Below, in pieces: positions 1 to 64,000 of a DNA stretch of 64,000 nucleotides (positions within the stretch are counted from its first letter, which is position 1; every line of letters begins with the position of its first letter). Under the pieces are notes generated by a model that did no database searches, had not been told where the DNA came from, and saw nothing but the letters and a program-made list of their open reading frames with translations. The DNA is from an uncultured virus (IMG/VR IMGVR_UViG_3300035210_000191) (lineage: Duplodnaviria > Heunggongvirae > Uroviricota > Caudoviricetes), in the IMG/VR virus record IMGVR_UViG_3300035210_000191; one strand, written 5' to 3'. The translations under genes and the position numbers were made by a program.

Positions 1-249
1 GCTTTTGAAGAAAAGATACCACATTTAACATCGCTGGACGCTTATCTTGTTCGACAGGATGAACTTTCAACAGGTGGTTACATCATTTTGTTCAAAACAC
101 CCACAGAAAAACTGTTCTTTATGCCGGTTAATAGCAAATTTGCAGAAGCTATTTTTCATGGTGATATTGAAAGTCAATATGTAGGTGATGGAGAAGAGTT
201 CTTATTTGAATTTAGAAATATTTCAATTTTGAAAGAAATTACGAGTTAA
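1..249 (+). CDS. 3' end of a hypothetical protein (truncated by the window edge)
   Basis: Frame 1 is open from base 1 to TAA at 247-249 (...FEFRNISILKEITS*). Confidence 0.7.
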   Translation, partial: AFEEKIPHLTSLDAYLVRQDELSTGGYIILFKTPTEKLFFMPVNSKFAEAIFHGDIESQYVGDGEEFLFEFRNISILKEITS

Positions 250-375
250 AAAGCAAGTGAAAAAACAGTAAAAATAGTTAAAAAATCAAGCAAACTTTTA
301 CCAAAAAGCTTGCTTTTTTTTTGCTTTTTTGGTATAATATTCTTACTAAATTGACGGAGAGGCGAGGATTATTAT

Positions 376-1644
376 ATGATTTTAGACACAGGTTTATTGA
401 AGCTTTATGCATCAAATGGTTTCAACGTTTTGCTGTCTGGCCGTCATGGTGTTGGTAAAACTGCCATTATTAAAGAAGTCTTTTCTGAAACCTTCGGTGA
501 GGATAATTGGGCTTACTTTTCGGCAGCTACAATGGACGCATGGGTTGACTTTGTGGGCGTTCCAAAAGCAGTTACGCGACCAGATGGTATGGAAGTGATT
601 GAACTTATCCGTCCAGCTCGTTTTGCTGATGATGATGTTCAAGCGATCTTCTTCGATGAATTTAACCGAGCACCTGCAAAAGTTCGAAACGCCGTAATGG
701 AACTTATTCAGTTCAAATCTATTAACGGACGTAAGTTCAATAACCTCAAAGTTATTTGGGCGGCTATTAACCCATTCTCAGAAGATGCTGGTGGTTATGA
801 CGTTGAACAGATTGACCCAGCCCAGCTTGACCGTTTCCAAGTTCAAATTGATGTGCCTTATAAGGTTGACCGCCCTTACATGAAAGCTAAGCATGGTGCC
901 CTCGCTACGCCTTTCGTAGAATGGTGGAACGCACTTGATAAGGAAATGCAATACAAAATTTCACCGCGTCGTTTGGAAGATGCGTTGTGTGTTTACAATG
1001 TTAAAGGCAACCTTGATCATGTGCTGCCAAAAGAAAGTAACTTGGCATCATTGCGTGATCGCATTATGAAAGTCTCATTGGATGATGAATGGAAAGATGT
1101 TGTGACCATGACCAATAATGAAAAGCTTAACTTTTTGCAAAACGTTAGCAATGTGGTGAAATTTAAAGATTTCATTATTAAGGATTTTGCAAACTACGCT
1201 CAATTTGTTCCAGAAGACTTTTTGATTTCTAAACTTGAAATTAAAGATTTGGAATGGCTTGATGCAGCCGTCGCTAACCCATCAAAAATTCCAGACTCCA
1301 TTGTGACAACGATGGAAACGACTCACAAAAAAGACTTTTCTGATATTTTGAAAGATTTGAAGAATATCCTTCCATCTAATATGTCAATGAATTTGAATGG
1401 TAAAAATGTGGTGGTTACAGGTAAGTTTACAAAACGCTATAAAAATGGTGTGCTGTCTCGTGATGAAGTTTCAGATTTGTTGCAACGCATTGGTGCAAAA
1501 GTTCAAGCAGCCGTTAACAACAGCACTAATTATCTGATTGTTGAAGATAAGACAACGACTACCGTTAAAATGCAAAAAGCACAACAACTGGGTGTCACTA
1601 TTATTTCAGAAGATGAATTCCACGCAGTTTATGGAAACTTCTAA
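376..1644 (+). CDS. MoxR/AAA_5-type AAA+ ATPase with C-terminal BRCT domain
   Basis: Walker A GRHGVGKT, Walker B FFDEFNR, AAINP sensor, DPAQLDRF Arg finger, SPRRLE. C-terminus GKNVVVTGKF...GAKVQAAVNNSTNYLIV...KAQQLGVTIISEDEF is a typical LigA-type BRCT. GAGG SD and TGGTATAAT at 330-338. Confidence 0.88.
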   Translation: MILDTGLLKLYASNGFNVLLSGRHGVGKTAIIKEVFSETFGEDNWAYFSAATMDAWVDFVGVPKAVTRPDGMEVIELIRPARFADDDVQAIFFDEFNRAPAKVRNAVMELIQFKSINGRKFNNLKVIWAAINPFSEDAGGYDVEQIDPAQLDRFQVQIDVPYKVDRPYMKAKHGALATPFVEWWNALDKEMQYKISPRRLEDALCVYNVKGNLDHVLPKESNLASLRDRIMKVSLDDEWKDVVTMTNNEKLNFLQNVSNVVKFKDFIIKDFANYAQFVPEDFLISKLEIKDLEWLDAAVANPSKIPDSIVTTMETTHKKDFSDILKDLKNILPSNMSMNLNGKNVVVTGKFTKRYKNGVLSRDEVSDLLQRIGAKVQAAVNNSTNYLIVEDKTTTTVKMQKAQQLGVTIISEDEFHAVYGNF

Positions 1645-1660
1645 GAAATTGGCAATGATT

Positions 1661-1684
1661 AAAAGAGGCTTCGGCCTCTTTTTC
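1661..1684 (+). terminator. Intrinsic terminator, cUUCGg-capped hairpin
   Basis: AAAAGAGGC-TTCG-GCCTCTTTTT. A near-identical copy lies at 4731-4752. Confidence 0.85.
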
Positions 1685-1705
1685 TAATTTTAAGGTGATT
1701 GAATT

Positions 1706-2260
1706 ATGGATAATAAACAACAAATAATTGACTACTTTTTTGATTCGCAAGATATTGAATTAACCGAATTTCACAAAAGAGAAGAATGGCCTGATTGCTT
1801 AATGTTTGTTGATACTCGTGAAAAAAAATCAGCAGTCGTTAATCACCAAATTATTCGATTTAGATTTGAAGACCATTTTAAATCTGAGGTTGTTTTAAGA
1901 GCAACTGTTTCTTATATTTATGAGAATGGTGTTAAAAGTGGCATGCAATTTAAAAACAAAACATTAGTTGAAAAAATGAAATTAGGCCAAAAATGCGTTT
2001 CTGTTTTAGACCAAATTAATGTTAAGCATTATTATCCTGCAATGTATTTTACTATTGAAATGAATATATTGGACAATATAATTTCGGTTACAAATTGCTA
2101 TCAAAGCATTAATATTTTAAGTGGCAATGGACCTAGTTATCGCCTTTTAGAAGACATGGTAATCAATATTATTAATCGCCACTTTAAAGATTGGGACTTT
2201 TCTATTGATGATATTCCACTTACTGATTTAATTGACATGTATTTAATGGCAAGAATTTAA
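1706..2260 (+). CDS. Hypothetical protein, paralog of 2271-2831, C-terminal MxxI motif
   Basis: Shares IIRF.F....V.L.A.[VI]S..Y...V....QF....L......LG.KC...LD.....HY.P with the next ORF. Ends YLMARI. Confidence 0.75.
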   Translation: MDNKQQIIDYFFDSQDIELTEFHKREEWPDCLMFVDTREKKSAVVNHQIIRFRFEDHFKSEVVLRATVSYIYENGVKSGMQFKNKTLVEKMKLGQKCVSVLDQINVKHYYPAMYFTIEMNILDNIISVTNCYQSINILSGNGPSYRLLEDMVINIINRHFKDWDFSIDDIPLTDLIDMYLMARI

Positions 2261-2270
2261 GGTATTTAAT

Positions 2271-2831
2271 ATGACAGATTATGAACGATTGATTAATCAT
2301 TTTTTTTACCACTTTAACATCACGATTACAGGTAAGTTCAAAGAACAGAAAAATATTTTGTCACCTCATTGTTATTCTGTTACTTATCGACTTATAAATG
2401 CTTCACAGTCAATGAGTAATGGTTTGATTATTCGGTTTTCTTTTGATGAAAATGATACCATTTTAAAAGCGAATATCAGTTGTAGTTATGGTGATAGTGT
2501 TGTAGATGTCTTACAATTTGATGGAGCTGTTTTAAAAGACGAAATAGTATTAGGTTTAAAATGTATGGACTTTCTTGATAGAGAGCAAATTAGACACTAT
2601 TGTCCACTTATAGAAATGAATGCTTTCATGGATAAAACCACTAGAAAAATAGCTTTTGAAAGGTTTAAGCATACACTGAACATTTATATGGATAGAACGT
2701 CAAGTGAGCGTCTTGATTTAATGATTCATGTAAGTAAATTACTTGATAAAGAATTAAACAATTTAGAAATTGAAACAAAAAACATTGATTTAAATGATAA
2801 GCTGGATCTATTAGCAATGGTTCGGATATAG
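2271..2831 (+). CDS. Hypothetical protein, paralog of 1706-2260, C-terminal MxxI motif
   Basis: AAGG SD; aligns by eye with the preceding ORF. Ends LLAMVRI. Confidence 0.75.
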   Translation: MTDYERLINHFFYHFNITITGKFKEQKNILSPHCYSVTYRLINASQSMSNGLIIRFSFDENDTILKANISCSYGDSVVDVLQFDGAVLKDEIVLGLKCMDFLDREQIRHYCPLIEMNAFMDKTTRKIAFERFKHTLNIYMDRTSSERLDLMIHVSKLLDKELNNLEIETKNIDLNDKLDLLAMVRI

Positions 2832-2992
2832 AAATTATTTTAAATTTGTAGTTTCACACACTTTCATAATACACAGCTTAACCATTGAAAACAAAGCGTT
2901 TCAGGCCGCTTTTTTCATTTGTTTTTTGACTAATTTGCTTTACTTTTTTTGTTGTATTTGTTATAATAGATCAATGAAAAGAGGGCTTAATA

Positions 2993-4303
2993 GTGATAAA
3001 AGATAGAGAATTTACTTTTGAAGAACGTATTGACATCGCTAACCGCTTGTCTATGCATCATGTCATCTTTCAAACTTTTTGGGCTATCGGTAAGCCTTTG
3101 TTTACCCGCAGTATTAAAACGGCTGCAGTAGGTTTTGACCGCAGTGGTCATGTCCTTTACCTTATTCTTAACCCAGATTTTTGGGACGCACTTGATATGA
3201 ATAACAAAGCCTTTGTGATTGCTCATGAATGTCTCCACGTTATTCTTAATCATGGTAAGCGTGGACTTGATAATCCTGATCATGAAAGTGTCAACATTGC
3301 ACAAGACATTGTGATCAATGAAATGTTGGTGAACAGTTTTGGTTTCAACAAATTTGATATTGTCGATTGGGATAAATTTTGTTTCGTGGGCACCGTCTTT
3401 GATCAGGCTGAAATTATTGAACACGGTATTCATACTCGTGGTTCATTCCATTACTATCTTGATTTGATGGGCAAGACGAATAAACAAAATGAACAATCAA
3501 CCGTTGACCAGCACGCTCGTGGTAATGGACTCGAAGGTCTTGATCCAGCTATTCAGGATCTGATGGATCAGGCTCAACAAGCGGGTTCAGAAGCTGCACA
3601 AACACTTCAAGAAGAAATCAACCCAAGATTGAGTGATAAAGAGAAGTATAACTTGGCAAAAGAACTTGAAGCTGAAATTAAAGATGCAGCGGGTAGTCCA
3701 GCAGGTACGATTCCATTAGGGGCTTATATCAGTATTGATCCGAACCCACCTAAGAAGAAAAAGAAGTGGGAAGAAATCGTTAAGCATCACTTGAAGTCTG
3801 GTATTCGTTATGACACGGTTGAAAAGCCTTCTTGGATCTCACGGGATCGTCGTACAATGTGCCTTGGTGATGATATTCTTATTCAAGGTCACTGGAACGA
3901 AGAAGTGCCTTCAAAAGAGCGTTACAGAGTGGTGTTCTTTCTTGACACTTCTGGTTCTTGTTATTCGTATGCAAAACGGTTTGTTAAGATGTTGCAAACA
4001 ATTCCAGAGGATAAATTTGAAATTGAAGCGTATGCGTTTGACTGTTATCTTTATCCGATTGATTTGAAAACAGGCCATGTTCGTGGTGGTGGTGGTACTT
4101 ATTTCCATATTTTGGATCAGAAAATTCGTGAAATTACTGCTAAACGAAAACACCCTGACGCTGTTTTTGTGCTTTCTGATGGTGATGGTAACGCTTTTAA
4201 TCCAGAACGTCCAAAAATGTGGCATTGGATTTTGACACCGCATCACAACACACGTTTAATTCCAAAAGATTCACCGAAACATGATATGAAAAACTTTGAG
4301 TAA
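2993..4303 (+). CDS. HExxH metallopeptidase-like + vWA domain protein (DUF2201-type), partner of MoxR ATPase
   Basis: TAAV...HECLH...NIAQDIVIN N-terminal domain; vWA MIDAS DTSGS, GGGT and LSDG in the C-terminal half. Confidence 0.85.
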   Translation: MIKDREFTFEERIDIANRLSMHHVIFQTFWAIGKPLFTRSIKTAAVGFDRSGHVLYLILNPDFWDALDMNNKAFVIAHECLHVILNHGKRGLDNPDHESVNIAQDIVINEMLVNSFGFNKFDIVDWDKFCFVGTVFDQAEIIEHGIHTRGSFHYYLDLMGKTNKQNEQSTVDQHARGNGLEGLDPAIQDLMDQAQQAGSEAAQTLQEEINPRLSDKEKYNLAKELEAEIKDAAGSPAGTIPLGAYISIDPNPPKKKKKWEEIVKHHLKSGIRYDTVEKPSWISRDRRTMCLGDDILIQGHWNEEVPSKERYRVVFFLDTSGSCYSYAKRFVKMLQTIPEDKFEIEAYAFDCYLYPIDLKTGHVRGGGGTYFHILDQKIREITAKRKHPDAVFVLSDGDGNAFNPERPKMWHWILTPHHNTRLIPKDSPKHDMKNFE

Positions 4304-4397
4304 AGGCTTCGGCCTTTCTCTTTTTTCAATAAATAAGGTGACAATGTTTCACTTTTTTGTTATAATCTAAGCTTAACTTGATAATTTGGAGAAATGA

Positions 4398-4721
4398 ATG
4401 ATTAATAAAATGCTGGCTATTGTCTTTATGATGTTTGTATCGGTCACTGCTTTTGGTGCAAGTTCCACTGACATTACACCCGAATATGTATTGCCTAAAG
4501 AAATGAAAGGTTGTCAGATTTTTTATCTTCGTGGTGGTGGTTTTAGTTATTCCAGTATCTATGTGACGCATTGCCCTAATGCTATGACTGACACCAGTTT
4601 TCCATCTGGTAAAACTGTTCAACATGTAGTCAGCGGTCGAAAAAGCATTATTGATGACTCAATTCAAGAACCAGAAGTTGTCGAAATCAATGGTGCAAAG
4701 TATGTGAAAGTTCCAGATTGA
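4398..4721 (+). CDS. Small exported protein with signal peptide
   Basis: Hydrophobic N-terminus ending TAFG/A; two Cys; GGAG SD; upstream TGTTATAAT. Confidence 0.7.
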   Translation: MINKMLAIVFMMFVSVTAFGASSTDITPEYVLPKEMKGCQIFYLRGGGFSYSSIYVTHCPNAMTDTSFPSGKTVQHVVSGRKSIIDDSIQEPEVVEINGAKYVKVPD

Positions 4722-4730
4722 TGTGAAATA

Positions 4731-4752
4731 AAAGAGGCTTCGGCCTCTTTTT
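4731..4752 (+). terminator. Intrinsic terminator, cUUCGg hairpin
   Basis: AAAGAGGC-TTCG-GCCTCTTTTT. Confidence 0.85.
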
Positions 4753-4779
4753 GCGGCACCTTATTATGTTGGAGACATT

Positions 4780-5415
4780 ATGGATTATTTTGAAAAACGT
4801 AAATTATTTAAACAGTCTTTCATTAACTTTCTTGAAGGGACTGAACTAACACCTAAACAAACTCATTTTAGTCCGCACTTTGTGCTTAGGGAAAATAACA
4901 AACTAGGCGATTCTGTTTCAACTGGAAATCTCGATAATGCAGAAGAATTAAAGGATTTCTTTTTACAGCATGTTAAACAATTTAAGCATACAGCTTTCAT
5001 TAAAAAAATGAAAAAAATTATTTTAAAGTATTCAAAACTGTTAAATTTGGATATAGATTTTTTTGATATGTCAGTTTCCACTGATATTGAACTGAATATT
5101 GATTATAAAAGCCTACTAGATATTGAAAGCATTTCATTTGTGTTGCGAGGCAAAGGCGGTAAAACGGGGTATACAACTTTTCATTTTTGTGCCTACCTAT
5201 CTGGTGTGGAAGCTTCTTATGAAATTGCTGAATTAGATGGTCGCACTTTTGAACATCAGTCCATAATTGTCATTTGTGTGAACCATAAAAAAATTGATGA
5301 TATTATTCTTCCTATGTTAAATTCTTATAAGGACATTATCTCTCAATTATTGGGATATGAAGTCACCCATGTTGATGAAGATATCATTACTGTCTTAGAT
5401 ATGATTAAAATATAA
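4780..5415 (+). CDS. Hypothetical protein with C-terminal MxxI motif
   Basis: GGAG SD; 211 aa; ends TVLDMIKI; followed by a UUCG terminator at about 5450-5471. Confidence 0.7.
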   Translation: MDYFEKRKLFKQSFINFLEGTELTPKQTHFSPHFVLRENNKLGDSVSTGNLDNAEELKDFFLQHVKQFKHTAFIKKMKKIILKYSKLLNLDIDFFDMSVSTDIELNIDYKSLLDIESISFVLRGKGGKTGYTTFHFCAYLSGVEASYEIAELDGRTFEHQSIIVICVNHKKIDDIILPMLNSYKDIISQLLGYEVTHVDEDIITVLDMIKI

Positions 5416-5987
5416 CTGCCACTTTATACAAAATTTATAAAAAAATAATAAGAAGCTTCGGCTTCTTTTTTGTTTTTTTTATTGGTTGTTTTTATGACCG
5501 ACTAGTCAAAACATGTTCAATTATTTAAAATGATATTTAGCAACCTTTCAGTTTGTAAAAAAAAGCATTAAAGCAATATTACTTAAAAGACATCAACAAA
5601 CCTAAAAATGCCAATTTATTCATATTTTAATGTTTTTTTTAAATTTATTTTATTTTTATTTAAAAAAACTTTTAATCCTCTAAACACCTCTAAAAACGCC
5701 ATTTTGCATTCAATGGTAATGTGATTTTTTAATCAATGTTGTGAGTTTTTATGTTTTTGTAAGTTATTGATACTGCTCAAGAATATATCACAAATGATAT
5801 GTGCAAGTCATTTATTGTCATTTAAACCTCTATGCTAATATTTAATTTTTTATATATCTAAAAACGACAATAAAACCCTAAGTTCCTCTAATTAAAGGCT
5901 TTTTTTTAATGTTTTTCAAAAAATATCATCTTGACATAATTTTTAAATGTGTTAATTTCGTCATTATTAGATCAAAGGGAGACTAAT

Positions 5988-7289
5988 ATGTTTACTAAAA
6001 ACAAAGAAAGAATTGCAAGCTTAACTTTTGAAATAGAAGCTATGAAGTCGGTTCAAGAACATATCAGTCTCTCAACTGGTATTATTCATTTCGACTCCAA
6101 CGGATCAGTTGAACATGTTAATACTAAAATGCTATCATTGCTAGGTTACGAGATTCAAGATCTTAAGGGGCGTAATAACTCTGTTCTTCTTTCAAAAGAT
6201 TATTTAAATAGCACAGATTATAAAGATTTATGGAGTGACCTTAGAAAAGGCATCTCAGTTAATCAAACTATTCTTTTTGTGAATAAGCAGAACCACTCAA
6301 TGTGGTTTGATTGTGTGTATACTCCAATTGTTGATTCAACTAAAAGAGTATTAGAGATTATTGGTGTATTTACTAACATCAATGAATTAGTAGGTTCAAA
6401 AATAGAAGTTGATCACAAATTAAAAGCAATCAACCTTTCAATGGCGATCATTGAATTTAGTCCTGATGGCGTCATTTTAGATGCGAATGAGAACTTCTTA
6501 AAAACAGTTAAGTATGCCAAAAAAGAAATTGTGGGTCAACACCATTCTATTTTTTGTGATAATGACTATAAAAAGAGTGCTGACTATCGCCAGTTTTGGG
6601 ATTCATTGAAGAAAGGAACTTTCTTTTCTGATAAATTTAAGCGTGTCGATAAGCATGGTCGTGAACTTTGGTTAGAGGCTTCTTACAATCCTGTTTTTGA
6701 TGAAAATGGTTGTGTGTATAAAGTGATTAAGATTGCCAGTGACACTACCAAGTTTATAGAGCAATATAACAATCAAAAAGACATTTCTGACTTAGCTCTA
6801 TCACTTTCAGATAAAAGTGTCATCTTATCTAACAGTGGTGTAGACTACATTCAGCAAACAACTAAAGAAATGCTAAACATTAAAGAACATGTGGATATCA
6901 CCAACGGCCATTTGAATTCATTGCATAACCAGTCTAATAAAATCAACTCTATTGTTGATACTATTAACAAGATTTCTGTTCAAACAAACTTGTTAGCATT
7001 AAATGCAGCCATCGAAGCAGCAAGAGCCGGTGATGCTGGTCGTGGATTCTCAGTTGTAGCACAGGAAGTTAGAAACTTATCTCAAAACACTGAAAGTGCT
7101 GTAAAAGAGATTTTTGAAGTGATTAGCAATATTCAAGAAGAAATCAACTTGTCATTGAAACATATTAACAATGTGATTAATGATACAGAGAATAGCCGTA
7201 ATCTTGCCGCAAAATTAGAAGAAGTTATGACCAGCCTGCAGGCAGTGATTGTGGATAGTACAACAGTGATAAGAAATAAAACTGTTTAA
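5988..7289 (+). CDS. Soluble PAS-PAS methyl-accepting chemotaxis protein (BdlA-like architecture)
   Basis: Two PAS/PAC repeats ([18 protein letters not shown]...WLEASYNPV) plus MCP signalling tip [34 protein letters not shown]; no TM segment; ATG 5988 after GGGAG SD. Confidence 0.9.
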
Positions 7290-7300
7290 AAAAAGAGCCT

Positions 7301-7684
7301 TCACTGAAGGCTTTCTTTTTGTAGTTTTTTGAAGATGTATATTTTTCCCAATTCTAATCCAACAACAAGGATTGAGAAAATGATAATGAAGATGCTCTTT
7401 GTTATGATGGCTGTTCCCAATATCGCCATCAATACAATCCAAAATTCAATCTTTACCAGCTTCTCTCTGGTGGTTTTCTTTTTGGCTTTGAATTCTAGTT
7501 GTTCTTTGAGTAATGATTCTAGTCTTTTAGGATTTCCAATCAAGTTTTTGTAGATAACAATGCTCATTGCTAATTGAATAAATACTAATCCTAAAAAGAG
7601 ACAAGTGAGGATAATATGGTTAGCGTGCATTAGCATTCCTATCAACACAATAAGTATCAATTCCAAACGGTATTTCAATAACAT
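7301..7684 (-). CDS. Small multi-pass membrane protein
   Basis: About four hydrophobic segments; GGAGG SD upstream on the minus strand. Confidence 0.7.
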   Translation of the reverse strand: MLLKYRLELILIVLIGMLMHANHIILTCLFLGLVFIQLAMSIVIYKNLIGNPKRLESLLKEQLEFKAKKKTTREKLVKIEFWIVLMAILGTAIITKSIFIIIFSILVVGLELGKIYIFKKLQKESLQ

Positions 7685-7777
7685 TTTTTTTATTCCTCCA
7701 ATTGACTAAAAACGCATAAAACGGTTGATTTTATTATATTCTATTATATACTATACATAGTTTATAGGAGAAGTAAA

Positions 7778-8008
7778 ATGACGACAAATTTAGTATTAGA
7801 AAATGATGATGTTTTTTGTGGTGACACGTTTGTAATGACTATAGATCGCTTTGATGATATAGACATCAGTGTGAAAGAGGGGCGATTGTTTATTAATAAT
7901 ACTTTTGTAAAGAACTTCGATCATAATGAAGAAGCTAAGAAGGCGATTACAGGGTTTTTAGAAACTCTGGAACATGAAGAAGTGGGTTTTGACTTGTATA
8001 TTTCTTAA
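7778..8008 (+). CDS. Small acidic hypothetical protein
   Basis: AGGAG SD; 76-aa ORF. Confidence 0.65.
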   Translation: MTTNLVLENDDVFCGDTFVMTIDRFDDIDISVKEGRLFINNTFVKNFDHNEEAKKAITGFLETLEHEEVGFDLYIS

Positions 8009-8017
8009 TTGGTGTTT

Positions 8018-8434
8018 TTAGAACTTAGCAGCATTTGAATTAATCCATTTAAGTGCTGTTTCATTATCGTTTTGACATTGCTGTTTTGACATTAGAAAAT
8101 CTTTAATTTGACACACTTGCAATGCCATCTTGACTTTAAACTCTTCGCAACTGGATAAAAATTCCACCTTCACTTCATAACCTCTGTTAACTTTTCGACA
8201 ACTGGTCACTACAGAATTGCCACTAAACATCATATCGTCTAATTTTATATCTATTCTGACTTTTTTATTTTGTTGGATATAACTTGTATAATTAAATATG
8301 AGGCCATGACAGGTTTCATGACTTATCGGAGAGATATCATCCTGCTCAGCTAACTCTTCTACAATTATCTGGATACTTTCAGGGTGTTTCACAAACTTTC
8401 TTTCGGGCATTTCAAGCTTTTGATTACCTAACAT
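8018..8434 (-). CDS. PilZ-domain protein (degenerate c-di-GMP motifs)
   Basis: ERKFVKHP in place of RxxxR; G.V..CRK...GYEV.VEF; tail KMALQVCQI...ALKWI...AAKF resembles single-domain Pseudomonas PilZ proteins. Confidence 0.65.
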   Translation of the reverse strand: MLGNQKLEMPERKFVKHPESIQIIVEELAEQDDISPISHETCHGLIFNYTSYIQQNKKVRIDIKLDDMMFSGNSVVTSCRKVNRGYEVKVEFLSSCEEFKVKMALQVCQIKDFLMSKQQCQNDNETALKWINSNAAKF

Positions 8435-8481
8435 ACCAATCTCCTTATCATAGTATTATTATACCAAATTAAAATCTAGAA

Positions 8482-8706
8482 TCAAACCGCCACGGCTAGC
8501 TCTAGAATATCTTCCTTGATTTCAACATATGTCTTTCCAACAACAGACTCAAGACAACTCTTGTATTCTGATTTAAGGATTTTGCAACACTTCTTACATC
8601 CAGCATCAATGTTGTTCTCAGCAATAATATCCTTGACAGTTTTATTGTTGGCAACATCTCTTTCCAAATCCGATGTTTTGTAACCATTACATAAACAGAT
8701 GTACAT
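8482..8706 (-). CDS. bfd: Bacterioferritin-associated ferredoxin-like [2Fe-2S] protein
   Basis: MYICLCNG...GCKKC, i.e. the C-x-C-x31-C-x2-C BFD signature; AGGAG SD. Confidence 0.75.
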   Translation of the reverse strand: MYICLCNGYKTSDLERDVANNKTVKDIIAENNIDAGCKKCCKILKSEYKSCLESVVGKTYVEIKEDILELAVAV

Positions 8707-8862
8707 GTGCAGCTCCTTTTAATCTTTCAGAATTTCTTCCATAGTACATGAAAGCAGAAAAGAAATCAAGGCCATAAAAATAGATAAATTTGAAAATATT
8801 TGTAGACTTATTTTTCCATTTCTGTTAATCTGGCGTAATGATTTGAAATAGGAGGGTTTATC

Positions 8863-9339
8863 ATGAAATCCAAAAGATACAGTATTCTCAATTTCTATAT
8901 TCGTGGCAGCAATGTCACACCACAGGTTTGTCACGGACTCAATCGTTTGTGGGCAAATAAAGCAACAATGACACCAGCCGCAGATGCTCTTTTTTCTGAA
9001 TGGGTTGACACATCCGAGACAGAAGTAATCTTGCAGGGTGGCAATCACAAAGATCTGGAAGAACTCTATTTGGCCCTTTCTTCTATTAATACTTTGCCGT
9101 CCGCTAAGTTTAATGAAGGTCAGGATGATTTGTGTGGCTCTTGCACTGTTGTTACGTTTGTTGCCAGTGATCGCATTGTGGCGGCTGGTAATTATTTGCG
9201 TAGTAACCGTATTACACCAGCAGAAGCTTTTGATGTCTTAACGAAAACCTCTATCCTATTAAATGAACAGACTATTGTTCTGAATAGTTTTGAGGCGTTT
9301 GTTGCCAGTAAAATTGCTTATCTTCCTTTAGTAGCTTAA
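8863..9339 (+). CDS. Phage-type PTH2-like (peptidyl-tRNA hydrolase II fold) protein
   Basis: NFYI...QVCH...W....ETEVILQGG...FNE..DL.G..TVV.FV pattern of phage PTH2-like proteins; GGAGG SD. Confidence 0.55.
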   Translation: MKSKRYSILNFYIRGSNVTPQVCHGLNRLWANKATMTPAADALFSEWVDTSETEVILQGGNHKDLEELYLALSSINTLPSAKFNEGQDDLCGSCTVVTFVASDRIVAAGNYLRSNRITPAEAFDVLTKTSILLNEQTIVLNSFEAFVASKIAYLPLVA

Positions 9340-9417
9340 TCTGGTTGGGCATTTCGGTGCCCTAATCAGTGCTTAATCGTTTCAGCTAAAAAGTTTTAAA
9401 ATAATTGAAATTAGTGC

Positions 9418-9726
9418 TTGACCTAGTGACCACATTTAGCATATACTAGCCACCTTGAAACGATGAACAGCTTAGAAAACAAAGTTGAACAGAGTTTAAA
9501 ATAAAGCTTGCACCGAATGATGAAATGAGTTAAGATTACACATCGAAAGCGACGAACAACTTGAAAGAAATTAAAGTTGAACGAAATGAAAAAAAAGCTT
9601 GACGATGGGTAGCCAGATAGACTATAATAGACACACAAACGAGAGAGACGGATTAGAAGTAAAGTCCGACTTAATCAAGGAAAAAAGAAAAAACTTGTTG
9701 TAAAAAGAAATAAACTTTGATATACT
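9418..9726 (+). promoter_or_regulatory. Array of four tandem sigma70-like promoters at about 90-100 bp period
   Basis: TTGACC(9418)-18-TATACT; TTGCAC(9508)-17-TAAGAT; TTGACG(9599)-18-TATAAT; TTGTAA(9698)-17-TATACT. Each is preceded by an A-rich UP-like tract. Confidence 0.75.
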
Positions 9727-9757
9727 AACTAAACACACTCGATAGGAGATTCACAGA

Positions 9758-11092
9758 ATGACTACTAACAGCACAATGATTAAAGTTTCCCCAAAAGCAC
9801 TGCGTAAACATGCACTGAACTGCATCCACTCTCAGACGCCATTCTTCGTTTGGGGTAATCCGGGTATCGGTAAGTCTCGCATCCTGCAAGCTCTTGTTGA
9901 GAAAATGGGTTTCCACTTTGAAGACATTCGCTTGTCTCAAATCGAAAGCGTTGACCTTCGTGGTCTGCCAGCAAAAGACGAAAAAGTTACCCTTGTTGCA
10001 GTCATGGGTGAAGATGGTAAACAAAAAACCAACGAAAAAGGCGAACTCATGTTCACCAACGGTAAAGAAACTACCGTAACTTGGGCAATGCCTGACTTCC
10101 TTCGCCGTGCGAAAGAACAATGGGATAAATATAAGAAGCCAACGGCTTACTTCTTCGACGAATTGAACTCCGGTTCACCTGCGACAATGGCTGCTGCTTA
10201 CCAGTTCATCAACGACCGTCGTATCGGTTGCTTCGAACTCGGTTCTCAGGACGTGGTATTCGCGGCTGGTAACTTGGAATCCGATGGTGGTGTAACTAAC
10301 TCCATGCCGTTGCCTTTGGCTAACCGTTTCCGTCACTACTTGATGGACGTGAACACCGAACAATGGTTGAACTTCGCTTCTGAGGCTGGTATGCACCCTT
10401 ACGTGTTGGCTTACCTTTCAATCGGTGCGAACGGTAGCAAGTTGCAAGACTTTAACGTTGACCGTCTGTTGGCTTCCGACGAAAAAGCGTTCGCAACCCC
10501 ACGTTCATGGGAAATGTTGAGCAAGGCGTTGTTCGCAGCTTACGGTGAGCATCAAGCGATTGCTGGACACAAAACGCTTGCAGAAGAAAGCGAAGAATTT
10601 AACGTCTACGAAGAAGACGATAAAATCAACGAAAACGACATTTCTGTAATCGCTGCATCGTGTGTTGGTAGCGGTATTGCGGTCGAGTTTGCTGGTTTCG
10701 TGAAGGAAGGTATGGACTTGCCAAAAGCCCGCGACATTCTTGATGGTAAGAAGATGACTGTTGCGAACATGAAGGCTAAGACTTCCGCACAATACTTCAT
10801 TGCGAACGATTGCTCTCACGCACTGAAAGAAATGAAAACGAAGTTGGAAGAAGTTAAGAAAGAAAGCGGTGATAAGACTGCCGAGTATGACAAAGTGTTG
10901 AAGTCCTATGTCAAAAGCATGGAGAACTACATCTTGTTCGCAAAAGAACACTTTGCTCGTGAGTTGTTCGTCTTCGGTATCATCACCGTGATGTTGAAGC
11001 GTTACAAGGTTATGCCAATGCCTAACCACATGGACAAGAAAGTGTTTGACCTTGTGGCAACGGAGTTCAACGCGGCTCGCCTTAAAAACTAA
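9758..11092 (+). CDS. MoxR-type AAA+ ATPase (second copy)
   Basis: WGNPGIGKS, DIRLSQIESVDLRGLP, FFDELN, AAGN, PLANRF, FATPRSWE; AGGAG SD; strongly biased codon usage (AAC, TTC, CGT, GGT). Confidence 0.9.
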   Translation: MTTNSTMIKVSPKALRKHALNCIHSQTPFFVWGNPGIGKSRILQALVEKMGFHFEDIRLSQIESVDLRGLPAKDEKVTLVAVMGEDGKQKTNEKGELMFTNGKETTVTWAMPDFLRRAKEQWDKYKKPTAYFFDELNSGSPATMAAAYQFINDRRIGCFELGSQDVVFAAGNLESDGGVTNSMPLPLANRFRHYLMDVNTEQWLNFASEAGMHPYVLAYLSIGANGSKLQDFNVDRLLASDEKAFATPRSWEMLSKALFAAYGEHQAIAGHKTLAEESEEFNVYEEDDKINENDISVIAASCVGSGIAVEFAGFVKEGMDLPKARDILDGKKMTVANMKAKTSAQYFIANDCSHALKEMKTKLEEVKKESGDKTAEYDKVLKSYVKSMENYILFAKEHFARELFVFGIITVMLKRYKVMPMPNHMDKKVFDLVATEFNAARLKN

Positions 11093-11121
11093 CACAGTCG
11101 AGTGTGTAACTGGCGAAAGCC

Positions 11122-11146
11122 AAAGCCCCGAAAGGGGCTTTTTTTT
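11122..11146 (+). terminator. Intrinsic terminator (GAAA loop)
   Basis: AAAGCCCC-GAAA-GGGGCTTTTTTTT. Confidence 0.85.
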
Positions 11147-11227
11147 GCTTACCATTTAAATTTCATTATCATTTTAGATCTAGTTGTGGTATAATGAATT
11201 TCATTTAAAGCGTGGAGAAAATATATT

Positions 11228-11704
11228 ATGAGTCTATCTGTTGGCGATTCTTACAAAGGGTTGGGCACCTATGCTGAACCTTTGGTTAATGTTAATCTTC
11301 TTAATCTGAACATTGAGCATTACGTTGATAGTCGTGTGAGTAACAAAGATTTAGCACTTATCCTGAAAGGTTATGGAAGGCGTGTTGATATATCTAGTTT
11401 CCCGGCTTCATTTGTTAGGCTTTTTGCTGATGAACTTAAAGCTTATAATAGTCAATTTAGGGCTTCTAATGTTAAGAAAGATGCTGCTGTTTTTCAGGCC
11501 AGTATCCGTCATTACATGCATTTCATTAAAGCTAATTTTTCTGATATTCTCTTTTTTGAAGCGGTTATTATTTGCATGACCAAGTATGCGAGAATTATTC
11601 AAATTGTACCTCATTGTCATGATGAAGTTTATTTGTTATCAGCTTCTCTTAATAAGTATAAACATCTTTATTATACTACTTATAAAGAATATTCTGTTTT
11701 ATAA
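11228..11704 (+). CDS. Hypothetical protein between the ATPase and vWA genes
   Basis: Own TGGTATAAT and GGAG SD; T-rich third positions unlike its neighbours. Confidence 0.65.
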   Translation: MSLSVGDSYKGLGTYAEPLVNVNLLNLNIEHYVDSRVSNKDLALILKGYGRRVDISSFPASFVRLFADELKAYNSQFRASNVKKDAAVFQASIRHYMHFIKANFSDILFFEAVIICMTKYARIIQIVPHCHDEVYLLSASLNKYKHLYYTTYKEYSVL

Positions 11705-11818
11705 ACAGATAATAGACAGTTGCAAAAATAGTTACGATATTCGTTAAAAATAGATTGCTCTCAAGATATTTTTTTGGTATAATAGTCTCACTAAAACAGA
11801 ACATGAGGAAATAAATAT

Positions 11819-13309
11819 ATGTCAATTCTCAAAGGAAAAAAGAAAGATGAAGTCAGCGAAAAGGGCGAAGAACTTTCCCCCATTTTGCAGGCTGTAAAAG
11901 AACGCACTAAGCCTTATACGCCAGAAGAAATTGCAATTGTTGAAGATAAAATCTATCAGGCACGTTCGAACTTTCTTATGCGTCAACCGTTCTTCGGCAT
12001 CATGGCGATGAACCTTGAGCTTGTGGATGCTTCCAAATGGCTTGTAACGGCTGCTACCGATGGTAAACACTTCTACTACAACGTAGGTTTCTTCCTGTTG
12101 CTTGAACCAGAAGAAATTCAGTTCGTGTATGGTCACGAAATCCTTCACGTTGCTTACGACCACTTTGGCCGTGCCATTGCGACTGTTAATGACTACGACC
12201 ATTATGTTGAAAATGACATGACGTTTGACGAAAAAATTCGCCTTCATGCGAAATTGGCTAACATTGCCGCTGACTTCTGTGTAAACCGCGACTTGGTTAC
12301 TTGCAAAGTGGGTACCCTTATTCGTAAAGAAGTTATCAAATTGTTCTACGATAAAAAGTATGACGATATGAGCATGGAAGAAATTTACAAAGAATTGTTG
12401 AAAGACCCTAACGCGGCCCAAAGCGGCACTACGCTTGATGACCACTCAGTTGGTACAGGTGTTCCGCAAGAAGGTAACGAAAAACGTAAGGCTGATCCTA
12501 ATGGTAAGGGCGAAGGCGAAAGTGATGGCGAAGGCGAAGGTCCAGAGAAAAGCGAAGGTGGTGCTGATTTCAAACCGCGTGATTTGACACCAGAAGAACG
12601 TGAAGAAATTATGCGTGACTTCAAAGATCGTATGATTAACGCCTACGACCAGCAGAAGGACAACGAAGAAGCTCGCCGTTCATCCGGTGGTTCTGACGCG
12701 GGTTCCTTGCCTGCTGACTTGGAGCGTTTGATTGAACGTATGCGTCGTCCAGAGATTAACTGGCGTCAATACATCCGCACTCGCATTACTTCATTGTTCC
12801 GCGAGAGTGACGATTGGAGCCGTCCGTCACGCCGTTCTTTCGATGGCGAATTCATTATGCCGGGTTTCCGTCAAGTTGAAAAAGTGGACATTCACATTGC
12901 AATCGACTGTTCCGGTTCTATTGGTGAAGTTGAAATGGCAGACTTCTTGTCAGAGATTGCCGGTATTACTCAGCAATACAAGCGTGACTTTAAGCTTCGC
13001 ATTTGGACATTTGATGGTAAAGTGTATCCACAGAGCTTGAAAGAGTATACGCCTTCAAACATTCGTAGTTTGCCTAAATACGAGTTCTTTGGTGGTGGTG
13101 GCACATCTTTCCTTGCAAACTGGGCGTTCATGCGTGAAAAGCGTATCAAACCAAAGCTTTTCATCATGTTCACTGACGGTTACACTGGTGATGGTTTTGG
13201 CGTGCCGAACTTCTGTGATACCATTTACGTGGTTAACACCGAAGTGATTATTCCAAAAGAATACGGTGCAACAATTCGCTACAAACCGCGTTCACAACAA
13301 GCCTACTAA
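11819..13309 (+). CDS. HExxH metallopeptidase-like + vWA domain protein (DUF2201-type), second copy
   Basis: PFFG...TAATDG...HEILH...NIAADFCVN; W.RPSRR; DCSGS, GGGTSF, FTDGY. Confidence 0.9.
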   Translation: MSILKGKKKDEVSEKGEELSPILQAVKERTKPYTPEEIAIVEDKIYQARSNFLMRQPFFGIMAMNLELVDASKWLVTAATDGKHFYYNVGFFLLLEPEEIQFVYGHEILHVAYDHFGRAIATVNDYDHYVENDMTFDEKIRLHAKLANIAADFCVNRDLVTCKVGTLIRKEVIKLFYDKKYDDMSMEEIYKELLKDPNAAQSGTTLDDHSVGTGVPQEGNEKRKADPNGKGEGESDGEGEGPEKSEGGADFKPRDLTPEEREEIMRDFKDRMINAYDQQKDNEEARRSSGGSDAGSLPADLERLIERMRRPEINWRQYIRTRITSLFRESDDWSRPSRRSFDGEFIMPGFRQVEKVDIHIAIDCSGSIGEVEMADFLSEIAGITQQYKRDFKLRIWTFDGKVYPQSLKEYTPSNIRSLPKYEFFGGGGTSFLANWAFMREKRIKPKLFIMFTDGYTGDGFGVPNFCDTIYVVNTEVIIPKEYGATIRYKPRSQQAY

Positions 13310-13414
13310 GGTTTGAGTTACAGAAAAGGTCGCTTTCGGGCGACTTTTTTATTGCCTATGAAAAAGTATTATGGTATAATCCTACCATCTAAAATGATAG
13401 TGAAAGGTGCATTG

Positions 13415-14071
13415 ATGAAAGAAATCAGCAAGATTGACAAGGCTACACAAAAGAAAATCGGTGATTTTCTTATGACCAACTATGGCTATGAAAAAATCGG
13501 CTACACACAAGGCAAAGCGAAATCTTACTTCATGTGTGGTTCTGATTTGTTGGAAGTGTCTCGCCGTCCTTTGATTGGTGCTGGTAAAGACGTATTCCAC
13601 TATTCAATTTCATCCAATAGCCAGAGCTTGACAAAGAACTTCATTAAAAACCAGAAAGTTGTTGATTTTATCTTTAATGCCATTCGTGACATTAACGGTT
13701 TGAAGTATGATGTTGTGAGTAATGATAACCAAACTATTTCTCGTATCAAGGTCATTGATTTTGTTATTCATGCTTTTGAAGGGCGTCTAGAAGACTTCCA
13801 GCGTGAGTATAAGCCCAGTGTAGGCTTTTGGGTGTCCACCACAGGGAGTGAACGACTATCGTATGTTATCGTTCATGCTGATGGCCGTGTGAACTATGCT
13901 GGTGCTGAAATCACGGCTAAACAGTTTGGTGAATACTTGATTAATGATTATGCCGCTTACATTGCAAAGATTGATGAATTTTTTGAGCATGATGGTCAAC
14001 ACAAAACGTTTGATGAACGTGTTGATGACTTAAAGAATACAATGATGACCAAAGAAATGTTTGCTATTTGA
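13415..14071 (+). CDS. Hypothetical protein with C-terminal MxxI motif
   Basis: ATG 13415 after AAGGTG SD and TGGTATAAT; ends TKEMFAI. The longer ORF call overlaps the terminator at 13328-13350. Confidence 0.7.
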   Translation: MKEISKIDKATQKKIGDFLMTNYGYEKIGYTQGKAKSYFMCGSDLLEVSRRPLIGAGKDVFHYSISSNSQSLTKNFIKNQKVVDFIFNAIRDINGLKYDVVSNDNQTISRIKVIDFVIHAFEGRLEDFQREYKPSVGFWVSTTGSERLSYVIVHADGRVNYAGAEITAKQFGEYLINDYAAYIAKIDEFFEHDGQHKTFDERVDDLKNTMMTKEMFAI

Positions 14072-14117
14072 TTATGTGTAGAGAACAAAAAAGCCACTTG
14101 TGTGGCTTTTCATTTTT

Positions 14118-14948
14118 TTATGGATACAAGTCATTTCTTAATGTATTCTTAAAATCAGCTTCATTGTCAAATGAATCTCTATATCTTTTAAAAATTTTAT
14201 GTGGATCTAACATATTAGTACGACTAGAAAGTGTCATTGTAAATAAAGATGTGTTATGCAGAATCATATTTTTTACATGATCTTTTGTTGTGTTTTCGTT
14301 TAAATTAATAAATTTAAACAAATTTTCAGTAAATCCAAATCTACCTGTTGCCTGCATTGAACAATAACCATATTGCTGTAAAACATCATATTCGGGTTCT
14401 TTAATTTCTTCTAAATCATACTTATAATACATCATATCGAATAAATTTTTCACTTGTTCTTCGTGTTGCAAATGGTTTCTATAAATGACTTTTAATAAAT
14501 CAGGAAAGCTCATCATACTGCGAAAACCTTGAAATGTTTTTGGAATGTCAGACTTAATAAAAATGAAACATAATTTGTCTAGCCATGAGATAGCTCTGTC
14601 TCTCCAAAGTGAGTCTCCATTACTATAATCATCTACTGGATCGATAAAGTTTTTTGTCATTTTTATAGACAACACATCATGATTTTCTATTTTGAAAATA
14701 GTTGTTAACTCGTTTAGATGAATGGTAGCGTCATTGATAAAAGTTTTTAACATACTTAATCGTTCTGCCTGAGTATATATATTCTCTTTTTTTAAGATGA
14801 CTGATTTATCAATGAGATCTGACCAACTATCGAAATTGTTTTGTTTTGCAACAAGATTCAATGAGTCAGCATGATTTTTGATTGAGTTGTTATTTTTTCT
14901 TTCTTTTTTTGCCTGTTTTTTGAGATCGGCAATAGTAATGTAGTTCAT
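14118..14948 (-). CDS. Protein with N-terminal 'glyoxalase superfamily' (Glyoxalase_8-like) helical domain
   Basis: LKKQAKK.R......HADSLNLVAKQNNFDSW pattern; ATG 14948 follows GGAGG SD. Confidence 0.6.
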   Translation of the reverse strand: MNYITIADLKKQAKKERKNNNSIKNHADSLNLVAKQNNFDSWSDLIDKSVILKKENIYTQAERLSMLKTFINDATIHLNELTTIFKIENHDVLSIKMTKNFIDPVDDYSNGDSLWRDRAISWLDKLCFIFIKSDIPKTFQGFRSMMSFPDLLKVIYRNHLQHEEQVKNLFDMMYYKYDLEEIKEPEYDVLQQYGYCSMQATGRFGFTENLFKFINLNENTTKDHVKNMILHNTSLFTMTLSSRTNMLDPHKIFKRYRDSFDNEADFKNTLRNDLYP

Positions 14949-15219
14949 GGTAAATTCCTCCAATTATATAAGTCGATTATGTCGTGATAGCAAACGCCAA
15001 CCGACTTTTTTGGTTGGAATTATGTAATTTGATGTTAATGATAATATTCAAACGAATTGTGCCTAAGACTATCAAGCGTGCAAATATCAGTTGCATTATT
15101 AAAATTTACACTATATTTTAGACTTTTCAATATTTAATGGTTGATTTTATTTTTTAACTATCTCTTTTATTTTATAGCAATAATGATAATATGAATAAAA
15201 CAACTATATTATTAATGGA

Positions 15220-15603
15220 ATGAAAAATATAATCGGCGGATCTATCTTAGTCTTATTGGCTGGTTGTTCAAGTAATCAGGTCAATACCACTATGTATAAT
15301 TTACATGCAATAAAAGGTAAGGAAGTTATTTGTTACCAACAAGAAGAGGCTACTAGGCTTGTAAAAATGGGATTTACTGCCAGTGGTAAAGGTGACCAAG
15401 CTTTGATATTAGGTAATTCTATTAAGCAGTCAAAGTGTAAAATTGTTGAAAGAGAGCATGTCAGGAAAACGGGTGACCTTGTTATATTCCCTATCACTGA
15501 CGAATTCCCTGAATCATTCAGAGGCGTTAAAAAAGCCGTTTACAAAGTTAATTATGAAAACAGCAGTTACTGGTTAGTGCCTACTGGTCATCCACGAAAT
15601 TGA
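15220..15603 (+). CDS. Putative lipoprotein
   Basis: Lipobox LLAG-C after a hydrophobic stretch. Confidence 0.7.
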   Translation: MKNIIGGSILVLLAGCSSNQVNTTMYNLHAIKGKEVICYQQEEATRLVKMGFTASGKGDQALILGNSIKQSKCKIVEREHVRKTGDLVIFPITDEFPESFRGVKKAVYKVNYENSSYWLVPTGHPRN

Positions 15604-15662
15604 TTGAAAAATAAATCTATTTATGCTAAAATAAGCCATCTTTTAAAAGGGGCTTTTTTATT

Positions 15663-16283
15663 ATGTCATTATTCTTATTTGTTGTGTTTGCTTGCATTAC
15701 ACTTCCAATGCACTTGCTGTTGAATTATAAATTGTCGCCTGATTTTTCAAATGCCTATATGTTTAAAAGTCTTGCCATTACTGCTGCGTTGGCAATTGCT
15801 GCAATAGTTGAATACACGTATTTTACGAGTACAGTGTTTGCTTTGCTCTTTGCTTTTTCAATGGGGTATATTTTTCTTAAATTCTTGATGTTTGCAGCTA
15901 TCACATCATTTGTTATCTTTAATGAGCAAGTTGAGAGTGACAGCCTTCCATCCTTGAAGTTATTTTTAAAGAACCTTAAAGTGAGAAGCTTTTATTTATC
16001 GAAAGGTCAATCTAATATTTATTTTCTCAACAATGATGGTGTGAATATTTACTTTGATAAACACAGTTCTGATTTTGACACGCTTTCAAATGCCCATGTG
16101 ACTTATTTTGCTAACTCTCTTGTTGATAAAACCTGTAAAAAAATAGAGCTTAATAAATTTGTCATCCTTAATGTTAAGGAAAGGTTCATGTCTGTTTCGT
16201 CAGATGAACTAAAAACGCTCGATGTTCCTATTGAGAAAATAACCAAAGAACATTTTGATTTGCTGCAGATGATGAAAATTTAA
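15663..16283 (+). CDS. Membrane protein, paralog 1 of 3, C-terminal MxxI motif
   Basis: About 3 N-terminal TM helices; NIYF..N.GVNIYFD and SVSSDEL shared with next ORFs; ends LLQMMKI. Confidence 0.75.
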   Translation: MSLFLFVVFACITLPMHLLLNYKLSPDFSNAYMFKSLAITAALAIAAIVEYTYFTSTVFALLFAFSMGYIFLKFLMFAAITSFVIFNEQVESDSLPSLKLFLKNLKVRSFYLSKGQSNIYFLNNDGVNIYFDKHSSDFDTLSNAHVTYFANSLVDKTCKKIELNKFVILNVKERFMSVSSDELKTLDVPIEKITKEHFDLLQMMKI

Positions 16284-16303
16284 CATTACGGATAGAGGTT
16301 ATT

Positions 16304-16921
16304 ATGTCACTTGAAACATTCCTGATTGTTCTCTTTATAGGTTTACCTGTTTCTTTGTTTTGGAATTATAAGTTTGCGTCTCAATTCACTAATGCTTACT
16401 TGTATAGAAAGTTAGCTGGACAATCTATTCTGGTTGTATTAGCCTTTGCTGAATATTTTTATTTTAACTCACTGGCGATGGGTATCGTTTTTACGTGTTT
16501 TATTGCTTGGGAGTTATTACAACTCATTATTGTGTTAAGTATTATTGGCTTTATTGCTTTTACAAAAAAACTTGATAAAAGAGAGTATGCAACGTTTGCC
16601 TTGTTTTTTACTCGTTTTAAAATGAGAACACTTTTTAAATCAGAAAATCCTAATATTTATTTCTTCAAGAATAATGGAGTGAATATTTACTTTGACGCCA
16701 ATAGTGATGACTTTAAGTCTTTGTCAGAAGATTACCTTAGTCGATTTAAAAACAACATCAAAGAAGAAAAATCAAAAAGTGTTGCATTTGAACATTTCTT
16801 GATATTGAATTGTGATGATAACTACCTTTCGGTGTCTTCTGATGATTTGCAGTTACTGAATGTGGATATATTCAACATAGATAGAAATCATTTTGATGTT
16901 TTGCGGATGTTGAAAATATAA
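16304..16921 (+). CDS. Membrane protein, paralog 2 of 3, C-terminal MxxI motif
   Basis: Same architecture as 15663-16283; ends VLRMLKI. Confidence 0.75.
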   Translation: MSLETFLIVLFIGLPVSLFWNYKFASQFTNAYLYRKLAGQSILVVLAFAEYFYFNSLAMGIVFTCFIAWELLQLIIVLSIIGFIAFTKKLDKREYATFALFFTRFKMRTLFKSENPNIYFFKNNGVNIYFDANSDDFKSLSEDYLSRFKNNIKEEKSKSVAFEHFLILNCDDNYLSVSSDDLQLLNVDIFNIDRNHFDVLRMLKI

Positions 16922-16994
16922 TATGATACTTTAACACTGGTTTATGTGGCTGATATTTGTTATAATAAGGCTACTTATCTCAGGGGGTATTTTG

Positions 16995-17618
16995 ATGACA
17001 TTTTCATTTATGGCAGCTATTGCAGTCATTGTTCAATTTCTAGTTGGTGTTTTGGAATACAAATATCCGAAGTCATTAACGCATGGACGAATGATCAAAA
17101 GGCTTATACCGCTGGCGTTTCTTTCTGTTTTGGCGTTTATGGAATATGTATTGACTGGGTACCATTATTTCACTTACTTCTTGGGTGCCTGTCTTGGCTT
17201 TATGTTTATTGCTACGCTGGGTGATGTGTGTAAATATTTTTATATGCTTAATGCTAAAAGAAAAACTGATTTCAATGAGAATACAACAGATGCACTATTC
17301 TACTTGAATTGGAAGATTAAAAATTTCTGTTCAACCGACCAAGTATCTAGAACGTTTTTCTTCAAACAAGATGGTCTTACTGTTTTTTTTGGAGAACCTG
17401 ATTCTTCATTTGAAGCAATGGATAAAACAAAATTGCAATTGTTTAAAGACAGTCTTACACAATCAACGATGGGTCACATTAAATTTGGTGGATTTTTAGT
17501 TATCAAAAATAAAGATGATTATATCTCATTGTCGTCTGATGAATTTAAAATGCTCAACGTGCCAATTACAAAAATTAATCAAGATATTTTTAAAGCGATT
17601 GAAATGCTGAAAATTTGA
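16995..17618 (+). CDS. Membrane protein, paralog 3 of 3, C-terminal MxxI motif
   Basis: ATG 16995 after GGGGG SD; ISLSSDEF; ends AIEMLKI. Confidence 0.7.
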   Translation: MTFSFMAAIAVIVQFLVGVLEYKYPKSLTHGRMIKRLIPLAFLSVLAFMEYVLTGYHYFTYFLGACLGFMFIATLGDVCKYFYMLNAKRKTDFNENTTDALFYLNWKIKNFCSTDQVSRTFFFKQDGLTVFFGEPDSSFEAMDKTKLQLFKDSLTQSTMGHIKFGGFLVIKNKDDYISLSSDEFKMLNVPITKINQDIFKAIEMLKI

Positions 17619-17692
17619 ATTTATTTTCAAAATAACCTTCAGTTCTACATTTAATTATGGTATAATATTAAGATTAACTTTTGGGGTGTCTT

Positions 17693-18253
17693 ATGTTTGA
17701 AGCAGAAGAAATAGGCGAAAAAATCATGCTCGAAAAAGCTTCAGAGATCTCCGAAATTCGTGGTTTTTCTGGTGATTTTAGATGGTTATCTAACTTTTTC
17801 CCTATTGAACCCTTTGAATATGATGGTATCCAATACTTCACCACTGAAAACTATTATCAAGCCATGAAGACCAAAGATAAGGAAGAACGTAAACTTATTG
17901 CTGCTATGACACCCAACAAATCAAAACGTTATGCATCGTCTCACAACTTGAAGTTTGTGGTTCGTGATGATTGGGATTACATTAAGCTTGAAGTTATGGA
18001 GTTTGCACTTCGTCGTAAGTTCTCACAACCTAAGTTTAAAGAATTCTTGTTGGCTACTCGTGATATCTTCATTGAAGAAACGAACAGTTGGGGTGATGTT
18101 TTCTGGGGTGCTTTGCCATCCGGCGAAGGTTTTAACAACCTTGGGCTTATCATTATGAAACTACGCCAAGAACTTCGTGATGGAAAAGACCTGCTTGATT
18201 ACAAACCAGAGATTGCTAAGCTGTTAAAAAAAAAGTCAAAATCCCAACCATAG
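17693..18253 (+). CDS. NADAR (YbiA/DUF1768) family hydrolase
   Basis: FRWLSNFF, TTENYYQAMK, RDDWD.IKLEVM...LR.KF, LLAT, EE.N.WGD.FWG, G.N.LG.I.M.LR. Confidence 0.9.
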   Translation: MFEAEEIGEKIMLEKASEISEIRGFSGDFRWLSNFFPIEPFEYDGIQYFTTENYYQAMKTKDKEERKLIAAMTPNKSKRYASSHNLKFVVRDDWDYIKLEVMEFALRRKFSQPKFKEFLLATRDIFIEETNSWGDVFWGALPSGEGFNNLGLIIMKLRQELRDGKDLLDYKPEIAKLLKKKSKSQP

Positions 18254-18255
18254 CA

Positions 18256-18561
18256 GTGAATAAAAAGCTTGAACCCTTTGATGTGTATATTGGAAGGGGA
18301 TCTAAATTTGGAAACCCATTCAGTATTTACACAGGTGAGTATACGCTTGAACAATCTATGTTTACATTTGAATACGAAATATCCAAAAAGCTTATTCTTG
18401 ATAAAGAATTTAGAGCTGATGTTTTAGCCTTACGTGGTAAAAGACTAGGCTGCACTTGTAAAAAATGTCGTTCAGACCAAGACGCTTTTGCAACAGACTT
18501 AACAGACTGTCATGGTGAGTTCTATGCCAACTTTCTTAATTCTCTTGAAGGTCTTGTTTAA
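18256..18561 (+). CDS. DUF4326-family protein
   Basis: DVYIGRGSKFGNPF...LRGKRLGCTCK...CHG. Confidence 0.8.
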   Translation: MNKKLEPFDVYIGRGSKFGNPFSIYTGEYTLEQSMFTFEYEISKKLILDKEFRADVLALRGKRLGCTCKKCRSDQDAFATDLTDCHGEFYANFLNSLEGLV

Positions 18562-18685
18562 AGACAGCTATGTTGACAACAATCCTTGATTTTGATAACA
18601 TAACTGTTCGGAATGTAACTTAAAGCTTCATCATCTGGTATTGATAATAGTTGATTGACACATTCCCACTCATTTTGGAGATATT

Positions 18686-19432
18686 ATGTCAGATCGCAAC
18701 TTAGAATACCTTGTTAACTACATTGGCCCCGTTCTTTTTGTCAAAAAGAAAACCATTAAATACAAAGATAATAAGCGTGAAATCAATACATGTCCTAATA
18801 AGAAGTGCCCTGAGCATGGCAAAGAAGAATCATCAATACACAGTAATTATTGTGTGAAATGTGGACATGCAATAGACTATATCATGACAAATACTGGCAA
18901 ACAATATGAAGTCTATCCTATCAGTCTGGATAATTCATTCGATGAATACTATGTTCCTATAACACATAACCATTCTAATGGTGTTCATGCTTTTAATGAA
19001 GGTATTCAGTTGGCGAGTGATGAAGCCGTTTATGTTCCCTATTTCAAAGAAGATGAGTATAATTATGGTATTCTGGCTCATGTTGAACTCGGTCAGTATT
19101 GTCAAAATAAAGCATGTGAAGAATTTGATGAATGTGTTCCATTTGAGCATGTCTACTGTGGAGAATGTGGTAAAAAGAATAAAACACACAATGACAAAGA
19201 TATTTACAGTGTTTTCGATAAGAAAAAAGCGAAGAAAATTCTTAAAGAATATGACCTTCAAACCAACTTATCGACTTGTGTATTTATTGCTCATTCTGAT
19301 TTTGATGAATTTGTTGAGAAATTCGAAGAATCAAAACAATGTGAAAAAGGTATTAAAACGATTGAAAAAGCATATGGCAAAGGTTCCGCCATTGTGAGAT
19401 TAGCTTATGTTCAATATCACCAAAATTATTAA
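18686..19432 (+). CDS. Protein with two Cys-rich zinc-ribbon-like repeats
   Basis: CPNKKC..H......YCVKCG and CQNKAC.........YCGECG; GGAG SD. Confidence 0.65.
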   Translation: MSDRNLEYLVNYIGPVLFVKKKTIKYKDNKREINTCPNKKCPEHGKEESSIHSNYCVKCGHAIDYIMTNTGKQYEVYPISLDNSFDEYYVPITHNHSNGVHAFNEGIQLASDEAVYVPYFKEDEYNYGILAHVELGQYCQNKACEEFDECVPFEHVYCGECGKKNKTHNDKDIYSVFDKKKAKKILKEYDLQTNLSTCVFIAHSDFDEFVEKFEESKQCEKGIKTIEKAYGKGSAIVRLAYVQYHQNY

Positions 19433-19526
19433 AACAGTATTCAATATAGATTATTATTAAAAAAGTATTGATATCCTAGTATTAAATGTTATAATAATTG
19501 GCTACAAACACAACCAAGGAGTTTAT

Positions 19527-19763
19527 ATGCAGCAACCAATTCTAATTCAAGAAGTATCTTATACAGGCTCCGTTGTTGATGGGAACGAAGCACCACAATA
19601 TAAAGTCGATAATTTCGTAAACATTTACCTTGTTGAGCGTGTCCGACCTACTAAAAATCAAGAAGTAATGGCAGTTACGGTGACTGGTAAGGTTTCTTAT
19701 GTTCTTCGTAAGGATATCGAACAGTATCTACCCGATGAACAAGACACGCCTGTCACGGTTTAA
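19527..19763 (+). CDS. Small hypothetical protein
   Basis: AAGGAG SD and TGTTATAAT upstream. Confidence 0.7.
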   Translation: MQQPILIQEVSYTGSVVDGNEAPQYKVDNFVNIYLVERVRPTKNQEVMAVTVTGKVSYVLRKDIEQYLPDEQDTPVTV

Positions 19764-19838
19764 GCTTACAGTTTAAATCTTTCATATTTTTATTGTTTGT
19801 GTTATAATGCCTGTATAAGATATAGAAGGTTGAATTTA

Positions 19839-20846
19839 ATGTTATTATATAGGCTAGACGCAATTAGAAACTACGTTGTTTCTAAATACAATAAACCCTA
19901 CATTACTACGGAAGCTAGGAAAGAAGTCTCTGACTTCTTTTCTCCTAGTTACATGGTTGATCGTTATGAAATGAAAGAAATGTTTTTCGAAAATCATTAC
20001 ATGACCTCATTCCTTGTCAATGAAGATGACATGATGAAACACGTCTTGAATTTTAACCTTAAATTCAATCAAAATGTCGCTGCCCATAAAGTCATGAAGT
20101 TTGCTGATGAATTTCAACCTGAACAATATCATGTCTATAAAGTCGATAGCTATCCTGTTAACTACAACGAAATTGTTGAAAACCATTACATGAATGAAAG
20201 CATTCAACATTTGATTACGTTGAAAAAAGAAGCAGTGCGTATTGATAAAGAACGTAAATCTTATTTCAATTCCATTATGATGGACGACTTCCCAACCGAC
20301 ATTAAAACCAGTAAAGTTCTTTCACTGGACTTTGAGTATGACCAAGACCAGATTTATGAGCTTGGACTCAGTGTGTCTGACAATGGGGTTATATTTGACA
20401 AGTATCTGATTACTAACCTTAAAACAGGTAGCCGTGATAATCAGTTTCAATTTCAATTTGGTGAAACCAATATTGTACCTATACATACAATGGTGAATAC
20501 ACTGACACAATATCTATCTCAGGCTGATTACTTGCTTCTTCATGGTGGCTATAATGATATTGCTCTCTTAAATCGTTTTAATATTAAACTGGAAGATTTT
20601 CCAAATATTAAAGTGTTGGATACTTATCATTTCTATCCTAAGTATTTCAATAATAACAGCCAAGATAATTCCACCTTGTTGGATATCTTAAATCGTTTCA
20701 GTGTTGATTATAAGCATTTGCATAATGCGGGTAATGATGCTCACTACACTTTAGAACTTTTAATGAAGATGGATCACGCCATTGAAAATGGATTAACTGT
20801 TTCAAATCATCGAGCAAAAAAGGTTAAAAGCTCAAATCAAATGTAA
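19839..20846 (+). CDS. DEDDh 3'-5' exonuclease domain protein (paralog 1 of 4)
   Basis: SLDFEY (ExoI), LLHGGYND (ExoII), VLDT, HNAGNDA (ExoIII). Confidence 0.8.
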   Translation: MLLYRLDAIRNYVVSKYNKPYITTEARKEVSDFFSPSYMVDRYEMKEMFFENHYMTSFLVNEDDMMKHVLNFNLKFNQNVAAHKVMKFADEFQPEQYHVYKVDSYPVNYNEIVENHYMNESIQHLITLKKEAVRIDKERKSYFNSIMMDDFPTDIKTSKVLSLDFEYDQDQIYELGLSVSDNGVIFDKYLITNLKTGSRDNQFQFQFGETNIVPIHTMVNTLTQYLSQADYLLLHGGYNDIALLNRFNIKLEDFPNIKVLDTYHFYPKYFNNNSQDNSTLLDILNRFSVDYKHLHNAGNDAHYTLELLMKMDHAIENGLTVSNHRAKKVKSSNQM

Positions 20847-20911
20847 ATTAAGGTTGTAATTAATTGATAAGTTTAGTATAATAATACTATCCAGTTTAAG
20901 AAAAATTAATT

Positions 20912-21889
20912 ATGAACCTATATCGAATTTACTCAATCAAAGATGTCTTTATGAAGCAGTTCTCTCCTGATCTTAGGAAAATTGCTGCTCCATTTTTTCA
21001 TCTGCAAAGTCTCTTTTCAAATCTTCACATTGAAAATTTGTATATGAGCACACACCACATCAATTCTATTTTGATTGACGAAGATGGCTTGTCAAAAATT
21101 CAGTTGTTTTCTAAAATGAAATTTGGCAAACATACGAGTCTTGCTGAGATCTCAAAAGAAGCTTGTGTTTATAATGAGGATGAATTTACAAAATTCAAAA
21201 TCAATAACCCACACGATGTGACGGCTATTATTAAAGACCATATGCGTCAAGACCATATTCAGAAAATTATTCGATTGAAAAAAGAATCGCTTCGGGAAGC
21301 TGCAGTTAAAAAAGAAATCTTGCGTTCACGTATTCATAATGATTATGACAAAAGTTTTCACAAGAAGAAAACAGTCTCTATTGATTTTGAATACATCAAT
21401 CTTGATATTTTTGAGTTGGGTATTTCCGTCTATGAGAATGGTAAACAATCAAGCTATCATTATTTGATTAAAGAAAACTATGTCAAAAAGAAAACTAAAC
21501 CAGAATTGCAATTTATGTTTAATTTTGGAGACACTACTATTATTCCAGAAGCTTCTATTGCTTCCGTGATTAAAGAGCATCTGGTAGAGGCTGATTATCT
21601 TTTGCTTCATGGTCACAGTAATGATTATTTAATTCTCAGAAAATACGGTCTGGATATGGAAAAAGAAGAAAAGATGAAAATCATGGACACTATTCTTTAT
21701 TACAAGAAGTTCTTTAATCCAGAGCAAGGTGACGCTCTTACATTGAAACGTATGTTGCATGTTTTTGATATTGAGCCATCCAATATGCATAACAGTGGTA
21801 ATGATGCTGACTTCACATTAAAACTGTTTTCTGAAATGCATAATCGCTGCGATAAAAGGATGAAGATGTTAATGAAATCTGTTGCTTAA
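20912..21889 (+). CDS. DEDDh exonuclease domain protein (paralog 2 of 4)
   Basis: SIDFEY, LLHGHSND, MDT, HNSGNDA. Confidence 0.8.
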   Translation: MNLYRIYSIKDVFMKQFSPDLRKIAAPFFHLQSLFSNLHIENLYMSTHHINSILIDEDGLSKIQLFSKMKFGKHTSLAEISKEACVYNEDEFTKFKINNPHDVTAIIKDHMRQDHIQKIIRLKKESLREAAVKKEILRSRIHNDYDKSFHKKKTVSIDFEYINLDIFELGISVYENGKQSSYHYLIKENYVKKKTKPELQFMFNFGDTTIIPEASIASVIKEHLVEADYLLLHGHSNDYLILRKYGLDMEKEEKMKIMDTILYYKKFFNPEQGDALTLKRMLHVFDIEPSNMHNSGNDADFTLKLFSEMHNRCDKRMKMLMKSVA

Positions 21890-21938
21890 ATAGTCTAATT
21901 TTGATATAATACTAACACAAATTTTGGAGATTAGTATT

Positions 21939-22331
21939 ATGTCAATTTTAAAAGATTCACTTAAAACCGCCCTGTTTAGTAAACCTATGGCAATCCTTGC
22001 TGTCATGATACTTATCTTCTTTGGAGCCGTGGGTTATTTTATTGGTTATCTTGCTACTTATAAAGAAACCATTGTTTCAACCACGCCTGTTGAACTTAAT
22101 ATTATTAAAGTAATGAAGCAAAACGTTGATGGTAAATATAATGTTTACTATCGTTATAAAGACAATGAAACGACTTATGCAATTAAATTATCATCTTGTG
22201 TTATCAAACCAAAACTTGACGGCACTGTTGTAAAGGCTGAAAACATTCAATACACTTATTCTACTGTCTTTAATGATGGAGCTGACAGTCGTTTATCTAA
22301 GCCTAGTCAAATCTTTTGCGTGCAGAAGTAA
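21939..22331 (+). CDS. Single-pass membrane protein
   Basis: One N-terminal TM helix; GGAG SD. Confidence 0.65.
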   Translation: MSILKDSLKTALFSKPMAILAVMILIFFGAVGYFIGYLATYKETIVSTTPVELNIIKVMKQNVDGKYNVYYRYKDNETTYAIKLSSCVIKPKLDGTVVKAENIQYTYSTVFNDGADSRLSKPSQIFCVQK

Positions 22332-22341
22332 GGATAATTAT

Positions 22342-22824
22342 ATGATTTATCAATTTCCTGATTTTAAAGTCATTGCTCAACATAGAAACCTATTGAAAAA
22401 TTCAACAGTGATTGGCAATCGTATTAAAATGTTTGAAGAACATGCTGACCGTACTATTTTTTCTGCTTGTCACTCTAATGACGGCTCAAAACTATCAGCC
22501 GAAAAACGTAAAGAAATTTTATCTTATCTTAATGAACCTACTCATGAGAAATGGGATAAGATTTATAAATTTCAGATGTTCCCAAATAAATCATTGTGGG
22601 ACAGTTGGAACAAAGTATCGACTGATGTAGTGACTTTTGTTGTGGATATTGAGAATGCTTATGCCAAATGGCGAAGAATTCCAACACCAGAAGAACTTGT
22701 TTTAGGCATTGCCGCCATTAAGAAAAATGAACTTGAAAAGCTTGTTAATATTAAGATTGCACTTGACAATAACACCCTTGATTTAGAGTTCAAATTCAAG
22801 AATTATCTGTTGAAATATGCTTGA
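22342..22824 (+). CDS. Hypothetical protein
   Basis: ATG 22342 after AAGGA SD. Confidence 0.65.
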   Translation: MIYQFPDFKVIAQHRNLLKNSTVIGNRIKMFEEHADRTIFSACHSNDGSKLSAEKRKEILSYLNEPTHEKWDKIYKFQMFPNKSLWDSWNKVSTDVVTFVVDIENAYAKWRRIPTPEELVLGIAAIKKNELEKLVNIKIALDNNTLDLEFKFKNYLLKYA

Positions 22825-22872
22825 TTTTTAGTGTACTTTATGGTATTATTTGTGAAATCTTGGAGAAACAAC

Positions 22873-23400
22873 ATGAAGCAAACTCTTATATTTTTAATCG
22901 CTATTTTTTCAGGCTTTTCATATGCAAATCCTGTTATGACTGATGCTGAAAAACTGGGTGGTGTTAAATATTTGGTCAATGATGGCACTTTAGTTGCTGA
23001 ATTTGATTATGTTAATCCAGAACAGTTAAAAGTCTTTGAAGACTATGACTTCACTGTAGAAAGTGCCCCTTGCACTGTGTTGGGTGATTACTACTCTCCT
23101 GCTGATGATAATAATACCGTTTACACTGTTAAAGTGGAAAGTAAAGATTTTAGATTCATGTGCCGTGCTGTTGTCGGTATGAAGGAGAATGAGCGTAGAC
23201 TTTACATGGTGGGTTCTGTGTATGACTGTATGAGCCGTCCTTTTGATTTTAGTCAATCAACACTGGAAGACTACAAGCATTTTGGTTCTATGTGTGAAGA
23301 CTCTAACCGTTCGAAATATATCAAGACAGTTGACTATTCATACCTTGAATTATTCCATCCTGAAAAATACTTTAAAATAATCGCTTTTAACACAAAATAA
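22873..23400 (+). CDS. Exported hypothetical protein
   Basis: MKQTLIFLIAIFSGFSYA signal peptide; GGAG SD. Confidence 0.7.
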   Translation: MKQTLIFLIAIFSGFSYANPVMTDAEKLGGVKYLVNDGTLVAEFDYVNPEQLKVFEDYDFTVESAPCTVLGDYYSPADDNNTVYTVKVESKDFRFMCRAVVGMKENERRLYMVGSVYDCMSRPFDFSQSTLEDYKHFGSMCEDSNRSKYIKTVDYSYLELFHPEKYFKIIAFNTK

Positions 23401-23526
23401 AACCTGCAATGCAGGTTTTGTTATATCTTATCTGCCAAAAATTTACACAAACCTTTCACTTCTACCACTTCCGTTTGTCGTTTTTCCTGCTATTATAACT
23501 AATAAGACAATTTAGGAGTTATATTT

Positions 23527-23910
23527 ATGAAAAAAATAACATTATCAATTATCATTGCTTCATTACTTCCGTTCTCTATGGCTATGGCTGGGACAACAGA
23601 TGTGAAGACAGACGGTGGTGGTGATAGAGCCGAAATGAGAGCTAAGCACGAAGCAAAATTTGCAGAAGAACTTGGTTTGACTGATGCTCAGAAAGCTAAG
23701 TTGGCTGAAATAAAAGCAAAAGGACAGGCTAATAGAGAAGCCCAAAAAGCAGAGTTTGACGCAGTATTGACACCAGAACAAAAAGCTAAGATGGAAACGA
23801 TGAAAAAGAACCACGAAGGTTTCAAAGGTCGTAAAGGTGGACATGAAGGCCATCTAAAACCAGCCACTGACAAAGTTGTTCCAGCCGTTCCAGTAGAACA
23901 AGCTAAGTAA
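23527..23910 (+). CDS. Spy/CpxP-like periplasmic protein (LTxxQ motifs)
   Basis: Signal peptide (AMA); LGLTDAQKAKL and VLTPEQKAKM repeats; UUCG terminator at 23931-23954. Confidence 0.75.
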   Translation: MKKITLSIIIASLLPFSMAMAGTTDVKTDGGGDRAEMRAKHEAKFAEELGLTDAQKAKLAEIKAKGQANREAQKAEFDAVLTPEQKAKMETMKKNHEGFKGRKGGHEGHLKPATDKVVPAVPVEQAK

Positions 23911-24006
23911 TCAACTACAGTTGTTATATTAAAATAGCCTTCGGGCTATTTTTTGTTGCTTCAATTTTTTAAATGTAGTATACTCTTCAAATTATTAGGA
24001 GCCACA

Positions 24007-24666
24007 ATGCATATTCTTTTTAAAAAATTCTTTAACCTTGATGACACAGTTCAATTTCCTGATGATATGGAAACTGGCTTTCAGTCTCTTACTGGCTTCG
24101 GTTCTATTAAGAAGAAGACCGCTAGCGACTCATTCATTATTAAAAAATGCGAAGATCCTTTAATTATTCGTCTTCACAATGAAGCGGTTGAAAGTTATCA
24201 TCAGTTTGTCATCGCTTTTAATAGTAATTTCACTAATGGTTATACTCATCATAAGACATTTAAATTATTAAGGTCAAAAATTGACTTAGTTCGTGAAGAA
24301 ATTGAATTTCAGTTTATTAACAAAAACAAGATTTTTGTTCTGTATTCAAACCATTTTGAATTTAAAGGTAAGAACGGACAAAAAGAAGTGGTGAGCATTT
24401 GTTACCGTATTCCTATTAATGAAAGAGAACCCTCAGAATGCACTGTTAAATTCGATTTAATTAAAGTGCCTTGTAACTACAACTATTATTCAGAGTCGGC
24501 TCTTGATTTCAAATACACAGGAAAGTATTATTCAACTAATCTGTTGACTATTGTGTTTATTGCCAATAATTTCCGCAAACAGATTGAAGAACAGTTCGAA
24601 AGCATTGATAAGTTTGTTGAGAATTTTGATGATAATATTAAAATACTCACAATGTTAGTATTTTAA
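24007..24666 (+). CDS. Hypothetical protein with C-terminal MxxF motif
   Basis: ATG 24007 after AGGAG; ends KILTMLVF. Confidence 0.7.
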   Translation: MHILFKKFFNLDDTVQFPDDMETGFQSLTGFGSIKKKTASDSFIIKKCEDPLIIRLHNEAVESYHQFVIAFNSNFTNGYTHHKTFKLLRSKIDLVREEIEFQFINKNKIFVLYSNHFEFKGKNGQKEVVSICYRIPINEREPSECTVKFDLIKVPCNYNYYSESALDFKYTGKYYSTNLLTIVFIANNFRKQIEEQFESIDKFVENFDDNIKILTMLVF

Positions 24667-24728
24667 ACATCAATTATTGACTATTTGTTTTTATAGTAGA
24701 TAATATTTCTACTATTTTAGGAGCTGCT

Positions 24729-25253
24729 ATGAAGACAGAAAATGATTTACAAGAATTGATGGATTCCATAATTAAAAACATACAAATAAAAGACAAAAAA
24801 GAAATCATTCACAGTAAGTTTGAAAGTGATTATGATGACATTACATTTGAAGGTCATCAGAAATTATTCAATTATGATTATCCTGTAAAGTATCCATTTA
24901 GTGCATTGAAAGTGAACAATACAGTTGAAAACCAAATAATTGTTGAATACTTACATATTATCCCGAAAAGAGTCTTTAATGTAGAAAGTGTAGATTATAA
25001 ATCTTTAATTGATTTAACAAGAAAGTTAAAACATTCAGAAAAAAGAGAAGATTTAATTGTGATTTTAAACTTTTTAAAGCATGAAAACTTTACAGCCATT
25101 CAACCAGAAATGAGTGATGATGGATGGTTTATTAAATTTTTGTTCCGTAAAGATGAGTTCACTGTAAGAATGAACATAAAAGCAATATTTTATGACACTT
25201 GTGGATGGGATGTTGTTAAAATTTCAAGCAATTCTTTGATGGGAACTAATTAA
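24729..25253 (+). CDS. Hypothetical protein
   Basis: AGGAG SD; 174-aa ORF. Confidence 0.65.
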   Translation: MKTENDLQELMDSIIKNIQIKDKKEIIHSKFESDYDDITFEGHQKLFNYDYPVKYPFSALKVNNTVENQIIVEYLHIIPKRVFNVESVDYKSLIDLTRKLKHSEKREDLIVILNFLKHENFTAIQPEMSDDGWFIKFLFRKDEFTVRMNIKAIFYDTCGWDVVKISSNSLMGTN

Positions 25254-25338
25254 TTAAATCTCTTTATATCAATAATATTTGACCAAAAGCCATGATATGT
25301 AGTATAATACTCACTATTAAATCATATGAGACAATATC

Positions 25339-25893
25339 ATGAACACACAAATTGCAGCGATTGCCAAATATTTCGGAGTGCCCGATTACACCATTGATAA
25401 TTACTGTGGTATTGTCGGGGATATGAAAGTCAAACTGTCTCGCTATGAAGATTCTGTGGTTGTTTTCAAATATTCACAAAAAGCGAACCCTGTTAAAAAA
25501 ATGATTGCTGATCACCAAGACGCAGTTTTAAATACGCTTGATGGTTTGTTTGCTTTTGATAAAAAGACATTTCTTCAAAAATACAGCATTACTCACTATA
25601 TTGCTGTGGATAAAAAGAATGACAACAAAGTTTCTTTTTATACTACCTACACTAAAAAGACCAATGAACAATTCCCACTGGATATCCAAGTCTTCGGTAA
25701 AAATCAATTTTACGAAGTCAATTTCATTGTGGTGTCTAAGGATGATGAATTTTATATCTCTGGACTGGGTGATAAACACGTTGTCAACCTTAAAGAATAT
25801 TTCTTGCTTAAAAATTGCCATTATGACATTAAAAAAATGTTTGGCGATGTTGAAGAATTGAATAAAGATCTTATCGACATGTGTTTTATTTAA
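25339..25893 (+). CDS. Hypothetical protein with C-terminal MxxI motif
   Basis: TTGACC...TATAAT promoter; ends DLIDMCFI. Confidence 0.7.
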   Translation: MNTQIAAIAKYFGVPDYTIDNYCGIVGDMKVKLSRYEDSVVVFKYSQKANPVKKMIADHQDAVLNTLDGLFAFDKKTFLQKYSITHYIAVDKKNDNKVSFYTTYTKKTNEQFPLDIQVFGKNQFYEVNFIVVSKDDEFYISGLGDKHVVNLKEYFLLKNCHYDIKKMFGDVEELNKDLIDMCFI

Positions 25894-25960
25894 GTGTTGA
25901 TTTACAAAGTGAATACTGTTATAATTACCACATTAACTAATAAACAATAGGAGATTTAAT

Positions 25961-26161
25961 ATGATTGAAGATAACCCTAAAATGACTCATAAGATGGGCA
26001 ATGGCGATTTGGTTGCAAGTCTTGACTTTGTTGGTAAGATTTGTTGCCGTTATTTTGATGAAGGTAAGCCGATGTATGTCGCTCGCTCGCTTGATGGTAA
26101 AGACCAGCGTACCTTCGGTGATAAATCATCTTTCCGCCGCACATCCGCAGGTGCTTCATAA
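25961..26161 (+). CDS. Small hypothetical protein, first of a short operon
   Basis: AGGAG SD; promoter TGTTATAAT upstream. Confidence 0.6.
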   Translation: MIEDNPKMTHKMGNGDLVASLDFVGKICCRYFDEGKPMYVARSLDGKDQRTFGDKSSFRRTSAGAS

Positions 26162-26172
26162 GGGGAAATGTT

Positions 26173-26400
26173 ATGATTTATTCGGTTAAGGTGAAACACC
26201 GCCGTTTTCTTGATGGTAAAGAAGCGGCCAAGCTGAAAAGCTTTGGTGTGAAGGTTGTTGAGAACAATCATGTTTATGATGAGCATTCCTCCCATTTTAT
26301 CTCGAAAGTTGAAATGGATGATGGTAAGCTTCAAGAACTTGAAAGCACGTTCAAATGCACTGTTGATGGCGATGCAATCACAATTGATATGGAGAAGTAA
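26173..26400 (+). CDS. Small hypothetical protein
   Basis: AGGGG SD; tightly packed in the operon. Confidence 0.6.
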   Translation: MIYSVKVKHRRFLDGKEAAKLKSFGVKVVENNHVYDEHSSHFISKVEMDDGKLQELESTFKCTVDGDAITIDMEK

Positions 26401-26402
26401 GT

Positions 26403-26663
26403 ATGTTGATGAAAGAAGGCGAAGATTATTCTATTCATGGTATTCATATTGATAACGCCAAGGAACTTGTGGTTGTCAGTGATTTCCTCAGTTATTCAAA
26501 GCGTTGGCCTACAACGCTTGATTATAAAGGCAAATCTTATTCATTCAATGGTATTTCACCACTTCCACAGTGTTATGTTGGTCATTATTTTTCGATGGCT
26601 CTGTATCTTGAAAAAGAAGCAGTTGCTGTAAATTCCACGGACACTGTATATGGAAAGCATTGA
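26403..26663 (+). CDS. Small hypothetical protein
   Basis: GGAG SD; overlaps the start of the kinase-like gene. Confidence 0.55.
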   Translation: MLMKEGEDYSIHGIHIDNAKELVVVSDFLSYSKRWPTTLDYKGKSYSFNGISPLPQCYVGHYFSMALYLEKEAVAVNSTDTVYGKH

Positions 26664-27348
26664 CCTACTCAAATTAGCCTATAAACGTAATAGAGCACTG
26701 CATAGTCGATTAAAGAGAACTTACCAAGTCCTAGGATCTGGTAAGTTTCTTACCTCTTACTATGATGAAAAGAATGATGTGGTTATCAAAGCCTTTAAAC
26801 TCTCTGTCATGAAAGATAAGAAGCATTCGTTACTGATTGGTGAAGATGCAGAAGAGTTATTCTATCAAGTCTTTAATGACATCGTGGATGACCCAGAACA
26901 AGTTAAACAAGCATTGACTGAATACATCTTTAAGACAAATCTTGATTGGGCTTATTATTGTTTGGAAAACTGCAGTAAGAATAAACACTTACCGAAAGTC
27001 TATGAAGTGACTATCGACCCAGAACATTTTTCTTACATTATAAAATGTGAGCGGTTATTTCATCTTAATCGACTTAATGATTATCGAATATATGAGTTCG
27101 CTAGTGAACTTTGTATCAATATTCATTCACATATGAAGTCTAATATTAGTTATGACTACGAATATGAACTTGCAGATACCCCTTCTGAGATGTTTTCTGA
27201 CTTTATTGAATACAATTTACTCAAAGCGTTAATAGCCGATATTTCGACTAAGTTTGCTTATTATACGTTAGACTTACATTCTAAAAATATTATGTTTAGG
27301 TTCGATGGCACTGATGTTAATTTAATACTAAACGATCCCTTTTATTAA
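26650..27348 (+). CDS. Ser/Thr protein kinase-like protein (phage T7 gp0.7-like catalytic core)
   Basis: Gly-rich LGSGKF, VVIK, LPKVY, ERL, catalytic loop DLHSKNIMFR, LILNDP. Confidence 0.7.
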   Translation: MESIDLLKLAYKRNRALHSRLKRTYQVLGSGKFLTSYYDEKNDVVIKAFKLSVMKDKKHSLLIGEDAEELFYQVFNDIVDDPEQVKQALTEYIFKTNLDWAYYCLENCSKNKHLPKVYEVTIDPEHFSYIIKCERLFHLNRLNDYRIYEFASELCINIHSHMKSNISYDYEYELADTPSEMFSDFIEYNLLKALIADISTKFAYYTLDLHSKNIMFRFDGTDVNLILNDPFY

Positions 27349-27415
27349 ATAATGATGTTAAAGGCTGTTGGAATATGGTATAATTGTTATTATTAATTAG
27401 AAAGGAAATACATAA

Positions 27416-28036
27416 TTGGACATAACAGAAGTAATTGTGAATGGCATTGAGCCTAGTGCTTACTTTTTGAGAAATAACCCTGAATGGCGACATGTCAATC
27501 AGGGGATTTGCTTTAATGTGTTTGAAGATATTGGGACTAATCATATTTTTAAAGTTCAATCACTTAGTTGTGGCAGTGAGCAAATTAAAGAAATTAAATA
27601 TTGGACACGCTATTGTCTTGACCATCAACATTTTAATTACCTTCCTCAATTAAACTCCTGTAAACTTTATAAATTCGATAAAAAATCCTTGTTCTGCATT
27701 GACTCTGAAAAGCTTGTTGATGTGGGTGTTGAATTAATTGCTGAAATTAAATCTATTTTTGATGGCTATATTGCTAAGGCATTCATCGAATTGAGCGATC
27801 ATGATATTTCTATTATTTTAGATCGAATTTATCAATCTACTCACTTTTGCAAGCGTATTGGTACAGACTTTGAAGATTTTTTTGTGACATTGCTTAAAGA
27901 TTTGCGTAAAATTGCTCGCCAACAAGGTGATACCATCTTTAGTTTGGATCTCCATTTTAATAATTTTATGATTAGGCCAAGCACTGGACAACTGGTGATT
28001 GTGGATGCTTTTAGCTGCTCAATGTATAATGAATAA
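27416..28036 (+). CDS. Second kinase-like protein
   Basis: NQGICFNVF, IFKV, LPQL, EKL, DLHFNNFMIR...LVIVDAF; TTG start after AAGGA. Confidence 0.65.
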   Translation: MDITEVIVNGIEPSAYFLRNNPEWRHVNQGICFNVFEDIGTNHIFKVQSLSCGSEQIKEIKYWTRYCLDHQHFNYLPQLNSCKLYKFDKKSLFCIDSEKLVDVGVELIAEIKSIFDGYIAKAFIELSDHDISIILDRIYQSTHFCKRIGTDFEDFFVTLLKDLRKIARQQGDTIFSLDLHFNNFMIRPSTGQLVIVDAFSCSMYNE

Positions 28037-28111
28037 TATTATAATAACATTGATTTTCTTTTCTTTTAAGCTAAACTGACTTCATCATTTACACAAACAA
28101 AGGAGAATGAG

Positions 28112-28306
28112 ATGTTAGACCCGCTAAGCATTATGAAATTGGTACCCAAGGCAAAAATGTTGGTTGCATTGTTAACAGAAACCATGAAAGAATATGATGA
28201 AAACGTTAAGAAATACAATATCAAGCCAAACGACACCAAAGAATACAACAAATTAAAAGCTGAAATTGAAGTGATAATGGAAAAAGACAGCAAATCCAAA
28301 AAATAA
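28112..28306 (+). CDS. Small helical hypothetical protein
   Basis: AAGGAG SD. Confidence 0.6.
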   Translation: MLDPLSIMKLVPKAKMLVALLTETMKEYDENVKKYNIKPNDTKEYNKLKAEIEVIMEKDSKSKK

Positions 28307-28378
28307 GGTTAAAACCTTATTTTTTATTGCTTTATAGTCGTTATAGTTGTATAATTAAAAAAAATAAACAGGTGATTT

Positions 28379-28855
28379 ATGAAAAAGTTTCTAAAACAAA
28401 TGGCGGGTTTTTTTAATGAGGAAGCTAAAAACTCATTGAAATATGAACAATTTAAAAAAGACAATGAATTACTTGTTAACTCTTTCAATAACACTGTGCA
28501 TGAACAAGCGTCTTCTGACCTTCGTGTTCGTGAATTCACTTATAAGACATTAGGCTCAAGAGTCAAGAACTGTTATAAAAAGAATTGTTCGTTTGAAATT
28601 TCTTGTCCATTCTTTAAAGATGGTGAAGAACTGGGTCGTGCTAATATCGTATTTGTTACATCATCCCCATCAAAAAGCATTGAAAAGTTATACGATAACA
28701 AAACTCGTATTCTAGGCATCTATTTTGAAAATGGTTATATCGGTGGACTCTATGAAACCAAGAAAGGCACTATTGATTACTTCTATGATAAGGCTGTTCT
28801 GGAAATTGTTTCGCTGAAAGACGTTACGGTTGATTTGTCCTTCTTAAAGATTTAA
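28379..28855 (+). CDS. Hypothetical protein
   Basis: AGGTG SD, upstream TATAAT; ends DLSFLKI. Confidence 0.65.
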   Translation: MKKFLKQMAGFFNEEAKNSLKYEQFKKDNELLVNSFNNTVHEQASSDLRVREFTYKTLGSRVKNCYKKNCSFEISCPFFKDGEELGRANIVFVTSSPSKSIEKLYDNKTRILGIYFENGYIGGLYETKKGTIDYFYDKAVLEIVSLKDVTVDLSFLKI

Positions 28856-28980
28856 AGTTTTTTACTACAAAAAAACACTGAATCTTTCAGTGTTTTTTCA
28901 TTTCTGTTTTCTGTCTAAAAGTTGTTGTAAAAACCTCGATATTTTGCTATAATGGATTTATCAATTTGCAGAGGTTTCCT

Positions 28981-29304
28981 ATGAAAATAACCCCATATAC
29001 CATTGTTCAATTAAAAGATGGCAATTATTTTTTTGTTCACTCAGTTGGTAACCGTCAAGTAGAAATTGGCGAACTGAAAGACAAAATAATTCGTGGTCTA
29101 CCTATTAAGAAAAGTAAAGTTGTTTTAGAAGGTAAATCGACAAAAGATCTATTGAATGTTAAAGAGGCTAGTTTCAAAGAAATTGAAAAGTTCTTTTTCA
29201 CACAAGGTCTTTTTGACCCTGAATGGGAATATGTTGAGGAAATCTCGAAAATCGTAAAAAGAAAAAATATTGAGTTCACTATCCCAGATATTGAGTTCAT
29301 TTAA
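28981..29304 (+). CDS. Hypothetical protein
   Basis: GAGG SD, TGCTATAAT promoter. Confidence 0.6.
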   Translation: MKITPYTIVQLKDGNYFFVHSVGNRQVEIGELKDKIIRGLPIKKSKVVLEGKSTKDLLNVKEASFKEIEKFFFTQGLFDPEWEYVEEISKIVKRKNIEFTIPDIEFI

Positions 29305-29320
29305 AGAAAAGGATATTATT

Positions 29321-29752
29321 ATGAAAGAATTAACGTATGCAGTATTCATTGTTAAAGTGATCAATGGTGTTAAACACTTGTTTATGGCTCACTCAACTGG
29401 CAATAACTTTTGGGACGTTCCAAAAGGTGGTGCAGAAGATGATGAAACCCCAGTTCAGTCAGCCATTCGTGAGTTGAAGGAAGAAGCGGGTGTTGATTTT
29501 GTAGCAGAAGATCTCAAAGATTTGGGTGTCTTTGTTTACAACAATCGTAAAAACATGCACGTTTTCCTTTATACTGGCAGTGATTATCCTTTGCCATCGG
29601 CGTGTGAATGTGTTTCTACCTTCACTTGTCCGTATACAAAAAGAGAAAAACCAGAAGTTGACGATTTTAAATATGTCGCTTTTGATGACGTTCCAACTCA
29701 TTGTGCTAAAAGTTTCAACAAAGTTTTTGAAGCTTTTACAAATTTAAATTAA
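29321..29752 (+). CDS. Nudix hydrolase (T4 NudE-like)
   Basis: Nudix box GGAEDDETPVQSAIRELKEEAGV; H.TG..FWD.PKG and C.STF....PEVD as in phage Nudix proteins. Confidence 0.88.
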   Translation: MKELTYAVFIVKVINGVKHLFMAHSTGNNFWDVPKGGAEDDETPVQSAIRELKEEAGVDFVAEDLKDLGVFVYNNRKNMHVFLYTGSDYPLPSACECVSTFTCPYTKREKPEVDDFKYVAFDDVPTHCAKSFNKVFEAFTNLN

Positions 29753-29764
29753 GAGGTATATAAC

Positions 29765-29962
29765 ATGCGTAACACTTTTGATAGCATACTCAATGCGAGT
29801 GCTGATATTACTGGTTGGACTGACGCCGATAAACTATCAATTTTGTTAACTTATCTTGACTCTCATTGCAGCGATAAGATTGAGCATTTTATGATGTTTA
29901 CTGACGCAGTGATTGACACAGAAGTTGATGAAAAAGAAGTTGACGAACTCATTGTCCGCTAA
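29765..29962 (+). CDS. Small acidic hypothetical protein
   Basis: GAGG SD; followed by a UUCG terminator at 29980-30003. Confidence 0.6.
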   Translation: MRNTFDSILNASADITGWTDADKLSILLTYLDSHCSDKIEHFMMFTDAVIDTEVDEKEVDELIVR

Positions 29963-30050
29963 CCTACATAACAATTAAGACTGGCTTCGGCCAGTTTTTT
30001 TTTATTCAAAAAAGTTATGGTATACTGTTAATAGAATATCGGACAATATT

Positions 30051-31061
30051 ATGAAATACTATGCCATCAATATGATTAAAGGACACATGAATGAAGTGTT
30101 TTTTAAAAATAACACAAGTAAAGAAGAAAGAAGACAATTTAACGACCTCATTAATCTTGTTCACTTGAACGAAGTATTAGGTTTTGATAAAATTCATTTA
30201 GGTGCAGGTGCGGATATAAGAAATGTATTTGATGAAGACCAAATGGAAAAAGTGAATTTATACTTGATGATGAAAAACAAAGCCTTTTTAATTCCAGAAA
30301 AGACACTTAAAAAAGCTATCTATAAACAAGATAACATTATGACATTTGAATATCAAACTCCTGAAGACTTAATAACTGCCAGAATAGCTGCCGAACAATC
30401 ACCTGATTATATAATGAATCAATTAAAAGAAGAACAGATAGCGGCTGAGAAGAAAGCATTGTATGCTATTTCTGGTGATGTTACTGGTGTCGATTTTGAT
30501 AATAAAACCTATCTTTCTATTGATTTTGAGTTTAATCCGATGGCTGTTGATAAGTTTCATATTAGACAAATTGTTGAAGTAGGATTAAGTTATATTAATG
30601 GTGACGATATAACAACTGAGCACTATATTGTCAATGAACATAGAGATTTAAAATCAGATAGAAAAAAGAAACTTCAAGATTCTTTTAACTTTGGAACAAG
30701 TAAGTTTATTGATAGTGCTGATGTCATTGGTATTTTGGAGGACGCATTAACTAAATCAGGCAACCTTGTTTTCCACGATAAATCATGTGATATTAGATAC
30801 TTTGAAAGAAATAAGATATCGTTGGATAATCATAGAATTTATGACACTCAAGCTGTCTACAAATACAATATTTCCCCAGATGGTGAATCGAGTAACAGTA
30901 AAAGACTTAAAGATTTTTTAGATGATAATATGATAGATTCTAAAAACACTCATAATGCTGGTAATGATGCTCACTATACCTCAATGGTATTTAAAGCCCA
31001 AGTTTATGAGATACTTAATCAACCTAAAAAATTAGTTAAAACACATTCTATTCAACCATAA
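30051..31061 (+). CDS. DEDDh exonuclease domain protein (paralog 3 of 4)
   Basis: SIDFEF, VFHDKSCD, IYDTQ, HNAGNDA. Confidence 0.8.
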   Translation: MKYYAINMIKGHMNEVFFKNNTSKEERRQFNDLINLVHLNEVLGFDKIHLGAGADIRNVFDEDQMEKVNLYLMMKNKAFLIPEKTLKKAIYKQDNIMTFEYQTPEDLITARIAAEQSPDYIMNQLKEEQIAAEKKALYAISGDVTGVDFDNKTYLSIDFEFNPMAVDKFHIRQIVEVGLSYINGDDITTEHYIVNEHRDLKSDRKKKLQDSFNFGTSKFIDSADVIGILEDALTKSGNLVFHDKSCDIRYFERNKISLDNHRIYDTQAVYKYNISPDGESSNSKRLKDFLDDNMIDSKNTHNAGNDAHYTSMVFKAQVYEILNQPKKLVKTHSIQP

Positions 31062-31135
31062 TCAATTGGCTTCTGCCAGTTTTTTATTCTTTTTAAACTT
31101 ATGATATAATAATATAAGAACAAGGAAATTTACGG

Positions 31136-32140
31136 ATGAAATATTACGCGATTAATAGTATTAAGGGAAACATGAATCTTCTCTTATTTAAAACATTAAC
31201 CAAAGAAGAACGCACACCGTTCAGTCAATTTTTTAACATTGTACATCTTAATGAAGTATTAGGATTTAATACCATTCATATTGGTGGCGGATCTGACGTT
31301 AGAAACTTGTTTGATGAAGATCAAATATCAAAAATAAACCTTTACCTCATGATGAAAGATAAGAGGTTTGTCATCCCCGATAATATTCTTGAAAAAGCTA
31401 TTTATAAATCAGATAACATTATGACGTTCGATTATAATACACCACGAGATTTAGATACTTCCAGAAAAATTGTTATGTCAACTCCATCTCACCTTATCGA
31501 GAAGATGAGAGCTGAAAAAACAAAAGCATCGAAACGAGCTGTTCTTGATACTTATGGTGATATTAAAGATGTTGATTTTGATAAAAACACTTATTTATCT
31601 ATCGACTTTGAATTTAATCCTAATGTTTCTGATGTATTTGATTTAAAACATATTACAGAAATGGGGTTAAGTTACATCAATGGTAAAACTATTACAACTG
31701 AACACTACATTGTGAATGAGCATAGAGAAAATAAAACAGACAAGCGAAAGACTCTTCAAGATTCTTTTAATTTTGGTGTTAGTCAGTTTATTTCAAGTGA
31801 TGATGTTAGGGCCATTCTGGAAGAAGCTTTAACAAAAGTTCAGCACCTTGTCTTTCATGAGCAATCCTGTGATGTAAAGCATTTTGAAGAAAATAATATG
31901 AATTTAGACAAACATAGAATTTATGACACCCAAGAAATTTATAAAAAACACCTTGCTCCTGTTGGTCAAGAAGCAATGGGAAAAAAACTTAAAGCCTTTT
32001 TGGATGACAATATGATCATCTCAAAAAATATGCACAATGCGGGCAATGATTCTCATTATACGGCTATGTTGTTTAAATCTCAGGTAAAAGAAGTATTAGC
32101 ATTAGAACGCAGAAAAACCTACGCTCCAAAACTTAAATAA
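31136..32140 (+). CDS. DEDDh exonuclease domain protein (paralog 4 of 4, recent duplicate of 30051-31061)
   Basis: SIDFEF, VFHEQSCD, IYDTQ, HNAGNDS; long identical peptide runs with the previous ORF. Confidence 0.8.
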   Translation: MKYYAINSIKGNMNLLLFKTLTKEERTPFSQFFNIVHLNEVLGFNTIHIGGGSDVRNLFDEDQISKINLYLMMKDKRFVIPDNILEKAIYKSDNIMTFDYNTPRDLDTSRKIVMSTPSHLIEKMRAEKTKASKRAVLDTYGDIKDVDFDKNTYLSIDFEFNPNVSDVFDLKHITEMGLSYINGKTITTEHYIVNEHRENKTDKRKTLQDSFNFGVSQFISSDDVRAILEEALTKVQHLVFHEQSCDVKHFEENNMNLDKHRIYDTQEIYKKHLAPVGQEAMGKKLKAFLDDNMIISKNMHNAGNDSHYTAMLFKSQVKEVLALERRKTYAPKLK

Positions 32141-32150
32141 GAAAAGCCTA

Positions 32151-32912
32151 CTAGATTAAGTAGGCAAAATAAAGATCAAGATGGTTTTGTTCAAAACTCT
32201 CATATTCATATTCATTGTTTGAAAAGAATACCTGCAGTTCTTTTCTCCAGCAAAAATGAAAAATAACTTTTTCGAAATAAATTCTAATAAATTCACTGGC
32301 TTCTTCTATGCTATTGAACTCATCTTTCAGTACTGTTTTTGATCGAGCATGGGGATCGGTTGTAAATACTACAACTTTGTCACCTTTTAGATGATAAGCT
32401 ACTGTAAATTTATGTTTTTGAATTTCTTGAACAATTGAATTAACAATAGTAAACTCATTTTCATTCATATAAAAATATTTGAAAATTCTCATTGGTTTGT
32501 TGTAATAAGACTTTCCAGTTGTTTTTGTTTTAAGTTGATAGACATCATTATCAACAAAATGACTACTGAGCATAATATCACTCTTGTAAAAATCAATCTC
32601 AGCTTGACTATGTTTAATCAATCCCATTTTAATATACGTGTTAAAAACAACATCAATAATTTTTTGTTCCATTTCTTTGGGCATCAGTGTAATTTGATCA
32701 TTAAGTTTACTGATAATATGACGATATTTCTGGTTACTGTCGGCTGGAAATGCAGCAGATTTCTTTGCTGTAATTGTATAAATCTCATTTTTATCACTGA
32801 CTGGGAATACTGCATAGTGTTTTAACATTTCAAAATTATCAAAAATGTTTAGGAAATCTTTATTTTTGAGCATGGCTCTACCATGTTTTACAAACAGTTC
32901 GTTGACACTCAT
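32151..32912 (-). CDS. Hypothetical protein (variant C-terminal motif)
   Basis: ATG 32912 after AAGGAG; ends HLDLYFAYLI. Confidence 0.7.
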   Translation of the reverse strand: MSVNELFVKHGRAMLKNKDFLNIFDNFEMLKHYAVFPVSDKNEIYTITAKKSAAFPADSNQKYRHIISKLNDQITLMPKEMEQKIIDVVFNTYIKMGLIKHSQAEIDFYKSDIMLSSHFVDNDVYQLKTKTTGKSYYNKPMRIFKYFYMNENEFTIVNSIVQEIQKHKFTVAYHLKGDKVVVFTTDPHARSKTVLKDEFNSIEEASEFIRIYFEKVIFHFCWRKELQVFFSNNEYEYESFEQNHLDLYFAYLI

Positions 32913-33045
32913 TTTTTGCTCCTTTAAATGACCACAGAAAATTATAACATTAAGCAACACTATTTTCAAATATATTTTTCAATAGGGCTTTCATTTTCTG
33001 CTTTCTCTTGGTATTATATACTCAACATACTTAATGGAGGTTGTT

Positions 33046-33285
33046 ATGGTTATTCTATTCGTTTTACTTGCATTTTTAGCTGGTGTTCCATTGTATTTGG
33101 ATTATAAGAAGAATCCAACTAACAACATTATTACAAGATACACTGAAAAAGCCGCCAGCCATCCAGCATTGTCTGGTGTGTTGTCAAAGATTGAGCCTCA
33201 TACAAAGCAATATGGTATTCACCCTGTTTACGCATTAGGTGGGGGAATCCTTGTTCTCTTGTTCTTGATCATTCTTATTCTTTAA
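33046..33285 (+). CDS. Small two-TM membrane protein
   Basis: GGAGG SD; hydrophobic N- and C-terminal helices. Confidence 0.65.
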   Translation: MVILFVLLAFLAGVPLYLDYKKNPTNNIITRYTEKAASHPALSGVLSKIEPHTKQYGIHPVYALGGGILVLLFLIILIL

Positions 33286-33394
33286 ATCTGTTCGCTATGT
33301 TCAAAGGCATCTATTCATAGGTGCTTTTTTATTGCTTAAATTTTAAAATTATGTTATAATCAAGGCTCATTAAAGAATCAATGAGGAATATTGT

Positions 33395-33763
33395 ATGAGC
33401 CGAGTGACTGATATTTTCGGAGAAGTGTATACCAACGCTACCGAAGAACTTCAAAAACATCCAGAACAAGATGTTGAATACTCTTGTGTTGAATATTTTG
33501 GAACCAATCCAAAAGTTCGCAATGGTGATTTTTGTAAGTTTGTGGTTGATCTCTTCAATGTTGCCAGCATGAGAGCACCTGATACAATTAAAGAATTCTT
33601 CAAGAATCGAGATACTGTTGTTTTGGAATACGACAAAGAAGATAAAGGAGCTGTGCTTTATATTTTGGCAAAAGGCACTTTTGGGGATTTTAACTATGTA
33701 GTGAAAGCAACATCTGCCAACAAGTATCATAAAGAGTTGTATATTTTAGAAGCCGTAGATTAA
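33395..33763 (+). CDS. Hypothetical protein
   Basis: GAGGA SD; bidirectional terminator at 33763-33789. Confidence 0.65.
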   Translation: MSRVTDIFGEVYTNATEELQKHPEQDVEYSCVEYFGTNPKVRNGDFCKFVVDLFNVASMRAPDTIKEFFKNRDTVVLEYDKEDKGAVLYILAKGTFGDFNYVVKATSANKYHKELYILEAVD

Positions 33764-33796
33764 AAAAAGAGCACTTAGGTGCTCTTTTTATTTGTT

Positions 33797-34957
33797 TTAA
33801 GGTTTTGACTTTTTAGTTTTTTTCTTTTCTACTTTCTCTACAGGCTTATCTTTATTTAACTCATCAACCAATTCATTCTTAAGATTTAATCGCCCTTTCA
33901 TAAAATCGTTTAATGTGTAAGCAATTTGATACATGCTCTTATCAGGGCTGGCCGCTTTTAACACGTTATGCAACTCAACACCACGGGTTACTTTAGCTTC
34001 GTTAATAGCTCCTTTTGAAAGTTCTTCGACAATAATTTCAAAAGCATTCTTATCCGATGTTTGTTGACGAGACTTACTGAATGTAAACCCTTTCATGATA
34101 GGATTCTTTGCAATGAATCTTTGTGTTAATTTATCTTCCAGTGGTGCGATTTCATAGTCAAACTTAATGGCTTCAATCGTATCAACGTCTTTGTATTTAG
34201 CTCTAATAATATCAGCAATTGCTTTTTCACTAAACCCTTTGGATTGCATAGAGTATTGACTGTCAAAAGCAAATGAAGTCTCTACATCATAACGTCCAGA
34301 TGGAGTGATTATTTTTTTAGCTATTTGACCAATAGCAAATCTCATACTGACACTGTGGTCATTAATTACTGAGAAATCAAATCCATTTCTATCGGCGGCT
34401 TTCAATGCAATAGCATAGATGTCATCAACTAATGTTTTTAATTCGACACCGTTTGATTGCTTAAATTGATCAGCATTCACAATCTGTGATAAAAAGTTAA
34501 CCATTTCTGCTTTATAGTTTTTACTAAAATCTTTTTTCAATATTTTATTATGATAAGTTTCCAAGTCCTTTTCATAGTTTCTCATTTTGGCGAGTTGTTC
34601 TATTTTATCAGCTTTCAATTCTGCATTCACCACTTCTGACAAGCCGAAATTATACGCAGCCGCATCAATGCACTTATTATAGTAATCTTTTTCAGTGTCA
34701 GGAATGTATTTATAATTTTTAGTGCTGTATTCATTAATTTTTTCTTTTAATGAATCCATTTTTGTTTTATCAAGTTCTTGTGAGACAAAAGCTCCATTTC
34801 CAAGATTTTCAAACTTATAGTCATTAAACGTCTTTACGAAGTCATCCACAAGTTTACTGTCTTTTTTGAAGACAACAAACATTACTTTATTGGATAAGTC
34901 ATCGACTGTCTCATATCGCTCAGTTATTGCTTGTAGTAATTTTTTTACTTCTGTCAT
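33797..34957 (-). CDS. Hypothetical helical protein with Lys-rich C-terminal tail
   Basis: 386 aa; ends KKKTKKSKP. Confidence 0.75.
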   Translation of the reverse strand: MTEVKKLLQAITERYETVDDLSNKVMFVVFKKDSKLVDDFVKTFNDYKFENLGNGAFVSQELDKTKMDSLKEKINEYSTKNYKYIPDTEKDYYNKCIDAAAYNFGLSEVVNAELKADKIEQLAKMRNYEKDLETYHNKILKKDFSKNYKAEMVNFLSQIVNADQFKQSNGVELKTLVDDIYAIALKAADRNGFDFSVINDHSVSMRFAIGQIAKKIITPSGRYDVETSFAFDSQYSMQSKGFSEKAIADIIRAKYKDVDTIEAIKFDYEIAPLEDKLTQRFIAKNPIMKGFTFSKSRQQTSDKNAFEIIVEELSKGAINEAKVTRGVELHNVLKAASPDKSMYQIAYTLNDFMKGRLNLKNELVDELNKDKPVEKVEKKKTKKSKP

Positions 34958-35109
34958 AAATTCACCATTTGTCTATTCATTCCTTCATTATAGCATTTTT
35001 TATCTTTTTTAAAAGGCTTATTTTTCACCTTTAATCACCTATATTTTTACGTTGAATTGTTTTATTTTTTGTGATAAAATAAGGTAATTATTAACATAGG
35101 TGCGACCCC

Positions 35110-35754
35110 GTGAATATCAATGAATATTTAGAAGCCAACTTACATTTACCTGAACCTTTGAGAACACAAGAAGCTCAATTGCAGTTTACAGCGTTCTTTT
35201 ATAAAACGAACAATAGAGATATGGCATACCTTTTTGAAAATGTTAGCTTAATTGATTTTGCTTACTTCACCTTTGAAGTTTACTTTAAAGAAATGTTTAT
35301 GCATGGTTACCGATTATCACCTGTCAGATTGAAAAGTGGTTTTACTGGCTTGCCTTTGGATATCATCGTTGACCGCCTCATTCAACATGACTATGTTAAG
35401 ATTGCTTATAGAGGATCAACTGTTGACGATTATGATATGATTGCGGATGGTTTGGTGTACAGTCGTAATTTGGATAAATATCGTAAAGACTGTATGTACT
35501 TACCAGAAGTAATGAGAGATTTTCATTTTCAAAAATCAATGTTTAAAATGTTACATGATAAATATAGATTGACGGTTGGAAATCTTTCATGGGTGGGTGC
35601 TCATGTGTTCATTACTGACTTTATCCATCATTATTTAGCGTATTCTGGCTTGGTTTTAAGACGTGCAAGGAATAAGTTTGAGTTTAATGATTTAGAAGAC
35701 AAAGTAAGCTCATTTGAAAGTGTTCTTCGCAGCAAACCTTTTCCATTAAATTGA
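35110..35754 (+). CDS. Hypothetical protein with an internally duplicated domain
   Basis: HLPEPLRTQEAQ...HGYRL and YLPEVMRDFHFQK...SGLVL halves. Confidence 0.65.
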   Translation: MNINEYLEANLHLPEPLRTQEAQLQFTAFFYKTNNRDMAYLFENVSLIDFAYFTFEVYFKEMFMHGYRLSPVRLKSGFTGLPLDIIVDRLIQHDYVKIAYRGSTVDDYDMIADGLVYSRNLDKYRKDCMYLPEVMRDFHFQKSMFKMLHDKYRLTVGNLSWVGAHVFITDFIHHYLAYSGLVLRRARNKFEFNDLEDKVSSFESVLRSKPFPLN

Positions 35755-35809
35755 ATAAACAAAAAAAGCCCTTGATGGGCTTTTTTGTTTTACGCTGTAT
35801 GACTTTGGC

Positions 35810-36715
35810 TTATTTAACCAAGTCGATTTTAATGTCATAGTTTTCAGCAATAACTGCAGCCGTATTGCCAGATGAAATCATGGCTGTGTAAGCATCAATC
35901 AATGGCTTGTTTGTTTTGTTAGTGAAGTTAACAACCAATGTTGATTTGTCAGTTTTGTAGAAATCTAATACTTTGGCTTGAGCACCGCCCGCCTCTGGGA
36001 CGTTCTGTTTGATTTGAGCTTCAACATATTCATTCATTCTGGTCGCAAGTTCGCCATCGTTCATGCTTGGATCTTGTGACTTAGCAGATTCCATTAATGT
36101 GCTTTTAAGGAAACGATCATTATTTACTTTCAATGTCAACGTATCAAGTTTAGCCCCACTCACTTTACCAATGTAAGCCATTGGATTTTCTGGTGGTGTG
36201 TTATGTACTAAAGATCTTGAAAGATCTTTGGTAAGTGTTTCATACAAATCACCTACGCCACTGATGTTAGCGTTATATTCTTGCGAAATATTTCCTTGTG
36301 TTTCTGAACCAAGAAAAGCAGAAGTCGCTTTGAGATCAATTTTACCTTCACCGGATTTTGAAATTCCGAACGAGTTGTTGGATGTGTATTTCTGATCAGC
36401 AGTTGATTTGTAATCGTTTAAAGTGATTTCGACTTTATCAGAAAATACGTTTTCTTTGTTGTAGAACTTCAAACCTGTAATAGCCAAATTACCTTCTTGG
36501 GTCACTTCACCTGATTTGATCTTCATATTATCTATTTTTAAGGTTCCCAACACAATGTTAGTGGATACATCGCCTTCAACTTTGGTTCCGTAACTTGATT
36601 CGTTTGCTTTTTTAATTGAAGCATTCAACTCATTTTCTACTTTTAGGTTAGCATAGTATAAACCGCCACCTACCGCAATTGCTAATCCCGCTACAACGTA
36701 TATAACTTTATTCAT
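35810..36715 (-). CDS. Membrane-anchored exported protein
   Basis: N-terminal signal anchor (VIYVVAGLAIAVGGGLYY); GAGGA SD; terminator at 35761-35786. Confidence 0.7.
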   Translation of the reverse strand: MNKVIYVVAGLAIAVGGGLYYANLKVENELNASIKKANESSYGTKVEGDVSTNIVLGTLKIDNMKIKSGEVTQEGNLAITGLKFYNKENVFSDKVEITLNDYKSTADQKYTSNNSFGISKSGEGKIDLKATSAFLGSETQGNISQEYNANISGVGDLYETLTKDLSRSLVHNTPPENPMAYIGKVSGAKLDTLTLKVNNDRFLKSTLMESAKSQDPSMNDGELATRMNEYVEAQIKQNVPEAGGAQAKVLDFYKTDKSTLVVNFTNKTNKPLIDAYTAMISSGNTAAVIAENYDIKIDLVK

Positions 36716-36854
36716 CAAATATCCTCTTTTTTAAATTAATAACTTCTATTTGACCATTTTTTGTAAAAAAATCAAGATAGTAGATCAATAATATTTCATC
36801 GACATACATTGATGATTGTGGTATAATGGTTTTATTCATTAGTGGAGCCGAACA

Positions 36855-38060
36855 ATGGACTTAAAAGATAAAATTAAGCAGCTAACAGAACGTTTAGACG
36901 CTGAAAAGCCTCAACCTTCTGTTGTTGCAAAAGAACAACCAAAACCTGTTGAACGGGAATATTTTGTTACATTATCGTTTGATAAACGAAATGAACTTAT
37001 GCAAGGCATGTTGCCAGATATGGTGGCTTTGGGTTTTGAGTTGGTTCATGAAACAGAAAAAACGCTACGTTATCATACCTCTCCACTTAAAAAAGATGAT
37101 GCTGATGAACTGTTAAAGTTTATGGAAAAATTGAAAAAACAATCCTCTGATGTCTTTTATGATGTTGCTTTTGGCCGTCTACCCGAACATCCAGTGACGT
37201 ATGCTGATGTTTGTAAATCTGGTGTTAGTCATGTTTATTCTTCTAAATATGTAACGGGTGAAGAAGCTAAGAATATTAGCGATCACATTAGCACAGAAAA
37301 ATACCAACAAAGTCTTTTTGCTTTTGAAGAAAAATTGATTTCACCTAGCTTTAAGTCTGAATTTTGTGATGCTTTGATTGTTACCATTAAGGACTCTGTT
37401 GATTTGGGTACCATGACAGCCGCATTCCTGACCGAAGACCCTGTTCGTTCTATGGTGTATGAAGCGTTTGATTTTACGTTGAAGCTTGGTCATAACGCTA
37501 TGATGAACTTTCATTCAGAGCATTACCCACATATGTATAGTGTGGACACTGCCATTGATAGAAGTGATACAGAGGCTCGTGAAGTTAAAGATTCTCTTCG
37601 TGAAGTTAAAGTGAATGATTACCATGAAGCTGTTGGTAAAATACTGGATGAGCGTTACTTGTTTTGTGATACAATGAAAGCGTTGAAAACGTTTAAAGAA
37701 ATGAAACCATTTCCAAAAGAACTGGACACAGAACAAACCTCAGATGATGGATTTAGTGCTCATTACTTTTTAAGCACTGACCATATGGATCGTGGTTATG
37801 GAAATGTAAAAGATGAAGTATGTAGAATTGTTGTAAAAACAGCTCTTGACTACATTAAAATGAATAAAGCTCATGAACTTCATATGAAAATGAATGCTAT
37901 TAATGCTGGCAGTCGTGAAATGGGCGATATCATGATAGACTCTTTCAAAGATCGGGCTAATGTGAGAGAATGGCGAACTATTGTAGGTAATCCTATTCAG
38001 GCTCCATCGGCACCCGATGCTTATGTTATGAAACGTGTTAAAAAGTTTAAGCCTAGTTAA
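36855..38060 (+). CDS. Hypothetical protein with basic C-terminal tail
   Basis: GGAG SD, TGGTATAAT; ends KRVKKFKPS. Confidence 0.75.
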   Translation: MDLKDKIKQLTERLDAEKPQPSVVAKEQPKPVEREYFVTLSFDKRNELMQGMLPDMVALGFELVHETEKTLRYHTSPLKKDDADELLKFMEKLKKQSSDVFYDVAFGRLPEHPVTYADVCKSGVSHVYSSKYVTGEEAKNISDHISTEKYQQSLFAFEEKLISPSFKSEFCDALIVTIKDSVDLGTMTAAFLTEDPVRSMVYEAFDFTLKLGHNAMMNFHSEHYPHMYSVDTAIDRSDTEAREVKDSLREVKVNDYHEAVGKILDERYLFCDTMKALKTFKEMKPFPKELDTEQTSDDGFSAHYFLSTDHMDRGYGNVKDEVCRIVVKTALDYIKMNKAHELHMKMNAINAGSREMGDIMIDSFKDRANVREWRTIVGNPIQAPSAPDAYVMKRVKKFKPS

Positions 38061-38133
38061 GATGGCGATGTAAACGCATTAAAATGGAAGCCTGCAGAGG
38101 GCTTCTTTTGATCAAACTACTTGGAGATTAATT

Positions 38134-38985
38134 ATGATTGGTGGAATTATTGGTGACATTATTGGTTCAGTCTATGAAGGTAAACAATGGGATAAACGCG
38201 ATCTTCCATTGTTTCAAGAATTTCCCTTTACTGATGTCTCGGATGTATTAAAGAATACCAAATGGGTTCGTACTACGCCGGGTTGGACAGATGACAGCTT
38301 ATGCACACTTGCCCTTTTTTCAGCCTATATTAATAAAAGAAGCCCAGTAGATGAGTTAGTCCGTTTATGTAAGAAATACGCCACAGAAGCGACTGGTTTT
38401 GGCGGTAACTTTACAAAGTGGTTAGATAATCCCGTCCCTTATGGTTCTTATGCGAACGGATCTATCATGCGGATTGGTTTTATTAACCATCTTGATCTGC
38501 CACTTCAAGATAAACTGGATTTGGCTTATGATTATACTGTTATTTCTCATAATCACGAAGACAGCACAACAGCCGTTCTTGATTTTGTTCTTTTGGTTGA
38601 AAACTTGAAGTTTCTTGAACTTGAAGACAAAAAGAATGTAATTGCTGCTTATCTTGAAAAATCTGGATGGACTGAAACTGTTGAAACGCTTCATGGCAAG
38701 AAAACATTTGATATGAATGCATTGGTGACTTTTAAGCAAGCATTGACCATTGTCTTAGAAAGCAACTCATTTGAAGAAGTGATGAAGCTATGTTGTTATG
38801 TGGGTGGTGATACCGATACGATTGCTTGTGTGGCTGGTAATATTGCTGAACATCTATGGGCTATTCCAACGGATTTGTTTAATTACATGTTTGATACCTT
38901 TTATACCAGTAATGTTGATGAAATGGAGTTATTTGCCTTAATTAACTTATTTGTATTAAACCATTCAGTGTCTGTTGTTAAATAG
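38134..38985 (+). CDS. ADP-ribosylglycohydrolase (ARH/DraG family)
   Basis: MIGGIIGDIIGSVYE, WTDDS, GSYANGSIMR, SHNH, GGDTDTIACVAG. Confidence 0.9.
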   Translation: MIGGIIGDIIGSVYEGKQWDKRDLPLFQEFPFTDVSDVLKNTKWVRTTPGWTDDSLCTLALFSAYINKRSPVDELVRLCKKYATEATGFGGNFTKWLDNPVPYGSYANGSIMRIGFINHLDLPLQDKLDLAYDYTVISHNHEDSTTAVLDFVLLVENLKFLELEDKKNVIAAYLEKSGWTETVETLHGKKTFDMNALVTFKQALTIVLESNSFEEVMKLCCYVGGDTDTIACVAGNIAEHLWAIPTDLFNYMFDTFYTSNVDEMELFALINLFVLNHSVSVVK

Positions 38986-38997
38986 GAGAATTATTCA

Positions 38998-39690
38998 ATG
39001 GCTAATTACGAAATAACAGCTCAATCAGCAACTGACCTGAAAAGACACCTCTACCAAGATGAAGTGTTTATTAGTGTTCATCAACCTAATATGAGTTGGC
39101 TTAAAGAGATTGGCTTTACTGCTTACAAACCTTCTGAAATGAAGGTGTTTAGCCAAAATCCTAAGTTCTACAAGATTGAAGATGATCATATTTTCTTTAT
39201 TTTGTTTAGGACTCAAGATCCTAACGCTGGCAAGTATGATGTTCGTGAAAAATACAAACTATTAAAAAGTAATAAGCTTATTCAGAAGCTTAAAATGAAT
39301 GACGATATCTTTGATGATTTTTTACAATACATGACGCCATCTGTTGATATTAAAAGTCCTAGTATGATTATGTATCTTTCTATCAAACGTGATTATATTT
39401 ACTATGATAACAATAGGAATAAAAAGACGTTATCTTACTTTGTGAATGTCAACAGAGTTATGTTGAAAACTGATTCTGAGAATGATTTTTATCTCTCAAC
39501 TGTTCAATTTGAAGAGGGTAAGCTGACCTATATAGAAGTCATGATTGATGGTGTTATTAAATCAGGCGAACCTTTAAAAAGTGTTTGGAACGAGTTGTCT
39601 GTGTTGACGCCTACATTGGAAGAGTTCTTTAATTTTGAAGTGGATTTAACAGATGAGATGAAGTTTTTGTTTCAGGCTGTGGCTATTTAA
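38998..39690 (+). CDS. Hypothetical protein (variant C-terminal motif)
   Basis: AGGAG SD; ends EMKFLFQAVAI. Confidence 0.7.
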   Translation: MANYEITAQSATDLKRHLYQDEVFISVHQPNMSWLKEIGFTAYKPSEMKVFSQNPKFYKIEDDHIFFILFRTQDPNAGKYDVREKYKLLKSNKLIQKLKMNDDIFDDFLQYMTPSVDIKSPSMIMYLSIKRDYIYYDNNRNKKTLSYFVNVNRVMLKTDSENDFYLSTVQFEEGKLTYIEVMIDGVIKSGEPLKSVWNELSVLTPTLEEFFNFEVDLTDEMKFLFQAVAI

Positions 39691-40021
39691 CGATTTTACC
39701 AATAATCCGTTATTTTACATACAAAAACAAAATATAGTTCTATTTTTACTTGTTTATTCTATTGTATTAAAAAAATGGCATGTAAAAACCCGTTCTATTT
39801 TAATAGCGGCTACTTGTAAAAAACCGTTTTAGCCAAGACAATTCACTATGTCTTGATTTTTTTTTGTAACATTTTGACATAAACCCGTTATAATAAAATA
39901 CAAACTGTTAAATGAAGGCTCTTGACAACTTTTAAAAAAAATATATACTTATTGATTGAAGAATGTCTTCGGAGTTCTTCACAATAAACTAAACTAAATC
40001 TGCCGAATGGGGGTATTAAAA

Positions 40022-41926
40022 ATGAGTAAAGTAATTGGTATTGACTTGGGTACAACAAATTCTTGTGTATCTATATTTGAAAATGGTAAACAAAAAGTAA
40101 TTGAGAACGCAGAAGGAGCAAGAACTACTCCATCTATCGTCTCTTATAGCAAAGAAGGTGAAACTTTGGTTGGGCAACCAGCAAAAAGACAATCTATCAC
40201 CAACCCAACACAAACGTTCCACGCCATCAAACGACTTATTGGTCGTAAATTTGATGAAGAGGCTGTACAAAAAGACATCAAGCTTGTCCCTTACAAAATT
40301 GTAAAGGCTGACAATGGTGATGCATGGGTAGAAGTTAAAGGTAAGAAGACTTCACCACAACAAATCTCAGCCGAAATTTTGATGAAAATGAAGAAAACTG
40401 CAGAAGACTACTTGGGTGAACCAGTAACAGAAGCTGTTATTACTGTGCCTGCTTACTTCAATGATAGTCAAAGACAAGCCACAAAAGATGCGGGTCGTAT
40501 CGCTGGTTTAGATGTTAAACGTATTATTAACGAACCAACAGCGGCTGCATTAGCTTATGGCATGGATAAATTTAAGAAAGATAGCACTATCATAGTTTAT
40601 GACTTGGGTGGTGGTACTTTTGACGTATCCGTTATTGAGATTGCAGGTGTTGATGGGGAATCTCAGTTCGAAGTGCTTGCAACCAATGGTGATACTTTCC
40701 TTGGTGGTGAAGACTTTGACAACTTGCTCATTGAATACATTGTAAGTGAGTTTAAGAAAGAAAGTGGTATTGATATTAAACAAGACCCACTCGCTATGCA
40801 ACGTATCAGAGACGCTGCTGAGAAAGCTAAAATTGAGTTGTCTTCAACACAACAAACTGATGTTAACTTACCTTATGTGACTGCTGATAGTTCTGGACCT
40901 AAGCACTTGAACGTTATTATCACCAGATCTAAGTTTGAAGGTTTAGTTGAAGAGTTAGTGGAAAGAACTATTCTTCCATGCAAAACAGCTCTAAAAGATG
41001 CTGGTATTGAATTGTCAGCGATTGATGAAGTTATCTTGGTTGGTGGTCAGACTCGTATGCCACTTGTGCAAAAACGTGTTGCCGAGTTTTTTGGCAAAGA
41101 ACCACGTAAAGATGTAAACCCTGATGAAGCTGTGGCTATTGGTGCAGCCATTCAAGCAGGTGTTATCACAGGTGCTGTGACTGACGTATTGTTGTTAGAC
41201 GTAACGCCATTGACGTTAGGTATTGAAACAATGGGTGGTGTATTTACTCCATTGATTCCTAAGAACACCACTATTCCAACGAAGAAGACAGAAATGTGTT
41301 CAACAGCGGATGACAATCAAACTGCAGTAACTATTCATGTGTTGCAAGGTGAACGTAAACAAGCGTCTGGTAACAAATCGTTGGGTCGTTTTGACTTAAG
41401 AGACATTGCACCAGCACCAAAAGGTCAACCTCAAATTGAGATTACTTTTGATATTGATGCTAACGGTATTTTGAATGTGTCTGCTAAGGACAAGAATACT
41501 GGTAAGTCTCAATCTGTTGTCATTAAAGCTAACTCTGGTTTGAGTGAAGCTGAGATTCAACAAATGATTAATGACGCTGAAAAGAACAAATCAGATGATG
41601 AGAAGTTTGCTGCATTAGCTGATAGCCGTAACAAGGCTGACCATTTGGTTCACGAAGCTCGTAAAGTGATGAATGAGCCAACCTTGGATAGCACTGATAG
41701 ATTGAATCTTGAAAACGCTATTTCCGATTTAGCTGGTTTGATTAAATCTGGATCTAAGGCAGAACTTGATTCTCGCTATGCCAGCCTTGAAAAAGTGCTT
41801 CACGGTATTACTTCTAAGCAATATCAGCCTGATCAAGCTCAACAGGCACAACAGCAACAAGGTCAAAATCAAGGCACTAGCCAAGATAATGATTATATTG
41901 ACGCTGAGTTTACAGAGCAAAAGTAA
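40022..41926 (+). CDS. dnaK: Hsp70 molecular chaperone DnaK
   Basis: [49 protein letters not shown] linker, C-terminal DAEF; no dnaJ or grpE adjacent; UUCG terminator at 41941-41969. Confidence 0.97.
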
Positions 41927-41968
41927 CATCGGTAGAAATGAAAACAGCCTCTTCGGAGGCTGTTTTTT

Positions 41969-43123
41969 TTATATTTTGACCATCTTATATAATTCTAAAT
42001 GATCCAAAGTTAATGGGGCATCATTTTTAATTGTTTCATTAACATGTTGTTTTATTATATTTAAGAAAGCATCATACAAGACAGCTAAATTTTCAGTGTC
42101 AATATAATCGTAATTGTCGATAACTATTTTACAAGTTATTGTTTTTTCATGACCACCAATATCAATTATTAAACAATTTTCAAAATTAAAACTATATATG
42201 GTTATTTTTTTTAAATTATTTAATTTTGTATGATTTACTGGTATATTACTAATATCTATACTTAGTCTAGGGGCTTTATTTGATAATTCACAATAAAATA
42301 TTATTAAATTAATTAACTGTGCCATTTCAGATGACTCTCTGAAATGTGATTTCATTATTTTATCATATAACATAAGAGCAATTTTTTTATTTTCCTTCGA
42401 GTTCAATGAAATATTTAATGAGTCAGTTTCTTTATTAGTGATAAAAAAATCTTCATTGATATTTTTATTTATGTATTTAACAAGATCTTCTGCATTAAAA
42501 TATTCAAAGTTCAGTTGAGAAAACTGTTCAGTTATAATATCAAAAATACTCTTATTTTTGAAGGTTATTACTTCTGGATGGTTTTCTTTGTAATGATCTA
42601 ACCCAACCTCTTTTAACATTGCTAATTTCAATTCATCTATCATTTTTCCTAAATTTATATTGATGTTATTGTTATTATGTTCATTTGAGGCAAGTATGTA
42701 ATTTCCTTTTTTACAACATCTGATGCGAATTTCAATATAATCGTTTGTTAATTTAAAGAACAACCCAATTTCAGGCCAGATCATTTCAATTTCATCAACA
42801 AATGAGATATTTATATTTCTAACAAAATTTATTTGATTAATTGTTATTTCTTGATCATATCCGTATAACATTAAATTACAAAATGTCTTAAACTCTTTTA
42901 ATTTAAGTTTTGACTGGGGGTTCAGGTCTAAGATATCTTCTATATAAGTGATATTGTCATGTTTTATCAACATTATTTCATCATATCGAGAAACTTTGTC
43001 ATAAAAATAAGCTTTATTTTTTTCATAGACTTGTGATATATTTATACAGATATTTTTTATATTTTTACATCTTATATAATTATCTATATTATCTGCTATT
43101 TTTTCTTCAATATCTTTAATCAT
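41969..43123 (-). CDS. Very AT-rich hypothetical protein, paralog of 43120-44250, C-terminal MxxI motif
   Basis: Shares IKH..I.Y..DIL...K.K..EFK.FC..LYG and TFKNKS with its neighbour; ends LYKMVKI. Confidence 0.75.
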   Translation of the reverse strand: MIKDIEEKIADNIDNYIRCKNIKNICINISQVYEKNKAYFYDKVSRYDEIMLIKHDNITYIEDILDLNPQSKLKLKEFKTFCNLMLYGYDQEITINQINFVRNINISFVDEIEMIWPEIGLFFKLTNDYIEIRIRCCKKGNYILASNEHNNNNININLGKMIDELKLAMLKEVGLDHYKENHPEVITFKNKSIFDIITEQFSQLNFEYFNAEDLVKYINKNINEDFFITNKETDSLNISLNSKENKKIALMLYDKIMKSHFRESSEMAQLINLIIFYCELSNKAPRLSIDISNIPVNHTKLNNLKKITIYSFNFENCLIIDIGGHEKTITCKIVIDNYDYIDTENLAVLYDAFLNIIKQHVNETIKNDAPLTLDHLELYKMVKI

Positions 43124-44250
43124 ATATTAATCATCTCATAAACTTTTAAGTGATTTAATGTAATAGTATTGTTACCATTCATAAGCGTTTTATTAATATC
43201 TTCACGAATACTTTCCAGTAAGTAAATATAAACATCGTTAAGAGTCTCTGATGTTTTTTCGTATTTCTCATCTTTCAATGGTGATTTATAAGTAAAAGTA
43301 TGTTTATCTTTACCAATAAACAATTCCAATAGTTTATCAAAACAGTAGACATAAAAAATGCCATCTAGTTTTTGTAATTTATTTACTTTACCTTCAACAT
43401 TAGAATAGTCAAAGTATATTGTAGGCGATTGATTTTTTATTTTAAAATAAAACATCATTAAACTCATTAATTGTCTCATTAAGTGTCGTTCGTTGTTTGA
43501 TTTTATTAATTCATCGAAGATGGTTAGAACTTTTTTTTCATGATCATCTTTAAAAGTAAATATGCCAACTTTAACAAAATCACTTGTTAATTTCTTGTTA
43601 ACAATTTCAACCAATTCTTCTTGGCTTTTATAATTGTATTTTTTAGTTGAAAACTTTTCATTGGCAACTTCTATCGTACTTTTGTTCTTGAATGTTTTAA
43701 ACTCTTCTGTATATTCCGCATTTAATGCATAGCCTGCTTTTGATATGAGAATGCCTTTCATTTCATCAAGCATATCTTGAAGATAATTATTTATATTATT
43801 GCAATTATAGTTTCTTGTTTTCCATCTAAGGTTCCCATTATTCACAGATAACATAACATTGTCTTCATAGCATTCAATCCATATACCGGATTCATTCCAT
43901 TGGCATTTAACAGATATGATTTCTTTTGTTGTTGGCGAATATTCAAGCAATATCATATGGGTGTTGGTTTTGTTATTATTTCCGTAGAGCAATTGTGTAC
44001 AGAAAGATTTAAATTCTTCAAACTTTACTTTAAGTGCTTTATTAGAAAATAAAATATCATCTAAGTAATTAATGTCAGTGTGCTTAATTACTAAATAGTC
44101 AACATGATTTACGTCCATATAAAATCTCATGAAAAAATTATCGACATTTTCTGGTATCTTTTGATAGCTGTTATATCTATTTTCAATTTTTTTAGAATCA
44201 ATATAACTATCAATAGAGTTAAGTATTTTATTGGTGATTTTAGTAATCAT
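43120..44250 (-). CDS. Very AT-rich hypothetical protein, paralog of 41969-43123, C-terminal MxxI motif
   Basis: ATGA stop/start overlap with its paralog; ends VYEMINI. Confidence 0.75.
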   Translation of the reverse strand: MITKITNKILNSIDSYIDSKKIENRYNSYQKIPENVDNFFMRFYMDVNHVDYLVIKHTDINYLDDILFSNKALKVKFEEFKSFCTQLLYGNNNKTNTHMILLEYSPTTKEIISVKCQWNESGIWIECYEDNVMLSVNNGNLRWKTRNYNCNNINNYLQDMLDEMKGILISKAGYALNAEYTEEFKTFKNKSTIEVANEKFSTKKYNYKSQEELVEIVNKKLTSDFVKVGIFTFKDDHEKKVLTIFDELIKSNNERHLMRQLMSLMMFYFKIKNQSPTIYFDYSNVEGKVNKLQKLDGIFYVYCFDKLLELFIGKDKHTFTYKSPLKDEKYEKTSETLNDVYIYLLESIREDINKTLMNGNNTITLNHLKVYEMINI

Positions 44251-44376
44251 ATGAAATTTCCTAATGAATAAATTGATTTTTATTGTAACATAAATTATTG
44301 ATATATTCTATTGAACAAATATAAAATTAAAAAAACAAAAAAGACACCTGCGTGCCTTTTTATTTTTTGTTAAATT

Positions 44377-44943
44377 TTACAATTTTGCAAGGTTTTCATT
44401 GTAATATTTATCAACGCCTGTGACTTCTTCACCAGCCCATTCAGGGATAGGAATAACATCACCGGGATTTTCATATTCAACTTCTGCAATTGGTTCTAGA
44501 TGAGCATGTTTACCAGTAAATACGTCAACTTCATACACATAGTCACCTACTTTTACATAACTACGAATTTTTGTAATGAAGCTGGTGCAAACCGGAATGA
44601 TAGCTTCAAACTCTTCTTTTGACAAACTAGGCTCAACCTCAACCTTGCTATCGACAATGCCAATATCAATTTTAAGTGTAATCATGTATTTACCCGATTT
44701 GTTTCTGATGCGTAATACTTTCTTTGGCTTATCCAAATGCTCGATGAGCAATTCAGTGTCTTTTGGTTCAATAGGTTTACGAAGTGTCATAAACCCAAAG
44801 TCGAGGATAAGCCAGTTAGGTTTGACAGAGATTTTAACTTTGCTCAAATCAATATAGCCTTGATGAATATCATCTTTGTTAGAGACACCTTTTTTCCAGT
44901 TATCATTCTTTAATAAGAACTTTCTTTCGTTTTCAAAAGCCAT
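44377..44943 (-). CDS. CYTH-domain protein (triphosphate tunnel metalloenzyme)
   Basis: ENERKFL (ExExK), I.QGY, LRIR, K.R, EVDVF, AEVE, PEW.GEEVT...YYN.NL; AGGAG SD. Confidence 0.88.
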   Translation of the reverse strand: MAFENERKFLLKNDNWKKGVSNKDDIHQGYIDLSKVKISVKPNWLILDFGFMTLRKPIEPKDTELLIEHLDKPKKVLRIRNKSGKYMITLKIDIGIVDSKVEVEPSLSKEEFEAIIPVCTSFITKIRSYVKVGDYVYEVDVFTGKHAHLEPIAEVEYENPGDVIPIPEWAGEEVTGVDKYYNENLAKL

Positions 44944-45003
44944 AAAATATCTCCTAATTGGTATACTTCTATTATAACCTATCCACAAAAATTAAACAAG
45001 AAA

Positions 45004-45603
45004 TCATTTTCCAATTAAATCTTTATACACATCTTTGTGTTCAATAGACATCTTATTAAGTATTTCTGAACGATTTTTACTGACTTGCTCAGTGAATTTT
45101 GGAGCTGTAAATGTTAACAAAATAGCTGATTCCTTACTGTCCTTAATATATTGAGTTTGATAATTATCTAGGGTAATAAAAACATTCATTTTTTCGAAAT
45201 ATCGAACTTTCTTGTTAAGCTTATCAGTGGTCATTACAAAACCATTTGCTGTTAAACTGTCCGCTATGCCTGTCGCAATGGCAAGTTTTTCATACTGATC
45301 TTCAATTGACCATCTTGGCTTATCATAAGAACCAATTCGAACTTCAACTGAATAAAGAATGTTGTTAAAGATAGTGTACCTGTAATCTAAATTAGAATTA
45401 AGTTCTTGGTAATCAATAGTTTTAACTACCTTATCTGCGGTTTTTTCTTGTTGATTTAGGTTTAAAATCCACTCTGGTGCTGGCCCGCCTATGTAGGGCA
45501 TGAAATCATACATAACTTTTGGATTGATATTTTCGACATCACTCGCTGACGACATCAGTGGCATGAGTAATAGCAGGGTGATCAAATATTTTTTAATGTT
45601 CAT
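45004..45603 (-). CDS. Exported hypothetical protein
   Basis: Signal peptide MNIKKYLITLLLLMPLMSSA; GGAG SD. Confidence 0.7.
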   Translation of the reverse strand: MNIKKYLITLLLLMPLMSSASDVENINPKVMYDFMPYIGGPAPEWILNLNQQEKTADKVVKTIDYQELNSNLDYRYTIFNNILYSVEVRIGSYDKPRWSIEDQYEKLAIATGIADSLTANGFVMTTDKLNKKVRYFEKMNVFITLDNYQTQYIKDSKESAILLTFTAPKFTEQVSKNRSEILNKMSIEHKDVYKDLIGK

Positions 45604-45619
45604 TTCTTTACTTCTCCTT

Positions 45620-46447
45620 TTAATTTACGATTCGAGTGCGGATTGCTTTTGGATAATCCAGTAGTTTTTTGTTCAACTGCATGGACAGTGTTAATTTTTT
45701 AGACTGCAAAGTTTCCTCAGCCTTCTTTTTAGCCTTTTCTTTCACAGCCACATCTTCTTTCTTATTGAGCAATACTTTCTTGTTGGTCAATACTTTATCT
45801 AAACGTGCAAGACGTTCTAACAACGCTTCGCGTTCTTTATAAGCTTCGGAAGCTTTCAATGCTGCATCCACATTAGCCGTAGCAGTTGAATGTGATTCAC
45901 GAGTGATCTTCGCAACATCTTCTGCATCTTTAATATCAAGCTCAGCAGTTTTTTCAGCCACAAATTGTTTGATTTTTTCACTTGCCTTTTCGATATCAGC
46001 AGCCAAACTAAATGTCGTTTGCAAGAACGCTTCGCTGAATAAATTGATGATTTCGTCGTAGCTTTTGTTTTCAATCATTGTTAGCTTTTTATTTAATGCA
46101 TTCAATGATTCTTTGAATTTTTCAAGTGGCATAGGTTCACCGTAACGAGTTTGATCCAACTCATCACCAAATTTAACAGAACCACAGACCAATTGTTCTT
46201 CTTGTGCTTTATCCATGTAAGTAAAGGTCAAAGCAAATGAGAAACCTTTATTTTCTAAGCATTCGAAGATCATGATGAAATCACATTCCACGCCTTTGGT
46301 TTCGTATTTGTCACCGCGTGCAAAAACCCACGGAATTCTTCTGGATTCTGCTTTGTTTAAGGTGAACTCATGAGAATGTCCACGAACTTGTGAACGCAAG
46401 TTATCAATGGCTGTTTTATAACGCTTCATTGGAGTAAGATCTTTCAT
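45620..46447 (-). CDS. Hypothetical protein with C-terminal coiled coil
   Basis: GAGG SD; Ala/Lys/Glu-rich C-terminal half. Confidence 0.7.
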   Translation of the reverse strand: MKDLTPMKRYKTAIDNLRSQVRGHSHEFTLNKAESRRIPWVFARGDKYETKGVECDFIMIFECLENKGFSFALTFTYMDKAQEEQLVCGSVKFGDELDQTRYGEPMPLEKFKESLNALNKKLTMIENKSYDEIINLFSEAFLQTTFSLAADIEKASEKIKQFVAEKTAELDIKDAEDVAKITRESHSTATANVDAALKASEAYKEREALLERLARLDKVLTNKKVLLNKKEDVAVKEKAKKKAEETLQSKKLTLSMQLNKKLLDYPKAIRTRIVN

Positions 46448-46643
46448 GGTCAACCTCTTCGTTTAATTTGCATTATTGTATCATCTTTTTCACCATTTTG
46501 GAATATCTTTTTTCACTTTTACTGTTTTTATAAGAAAATAAAACAAAATGTATTGATAGATTGTTGAAATATATTTATTAAACGCTATTTTTTAAATTTT
46601 TAAAACTGCTAAGATGGTAGTACAAACAATTAAAGATAATCAT

Positions 46644-47585
46644 ATGAAAAAAAGTATATTGACATTAATGATTGCTTCCACATTTGGTATTTCAATAGCT
46701 GATTATCGCATAGCTATGCCAATGGAAGTGCAAAATGGTGGAGGATTACAAAATGGCAGCATTTCTTTTACGGGTGGTACACCACCTGTTGAAGAACCAG
46801 AAGTTCCTGTCACGCCACCAGCAGCTAAAGATGAATGTATGCCATTAAATGTTGGTGTATATGTCTGGCGTGTGAACAAAAACACTGGTGCAGGAACTGT
46901 TATTTGGAATGGAACTACAGTTGGATCGATTGTAGCAGGTAGTTCTTCTCTTTCAGGGGCTAATGGAATTGTTTACACTCGAAATGAATCAAGTGCCGCT
47001 GTTCCGCAAGGCCCACAAAACTTACAATCTGGTGTATGTAGAAATATACCCGGAAACTTCAACGGTGGTTCATGGGTCAGCATTGCTCCTGTTGTGACGG
47101 CATGGACAAACTCAGGATCAGCCTATAATTGCACATGGACACCTGATTCAAACAATTATCTACCAAGTCAGTCAGTAGACCAAACAGGTATTAATTGTAA
47201 ACAAAAACAGGTAAGCACATCACAAGCAAGAGAGCAGAACGATTCGACATTAGATATTAGAAATGTTGGTTCACCTACTAATCTAAATAGAGATATTGAT
47301 AGCGATGAAAACCCGACAAGAACAATTGCAGGTACAGATATGACCACAGCACCAGAAACTTGTGGCTATGATAGATTAAGTGGTTGGTATTGGGCTGTTA
47401 GTATTACTGAAAACCAAACATCTTATGTTTCATGGAAAGGCACACAAGTGTTCGATTATCAAAATTCTCCACAAGTTGGTAATGCAACACAAATTACTGT
47501 TGCTGGCATAACATATAAGCGATCTACATTCCAAGATGGTGATTCAAACACCAGTAACTATGCACTTTGTCGTGTCAATAAATAA
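46644..47585 (+). CDS. Secreted Cys-containing beta-rich protein, paralog 1 of 3 (adhesin-like)
   Basis: Signal peptide; YRIAMPMEVQNGGGLQNGSISF; Pro-rich linker; two C...W.V...W.G...YxR...[VL]CR modules. Confidence 0.75.
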   Translation: MKKSILTLMIASTFGISIADYRIAMPMEVQNGGGLQNGSISFTGGTPPVEEPEVPVTPPAAKDECMPLNVGVYVWRVNKNTGAGTVIWNGTTVGSIVAGSSSLSGANGIVYTRNESSAAVPQGPQNLQSGVCRNIPGNFNGGSWVSIAPVVTAWTNSGSAYNCTWTPDSNNYLPSQSVDQTGINCKQKQVSTSQAREQNDSTLDIRNVGSPTNLNRDIDSDENPTRTIAGTDMTTAPETCGYDRLSGWYWAVSITENQTSYVSWKGTQVFDYQNSPQVGNATQITVAGITYKRSTFQDGDSNTSNYALCRVNK

Positions 47586-47783
47586 TAACAATTATAGTTT
47601 AAAAACTTAACTTCGGTTAAGTTTTTTTATTAAAAAAATAACTAATTCTAATAAATTTATAATTTATATTTATGATTTTTTTTAAAACAAAATAATCATA
47701 TAAAAATATTTATAATAATATATTTGATTATTAAAAAAAAATGATACTATAATGATATACAAACAATTAAAAGATGTATCAAA

Positions 47784-48770
47784 ATGAAAAAAAATATAAT
47801 AACACTATTGATAGCATCTACCTTTGGTATTTCTGCTGCCGATTATAAAATAGAAATACCTATGGAAGTTTCAAATGGTGGAGCACTTCAAAATGGAAGT
47901 ATTTCTTTCAAAACCAATACTGTGGTGACACCACCAGTTGTAACACCACCTGTCACACCTCCCGTGACTCCACCAATAGTTCCACCACCAGAAGCAATTG
48001 ATGAGTGTATGCCATTAACGATTGGTTCTTATGTTTGGCGTGTGAATAAAAATACAGGAGCTGGTTCTGTTATTTGGAATGGCAATACAGTAGGAACGAT
48101 TGCAGCCGGTGCATCTTCTATGTCAGGAGCCAATGGCATTGTGTATACTAGAAATACATCAAGTGCAGCAGTTCCTCAAGGCCCACAAAATTTACAATCT
48201 GGTGTATGTAGAAATATACCAGCAGACTTCAATGGTGGTGCATGGATCAGTATTGCTCCTACCCTTTCTGCTTGGGTTGATAAAGGTGCCGCTTATAATT
48301 GTACATGGACGCCTGATCCTAGTGGTTTTTTTACAACACAAAGCGTTGAGCAACATGGCTCAGATTGTAGTCAAGATCAAGAAAGGACTTCACAAACAAG
48401 AGAACAAAACGATTCTACTTTTGCTATTCGAAATGTAGGCACAGCCTCAATACTAACTCAGACCATTCCAAGTCAGGCTTATCCATCGAGAACAGTTTCA
48501 GGTACTGAAATTGCTTCATCAGGCGAAACTTGTATTAATGAGGCATATAGTTCAACTTCATGGAATGTTGATAAAACAAATAATGATAATGTTTATAATA
48601 TTTCTTGGAAGGGTGGTAATATATCAATTAATGAAAACTTAGGTAGTATAACTACATTTACTTATCAAGGTGTTGTTTATAAAAGAGGTGCATTTCTTAA
48701 TGACCTTGTAACAGGTGTAGAGGATACTGTGTATGCCAAAAGTTATGGCGTTTGTCGCGTAGTTAATTAA
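47784..48770 (+). CDS. Secreted Cys-containing beta-rich protein, paralog 2 of 3
   Basis: First module nearly identical to paralog 1 (DECMPL...VPQGPQNLQSGVCRNIP); (V)TPP(V) repeats; divergent last module. Confidence 0.75.
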   Translation: MKKNIITLLIASTFGISAADYKIEIPMEVSNGGALQNGSISFKTNTVVTPPVVTPPVTPPVTPPIVPPPEAIDECMPLTIGSYVWRVNKNTGAGSVIWNGNTVGTIAAGASSMSGANGIVYTRNTSSAAVPQGPQNLQSGVCRNIPADFNGGAWISIAPTLSAWVDKGAAYNCTWTPDPSGFFTTQSVEQHGSDCSQDQERTSQTREQNDSTFAIRNVGTASILTQTIPSQAYPSRTVSGTEIASSGETCINEAYSSTSWNVDKTNNDNVYNISWKGGNISINENLGSITTFTYQGVVYKRGAFLNDLVTGVEDTVYAKSYGVCRVVN

Positions 48771-48953
48771 ATTAAAAAACTTTAAAAAGGCTTAACTTCT
48801 GTTAAGTTTTTTTTATTTTAATAGATATAATTATTTATATTTTTAAAATCCGACAAACGTTCATTAAATAGTCTTATTTATTATTGGTTGTCTATATATT
48901 ATTTTCAAAAATATGCTAATATTTTAATATTAACTAACTCATTTGAGACAACT

Positions 48954-49358
48954 ATGAAAAAAATAGCTTTGATAATAATCACCACAAGTTTTTTTTCTTT
49001 AACGCAAGCTGAATATATTTTAACATCTCCACTTACTGGACCAAAAGGTATTATGGATGATAGCTCTATTATTATGAGAGCAGCCCCTATTGAAACCGTT
49101 CCAGATGCCGCCCCTGTTGCAGATACTTGCGAGTATGATCGTTTAAACGGCCTTTACTGGATGGTTGTTACTAATGAGGGGCCAAGACAAGTCGCTCATG
49201 TAAGTTGGAATGGAACAACGCTTTATGATTATAATGATCAAGCCCATATCAATGATGCTACAGAAGTGACCTTTAATGGCATTACCTATAAGCGTGGTGA
49301 ACAGAAAATGGTTGATTACTATTCTGTGACTTATGGCGTTTGTCGTGTCAACAGTTAA
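48954..49358 (+). CDS. Secreted single-module paralog 3 of 3
   Basis: Signal peptide; TCEYDRLNGLYW...YKRG...YGVCRVN, closest to the last module of paralog 1. Confidence 0.7.
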   Translation: MKKIALIIITTSFFSLTQAEYILTSPLTGPKGIMDDSSIIMRAAPIETVPDAAPVADTCEYDRLNGLYWMVVTNEGPRQVAHVSWNGTTLYDYNDQAHINDATEVTFNGITYKRGEQKMVDYYSVTYGVCRVNS

Positions 49359-49480
49359 GTTCTAGATAATAACAAAAGACCTAACATCTGTTGGGTCTTT
49401 TTTTGTCTTGAATTATATTATTTTATTGGTTTTTATACATAAATTATGCTATAATATCAGCATTAAATTGAGGTTAATAA

Positions 49481-50431
49481 GTGATTATGCTTACGATTGA
49501 AGAAATTAAAAATTACTTAAATATGCCAGAACTCCCTATTGCCCATACTAATAGTGAGCGGAATTTTTATGTTAAAAAAATATATGATGATTATTATTGT
49601 TCAAATCACGATCAATCTATCATTATTCGAGCCTTTGACGATTTTGAACCCATTAGTGTTTCAACGTCTCGCTATTTTACTGTATACCTTAATGATGTTG
49701 TCATTTTGACGTATGCGGGCGATCACTCTTATAATTCAGATGTCTTCAAGATTTTTGATGGATTACCCTTTATGACATTAATACCAGAACATTTTGATTT
49801 TTTCGTTAATGAAGTCAATACAAAAGGTCAAGATTGCATTGTATATTTTGATCGAATGTCTGAAAAATCTATTGACTATGAAGGTGATCAAAATATCTCC
49901 ATTCTTTATGTATCGTTGAAGGAAAAAAAATATAAGGATAAATCTTTTTACAAAATTGTGAAGGGTGAACTGTTGCACTCGTATGGCTTTTACACCAATC
50001 AATATTTTGGCAATAATGAATATAAGAAATATTTTAATAAAATAGCTTATCTGAAACAATATTATCAGTTATACACACTTATGATTTATCAATCTATTGA
50101 TGCTCAGAACGTTCGCTTTCTACTCAATAATTATGATTTTGAAATCATACTGAACAATTCAGCAAATAATACTCAATTGTTTACTGAACCTAACCATTCG
50201 GTAGCTTATCAATATGAAAAAAATAAACGTCACTCTGCTATTTCTGTTGACACCACAGGTGCTACTGATTGTATTGAAGCGTTGATGGATCAATTGATTA
50301 ATATTTTATTCAAAGAATACCCATGTGCTGAATTCTCCCAGTTTTTGTCAGAAGCAGGGCGTTATCATTCATCGTTGACGGATCACGAATTTGATGACTA
50401 TATCCAATTATTCAGGATGAGCACTATCTAA
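49481..50431 (+). CDS. Hypothetical protein with C-terminal MxxI motif
   Basis: GAGG SD, TGCTATAAT; ends QLFRMSTI. Confidence 0.7.
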   Translation: MIMLTIEEIKNYLNMPELPIAHTNSERNFYVKKIYDDYYCSNHDQSIIIRAFDDFEPISVSTSRYFTVYLNDVVILTYAGDHSYNSDVFKIFDGLPFMTLIPEHFDFFVNEVNTKGQDCIVYFDRMSEKSIDYEGDQNISILYVSLKEKKYKDKSFYKIVKGELLHSYGFYTNQYFGNNEYKKYFNKIAYLKQYYQLYTLMIYQSIDAQNVRFLLNNYDFEIILNNSANNTQLFTEPNHSVAYQYEKNKRHSAISVDTTGATDCIEALMDQLINILFKEYPCAEFSQFLSEAGRYHSSLTDHEFDDYIQLFRMSTI

Positions 50432-50458
50432 TGGTTCTCATACATTAATTGAAGGCGT

Positions 50459-50638
50459 AAAAAAAGACCTAACATCACTGATAGGTCTTTAAGTTTAAGG
50501 GAAGCGATCAGGTATATCAGCCAATAGAGTTAGAAGGAACCGTGATCATAGCCTTGAATAAGTAGATATGGAAAGCGAATAGGTAAATCGTCATTTAAAA
50601 GAATGTTTAGAAGGAACCTGCTTCATAGCCTTATCTAA
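50459..50638 (-). ncRNA. Putative structured ncRNA locus A: two tandem hairpin units plus terminator
   Basis: No ORF in the track. Units 50564-50636 and 50495-50557 each contain (RNA sense) AGGCUA-N7-GGUUCCUUCUAA...ACC...UUCC. Upstream promoter; terminator hairpin 50463-50490 followed by a U-tract. Confidence 0.7.
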
Positions 50639-50643
50639 GTACA

Positions 50644-50671
50644 ATATTAGCATATTATTTTTAAAAGTCAA
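50644..50671 (-). promoter_or_regulatory. Sigma70-type promoter for ncRNA locus A
   Basis: Minus strand TTGACT(50671-50666)-16 nt-TAATAT(50649-50644) with extended -10 TG. Confidence 0.65.
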
Positions 50672-50747
50672 TACTTTTGTTTGTTTTTTCTTTTAAATTA
50701 TGCTAAAATTATTTTTATTAAAAAAACTTAATTGAAGGATTACTATT

Positions 50748-51143
50748 TTGAGCGACTACGAAGAATTTGATAAGAGAGCAGTCTTAAATAATATTATGAT
50801 TGTTGACCAATTGTTTAAAGCTAATGGAGCCATCCATAAAATTTGCTTTGATATGCAACGTGATTATGAGACTAATCGTGAAGATGGCTATAATGGTTTT
50901 AGTTTTAGCCTAGATCCTGATATTTATAATTTTCATCTTTATGCAAATGATTTCACATTAAGTGTTGATCATAATAGTGTTTTTTGTTTTTATGGAGGAT
51001 TTGGTGTTCAATTTAAGCCATCACCGTCATCAACAATAGAGCAATTTAAACAGTTACTGCTTATTGTGATTAATATGAATTCAGAACAAAAATTTGATAA
51101 TATTGAGCAGTTCATTGACCTGCATAACATGATATACATCTAA
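50748..51143 (+). CDS. Short member (C-terminal half only) of the 50.7-56.9 kb paralog array
   Basis: NI.IVDQLF...G matches the second half of downstream paralogs; TTG start after AAGGA; ends LHNMIYI. Confidence 0.6.
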   Translation: MSDYEEFDKRAVLNNIMIVDQLFKANGAIHKICFDMQRDYETNREDGYNGFSFSLDPDIYNFHLYANDFTLSVDHNSVFCFYGGFGVQFKPSPSSTIEQFKQLLLIVINMNSEQKFDNIEQFIDLHNMIYI

Positions 51144-51160
51144 CGCATTAAGGTGATTAT

Positions 51161-51931
51161 ATGCTTTTAACAAATGCTTCACGTTTACTGGAAGTTTATT
51201 TTCACATTAGCGATTTGGCTAAATTTGAGATTGATACGACATTCGCCAGTGAATTACTCTCACCCAGCGAAAAACGTTTTTTAATGGACGCTGTTCGTGC
51301 ATTAGCAAACGACATATTATCAGTTTCAGAAGACTTTAAAACCAGTATTAATTTTTATATCCGTCAATCAGGTTGCTTGATTGAGATGGATTCTTCTTAT
51401 CCGTTTTTAATCCAATCATCTTTTAATTTTGAACTGTATGAACCTTTAATTAAACATAAGTCGCTTGATCAGTATGTGAACGATTTAATTTATCAAAATG
51501 ATAGATATCGAACCTATGGAAGTTATTTGACTCTTGTTGATTTTAGATCTTTCTTTGAAAATATTAGATTTATTGATAACTTATTTGAATTTGATGGCAA
51601 ATTTTATTCGTTTTATCAAGACATTGATTTTACATTAGGGGCACGAGAAGTTAAATTTGATTCTTTTAATTCTTTTGTACATTGTGGTGAAAACCCTCTG
51701 TTAAAAATTCAATTTGGGGATCTTCTGGTCACCATCTCACCTGATGAATTTTCTTTTGCTATTATGGGTGGTTCCGCTATTTTGACCATATCTAAGCAAA
51801 GCAGACGGAGTTATCAACAGAAAAAAGATAACTTAGCAACACTTATTATAGATATGTATAATATGGAGTTAATGACAGAAGCTGACACCATGAAAAATTT
51901 ATTACTATTGATTAGAATGAAGGCTATTTAG
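51161..51931 (+). CDS. Paralog-array protein (DD.L...SYPF domain), C-terminal MxxI motif
   Basis: LANDIL...DFKT...IEMDSSYPF; NIRFIDNLFEFDGK; ends LIRMKAI. Confidence 0.75.
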   Translation: MLLTNASRLLEVYFHISDLAKFEIDTTFASELLSPSEKRFLMDAVRALANDILSVSEDFKTSINFYIRQSGCLIEMDSSYPFLIQSSFNFELYEPLIKHKSLDQYVNDLIYQNDRYRTYGSYLTLVDFRSFFENIRFIDNLFEFDGKFYSFYQDIDFTLGAREVKFDSFNSFVHCGENPLLKIQFGDLLVTISPDEFSFAIMGGSAILTISKQSRRSYQQKKDNLATLIIDMYNMELMTEADTMKNLLLLIRMKAI

Positions 51932-51961
51932 TCTTCATTTTTTTGTTGCTTTATTCTAGGC

Positions 51962-52148
51962 AAAAAAAAACCTGTATCGCTACAAGTTTGTTTTATTTGA
52001 GGGAATTGACAAGGTTTAATCAGTTTAATATTTACAAGTTAAGTTAGAAGGAACCTTAATGCTAGCCTCGGTGAAATAGTTGGTATGGAAATCGAAATGG
52101 TGAATCTTAGAATGAGTTAGAAGGAACCAACTTCATAGCCTTACCGTT
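51962..52148 (-). ncRNA. Putative structured ncRNA locus B: two tandem hairpin units plus terminator
   Basis: Units 52082-52145 and 51999-52069 carry the same AGGCUA-N7-GGUUCCUUCUAA core. Terminator AAACUUGUA-GCGA-UACAGGUUU(U)n at 51962-51989. Confidence 0.7.
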
Positions 52149-52153
52149 TGTAT

Positions 52154-52182
52154 ATAGTATGATATTCGGACTAAAAAGTCAA
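52154..52182 (-). promoter_or_regulatory. Sigma70-type promoter for ncRNA locus B
   Basis: Minus strand TTGACT(52182-52177)-17 nt-TACTAT(52159-52154). Confidence 0.7.
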
Positions 52183-52244
52183 GCGTTTTTTTCTTGATTT
52201 AATGATTTTAAACTGTTAAAGTGTTTACATAATGGAGATGTTCG

Positions 52245-53087
52245 ATGTTTGATGAAAATCTGCCATATCAGTTAAAAACTGGTAGGCAATTAATAAAGTT
52301 GTCTGATTTAAAAAATGCTGAACTCATTGGTGTTCAGGATGAACACAATTTAAAAATTTCTCGTTTTTTAACGATTCTTGCTGATGATATTTTGTGTATG
52401 CGTGATGATGTGAAAACTTATGCTTTTATAGAAATTGTTGATGATGTATTTTCTATATGTCTAGACTATTCTTATCCTTTTTTGGAGTTTTTAAACAGCA
52501 CTCACCCTATTAAGATAAATAAATCATTAAATAGAGTTTATTTTCGTTTAAATCTAAATCTATCAATAGATTTAATCACTCCCACATTGTTGGCGATATT
52601 CCTTGATGAATTAAAAGCTGATGGTTGGTATAAGTTTAATGATGATGATGAGCGAGAGTCGGAAACTGGTTTGATGGAACAGTTTATTCACATCAATGCA
52701 TTGGATACTTTTTATGTATTTGATATCATCGATCAGTCATTGGGCTATGATGGAAAACTGTCCAAACTGGTTAAAAATAATATTTACTATGTAATGCCAT
52801 TCTCAGAAGAAGATGAGTTCTCAATGTTTGAATTTAGAAACTTTAATTCAAGTAATATTGAGTTGACACTCACTAACCATGATTTCTACATTAAAGTTAT
52901 CAATAACACAATTAGATTTGAATATTTATATGATTCGATGGAGTTTAATTTAAATAAAAAACATCCAGTTGCCTTTAATATTAAAAAATTTACTAAATTC
53001 TTTTTAAGTTTTTACAATATTCAACACGACACGGACCATGATGATTTACCACGCTGGATTAAACTTCAGGAAATGATAGCCATATAA
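52245..53087 (+). CDS. Paralog-array protein, C-terminal MxxI motif
   Basis: ILADDIL...SYPF; IIDQSLGYDGKL; ends LQEMIAI. Confidence 0.75.
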   Translation: MFDENLPYQLKTGRQLIKLSDLKNAELIGVQDEHNLKISRFLTILADDILCMRDDVKTYAFIEIVDDVFSICLDYSYPFLEFLNSTHPIKINKSLNRVYFRLNLNLSIDLITPTLLAIFLDELKADGWYKFNDDDERESETGLMEQFIHINALDTFYVFDIIDQSLGYDGKLSKLVKNNIYYVMPFSEEDEFSMFEFRNFNSSNIELTLTNHDFYIKVINNTIRFEYLYDSMEFNLNKKHPVAFNIKKFTKFFLSFYNIQHDTDHDDLPRWIKLQEMIAI

Positions 53088-53189
53088 CTTATATTATTTT
53101 TCCAATTAATTTTATGATTTCATTGAAAATGAAGTATATTTAATGGTTTTAATATGTTATAATAATCTATTATTTTAGAGGCTCTGCAC

Positions 53190-54029
53190 ATGGCTAAATC
53201 AAAAAAAGATGACGAACTTATTATTCTTTCCAATCATGATAACCATACTGTTATGTTAACCGACTTGCGTCGAGTAAACATTGAAGGAATCAGCAAGCAA
53301 AAAAATAATAGAATGTTAGCCTACTTTGACCTTCTTGTTGACGATCTTTTAATTTACAATGGCGATTTTGAGTTGGATGTCGAAATTTCGATGAGTGCTG
53401 ATGACATGTTTATGAGTGTCATGTTAGAGAAATCATATCCTTATTATGATGATTGTATTTTTCTTTGTTTTGATCTAAAAGAAAAAGCAAGTATTCAGAA
53501 TTTAGCAAGAGCACTTTCTAATCTTGACACTGATGATCGGGAACATTGGGATGACAAAGATGATATTGTGAAATACATTGACTGTAGTTTTGGTTATGAG
53601 CATGAATTGATGTTGAGTGATTATCCACCTATGTTTATTGAGTATGGTTGTGGGCTGATGCGTAATGTTCGCCTCGTTGATAAAGCACTCTATTTTGACA
53701 ATCAACTGGTTAAAACTTTTCGTAATAATAACATAACAACAAGTAATGATATACGCATTGATTCATCATCCTTTACATTCACGATGCAGGGAACAAAAGA
53801 ACCTGACATCTTTGTGAATTCCGCTTACCTTGATATTAGAATTGAAAATGATGGTGTGAAGTTTACGTTTGATAAGGATAATACATTTACTTTTACCACA
53901 ACGACTAATTTTGAACGTGATTTTAATATGTTACAGATGTTTATTAAAATGTTTATTGAAAAAAAGAAAGATCACGATATTCATGATTTGAAAAGTGAAC
54001 TTTTGTTGATTGAGATGGAAAATATTTGA
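53190..54029 (+). CDS. Paralog-array protein, C-terminal MxxI motif
   Basis: LLVDDLL...KSYPY; LVDKALYFDNQL; ends LIEMENI. Confidence 0.75.
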   Translation: MAKSKKDDELIILSNHDNHTVMLTDLRRVNIEGISKQKNNRMLAYFDLLVDDLLIYNGDFELDVEISMSADDMFMSVMLEKSYPYYDDCIFLCFDLKEKASIQNLARALSNLDTDDREHWDDKDDIVKYIDCSFGYEHELMLSDYPPMFIEYGCGLMRNVRLVDKALYFDNQLVKTFRNNNITTSNDIRIDSSSFTFTMQGTKEPDIFVNSAYLDIRIENDGVKFTFDKDNTFTFTTTTNFERDFNMLQMFIKMFIEKKKDHDIHDLKSELLLIEMENI

Positions 54030-54030
54030 T

Positions 54031-55086
54031 ATGAATAAATATAAATATTTACTTAATGCCGATAATTTTTACATGTGTTCCATGACAGACTTAAAAACAA
54101 CCACATTTAAAAAATTAAAAGATGAACATAAACGAACATTGTTAAATCGGTATTTAAGCCTGTTAGTTGATGATGCTTTATCTAATAATAAACCGGACTT
54201 CAAAATAGAAATTCGGATGGATATCAATGATGATATTGTCGATATAAGCATTGGAACCGCTTATCCGTTTATAGGACAATTTGATTTGTCTCAACCATTT
54301 AACAAGTCTTGTGTACTGGATTATTTGAATAATACTAATTTAGTACTGAGTGACAATGGGACAGAAGGTACCTTAAATGAATTTAGGAAAACGCAAGTAT
54401 TGTTTACTACTGCATCATTTAATAAAAAGCTATCTGAATATTTATCATTTATTGCAGATGATGTTTTCCCTTTTGTTGAAGATAATAAAATTTATTATAG
54501 TATTAAAGCTCATGAAACAAGTTTTGACTTGCTGTTGGGCCATGCTTATCCTTTTTTTGAGACAAATGTTCTTCGTTTTAAAATTGATTTGGAGCAAGAT
54601 TTCAATAGTCTTTTGATAGTTGAACAATTGAATGTTTATGCTCAAGAGCAATTAAAAGATCCAAAAACTAACTTTTTTGTTTTAATTAAAGATGGTTTAC
54701 AATTTTTAGAAACTATTAAGATTTTAGAAAATGTTTTAGGGTTTGGCAATCAATTAACAAGTCTTTACTATAATAATTCTATTTTAAAACCTATTAATGA
54801 AATTTCATTTCTTTCTATTGAGCATCAAAAACGTCAATTATCTTTAGAAATGGTGTCTAAGGGTGAACTTGCTCTAGATATTCATATTAGCCAATCTAAT
54901 CTTGCTTTTCTTTTTGGTAAAAGAGATGGCACATCTGAGAATTTTACATGGCTACGTACTGAATGTATGGATCATGATACATTAATGGTTCATCAATTTT
55001 TTATTATTTATCTTGAAAAATGGCTTGGGCATAAGATTACAGATTTAGCAAGGGAAATAAAATTACTTGAAATGGAGGCTATTTAA
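54031..55086 (+). CDS. Paralog-array protein with duplicated N-terminal domain, C-terminal MxxI motif
   Basis: Two YLS...DD...AYPF repeats; ends LLEMEAI. Confidence 0.75.
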   Translation: MNKYKYLLNADNFYMCSMTDLKTTTFKKLKDEHKRTLLNRYLSLLVDDALSNNKPDFKIEIRMDINDDIVDISIGTAYPFIGQFDLSQPFNKSCVLDYLNNTNLVLSDNGTEGTLNEFRKTQVLFTTASFNKKLSEYLSFIADDVFPFVEDNKIYYSIKAHETSFDLLLGHAYPFFETNVLRFKIDLEQDFNSLLIVEQLNVYAQEQLKDPKTNFFVLIKDGLQFLETIKILENVLGFGNQLTSLYYNNSILKPINEISFLSIEHQKRQLSLEMVSKGELALDIHISQSNLAFLFGKRDGTSENFTWLRTECMDHDTLMVHQFFIIYLEKWLGHKITDLAREIKLLEMEAI

Positions 55087-56114
55087 TGCCAGATAAGTAT
55101 ATTTTAAGTGGAGCTAAGGTTAATGGACTAATCTCAGAATTAAAAAATTTGAAATTTTGTGATGACATTAACAATTACAACGAAGCAATTCGAAGATATA
55201 TAAATCTTCTGGTGGATTCAGCTCTTTTACAGGTAAAAGATGTCAAAATTCAGTATTGTATTACGATTAATTTTAATATAATGACTATCCATTTATGTGA
55301 TAAATTCCCATTCATGGCAACTTTCGATCTTGACGCTCCATTCAATGAAAATAATGTATTAGAACATCTTAATAACGAAAATCTCGTAATGAATAATGCC
55401 CGATATTTATGTGATATAGATGAATTAAGATATCAAAAAGTTTTATTTGTTGGCACTGAGGACAATAAGAAAATATCAGCATATTTAAGTATGATTGTTG
55501 ATGACATATTGGTTTTTGGTGAACACTTTGAAACTGAGTTTAGTCTTAGCGTTAATAATAATATGTTTACTATTGAAATGACAAAATCATATCCCTTTGT
55601 TGGTTCTTATATTGAACTTAAGTTCGATTTAAACGAGCCAGTTGATATTAATAACATATCAAGTCAATTGGATGAACTTAGAAAACATCATATTTATCTT
55701 GAACGTGTTAATTATTATGTAAGCTTAGATGTTGGCAAAAAGTTTTTAAACCGTATTGATATTATTGAAAAAGCTCTGGGTTATGATGGCAGATTAAAGG
55801 ATGTTTATCTTAATCGTTCAATTTACAAGACGAAAGAAAAATTTTCTTTCTTTGATTTTGAAGTCAAAAATAGGAGTTTCTTAGAACTAACACTTCACTC
55901 ATCAGAAACAGACATGACTATTGAAATTGAGTCTAATTATATTTTCATTGGATTTAGTGATTATGATAGATTCTCTTGGACATTTACAGATGATGAGGCA
56001 TCTGATGTTTCTATTATTCGAAAAATGTTTATAATTTACCTTGAAAAGAAATTGGATAAAAAAATAGTAGACTTGAAAAGAGAAATACAACTAATTGAAA
56101 TGGAGCATATTTAA
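55086..56114 (+). CDS. Paralog-array protein with duplicated N-terminal domain, C-terminal MxxI motif
   Basis: Two repeats (LLVDSAL...KFPF; MIVDDIL...SYPF); TAATG coupling; ends LIEMEHI. Confidence 0.75.
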   Translation: MPDKYILSGAKVNGLISELKNLKFCDDINNYNEAIRRYINLLVDSALLQVKDVKIQYCITINFNIMTIHLCDKFPFMATFDLDAPFNENNVLEHLNNENLVMNNARYLCDIDELRYQKVLFVGTEDNKKISAYLSMIVDDILVFGEHFETEFSLSVNNNMFTIEMTKSYPFVGSYIELKFDLNEPVDINNISSQLDELRKHHIYLERVNYYVSLDVGKKFLNRIDIIEKALGYDGRLKDVYLNRSIYKTKEKFSFFDFEVKNRSFLELTLHSSETDMTIEIESNYIFIGFSDYDRFSWTFTDDEASDVSIIRKMFIIYLEKKLDKKIVDLKREIQLIEMEHI

Positions 56115-56875
56115 TGGTAGAAAATTCTAATAAAAAAATAGAAATTGAAAGTGCTCGAAGTTATGAGTTAAACCTTAGTGAGTTAAAATATATCTCCATT
56201 ATTAAAGGTAATCATACTTCTTTTGACCATTTGCAAATGATTCAATATATTAATATGATTGTTGATGATGTTATGGTTTATGGGGAGGATTTCAAAGTTA
56301 TATTTAATGTATCTATTACAGAGCATATACTTGATTTTGAATTTAAATCTCTTTATCCCTTCATTAACGGTCTAGTCATGTTTAGTATAGATCTTCGGGA
56401 AGATGTTAATTTTCAACGTATTGCTAGAACACTGGATCATCTGATTGATATTAATATCAGGCATGGTCAGCGGATTAATTATACAGATCTAAGTCATCAT
56501 ACGATGTTTAGTAACATTAATATCGTTGATCAAGCCTTATTTTATGAGGGTAAATTAAAAGAAGTGTTTTCTAAGCGTTCACTTTTTGAAGAAAGTGTTA
56601 AATTTTCCTTCTTTGACTTAAATTTTTTGAATAATGGGGCGACGAGAATTCAACTTCTTTCTCTCAGTGCTGGTGTATCTATTTGGATTGATATTAATAA
56701 GGTTTCATTTAGCTTTGATAGCAAAGATTCATCTATTTGGTGTTTTACTGATGATGCTTCATTTGATATGTTATCAATACGTCAATTATTTGTACTCTAC
56801 CTTGGCAAAAAATTGAATAAACCCATTATAGACGTTCGAAGAGAAATCCAATTGATTGAAATGCAAACTATTTAG
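56114..56875 (+). CDS. Paralog-array protein, C-terminal MxxI motif
   Basis: MIVDDVM...LYPF; IVDQALFYEGKL; ends LIEMQTI; bidirectional terminator at 56884-56907. Confidence 0.75.
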   Translation: MVENSNKKIEIESARSYELNLSELKYISIIKGNHTSFDHLQMIQYINMIVDDVMVYGEDFKVIFNVSITEHILDFEFKSLYPFINGLVMFSIDLREDVNFQRIARTLDHLIDINIRHGQRINYTDLSHHTMFSNINIVDQALFYEGKLKEVFSKRSLFEESVKFSFFDLNFLNNGATRIQLLSLSAGVSIWIDINKVSFSFDSKDSSIWCFTDDASFDMLSIRQLFVLYLGKKLNKPIIDVRREIQLIEMQTI

Positions 56876-56905
56876 TAGACAACAAAAAAGTCCCGAAGGA
56901 CTTTT

Positions 56906-58180
56906 TTATTGTTTATTTTTTAATCTAATATTATCAATGTTATGATCAGTAAAGTATTTCTCTTGTATTTTTTTACTAACAATTAAATTTAATACTTTTT
57001 GAATTTTAACCGATCTATCAAAGCCGTAAGCACTTTTCACTCGACCTAATTCTAAAACCGCTAATACGCCAGTGCTATTGCCAAAAATAGCTTCTATACT
57101 GCCATTAACATAATTATGCACCCAAATATCTTTAAGCCCCTTGGATTCAAGGTGAATAACCACTTCTTTGATTTTTTTATGATGTTCATTAACTACAAAT
57201 TCATATTTATCAAGTTTTTCTTTGATTTCATGATTTTTAGGTTCTTGTTTAATAGCATATTGCACACCGTTGTAAGGCAGTGCATACATGTTTTTTGTAA
57301 GATCACATTTACCATTCAGATCGACTAGTTTAGCTCCAAATTCTTTATAGTGAATATTTAGTTCATCCATTGTTAATCCATCATTTAAAAAATAATCAAT
57401 TTTATATAGTAAGAACATTACTTCATTAAGTCTACCTTTGTATTCGTCAACGGCATTACTTAAATAAGCACTCACCAGTGTACGTTCTTTTTTAGCTAGT
57501 TTTTTCAAATTAGAAGTATAAGCTAAAACCTCATCAGATGTTGTTGCTTTTTTTAATTTATGTTCTTTCATGAAACTTTCTTCAGTTCTGGTAAAGGAAA
57601 ATTCATGTTCCATTGGAATAAATGGGTCAGATTTCGATGTAGATTCTTTGAATAGTTTATTCGATGTGGGCACTTCAAAAAAACGAACATCAACAATATC
57701 AAGTGTTTTCGAGGTGTCTTTTAAGTTTGAGTAGTAACTCGTAAAAGCACTGGATGTTTTTTCCATTGAATGAGATTCTCCAGCCGCTTGATAAATACTC
57801 TTTAAATTCGCAGCAAATTCTTTCGCTCTCTCTACTAACTCATTAACAACTTTTAAAGGTGGATTTTCATCAAAGAAAAAAACTATAGAATTATAGCTCG
57901 TATGACAGCGATATAAGAAATCCGTTGGTAATTCTGCATAAGGTCTTTGAAAAATATCAGAATAGGTAAATCTCGTGACATCATCATACCGCACCATTTT
58001 TTCAACAAAATGTTTATCAAGCCATCCTTGATGTTTAACTTTACCATGAGCCTGCTTTGCAAATGCATAACCCCTATAAGAATCAATAACCTTTCCGGTT
58101 ACATAAGCCGACATTTCACGATGAAAGTTACCTGTGTATTGGGTCGTATCAATGGCTAATGCATAATGTTTTTCTTTCAT
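56906..58180 (-). CDS. Hypothetical protein
   Basis: 424-aa ORF with GAGG SD; N-terminal IDTTQYTGNFHREMSAYVTG segment; no family confidently assigned. Confidence 0.7.
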   Translation of the reverse strand: MKEKHYALAIDTTQYTGNFHREMSAYVTGKVIDSYRGYAFAKQAHGKVKHQGWLDKHFVEKMVRYDDVTRFTYSDIFQRPYAELPTDFLYRCHTSYNSIVFFFDENPPLKVVNELVERAKEFAANLKSIYQAAGESHSMEKTSSAFTSYYSNLKDTSKTLDIVDVRFFEVPTSNKLFKESTSKSDPFIPMEHEFSFTRTEESFMKEHKLKKATTSDEVLAYTSNLKKLAKKERTLVSAYLSNAVDEYKGRLNEVMFLLYKIDYFLNDGLTMDELNIHYKEFGAKLVDLNGKCDLTKNMYALPYNGVQYAIKQEPKNHEIKEKLDKYEFVVNEHHKKIKEVVIHLESKGLKDIWVHNYVNGSIEAIFGNSTGVLAVLELGRVKSAYGFDRSVKIQKVLNLIVSKKIQEKYFTDHNIDNIRLKNKQ

Positions 58181-58265
58181 GTTATGGCCTCTTAATTATC
58201 ATGAGACTTTATCATATTGTAATGTTTTTATCAATGATTTTTTCATTAAGATAATAAAAAACCCC

Positions 58266-58910
58266 TTAGTTGGGGTTTTCTTTTTGCGTATTTTTTGCTA
58301 CTGCTCGCCTAACAGGAGCCTTCCTTAGTGGTTTGATAACCAGATTATCTTTGGCTTCTTTTTCTTGTGATTCTATAATTGATTTAATCTTCATTAAATT
58401 CAATTTAGGCTTATTGATGTCAGCCATAGGACAATGAGGAAACTCTTCTGAATGATCAGGATTCTTGTCTTCTGGTAACAATTGTTTTAGTTTCTTCTCT
58501 TTGATTTTCTTAATCTTGTTAGTTTCAACTAATGAAATCAGATTACCATTAATATCATCAGCTATAATACCAATGGAATCTTTGTCCATAATGAGGCATC
58601 TTACCTTCCATTCGTTCTCACTCATCTTATCAAATATCTTGGATGGTTCAGTTAGCGATATTTTAATTTTGATGGCACCATCATTGGTATCGCTCTCATA
58701 ATAAAAGCCTCTGAGTATAAAAGATTTTTCTTTGTCTTTTACTTTCTCTATTTTTGTACCATGAAAAGAATATTCAAAGTTATGGGGTAACTTGATTTTA
58801 ACAATGTCATCCAGTTTTGAAAGATCTTTTTCTTTCTTGAAAAATGCTGCAACACCTCGGCCATTATTCTTTTTTATCAAGTTTAGTAGTTTTTTAATTT
58901 TTGTCTTCAT
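58266..58910 (-). CDS. Basic hypothetical protein
   Basis: AGGTG SD; Lys-rich 214-aa ORF. Confidence 0.65.
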   Translation of the reverse strand: MKTKIKKLLNLIKKNNGRGVAAFFKKEKDLSKLDDIVKIKLPHNFEYSFHGTKIEKVKDKEKSFILRGFYYESDTNDGAIKIKISLTEPSKIFDKMSENEWKVRCLIMDKDSIGIIADDINGNLISLVETNKIKKIKEKKLKQLLPEDKNPDHSEEFPHCPMADINKPKLNLMKIKSIIESQEKEAKDNLVIKPLRKAPVRRAVAKNTQKENPN

Positions 58911-58950
58911 AATTCACCTGTCGTATAATTTATTTGTTTATAAAAAAAAC

Positions 58951-61347
58951 TCACTTTAGCAGTGAGTTGATTTCAATTTTTTCGTAACTGTTTTCTGTAT
59001 TCCTACTGGTAAATACATAAGCACTATCAGTCGTAATCGCTACATCTGTATCGTCGTTCAATATCGGGGTTTCACCGACTTTAACACTTTCAAACAAATC
59101 AAACACTGACGGCAATGTGTTCAAATACTCAACAAATGCTGGCATTCTCTCAGACAGCAAAGTGCCGTTGGTTTCGGCGGAATGCACATGACCATACAAG
59201 TTAGCATCCATGTAAACTACTTTCCTTTCAACCAAGTCGAGGTAAGCCACATACTTGGTCAAATTCTTACCTTTTACTTCAAAGACAAATTGAGCACGGC
59301 TTGGTTCGTAAAGATTACCTTCCTCAGCGTTCTCACCCATTTGCAATGTGCCCACTAAATCATCAGCCGCATCGAAAGGTTGGCTGTTGAATGACAAGAT
59401 ATTCCAAACAGCATAACGCACACCAGAATTAACCAGTTTGTCGATATACAAGTCAATCATCTGGCAACCACGACCTTGCGTATCTTGACTGATAACAGGG
59501 TCACCCGAGAAGACAGCACCAGCGTCTTGGGTTAAATAGGTATCTTGACCTGTATAAGAATAAGCAGCATTCCAGCAGCAAGCACCTTTTGAACCCCAAT
59601 TTTCATCAAAGAAGTTCCAGCTATTATCAAACCAGATGTTACCCGAATCTTTCATCTGCCAGTAACTTGCACTTCGAATGAAATTGATATTTTCAGGCAT
59701 ATCAAATACGGTACCACGACCATAATTAGCCGCAAGGTTTTGATCATTGGTTTGAAGCTTAATCTTACTTGTAGCTTTATCCAGCATAACGCCTTTTGGA
59801 AAGAGAACTTCCATACGCTTAGCAATCTCTGTATTGACAGCAGTTACGATAGTTTCTACAGCTTCTGCAGACAACATGACTTTGCCATTTTTAATAGGCT
59901 TATATATTTTTTTCTCAGGTGCTACATAACGTTGATACATAGGCTTTGGTGAAGGAATAAACATAGGCTCAGGAGCAGGCTCAAGATTACCTTTGAACTT
60001 TTCAATCAACATCGCTAAGGCGTCACTGGATGGGATTCCAGACTTAACTTCTGTAATAGCCGGTTGATCAACCTCAGTTTTTACGACTTCGACAATAACT
60101 GGTTCCATAACATCAACTGCTTTTACTTTTTGTTTCTTTTCTGCTTTCACAGGTGCTACGAATTCTTTTTCCACTGATGTGTCTTTTTCAACACGTTGAA
60201 TAAAGTGGGCATTTGTCCAGTTACCTTTTGGGGCATAGATAAAGTGCTGACGATCATTAATAGTGGTTACATACTTTTTCAACTTCAACAGTTGCAACGT
60301 ATCAAATTGATCAATCTTAGCCACAATCGCATCCACAGCTTTCTCACCAAACACTTCGTAAAGCTTGTGGAAACGACGCATCAAGTCACCTTGACGGTTT
60401 GAAAGCATATCAAACACTGTGTCATCTTTGGTCAACACTTTGTTTTCAACCTTGGCGTTGAAGCTTTTAAGCTCACCATTGCACAAAGTGCCATAGACAG
60501 CCGTTACTTTCGGGAAGTTGTAATCTTTTGGGTGAAGCTGGAACATAAATTTCTTCCAGTCTTGTTGACGCATAGCCACATCATCAGCCAAGTTATTAGA
60601 CTTATTTAACAAAGACAACAAAGCCTTACGTTCTTTACGAGAGAATTTTTTGAATTTTACTTTGGTGCGAAGTGAAACATCCGCATCGGACATTGCAGCA
60701 GCCAAACGCATGACATCGGTAGCGTCTTTAATAGTGAAATTAAGGCCGCTTTCAATCGCTTGCTTGATAATTACGATACCGTTCTCTTTGAAGCCGAAAT
60801 CGCTCAAATTGATGGTTTCTTGATTGTTGTTAGTCACCAACTGGATTGCGAAATCCTTTTGTTGGTCATTCCAACGGTTTTTAGATTGAATAAGAGTTTC
60901 CTTGATGTTATTCAAGGTGTCTTCTTTTTCAAGGTGCAGCACTTTCAAGTTCTTTTGATCTTTGAGAGCTGGACGCTCTACTTTGTCATCAGCAAAATAG
61001 TCTGGACTAAACCCAACATACATCAAAATTTGGCAGAACCAGTATTCAGCTTCAGATTTATCAAGCACTTCTTTTGGGAAGTTTTTGTAAACAACAGCCG
61101 AATCCATATCACGATCAGAAGCAGTCACCTCTTTGAAAGCAGGTTCCACAGACAACCAGAAGGATTCTAGATCTTGTGCTGAATAGGTTTGAAGTTGTTC
61201 GATGACTTCTCTGGATGGAGTCCAGCCATAGTGAACCATGTTGGCAAATACAGTAGACAGTTCTTCTTTGCTCGCAGGTGTGCTGGCAACAACGCGAGTT
61301 GCTTGCACAAAATTGTTTGCCAAAAGAATTGTGTTTGTATTTATCAT
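58951..61347 (-). CDS. Large helical-repeat + TerD-like domain protein (MXAN_6230/SCO0854-like family, no RING)
   Basis: YKNFPKEV...EAE, TDVMRLAAAMSDADVSL...KFKKFSRKERK.LL.LL, LHP.DY, R.GDL.R, YGRGT, FSGD...GCQMIDL...GVRY (TerD-like), YEPS; AGGAG SD; promoter TTGACT(61414)-17-TATTAT. Family assigned from memory. Confidence 0.65.
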   Translation of the reverse strand: MINTNTILLANNFVQATRVVASTPASKEELSTVFANMVHYGWTPSREVIEQLQTYSAQDLESFWLSVEPAFKEVTASDRDMDSAVVYKNFPKEVLDKSEAEYWFCQILMYVGFSPDYFADDKVERPALKDQKNLKVLHLEKEDTLNNIKETLIQSKNRWNDQQKDFAIQLVTNNNQETINLSDFGFKENGIVIIKQAIESGLNFTIKDATDVMRLAAAMSDADVSLRTKVKFKKFSRKERKALLSLLNKSNNLADDVAMRQQDWKKFMFQLHPKDYNFPKVTAVYGTLCNGELKSFNAKVENKVLTKDDTVFDMLSNRQGDLMRRFHKLYEVFGEKAVDAIVAKIDQFDTLQLLKLKKYVTTINDRQHFIYAPKGNWTNAHFIQRVEKDTSVEKEFVAPVKAEKKQKVKAVDVMEPVIVEVVKTEVDQPAITEVKSGIPSSDALAMLIEKFKGNLEPAPEPMFIPSPKPMYQRYVAPEKKIYKPIKNGKVMLSAEAVETIVTAVNTEIAKRMEVLFPKGVMLDKATSKIKLQTNDQNLAANYGRGTVFDMPENINFIRSASYWQMKDSGNIWFDNSWNFFDENWGSKGACCWNAAYSYTGQDTYLTQDAGAVFSGDPVISQDTQGRGCQMIDLYIDKLVNSGVRYAVWNILSFNSQPFDAADDLVGTLQMGENAEEGNLYEPSRAQFVFEVKGKNLTKYVAYLDLVERKVVYMDANLYGHVHSAETNGTLLSERMPAFVEYLNTLPSVFDLFESVKVGETPILNDDTDVAITTDSAYVFTSRNTENSYEKIEINSLLK

Positions 61348-61502
61348 GTTCAATATTTCTCCTAATTGATTTAATGTAACATCAAATAATACGCTCATAA
61401 AGCACTTAAGTCAAGCACCTTTATGCTTTTTTTTTTGATTTTTTGATAGCATATCTTCTTATATTATGATATCATTAGCCATCAATAATGTGGAGAGTAT
61501 TT

Positions 61503-62207
61503 ATGGCGTTTTTAAATTTTACAACCAAAGAAGAATTCATGGCTATTGTTTATTCTGCTAATGATACCGTTCGTTTAACTAATTCGAAAGACAGTCCTTC
61601 AGAAATCAGCCTTATTGAGTCGTTTGGTTTTGAAAGAATAGAGCGTGGCAGTATTGAACACGCTATTTCTTTGCATGGTATTACCTATCGTTTTATTGAT
61701 GAGACGACAGACACTACCATTTATATTTCATTCAGTAACCCTGTGAAGTTGTATACGGGCATCTCGTATATGCTAAATAAACATTTTTTCTCAACGTCCA
61801 AGAAAGTGTATCACAGAGAAAATAGCCAGCCAGCTTTTATTAGTTATCATGGTAGTGGTAAACCACATATTCAAAACTATGCAATCTATGGTAAAACACC
61901 ACCAATCACTATTATTGATGACAAAGAATACTCTTATCTGACCACTGTTACATCGACCAGAACGACTAAAGATTATCTATTCGAAAAACAAAAATGGCAC
62001 GCTACTCAATATCGGTTTAATAATAAATCAATGTCTCCATTACAGGTTACCTATTATAACGATAAATTTCCGACGAGCTTTATTGAATTCCATGCTTTAA
62101 AACGACTTTATCCTGATTTAGCTCGACTGGTTGGGTATGACCGCATTAATTTGAACAAAAGTCTGACACCCGAAGAAATAACGCTGCTTGAAATGATGAT
62201 GTTTTAA
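61503..62207 (+). CDS. Hypothetical protein with C-terminal MxxF motif
   Basis: GGAG SD; YHRENSQPAFI resembles phage HR.DGPA-type repeats; ends TLLEMMMF. Confidence 0.7.
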   Translation: MAFLNFTTKEEFMAIVYSANDTVRLTNSKDSPSEISLIESFGFERIERGSIEHAISLHGITYRFIDETTDTTIYISFSNPVKLYTGISYMLNKHFFSTSKKVYHRENSQPAFISYHGSGKPHIQNYAIYGKTPPITIIDDKEYSYLTTVTSTRTTKDYLFEKQKWHATQYRFNNKSMSPLQVTYYNDKFPTSFIEFHALKRLYPDLARLVGYDRINLNKSLTPEEITLLEMMMF

Positions 62208-62293
62208 AAAACGAATTTCGTTATTCAATGTCATATTCGTTGACCTAATCATCTTTTTTTGATATAATATTAAAATAAATTAAGGAGTTAAAC

Positions 62294-63478
62294 ATGTATC
62301 CAGTTATCAAGCACGGCTCAGAAGATTCTTTGGACATTGATGCGTATATCATCATTCCAGAACCACTCACTATGCAAGAAGCAAAAAAACTTTGCGATTC
62401 TTACAAAGAAGTGAACGGCAACCTTTTGAGCGTTAAAGACGGTGTGGTTAACTGGTGCTATAAAGGTACAGTGGATGAGTGTAACAACTCTATTCTGGCA
62501 ACCTATGCTCTGCACAAACAAGCAGCAGCCAACCCGATTACTGCAGCTTTGCCGCGTTCTTATGCATTGAAAATGATTCGTACTGTTCGTGGATTGCTTT
62601 CTTATCATTCTCGCACTGAAAAGCGTGAAGAAGTTAAAAAAGCATTACAATCTGCTGATATGTTGTTCAAGTTGGATGTGTTGACTGGCATTGATTTGCG
62701 TGATGTGGCTGACTATCAAAAATCTTCGTTGGTTGAAACCTACAAGTTCTTTGCTTTTCAGTTGGGTCAAACTATGGCACTGTTGAAAGACAACGTAGAG
62801 CTGTTTACTAAAAGCTCAGTGGCCGAATACTACCCAGAGTTGAGTGGTTACTTGCAGCGTAAAGAAGGCGAACCTGTAGACGCATTGCAAAAAATGTGGG
62901 CTGATTTTGGCACTTACTTGAAAGAAACTGTTCGTAAAGTTGAAAAGCATGAATTATATGCCACTGATTATCAGGGTGTTCGTGAAGTGTTCGATTGTAA
63001 AAAAGAAATCATCTTGCCTCCAGTGGTTGTATTCGATATTGATGGCACTTTGCTGGATGAAAAACACCGTGCTCAATACCGTGATGTGAAAGATTGGGAT
63101 AACTATTTTGACTTGTGTCACTTGGATACCCCTATTCAACACATTATTGATTTGACCAAAGAGTATCGTGCTAAAGGTTTCGAAATTTGGTTGATGAGTG
63201 GGCGAGTGGATCGAATCATGGACAAAACAATTAAATCTATGGAAGATTATGGGGTTTGTTATGACCGTATCAAATTGCGTAGCCCTGAAAACCGTGTTCC
63301 AGATTTTGTTATCAAGCCTGCTTGGATTTCAAAATACATCGGACTGGAACGTGTTGTAGCTGTTTATGATGACACTGACCGTGTAATTGAAGGATTCCGT
63401 AAAAAAGGATTGAATGTTATTGATGTCAAGTTGATGGCGGCTCCTGTTCAAGCAAAGAAGCCAAAATTAAAGCCTTGA
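62294..63478 (+). CDS. Fusion of nucleotidyltransferase-like N-domain and PNKP-type HAD phosphatase
   Basis: N-terminal HGSEDSLDID (GS...DxD); C-terminal FDIDGTL, LMSGR, PDFVIK, YDD (HAD motifs I-IV as in the T4 PNK phosphatase domain); AAGGAG SD. Confidence 0.75.
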   Translation: MYPVIKHGSEDSLDIDAYIIIPEPLTMQEAKKLCDSYKEVNGNLLSVKDGVVNWCYKGTVDECNNSILATYALHKQAAANPITAALPRSYALKMIRTVRGLLSYHSRTEKREEVKKALQSADMLFKLDVLTGIDLRDVADYQKSSLVETYKFFAFQLGQTMALLKDNVELFTKSSVAEYYPELSGYLQRKEGEPVDALQKMWADFGTYLKETVRKVEKHELYATDYQGVREVFDCKKEIILPPVVVFDIDGTLLDEKHRAQYRDVKDWDNYFDLCHLDTPIQHIIDLTKEYRAKGFEIWLMSGRVDRIMDKTIKSMEDYGVCYDRIKLRSPENRVPDFVIKPAWISKYIGLERVVAVYDDTDRVIEGFRKKGLNVIDVKLMAAPVQAKKPKLKP

Positions 63479-63588
63479 TGTTCAATTGAAATGTTTAATA
63501 TATTAAGCCATCTATAGTGATATAGTTGGCTTTTTTTTTCTAATTGTGATAAAATATTGATGTTATTTTATAAGTGGAGAAATTCAAA

Positions 63589-64000
63589 GTGACACAACCT
63601 TATGATTTACTTTTATCAGAGATAAAATCCTTTTATGATTTAGACAATTGCTCTGTCATTCAAGGCAGTCGATCAAATGTTTATTTACTGGATAGAAGTC
63701 CACGAGATTATCAATTTATGGTGAATCTCTTCAAACCTGAGACTGCCAATTATAATATTTCAAAAATAAAACAAATGTCATCGTTATATGATTTACTTCA
63801 TCATGTTGACACAGAATATTCAACCATCAGTAATAAACAGTTAAGAATTGAGATTTATGATGTTTCTGACACCAATGACAGAGGTCTTGTGCAAGTTTCT
63901 TTTGGAAATGTTCTTTATTTTTCAATAGAAAAAAAAGCAAAAACGACACCTGAAGATATTTATTTTAGTTCACTATTTTTGAAGGATAGCTCACGTATTG
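63589..64000 (+). CDS. 5' part of a hypothetical protein (runs off the window)
   Basis: GTG at 63589 after GGAG SD; frame open to the window end. Confidence 0.6.
   Translation, partial: MTQPYDLLLSEIKSFYDLDNCSVIQGSRSNVYLLDRSPRDYQFMVNLFKPETANYNISKIKQMSSLYDLLHHVDTEYSTISNKQLRIEIYDVSDTNDRGLVQVSFGNVLYFSIEKKAKTTPEDIYFSSLFLKDSSRI

Follow-up and report, generated by a model that had tools for sequence, protein, structure and literature searches.

The window, by which we mean the whole 64,000-nucleotide stretch of DNA analysed, encodes 22 proteins that end in a common tail. The tail is real, protein-level, strictly terminal, common to otherwise dissimilar groups of proteins and maintained by selection. 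A terminal, cross-group, conserved element that is more constrained than the protein bodies matches what one would expect a recognition signal to look like. We tentatively read it as a docking tail, recognised along with its free carboxylate by a single partner in the cytoplasm, and put the chances of this reading at slightly below even.

The initial annotation had reported 22 such tails on both strands, and all of them are found where it placed them, by stop coordinate and strand, with three carriers on the minus strand (Table 1). In a greedy, non-overlapping set of 79 ORFs of at least 50 aa, M-x-x-[I/F]-stop closes 20 ORFs, and two more, 32151(-) and 38998(+), have Ala at -4. Over a quarter of the window's proteins carry the tail, and all of these are of unknown function. 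An extra match to the regular expression, 8018-8434(-), ending in ...NAAKF, is judged to be no tag. Of the 18,376 internal positions in the same proteins, 65 match M-x-x-[IF], a frequency from which 0.28 termini are expected by chance (binomial P = 2e-31). The comparison with chance gives the same answer when paralogues are collapsed by BLAST/HMM (M form in 10 of 62 families, P = 3e-14), and the control, Xanthomonas phage XacN1, has the motif at the end of 1 of 591 ORFs. A 12-residue matrix trained on the same 22 tails that it scores gives them 10.3-24.6 bits; the highest score of a non-carrier terminus is -2.0, and the two highest among 18,060 internal windows are 12.2 and 8.6 bits.

The motif, [DN](-11)-x-hydrophobic(-9)-x-L(-7)-hydrophobic(-6)-[ED](-5)-M(-4)-x-x-I(-1), spans about 11-15 residues and is in exact register to the stop codon in 22 of 22 carriers. 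Met occupies -4 in 20 of 22 and Ile occupies -1 in 20 of 22; the last residue is aromatic in only two tails. L is found at -7 in 15 tails, and I/L/F/M at -9 in 20. Positions outside the selection criterion are also non-random (-7, p = 0.0016; -11, 0.003; -9, 0.017; -6, 0.026) in a test that weights each family as 1, and the same test finds no position above background upstream of -15. Polar residues recur at -2, -5, -8, and -11, with acidic ones common at the last three. The pattern first described thus holds for M(-4) and I(-1), but not for a Met "usually after an acidic residue", since E/D is present at -5 in only 11 of 22 tails. Likewise, the "hydrophobic helix" is helical by prediction but, with its recurrent polar positions, not purely hydrophobic. 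The codons for M-x-x-I, the stop codon (TAA, TAG, or TGA), and the downstream DNA differ from gene to gene. Therefore, the tail is not a DNA motif, and the constraint acts at the protein level.

Among relatives with an intact C-terminus, 27 of 27 retain M(-4) and I(-1), one with V, at overall identities down to 27%. Five carrier orthologues on L025, a 1.86-Mb metagenome contig, are 70% identical overall and 90% identical over the last 12 residues, where their codon differences are 16 synonymous versus 6 non-synonymous. In contrast, 24 non-carrier orthologues on L025 are 80% identical overall and 68% identical over the last 12 residues, with 49 synonymous versus 92 non-synonymous differences (carriers versus non-carriers, Fisher P = 0.001). 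The tail is selectively maintained and is constrained more strongly than the protein bodies. In family D, three of six invariant columns fall within the last seven residues, and the last 12-residue window ranks third of 420 in conservation. The tail windows of families A, B, and C rank 26/180, 26/220, and 58/431, above average but not the most conserved, which speaks against docking.

Table 1 Carriers of the C-terminal tail in the window.
Carrier	Coordinates	Strand	Length (aa)	C-terminal end	Remarks
Family A	1706..2260	+	184	...TDLIDMYLMARI	paralogue of 2271..2831 (26% identity); no match in Pfam or PHROG
Family A	2271..2831	+	186	...NDKLDLLAMVRI	
Singleton	4780..5415	+	211	...EDIITVLDMIKI	matrix score 21.9 bits
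Singleton	13313..14071	+		...KNTMMTKEMFAI	internal ATG probably the true start, as the called ORF has a terminator hairpin in its first codons
Family B	15663..16283	+	206	...KEHFDLLQMMKI	three predicted N-terminal transmembrane helices
Family B	16304..16921	+	205	...RNHFDVLRMLKI	L025 orthologue 63% identical, 11/12 tail residues kept
Family B	16944..17618	+	224	...QDIFKAIEMLKI	included in orthologue comparison with L025
Singleton	23953..24666	+	237	...DDNIKILTMLVF	L025 orthologue 68% identical
Singleton	25339..25893	+	184	...ELNKDLIDMCFI	11/11 full-length relatives (58-96% identity) end DMCFI
Ala(-4) variant	32151..32969	-	272	...QNHLDLYFAYLI	matrix score 20.4; Ala(-4) retained in L025 orthologue
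Ala(-4) variant	38998..39690	+	230	...DEMKFLFQAVAI	
Family C	41969..43123	-	384	...LDHLELYKMVKI	tail retained in relatives P0015, P0017, P0018
Family C	43120..44250	-	376	...LNHLKVYEMINI	
Singleton	49481..50431	+	316	...DDYIQLFRMSTI	
Family D, short member	50748..51143	+	131	...EQFIDLHNMIYI	C-terminal domain only; family D HMM E-value 3.4e-6
Family D	51161..51931	+	256	...KNLLLLIRMKAI	
Family D	52245..53087	+	280	...PRWIKLQEMIAI	
Family D	53190..54029	+	279	...KSELLLIEMENI	
Family D	54010..55086	+		...AREIKLLEMEAI	true start probably the ATG directly after the preceding stop; P0004 and P0005 56-58% identical, ending ...REIQLIEME[TS]I
Family D	55086..56114	+	342	...KREIQLIEMEHI	
Family D	56114..56875	+	253	...RREIQLIEMQTI	folded with AlphaFold
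Singleton	61488..62207	+	239	...PEEITLLEMMMF	

The 22 carriers fall into 12 groups, which include tandem paralogue arrays of two (A), three (B), two (C), and seven (D) members, with bodies of 131-384 aa. None of the 22 has a match in Pfam or PHROG, and so none has a known domain. Such matches are found for 26 of the 57 non-carriers (hypergeometric probability of the non-overlap, 2.4e-5); the tail is present on 0 of these 26 ORFs, consistent with the earlier observation that recognisable enzymes lack it. Membrane proteins are among the carriers, as also proposed, in that family B has three predicted N-terminal transmembrane helices, the last of which is followed by a basic loop. When the last 16 residues are masked, hhalign relates none of the 12 groups outside the tail (best E-value, 0.03 for shallow profiles and 0.0095 for those built from 2-13 sequences). 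Each family is restricted to this lineage: among 5.8 billion or 1.8 billion proteins, it has 5-12 relatives.

The AlphaFold model of the family D protein 56114..56875 (pLDDT 74.7) consists of six strands, a helix (residues 215-234), and the tail helix (residues 241-252); its residues 124-238 give only weak alpha-beta-alpha structural matches (Z 5-7). The model of the family B protein 15663..16283 (pLDDT 58.7) runs hairpin, helix, hairpin, helix before the tail helix (residues 195-205). Both models have the same C-terminal order of beta-hairpin, helix, and tail helix. A loop of 6 residues (D model) or about 8 (B model) precedes the tail helix, which, at a pLDDT of about 75-84, is in both models one of the regions predicted with higher confidence.

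These models bear on the main rival explanation, which we find doubtful but far from negligible: the carriers may descend from one lineage-specific orphan protein, repeatedly duplicated into a very diverged superfamily without a common external reader. In that case, the carriers would share a small C-terminal module (beta-hairpin, helix, terminal helix), whose final helix, the tail, would simply be conserved best and would either pack against the domain it belongs to or mediate self-association. Portable tags, such as encapsulin or microcompartment peptides, are found on recognisable enzymes, but the carriers are without a known domain, unlike 26 of the other 57 ORFs, so all may descend from one orphan ancestor. 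The many tandem paralogues and the confinement to one lineage fit such descent, as does the shared end of the two models; the short loop and confident tail helix agree with a helix that packs against its own domain. The lack of known domains, the tandem paralogues, the short loop, and the confident tail helix also argue against docking. However, the groups lack profile similarity beyond the last ~16 residues, the upstream topologies of the models differ, the bodies vary widely in length, and one family is membrane-bound. In addition, Met and Ile that are nearly invariant, and a stop at exactly the same position, are not what core packing alone predicts. Extensions should be tolerated by a helix with a purely structural role, and the buried core of such diverged proteins normally swaps L/I/V/M/F; both features therefore favour docking.

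The initial annotation had called the carriers unrelated families and named a single homologous fold as the alternative. The 12 groups indeed have no detectable similarity outside the tail, and hhalign gives no link between them when masked, but unrelatedness is unproven: every carrier is an orphan, many belong to tandem paralogue arrays, and the two models share the hairpin-helix-tail end. Tandem, fast-diverging, phage-restricted orphan families are likewise present in phage G and other jumbo phages, and PMC7824862 mentions a ~35-copy Zn-ribbon expansion in phage G. Unlike in such expansions, the element common to all carrier groups is only the 11-15-residue tail in stop register.

Rather improbably, the tail may be a C-terminal degron that directs the carriers to an AAA+ protease of the host (ClpXP, ClpAP, FtsH, or Lon), or else to an AAA+ machine of the element, and so limits their lifetime during infection. 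ClpX recognises ssrA by its LAA-COOH end and MuA by its RRKKAI-COOH end, the C-terminal peptide of SspB binds ClpX, and FtsH accepts non-polar C-terminal tails. Like the ssrA, MuA, and SspB tags, which are terminal, carboxylate-dependent, and non-polar at the end and bring many substrates to one machine, the carrier tail is strictly terminal and register-dependent with a non-polar last residue. Soluble and membrane carriers are both reachable from the cytoplasm, and sigma70-like extended -10 promoters upstream of several carriers suggest early expression. However, the tail matches neither ClpX motif and ends in A-A in 0 of 22 carriers. It is gene-encoded rather than added by tmRNA, acidic residues are common at -5, -8, and -11, and it is predicted to be helical and modelled confidently rather than disordered.

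An export, packaging, or ejection signal for a secretion system, capsid, or ejection apparatus, as the initial annotation had suggested, is very unlikely. C-terminal signals of the many-to-one kind do exist, in type IV and type I secretion and in the cargo-loading peptides of encapsulins, and the carriers are numerous orphans, as in effector sets. However, Pfam/PHROG annotation of the 79 ORFs gives no family of secretion, portal, capsid, or shell proteins, the carrier motif is far more uniform than secretion signals, and the replicon appears phage-like, not cellular. Capsid packaging is unlikely because family B is predicted to be integral to the membrane and so cannot be capsid cargo, and ejection, too, is difficult to square with these membrane proteins. 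Bacterial microcompartment (BMC) encapsulation peptides and encapsulin cargo-loading peptides resemble the tail as terminal amphipathic helices or peptides of ~10-20 residues that bring otherwise unrelated proteins to one shell or hub protein. In contrast to the carriers, with their short loops and lack of known domains, they are found on recognisable enzymes, on long flexible linkers, and beside shell genes.

Chance, wrongly called ORF ends, or codons forced by a signal in the DNA (terminator, promoter, or overlapping start) has next to no likelihood. This explanation has no supporting point and is refuted by the enrichment, by the use of synonymous codons and of all three stops, by downstream sequences that are unrelated, and by the synonymous excess among orthologous tails.

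In the docking reading, we infer that an external partner reads the tail, rather than the tail packing on its own domain only. This reader would be cytoplasmic, because some carriers are soluble and, in family B, a basic loop follows the last membrane helix. Annotation of the 79 ORFs with Pfam/PHROG gives no reader gene in the window. A T4-type sliding clamp would be the most concrete candidate, and an AAA+ machine the next.

RB69 gp43 ends in ...KKASLFDMFDF, a PIP-type peptide crystallised on the gp45 clamp (PDB 1b8h), as PMC3012046 describes. Its L(-7), F(-6), D(-5), M(-4), F(-3), D(-2), and F(-1) parallel the L, hydrophobic, E/D, M, x, x, and I/F of the carriers, and clamp tails are likewise short, hydrophobic and acidic peptides at the extreme C-terminus that plug into a pocket of a hub. 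In a likeness picked after the fact, the RB69 tail scores 8.6 bits with a 7-residue matrix (XacN1 maximum, 3.3 over 591 termini; carrier minimum, 7.4) but 0.6 bits with the 12-residue matrix, so that the likeness is confined to 7 residues. The XacN1 gp43 homologue ends in ...SLLFDSLVEY, with the -7/-4/-1 hydrophobic spacing of the carriers. T4 clamp tails are in another register (...SLDFLFG, and the non-terminal ...SLDFLYEAND of gp55). Unlike PIP-type tails, those of the carriers have no Q at -7 and rarely an aromatic end; unlike clamp clients, the carriers are orphans and not replication or transcription factors, and a membrane-protein family would be an odd client. The window has no clamp gene.

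The replicon resembles a giant phage, as the window contains a MoxR/vWA pair and an XacN1-like gene, and its relatives sit on contigs of 1.84-1.92 Mb. According to PMC7824862, a MoxR and metallopeptidase-vWA pair is typical of T4-related 'group 2.2' jumbo phages.

Of the recognition signal first proposed, the terminal protein-level element, its retention in relatives, and its strong constraint stand, whereas the unrelatedness of the carriers is unproven and the effector repertoire conjectural. As a docking tail, the element would be an 11-12-residue helix with a T/D/N cap, L(-7), a hydrophobic residue at -6, commonly E/D(-5), M(-4), and I last. Most likely, a single cytoplasmic partner, whose gene belongs to the element or to its host, would bind this helix together with the free alpha-carboxylate. 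Docking would thereby tether fast-diversifying, lineage-specific accessory proteins to one hub or hand them over to it.

The tail, a short predicted C-terminal helix, usually with Met at -4 and Ile or Phe at -1, is found on all 22 proteins for which the initial annotation had quoted it, in each case at the stop codon assigned to it. Among the 79 ORFs of the window (greedy calling, non-overlapping, at least 50 residues), 20 end in M-x-x-[I/F], and in two others Ala takes the place of Met. Internally, the pattern occupies 65 of 18,376 positions, corresponding to 0.28 termini by chance (binomial P = 2e-31). When paralogue groups are counted once, such a terminus is present in 10 of 62 families (P = 3e-14). 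In the control genome, Xanthomonas phage XacN1, ORFs called likewise give one such terminus out of 591. Codon choice, stop codon, and downstream DNA vary from gene to gene, indicating that the constraint acts on the protein.

With sequences anchored at the C-terminus and equal weight given to each family, unselected positions are also non-random: -7 (L, p = 0.0016), -11 (D/N/E, p = 0.003), -9 (I/L/F, p = 0.017), and -6 (p = 0.026). No signal above background extends beyond -15. The consensus is [D/N](-11)-x-hydrophobic(-9)-x-L(-7)-hydrophobic(-6)-[E/D](-5)-M(-4)-x-x-I(-1). A 12-residue matrix of position scores, trained on these same tails, scores them at 10.3-24.6 bits; no other terminus exceeds -2.0 bits. 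Of 18,060 internal windows, a single one, in an N-terminal signal-like stretch, reaches 12.2 bits, and the next scores 8.6. The low scores of internal windows relative to the tails indicate that the element is strictly terminal.

BLASTP and family HMMs sort the carriers, the orphan proteins that end in the tail, into four families (A to D) and eight singletons. None of the 22 matches Pfam (E<=0.01) or PHROG (E<=1e-5), and relaxing Pfam to E<=1 yields sub-threshold noise only. The tail is likewise present on none of the 26 annotated ORFs (probability of zero overlap, 2.4e-5) and on none of the four DEDDh_C paralogues. When the last 110-130 residues are compared with hhalign, the groups align only in register at the extreme end, over 10-27 columns (best E, 9e-4). 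With the last 16 residues masked, no similarity is found among 66 pairs of shallow profiles (best E, 0.03) or 21 pairs of deeper profiles of 2-13 sequences (best E, 0.0095). At the level of sequence comparison, this missing similarity outside the tail would leave room for distant homology of the groups. The mechanically called TTG starts of carriers 13313 and 54010 are probably wrong; a terminator hairpin lies within the first codons of 13313 (13313-13360), and 54010 has an ATG at about 54031, after the preceding stop. Extended -10 promoter-like boxes (TGCTAAAAT, TGCTATAAT, AGTATAAT, and TGTTATAAT) lie 20-50 bases upstream of several carriers, which suggests that these may be transcribed by a sigma70-type polymerase.

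Carriers and recognisable genes of the window. Carriers are named by their start or left coordinate.
Feature	Position	Strand	Evidence
Carriers, family A	1706, 2271		BLASTP and family HMMs
Carriers, family B	15663, 16304, 16944		BLASTP and family HMMs
Carriers, family C	41969, 43120		BLASTP and family HMMs
Carriers, family D	50748, 51161, 52245, 53190, 54010, 55086, 56114		BLASTP and family HMMs
Carriers with a promoter-like box upstream	15663, 25339, 32151(-), 43120(-), 49481, 50748, 53190		
Two MoxR-type AAA+ ATPases and two DUF2201 metallopeptidase/vWA proteins, as two pairs	376-1644, 2993-4303, 9758-11092, 11819-13309	+	Domain matches
PAS-PAS-MCP signalling protein, soluble	5949-7289	+	Pfam MCPsignal 6e-34; phrog_8572
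DEDDh_C (DNA polymerase III epsilon-like C-terminal) paralogues	19797-20846, 20912-21889, 30051-31061, 31136-32140	+	
DnaK, full length, without dnaJ or grpE beside it	40007-41926	+	
Paralogue family with another shared C-terminus	46614-47585, 47784-48770, 48888-49358	+	
815-aa protein	58951-61398	-	45% identity to ORF396 of XacN1 (385 kb)
NADAR, DUF4326, NUDIX, ADP-ribosylglycohydrolase, CYTH, PNK-phosphatase	Window		Pfam/PHROG

The carrier families are confined to one lineage. Relatives in 5.8 billion sequences number 5 for a family D member, 8 for a family B member, and 12 for 25339; a family C member has six matches in 1.84 billion cluster representatives, and two of the six are proteins of the window itself. 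No family D relative is present in 185,579 species genomes, no DNA of relatives in viral contigs searched with 55086 and 25339, no match to family B in metagenome contigs, and no match to the family D alignment in the whole XacN1 genome. Of the 27 relatives whose C-terminus is intact, 26 end in M-x-x-I and one (P0018, only 27% identical to 41969) in M-x-x-V; two more matches, outside the 27, are fragments without the C-terminus.

The locus L025 lies on a metagenome contig, and L025:1-20552 is collinear with about 15.2-36.7 kb of the window, with protein identities of 53-95%. Its five carrier orthologues average 70% identity overall; over the final 12 residues the value is 90%, and the codons of these tails show 16 synonymous and 6 non-synonymous differences. 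Its 24 non-carrier orthologues average 80% over the whole protein and 68% over the end, where 49 synonymous and 92 non-synonymous differences are counted. Carriers and non-carriers differ in the synonymous/non-synonymous ratio at the end (Fisher P = 0.001); over the whole protein, their identities do not differ significantly (P = 0.17). In each of families A, B, C, and D, conservation of the final 12-residue window exceeds the family mean; this window ranks 3 of 420 in D but only in the top 12-14% in the other three.

Two of the 12 carrier groups were folded with AlphaFold2, each through one member. In the model of 56114-56875 (family D; 11-row alignment, pLDDT 74.7), there are two alpha/beta modules, the second of which consists of a six-stranded sheet followed by helix 215-234, a six-residue loop, and the tail helix 241-252. 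The model of 15663-16283 (family B; 10 rows, pLDDT 58.7) has three long hydrophobic helices N-terminally, followed by hairpin 119-132, helix 143-155, hairpin 167-178, helix 180-186, and the tail helix 195-205, and its most confident part is the final 40 residues. The upstream topologies of the two models differ, and a common ending of hairpin, helix, and tail helix is predicted, with a loop of about 6-8 residues before the tail helix. Foldseek with the D model finds no match at E<=0.001 in PDB or BFVD. In VIA, residues 124-238 of this model give middling Z scores (5-7) to the alpha-beta-alpha folds of frataxin, type III chaperone, and MotA C-terminal domain. The aligned range of the ten best rows ends at 229-243, so that the tail helix is covered by its first residues at most, and in most rows the alignment stops short of it. 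These searches do not assign the protein to a fold. For 1706-2260, the protein's own model in the ESM Atlas search is poor (pLDDT 0.34), and there is no usable match. A home-made secondary-structure predictor based on propensities and hydrophobic moments disagreed with the AlphaFold strings and was discarded.

The exact stop register, the near-invariant Met and Ile in groups that cannot be aligned, the lack of internal copies, and a tail more tightly constrained than the body jointly point to recognition of the tail and its free carboxylate by a common partner, the reader. Family B is membrane-anchored and the other carriers look soluble; a reader in the cytoplasm is therefore expected, and packaging into the capsid is improbable. 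The initial annotation, which had listed packaging/ejection, secretion, degron, and docking signals as options, is partly supported, in its proposal of a recognition-type tail.

The observations also fit a single, extremely diverged orphan superfamily, the last helix of which is merely its best-kept part. Every carrier is an orphan, many of them belong to sets of tandem paralogues, only a short loop precedes the tail helix, and that helix is confidently modelled, all of which weighs against a freely portable tag. BLASTP, HMMs, and hhalign detect no similarity between groups outside the tail. Docking and common descent are not exclusive. One ancestor that duplicated and diverged with its interaction helix fixed would give exactly the observed picture.

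By analogy, a T4-type sliding clamp may be a candidate reader of the tail. The C-terminal peptide of RB69 DNA polymerase (gp43) is described as a PIP-type tail crystallised on the gp45 clamp, in a hydrophobic pocket where two basic residues meet acidic groups of the peptide (PMC3012046). Gp43 of RB69 ends in ...KKASLFDMFDF, and its last seven residues, L-F-D-M-F-D-F, fit the tail consensus at each position. A 7-residue matrix gives this end 8.6 bits, compared with a maximum of 3.3 in XacN1 (591 termini) and a minimum of 7.4 among the carriers, in a comparison picked post hoc; the score falls to 3.0 bits with a 9-residue matrix and to 0.6 with a 12-residue one. The XacN1 polymerase homologue (...SLLFDSLVEY) has the -7/-4/-1 spacing of the carriers, whereas T4 gp43 (...SLDFLFG) and gp55 (...SLDFLYEAND) differ in register. 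The PIP-box consensus is given as Q-x-x-[L/I/M]-x-x-aromatic-aromatic (PMC3012046), from which the carriers depart: with M(-4) as the hydrophobic residue, -7 is L in 15, V in three, and M, T, A, and I in one each, never Q, and the last residue is aromatic in two of the 22. Q is also absent from the tail of RB69 gp43 itself. No clamp gene is present in the window. A complex prediction, run without controls, of the RB69 gp45 trimer as a stand-in clamp from another phage with the family D tail of 56114 (residues 212-253, alignment A3) gave 0.06 against a mark of 0.32, a value that counts neither for nor against a clamp reader.

C-terminal degrons for ClpX have LAA-like (ssrA) or RRKKAI-like (MuA) ends, whereas no carrier ends in A-A, the residue at -4 is Met and not basic, and only 51161 (...IRMKAI) looks like the MuA end. 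Encapsulin and microcompartment peptides sit on recognisable cargo enzymes behind flexible linkers, in contrast to carriers without a domain match and with short modelled loops, and no shell or encapsulin gene is among the 79 ORFs. Genes for type IV (Dot/Icm-like) or type I secretion systems are absent from the 64 kb. Acidic residues such as those at -5, -8, and -11 of the tail are disfavoured in DnaK-binding motifs, and DnaK was set aside as a candidate reader. The lone DnaK gene has carrier genes on its flanks. Both MoxR/vWA pairs are adjoined by carrier genes, with terminators in between, and the first MoxR-type ATPase has a C-terminal BRCT domain, an unusual fusion. The MoxR/vWA proteins and the BRCT-bearing ATPase were also considered as candidate readers, for which this adjacency weighs little because of the intrinsic terminators.

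The window has 29-39% GC and no tRNA genes, and a strong hairpin followed by a T-run closes nearly every transcription unit. The vWA protein shares 30-35% identity with proteins of jumbo phages of 350-470 kb, and the 815-aa protein has one match among viral contigs, on a 4.8-kb contig. A pair of MoxR and metallopeptidase-vWA genes is described as a typical feature of the T4-related 'group 2.2' jumbo phages (PMC7824862). The recognisable genes, the likeness to XacN1 and jumbo phages, and the MoxR/vWA pair indicate that the content is phage-like, although the window has no structural gene. The PAS-PAS methyl-accepting chemotaxis protein is set in these phage-like surroundings. The DnaK has its best matches in gammaproteobacterial (Pseudomonas-like) DnaK, at 63-74% identity; in 185,579 species genomes, the best 80 of 564 relatives are all gammaproteobacterial dnaK in the same identity range, and none of these 80 is closer than 74%. 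The other shared C-terminus, Y-[AG]-[LV]-C-R-V-x-x-stop, belongs to a paralogue family with a signal-peptide-like N-terminus on at least one member.

Contigs bearing relatives of three carrier families measure 1,843,594, 1,858,324, and 1,917,244 bp, and L025 is part of a JGI metagenome contig of 1,859,102 bp with 32.5% GC. The window may come from a phage-like element of unusual size or from an island in a small-genome bacterium that is unrepresented, and the kind of replicon bears on which readers are plausible. The stretch is found in DNA sequencing runs labelled peat, freshwater, groundwater, and food metagenomes, and no RNA run is listed as containing it. We consider it improbable that the source is a phage-like element whose size, about 1.85-1.9 Mb, far exceeds that of any described phage, and in which one genetically encoded helix at the C-terminus directs a large share of the orphan proteome (perhaps hundreds of proteins) to a single hub, for example a T4-type sliding clamp or an AAA+ machine. 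Such a scheme would be an undescribed viral protein-addressing system. Literature searches at the level of abstracts gave no description of this tail or of a phage genome above 1 Mb.

The link to the 1.84-1.92-Mb contigs raises the question of which type of replicon bears phage-like genes at such size. Should the tail prove to be a docking signal, the reader would reveal the functional context of 28% of the window's genes, all unannotatable at present, and the tail would provide a portable handle of 12-16 residues for tethering proteins to that hub. Giant phages may generally use short terminal motifs to organise large accessory proteomes.

Follow-up and report, generated by a model that had tools for sequence, protein, structure and literature searches.

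A large family of folded small RNAs that travels with one protein family in phages and bacteria, a candidate counterpart of Ro60 and its Y RNAs

A 64,000-nt stretch of DNA from an uncultured virus of the Caudoviricetes (IMG/VR record IMGVR_UViG_3300035210_000191; the whole stretch is called the window here) carries on its minus strand two loci whose folded RNAs are members of a large family not yet catalogued, a class that has no entry in Rfam 15. The RNA travels with one protein family, as Y RNAs travel with Ro60, which suggests a second RNA-protein particle of the same type; the protein family has been found in six or more bacterial phyla, and many phage contigs, 100 to 485 kb in length, also carry it. 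We put at roughly 0.68 the probability that the RNA is the cognate RNA in a particle that resembles Ro60/Y RNA but is assembled around another protein, and that in the window it is made from independent, minus-strand, two-unit small-RNA genes.

The original prediction started from a 12-mer, TTAGAAGGAACC, and on reading the window agrees with it: its only exact copies in the window lie at 50530, 50607, 52044, and 52117 on the plus strand, and in each case 7 variable bases separate it from TAGCCT. About 0.008 exact matches would be expected by chance (2 × 64000/4^12, our own arithmetic); a shuffle mean of 5.02 covers matches with up to two mismatches and is thus uninformative on exact copies. 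The outer stems proposed for the four minus-strand units (AGAUA/UAUCU, AAGG/CCUU, GGUA/UACC, and GAGG/CCUC) are all present, and unit A1 can be dissected into P1 (AGAUAAGG/CCAUAUCU), J1 (CUAU), P2, and a loop starting UUCCUUCUAA. Promoter-like sites and hairpins together suggest transcripts of about 180 to 190 nt (Table 1). The TTGACT promoters that had been proposed are there as consensus matches, and the proposed U-tailed terminators appear as hairpins followed by U7 and U9 in the minimum-free-energy folds; a terminator scan listed neither hairpin. The gene A hairpin also sits after a convergent plus-strand ORF that ends at 50431. Four contigs from RNA libraries (X20, X21, X23, and X24) cover both loci of relatives at 88 to 95% identity; DNA was possibly present in these libraries, and transcription, strand, and transcript ends are not readable from the contigs.

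Table 1. Features of the two RNA genes and of the associated protein-coding region in the window.
Feature	Position	Strand	Basis and details
RNA gene A	50455..50640	-	Predicted transcript of ~180 nt with units A1 and A2; sequence read and folded; bounds run from promoter-like site to U-tailed hairpin
Promoter-like site, gene A	50644..50671	-	TTGACT, 16/17 nt, TAATAT; TG precedes -10; consensus match only
Unit A1	50563..50638	-	Covariance model R1, 74.1 bits
Unit A2	50492..50561	-	Covariance model R1, 67.6 bits; dissected
Intrinsic-terminator-like hairpin with U7, gene A	50459..50492	-	Minimum-free-energy fold
RNA gene B	51962..52150	-	Predicted transcript of ~185 nt with units B1 and B2; sequence read and folded
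Promoter-like site, gene B	52154..52182	-	TTGACT, 17 nt, TACTAT
Unit B1	52080..52148	-	Covariance model R1, 70.8 bits; dissected
Unit B2	51994..52075	-	Covariance model R1, 58.9 bits; J1 is CUAG, P2 irregular
Terminator-like hairpin with U9, gene B	51962..51990	-	Minimum-free-energy fold
P0001 gene (815 aa)	58951..61398	-	phrog_33734, E = 8.6e-149
HAD/PNKP-type phosphatase-domain gene	62294..63478	+	PF25109, E = 5.9e-17; two genes from the P0001 gene

Whole-transcript fold z-scores are modest (-2.35 for gene A, -1.70 for gene B), and the case for structure therefore lies in covariation among homologues rather than in folding energy. We collected 136 distinct units from bacteria and phage contigs. 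The unit is a structured stem-loop of 65 to 90 nt (65 to 80 nt for the window's four copies) that reads P1, CUAU, an 8-bp P2, a loop opening with UUCCUUCUA, P2′, GCUUU, and P1′. In an alignment anchored by sequence motifs only (the anchor search demanded T[TC]C[CT]TTCT), P2 cells are paired in 88.3% of cases, against 47.1 ± 1.4% in 1000 shuffles (top shuffle, 51.6%), a test that overstates independence because the units are mutually related and were gathered with a model that encodes the pairing. Sliding the partner strand along drops P2 pairing to 38 to 46%. There are 103 distinct P2 strands, all 8 pairs form in 81 of the 136 units, and the inner P1 positions are 93 to 100% paired; among the first 12 units, the observed covariation score was reached by none of 500 shuffles. 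A structured, covarying RNA had been predicted, and on the minus strand, and both claims hold; on that strand G.U pairs outnumber A.C pairs by 106 to 56. Other claims stand in part. An inner helix exists and is a plain 8-bp helix in the family consensus; the bulge and the GGU/ACC pairs first ascribed to it are peculiar to the window's sub-lineage. The 12-mer is rightly seen as a constant part but at too great a length, the conserved core of the family being the shorter GGCYAU, UUCCUUCU, and GCUUUCC. Among the unpaired elements of the unit, the UUCCUUCU tract is the best conserved, and by our own sum of the listed loop starts the loop opens with TTCCTTCTA in 111 of 136 units.

That no named family would account for this RNA was also foreseen. 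Rfam 15 gave no match to the window at the gathering scores and, at E ≤ 0.05, nothing beyond noise and a weak mmgR-like match (24.7 bits, E = 0.025) that is confined to the 3′ end of gene A and is essentially its terminator. At E-value thresholds, the loci of 11 relatives likewise returned noise and no family. Positions 50440 to 52250 found no blastn match in phage and plasmid collections, and a literature search on the motif strings found no paper. The loose pattern AGGCTA-N5-9-GGTTCCTTCT occurs at 26 loci, of which just 5 (on 4 contigs) continue, on reading, into the unit's 3′ half; the remaining 21 are apparently chance or coding matches.

The association between RNA and protein was recovered from both directions. 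Starting from the protein, units adjoin the gene on its own strand in all 16 IMG/VR loci and are present at 29 of 31 bacterial loci (23 by covariance model and 6 by core motif), which by their record titles come from Actinomycetota, Myxococcota, Cyanobacteria, Chloroflexota, and Alpha- and Betaproteobacteria. No unit was found at L095 or at L096, a 2-kb contig cut at the gene, nor within the 3.6-kb locus of a second paralogue (L050) in a 437-kb contig. Starting from the RNA, the core pattern yielded 80 loci, 46 confirmed by the covariance model and 34 unconfirmed; the protein gene lies within 4 kb in 37 of the confirmed loci versus none of the unconfirmed ones, and 9 confirmed loci have no protein gene within that distance. 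This two-way synteny with one protein family supports, indirectly but strongly, the original description of the RNA as protein bound. The arrangement varies. In the 437-kb relative, the same pair of 2-unit cassettes lies immediately downstream of the orthologous gene (61% identical); in many relatives the RNA lies within the 5′ or 3′ UTR of the protein gene; and in the window the cassettes stand 7 to 9 kb from it, each with its own promoter-like site and terminator-like hairpin. Unit arrays flank the gene on either side and can number about nine units (e.g., L112), and at 3 of the 29 bacterial loci (L083, L092, and L093) the RNA is on the strand opposite the protein gene. The neighbors are heterogeneous, with no conserved third gene among them; the HAD/PNKP-type gene near P0001 recurs in the 437-kb relative (L052, PF25109, E = 2e-16) and is conserved in these two relatives only.

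The protein partner, P0001, belongs to a family (phrog_33734) of roughly 700 to 815 aa that is labelled hypothetical in all sources naming it, has no Pfam domain (no Pfam family at E = 0.01), and whose profile matches 2,081 representative clusters (50% identity) at E ≤ 1e-10. An AlphaFold2 model (pLDDT, 82.7) lays out P0001 as a helical-repeat N-domain of 400 aa, a disordered linker, and a C-domain predicted to adopt the TerD beta-sandwich fold. In that model, residues 567 to 756 align with 2qz7_B (Z = 13.4, rmsd 2.5, 154 residues) and with 2kxt (Z = 13.0), and Foldseek matches the C-domain to six TerD-type chains or relatives at E-values from 4.5e-5 (3ibz) to 9.5e-4. An SGD motif is invariant throughout the family. 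By sequence, none of 36 family members matches Pfam TerD (PF02342) or TROVE (PF05731) at E ≤ 10, and a search of solved structures by sequence found no match. For the N-domain, hhalign gave a probability of 0.6% against a phage Ro60 profile (15 sequences, low diversity). In structural comparisons, with the ring of HEAT-like repeats of solved Ro60 structures in view, Foldseek found no match at E ≤ 0.001, and three Ro60 chains gave the longest VIA-align alignments listed for this domain, at Z scores below the tool's meaningful level for helical repeats (9l5y_B, Z = 5.8 over 207 residues; 2nvo_A, 5.4 over 189; 1yvp_A, 4.9 over 220).

To our knowledge, Ro60 with its Y RNAs is so far the sole known protein that uses modular, tRNA-mimicking small-RNA adaptors. 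The system described here resembles Ro60/Y RNA (YrlA, RF02553, and YrlB) in that small RNAs adjoin the gene of a large protein, often in tandem arrays, in both phages and bacteria. As in Y RNAs, whose terminal stem, internal loop, and distal tRNA-mimic module are laid out in PMC4201824, the 5′ and 3′ ends of the units pair into a long stem interrupted by a conserved internal loop; in some members, the variable distal module is a tRNA mimic made of T-arm, hairpin, and D-arm. A YrlA-matching unit is found in 5 phage contigs (32.9 to 38.4 bits, E = 2e-5 to 3e-3; gathering score, 69); its fold adds a T-arm, a hairpin, and a D-arm to P1/P2 (z = -3.84). Similar modules occur at one Myxococcota locus and at other phage and actinobacterial loci, and one actinobacterial paralogue has a tRNA-like gene whose anticodon loop contains a circularly permuted form of the motif. 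The comparison with a Y RNA made at the outset was therefore apt, given the YrlA-type mimic in the distal unit loop of relatives; the window's own four units contain no tRNA-like module by ARAGORN (0 genes), Rfam, or a T-loop/D-loop motif scan.

There are also differences. The window scores nothing with the YrlA model and the relatives stay under gathering; GNCGAAN0-1G, given as the Ro60-binding motif in PMC4201824, is absent from the four window units on reading, the stem having CYAU/GCUUU plus UUCCUUCU in its place. Unlike Ro60, with its vWA domain, the partner protein bears the modelled TerD-fold C-domain and has no sequence similarity to TROVE. No TROVE match was found among the 39 window ORFs scanned, and the best tblastn match of 5 Ro60 proteins to the window (E = 0.014) falls in a vWA-type ORF. 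A TROVE gene is likewise absent from one relative (G002) and from the 5 contigs with YrlA-like units. In another relative, G005, a Ro60 gene does occur, about 400 kb away from the RNA/TerD-like system. A search for literature combining YrlA with TerD found no paper, and a preprint on three tRNA-mimic families deals, in the part available, with other Rfam families.

On the protein side, the C-domain fold invites comparison with the TerD proteins of Ter systems (tellurite resistance, phage inhibition). Ter-type neighbors are also seen: two phages have a HAD phosphatase gene nearby and one bacterium a PRTase gene, enzyme types that PMC7824862 lists as Ter components. Unlike TerD, P0001 is four times longer and has the extra 400-aa helical domain, and our literature search found no RNA partner described for a TerD protein. 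The nearest named family, NCBIfam NF041916 (MXAN_6230/SCO0854 family RING domain-containing protein), matches residues 506 to 754 only (E = 4e-46), with 157.6 bits against a cut-off of 600; actinobacterial paralogues nearer to NF041916 also bear the RNA, and a search on SCO0854 or MXAN_6230 found no paper. With regard to type III toxin-antitoxin and other catalogued defense systems, P0001 matches no PADLOC model (0 families at E ≤ 1). ToxI repeats are about 36 nt long, unlike the 65- to 90-nt structured stem-loops here.

We propose that the RNA is the dedicated partner of P0001, which would bind it directly. The protein-recognition module would comprise P1, closed by G-C pairs, the internal loop CYAU/GCUUU, P2 (8 bp), and the unpaired UUCCUUCU tract, leaving the distal loop as a free "effector" slot, unstructured in the window and filled by a tRNA mimic in some relatives. 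By analogy, we would expect such a particle, during infection, to take part in the surveillance or repair of RNA or in tRNA-related conflict. We would wager evenly on the further reading that this is a second Y-RNA system independent of Ro60, in which the helical-repeat plus TerD-fold family forms a surveillance or repair particle with its own modular RNAs, used by large-genome bacteria and, in multiple copies, by huge phages during infection. The TerD-like system may have descended from, or converged on, the Ro60/Y RNA design. Here that design is seen in a different, wholly uncharacterized protein family. If confirmed, the association would provide a function-level handle on a large orphan family and an RNA partner for the poorly understood TerD fold, and make the generality of tRNA mimicry by adaptor RNAs testable. 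The covariance model and defined motif make the RNA family directly searchable, and since cultured strains of Mesorhizobium, Pararhizobium, and Dactylosporangium are among the bacterial hosts, experiments are feasible.

The main competitor to a trans-acting particle is a cis-acting autoregulatory element: the protein or another factor would bind the structure in the leader or trailer of the protein's mRNA and so control its translation or stability, and the stand-alone copies in the window would be displaced or decoy versions. At many loci the units do stop 10 to 100 nt short of the protein gene's start codon or start about 10 nt past its stop codon, on the same strand and with no intervening terminator. 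However, the window cassettes have their own promoter and terminator signals, face a convergent gene, and lie far from the protein gene, and together with the three opposite-strand loci this favors action in trans; arrays flanking the gene on both sides and tRNA-mimic modules within units also fit poorly with cis control, which we regard as improbable though the most credible of the alternatives. A tandem riboswitch or other ligand-sensing RNA controlling the TerD-like gene or its neighbors would suit the conserved internal loops, the tandem layout, and the frequent 5′ UTR position, yet the window has no gene downstream of the RNA on the same strand, and elsewhere the RNA often follows the gene or occupies the opposite strand and the downstream genes vary widely, making this reading very unlikely.

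Two further explanations were weighed. As a protein-independent base-pairing small RNA, the unit would use UUCCUUCU to recognize mRNAs through base pairing at purine-rich sites that resemble Shine-Dalgarno sequences (AGAAGGAA); the tract's conservation as an unpaired element, its pyrimidine-rich, anti-Shine-Dalgarno-like character, and the mmgR-like match at the 3′ end of gene A speak for this. Against it, that match is essentially the terminator, complementary sites for the variable loops in the window do not exceed the shuffled-loop level, and a free-standing regulator would not be expected to keep such strict synteny, in both directions and across phyla, with a single protein family, so we give it little chance, if somewhat more than the riboswitch. 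A DNA-level repeat, either an operator of the divergent plus-strand genes or a recombination site, would explain why the 12-mer is exact in four copies upstream of plus-strand ORFs. The operator had been raised beside the original prediction as its possible undoing, and several results oppose it here: pairing is kept through 103 P2 sequences, which indicates a constraint on RNA rather than a DNA-binding site, G.U exceeds A.C on the proposed strand, and flanking genes differ by locus. We consider DNA-level readings, the operator included, to have almost no probability.

Some side ideas were also raised. As guides, the variable loops have complements in the window of only 9 to 12 nt, versus shuffled maxima of 11 to 15 nt, and the guide-RNA idea was dropped. 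In passing, CUUCUAA could presumably be taken for a tRNA-Arg anticodon-loop mimic. A conserved P3 hairpin in the loop lacks general support (median z, +0.26), with 40 of 136 loops folding at ≤ -1 kcal/mol. P3-like loop hairpins occur mostly in GC-rich bacteria.

The window contains just four exact copies of the 12-mer TTAGAAGGAACC, at 50530, 50607, 52044 and 52117; simple arithmetic over both strands of 64 kb gives a chance expectation of ∼0.008. At all four copies, the sequence reads as originally predicted, with seven variable bases and then TAGCCT. On the minus strand, these copies resolve into two cassettes of two units apiece, referred to here as gene A (50455-50640) and gene B (51962-52150). 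The promoters and terminators proposed earlier are also supported: by consensus match, a sigma-70-like TTGACT site precedes each cassette, and folding closes each with a hairpin carrying a U7 or U9 tail, though neither hairpin was listed by a terminator scan of the window. The folding energies of the whole predicted transcripts are unremarkable (z = -2.35 and -1.70).

An 18-base search pattern derived from the window sequence recovered the unit in three IMG/VR contigs, including a 437-kb contig (locus L003) that shares the window's layout of two cassettes, each composed of promoter, two units, and terminator. A covariance model trained on 12 units (R1) picks out the four units alone within the window, by construction (58.9 to 74.1 bits; next best match, 14.2 bits, E = 0.22), and detects many diverged ones on other contigs. 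The family consensus runs P1, J1, P2, loop, P2′, J2, P1′. The last two pairs of P1 are G-C in 122/136 and 133/136 units, J1 is CUAU or CCAU in 103/136, P2 is an 8-bp helix free in sequence, and J2, between P2′ and P1′, is mostly GCUUU, AAUUU, or GAUUU. The loop (21 to 75 nt) opens with UUCCUUCUA, and its usual last base is A. Units of the window depart from this consensus: P2 terminates in GG/CC with one nucleotide bulged, and a loop-closing A pairs with the conserved tract's first U, yielding the GGU/ACC helix named in the original prediction; this bulged inner helix thus holds for the window but does not extend to the family, whose consensus is the plain 8-bp P2.

To assess covariation, we combined 138 distinct units from two alignments (A3 and A5), dropped two that lacked the loop anchor, and cut the remaining 136 by position relative to UUCCUUCU and their own 3′ ends rather than by pairing. 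Standard pairs fill 88.3% of P2 cells, versus 47.1 ± 1.4% (maximum, 51.6%) when partners were shuffled among units 1,000 times and 37.6 to 45.8% when the 3′ strand was slid by 1 to 2 nt; these units share ancestry and were gathered with a model that rewards pairing. There are 103 distinct P2 5′ strands, all eight positions pair in 81/136 units, and all six kinds of standard pair occur at each P2 position other than the last. The covarying structure claimed for the four units is therefore found across these related, model-collected sequences.

In the first contigs, the ORF adjoining the units belonged throughout to one unknown family, phrog_33734, represented in the window by P0001, whose gene shares a strand with the RNA genes and lies 7 to 9 kb upstream of them (coordinates of this and other features are tabulated below). 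Its orthologue in the 437-kb contig is 61% identical and stops 67 nt ahead of the first cassette. The association holds in both directions. Starting from the protein, units occur at 16/16 profile-fetched IMG/VR loci, on the gene's strand and just up- or downstream of it (13 distinct loci, with L057, L058, and L062 near-identical, and likewise L061 and L063), and at 29/31 bacterial loci, 23 by R1 and 6 more by reading the core motif in full; neither method found units at L095 or the 2-kb fragment L096. Starting from the RNA, the pattern GGCYAT-N8-TTCCTTCTA matches at least 126 stretches, and flanks were fetched for 80. R1 confirmed units at 46 of these, and tblastn with 11 family proteins placed the protein gene within 4 kb at 37/46 confirmed versus 0/34 unconfirmed loci. 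Counted from contig names, the confirmed loci represent 38 contigs, 29 with the gene. At three bacterial loci (L083, L092, L093), RNA and gene occupy opposite strands, and further neighbor genes differ among loci. Methionyl-tRNA synthetase, EF-Tu, and FtsH-like proteases flank the protein gene at L055, L066, L057, and L093; none of these translation and quality-control neighbors is kept across loci.

Features of the window and of one related bacterial locus
Feature	Position	Strand	Remarks
AAA ATPase + DUF2201/VWA metallopeptidase-like, set 1	376-1644 with 2993-4303	+	
Methyl-accepting chemotaxis protein	5949-7289	+	two PAS domains
AAA ATPase + DUF2201/VWA metallopeptidase-like, set 2	9758-11092 with 11819-13309	+	
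DEDDh_C ORFs	19797-20846, 20912-21889, 30051-31061, 31136-32140	+	two adjacent pairs, 9 kb apart
Hsp70/DnaK	40007-41926	+	full-length, E 3.6e-253
Sigma-70-like site TTGACT/TAATAT	50671-50644	minus	ahead of gene A cassette
Sigma-70-like site TTGACT/TACTAT	52182-52154	minus	ahead of gene B cassette
ORFs between and after RNA cassettes	50748-51143, 51161-51931, 52245-53087	+	
P0001, 815 aa	58951-61398	minus	phrog_33734, E 8.6e-149
tRNA-like gene, L227	3487-3614	minus	G009, Dactylosporangium genome; Rfam tRNA, 55.6 bits

Relatives of P0001 are labeled "hypothetical" wherever named, and none has a Pfam domain. At a threshold of E ≤ 1e-10, a profile search of 1.84 billion proteins returned 2,081 representative clusters. 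NCBIfam NF041916 (RING_SCO0854) matches P0001 at E = 4e-46, far under its cut-off, and PADLOC gave no match to the protein. An NF041916 match under the cut-off also occurs in the control genome of Deinococcus radiodurans, which serves as the model for work on Rsr and Y RNA. An AlphaFold2 model of P0001 (pLDDT 82.7, pTM 0.80) comprises a helical domain (residues 20 to 400), a disordered linker (409 to 503), and a beta-rich C-terminal part with a TerD fold (2qz7_B, Z = 13.4, rmsd 2.5 over 154 residues; 2kxt, Z = 13.0), in agreement with Foldseek. Folded alone, the N-domain reached pLDDT 85.8 and had no Foldseek match; in a wide VIA-align search its best Z was 6.8, across 69 residues. By far the longest alignments (189 to 220 residues) were to three structures of the TROVE-domain protein Ro60. 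Given their Z of only 4.9 to 5.8, and because profile comparison with phage Ro60 proteins found nothing, the modeled N-domain offers at most a weak structural hint of a relation to Ro60.

In relatives, the distal part of units carries tRNA-like modules of three kinds. The first is seen in five related phage contigs (L106, L111, L112, L135, L139), where the unit nearest past the gene matches Rfam YrlA at 32.9 to 38.4 bits (gathering score, 69; E = 2e-5 to 3e-3), and no TROVE gene was found in these contigs, three of which are estimated complete. In L139, the fold of this unit runs P1, J1, P2, UUCCUUCU, T-arm, closed acceptor-like hairpin, D-arm, P2′, J2, P1′ (z = -3.84; equaled or bettered in 0/200 shuffles). 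By motif scan and reading, the same T-arm/hairpin/D-arm order is readable in units of L092 (Myxococcota) and of L172 and L189 (phage), and a T-arm-like hairpin directly follows the tract in L134, L161, L211, and L235 to L237. The Dactylosporangium tRNA-like gene, not called by ARAGORN, adjoins the 5′ side of a gene for a TerD-like paralogue; inserted in the anticodon loop of the tRNA-like gene are 58 nt readable as a circularly permuted motif (P2′, GCUCU, P1′, tetraloop, P1, UCAU, P2, UUCCUUCU). The 480-kb huge-phage or provirus record G005 encodes both a TerD-like protein with RNA units and, ∼400 kb away, a canonical Ro60 (TROVE plus vWA, 561-aa ORF) with no R1 units beside it, indicating that the two systems can coexist.

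The window's RNAs are best read as part of a trans-acting RNA-protein particle, with a probability of roughly 0.68, on the combined grounds of two-way synteny, variable RNA placement, and a distal slot able to hold a tRNA mimic. Cis autoregulation, in which the RNA would control the gene it adjoins, is compatible with the close linkage at many loci; the RNA's position relative to the gene, which may be 5′, 3′, kilobases off, or on the opposite strand, points instead to action in trans, and we consider the cis reading unlikely. A small RNA base-pairing through the pyrimidine tract would draw on the conserved loop opening and seems distinctly improbable beside the linkage to one protein family. 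A riboswitch is more doubtful still: the next ORF (49481-50431) is convergent, and so no gene lies downstream on the RNA strand. That the 12-mer is a DNA operator is scarcely credible given the P2 statistics, in which G.U exceeds A.C (106 versus 56), an excess that mildly favors the proposed RNA strand.

Solely by analogy with Ro60 and Y RNA, the trans-acting particle would serve in RNA surveillance or repair. Both in the window and in its closest large relative, a PNKP-type phosphatase gene neighbors the protein gene; this and the tRNA-mimicking distal modules give weak hints of such a role. According to Chen et al. 2014 (PMC4201824), bacterial Y RNAs are 80 to 130 nt, have a sizable internal loop together with a long stem carrying the Ro60 site, and are encoded adjacent to Ro60. 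By this analogy, the closest functional counterpart of the window's four "plain" members would be YrlB, not YrlA. This kind of system, an adaptor RNA and its protein, is known from Ro60 with Y RNA, whose plan is similar but whose RNA class and protein differ. Consistent with the predicted novelty, Rfam 15 holds no such family, and we found no published account in the literature searched; both the RNA class and the protein appear new, as does their pairing as judged from synteny.

The locus is contained in DNA sequencing runs. Contigs from two wastewater RNA libraries that share a study (X21, X23) and from a presumed RNA library (X20) align to gene A (X23, 50459-50656; X20, 50460-50629; X21, 50520-50709) and gene B (X21, 51938-52220; X23, four pieces across 51915-52240) at 88 to 95% identity. 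These and a soil library (X24) all align to 50735-50987; X21 adds one 35-nt piece (51560-51594), and the rest of the 2.1 kb compared is uncovered. This pattern suggests stronger conservation of the RNA loci than of most coding flanks, as read from contigs that show neither strand nor ends and from libraries that may include DNA.

The window has a G+C content of 29 to 39%, no tRNA genes were found in it, and the majority of its ORFs are orphans. From its closest relatives, IMG/VR contigs 100 to 485 kb long, we infer that it is part of a huge phage. The three ORFs between and after the cassettes appear paralogous in DNA by eye, with no Pfam or PHROG match. Four paralogous DEDDh_C ORFs (∼330 aa) encode a DNA polymerase III epsilon-like C-terminal domain, and two AAA/VWA sets, in one of which the ATPase bears a BRCT tail, resemble MoxR-VWA pairs. 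The PAS-domain chemotaxis protein and Hsp70/DnaK would be uncommon cargo if the window is phage.
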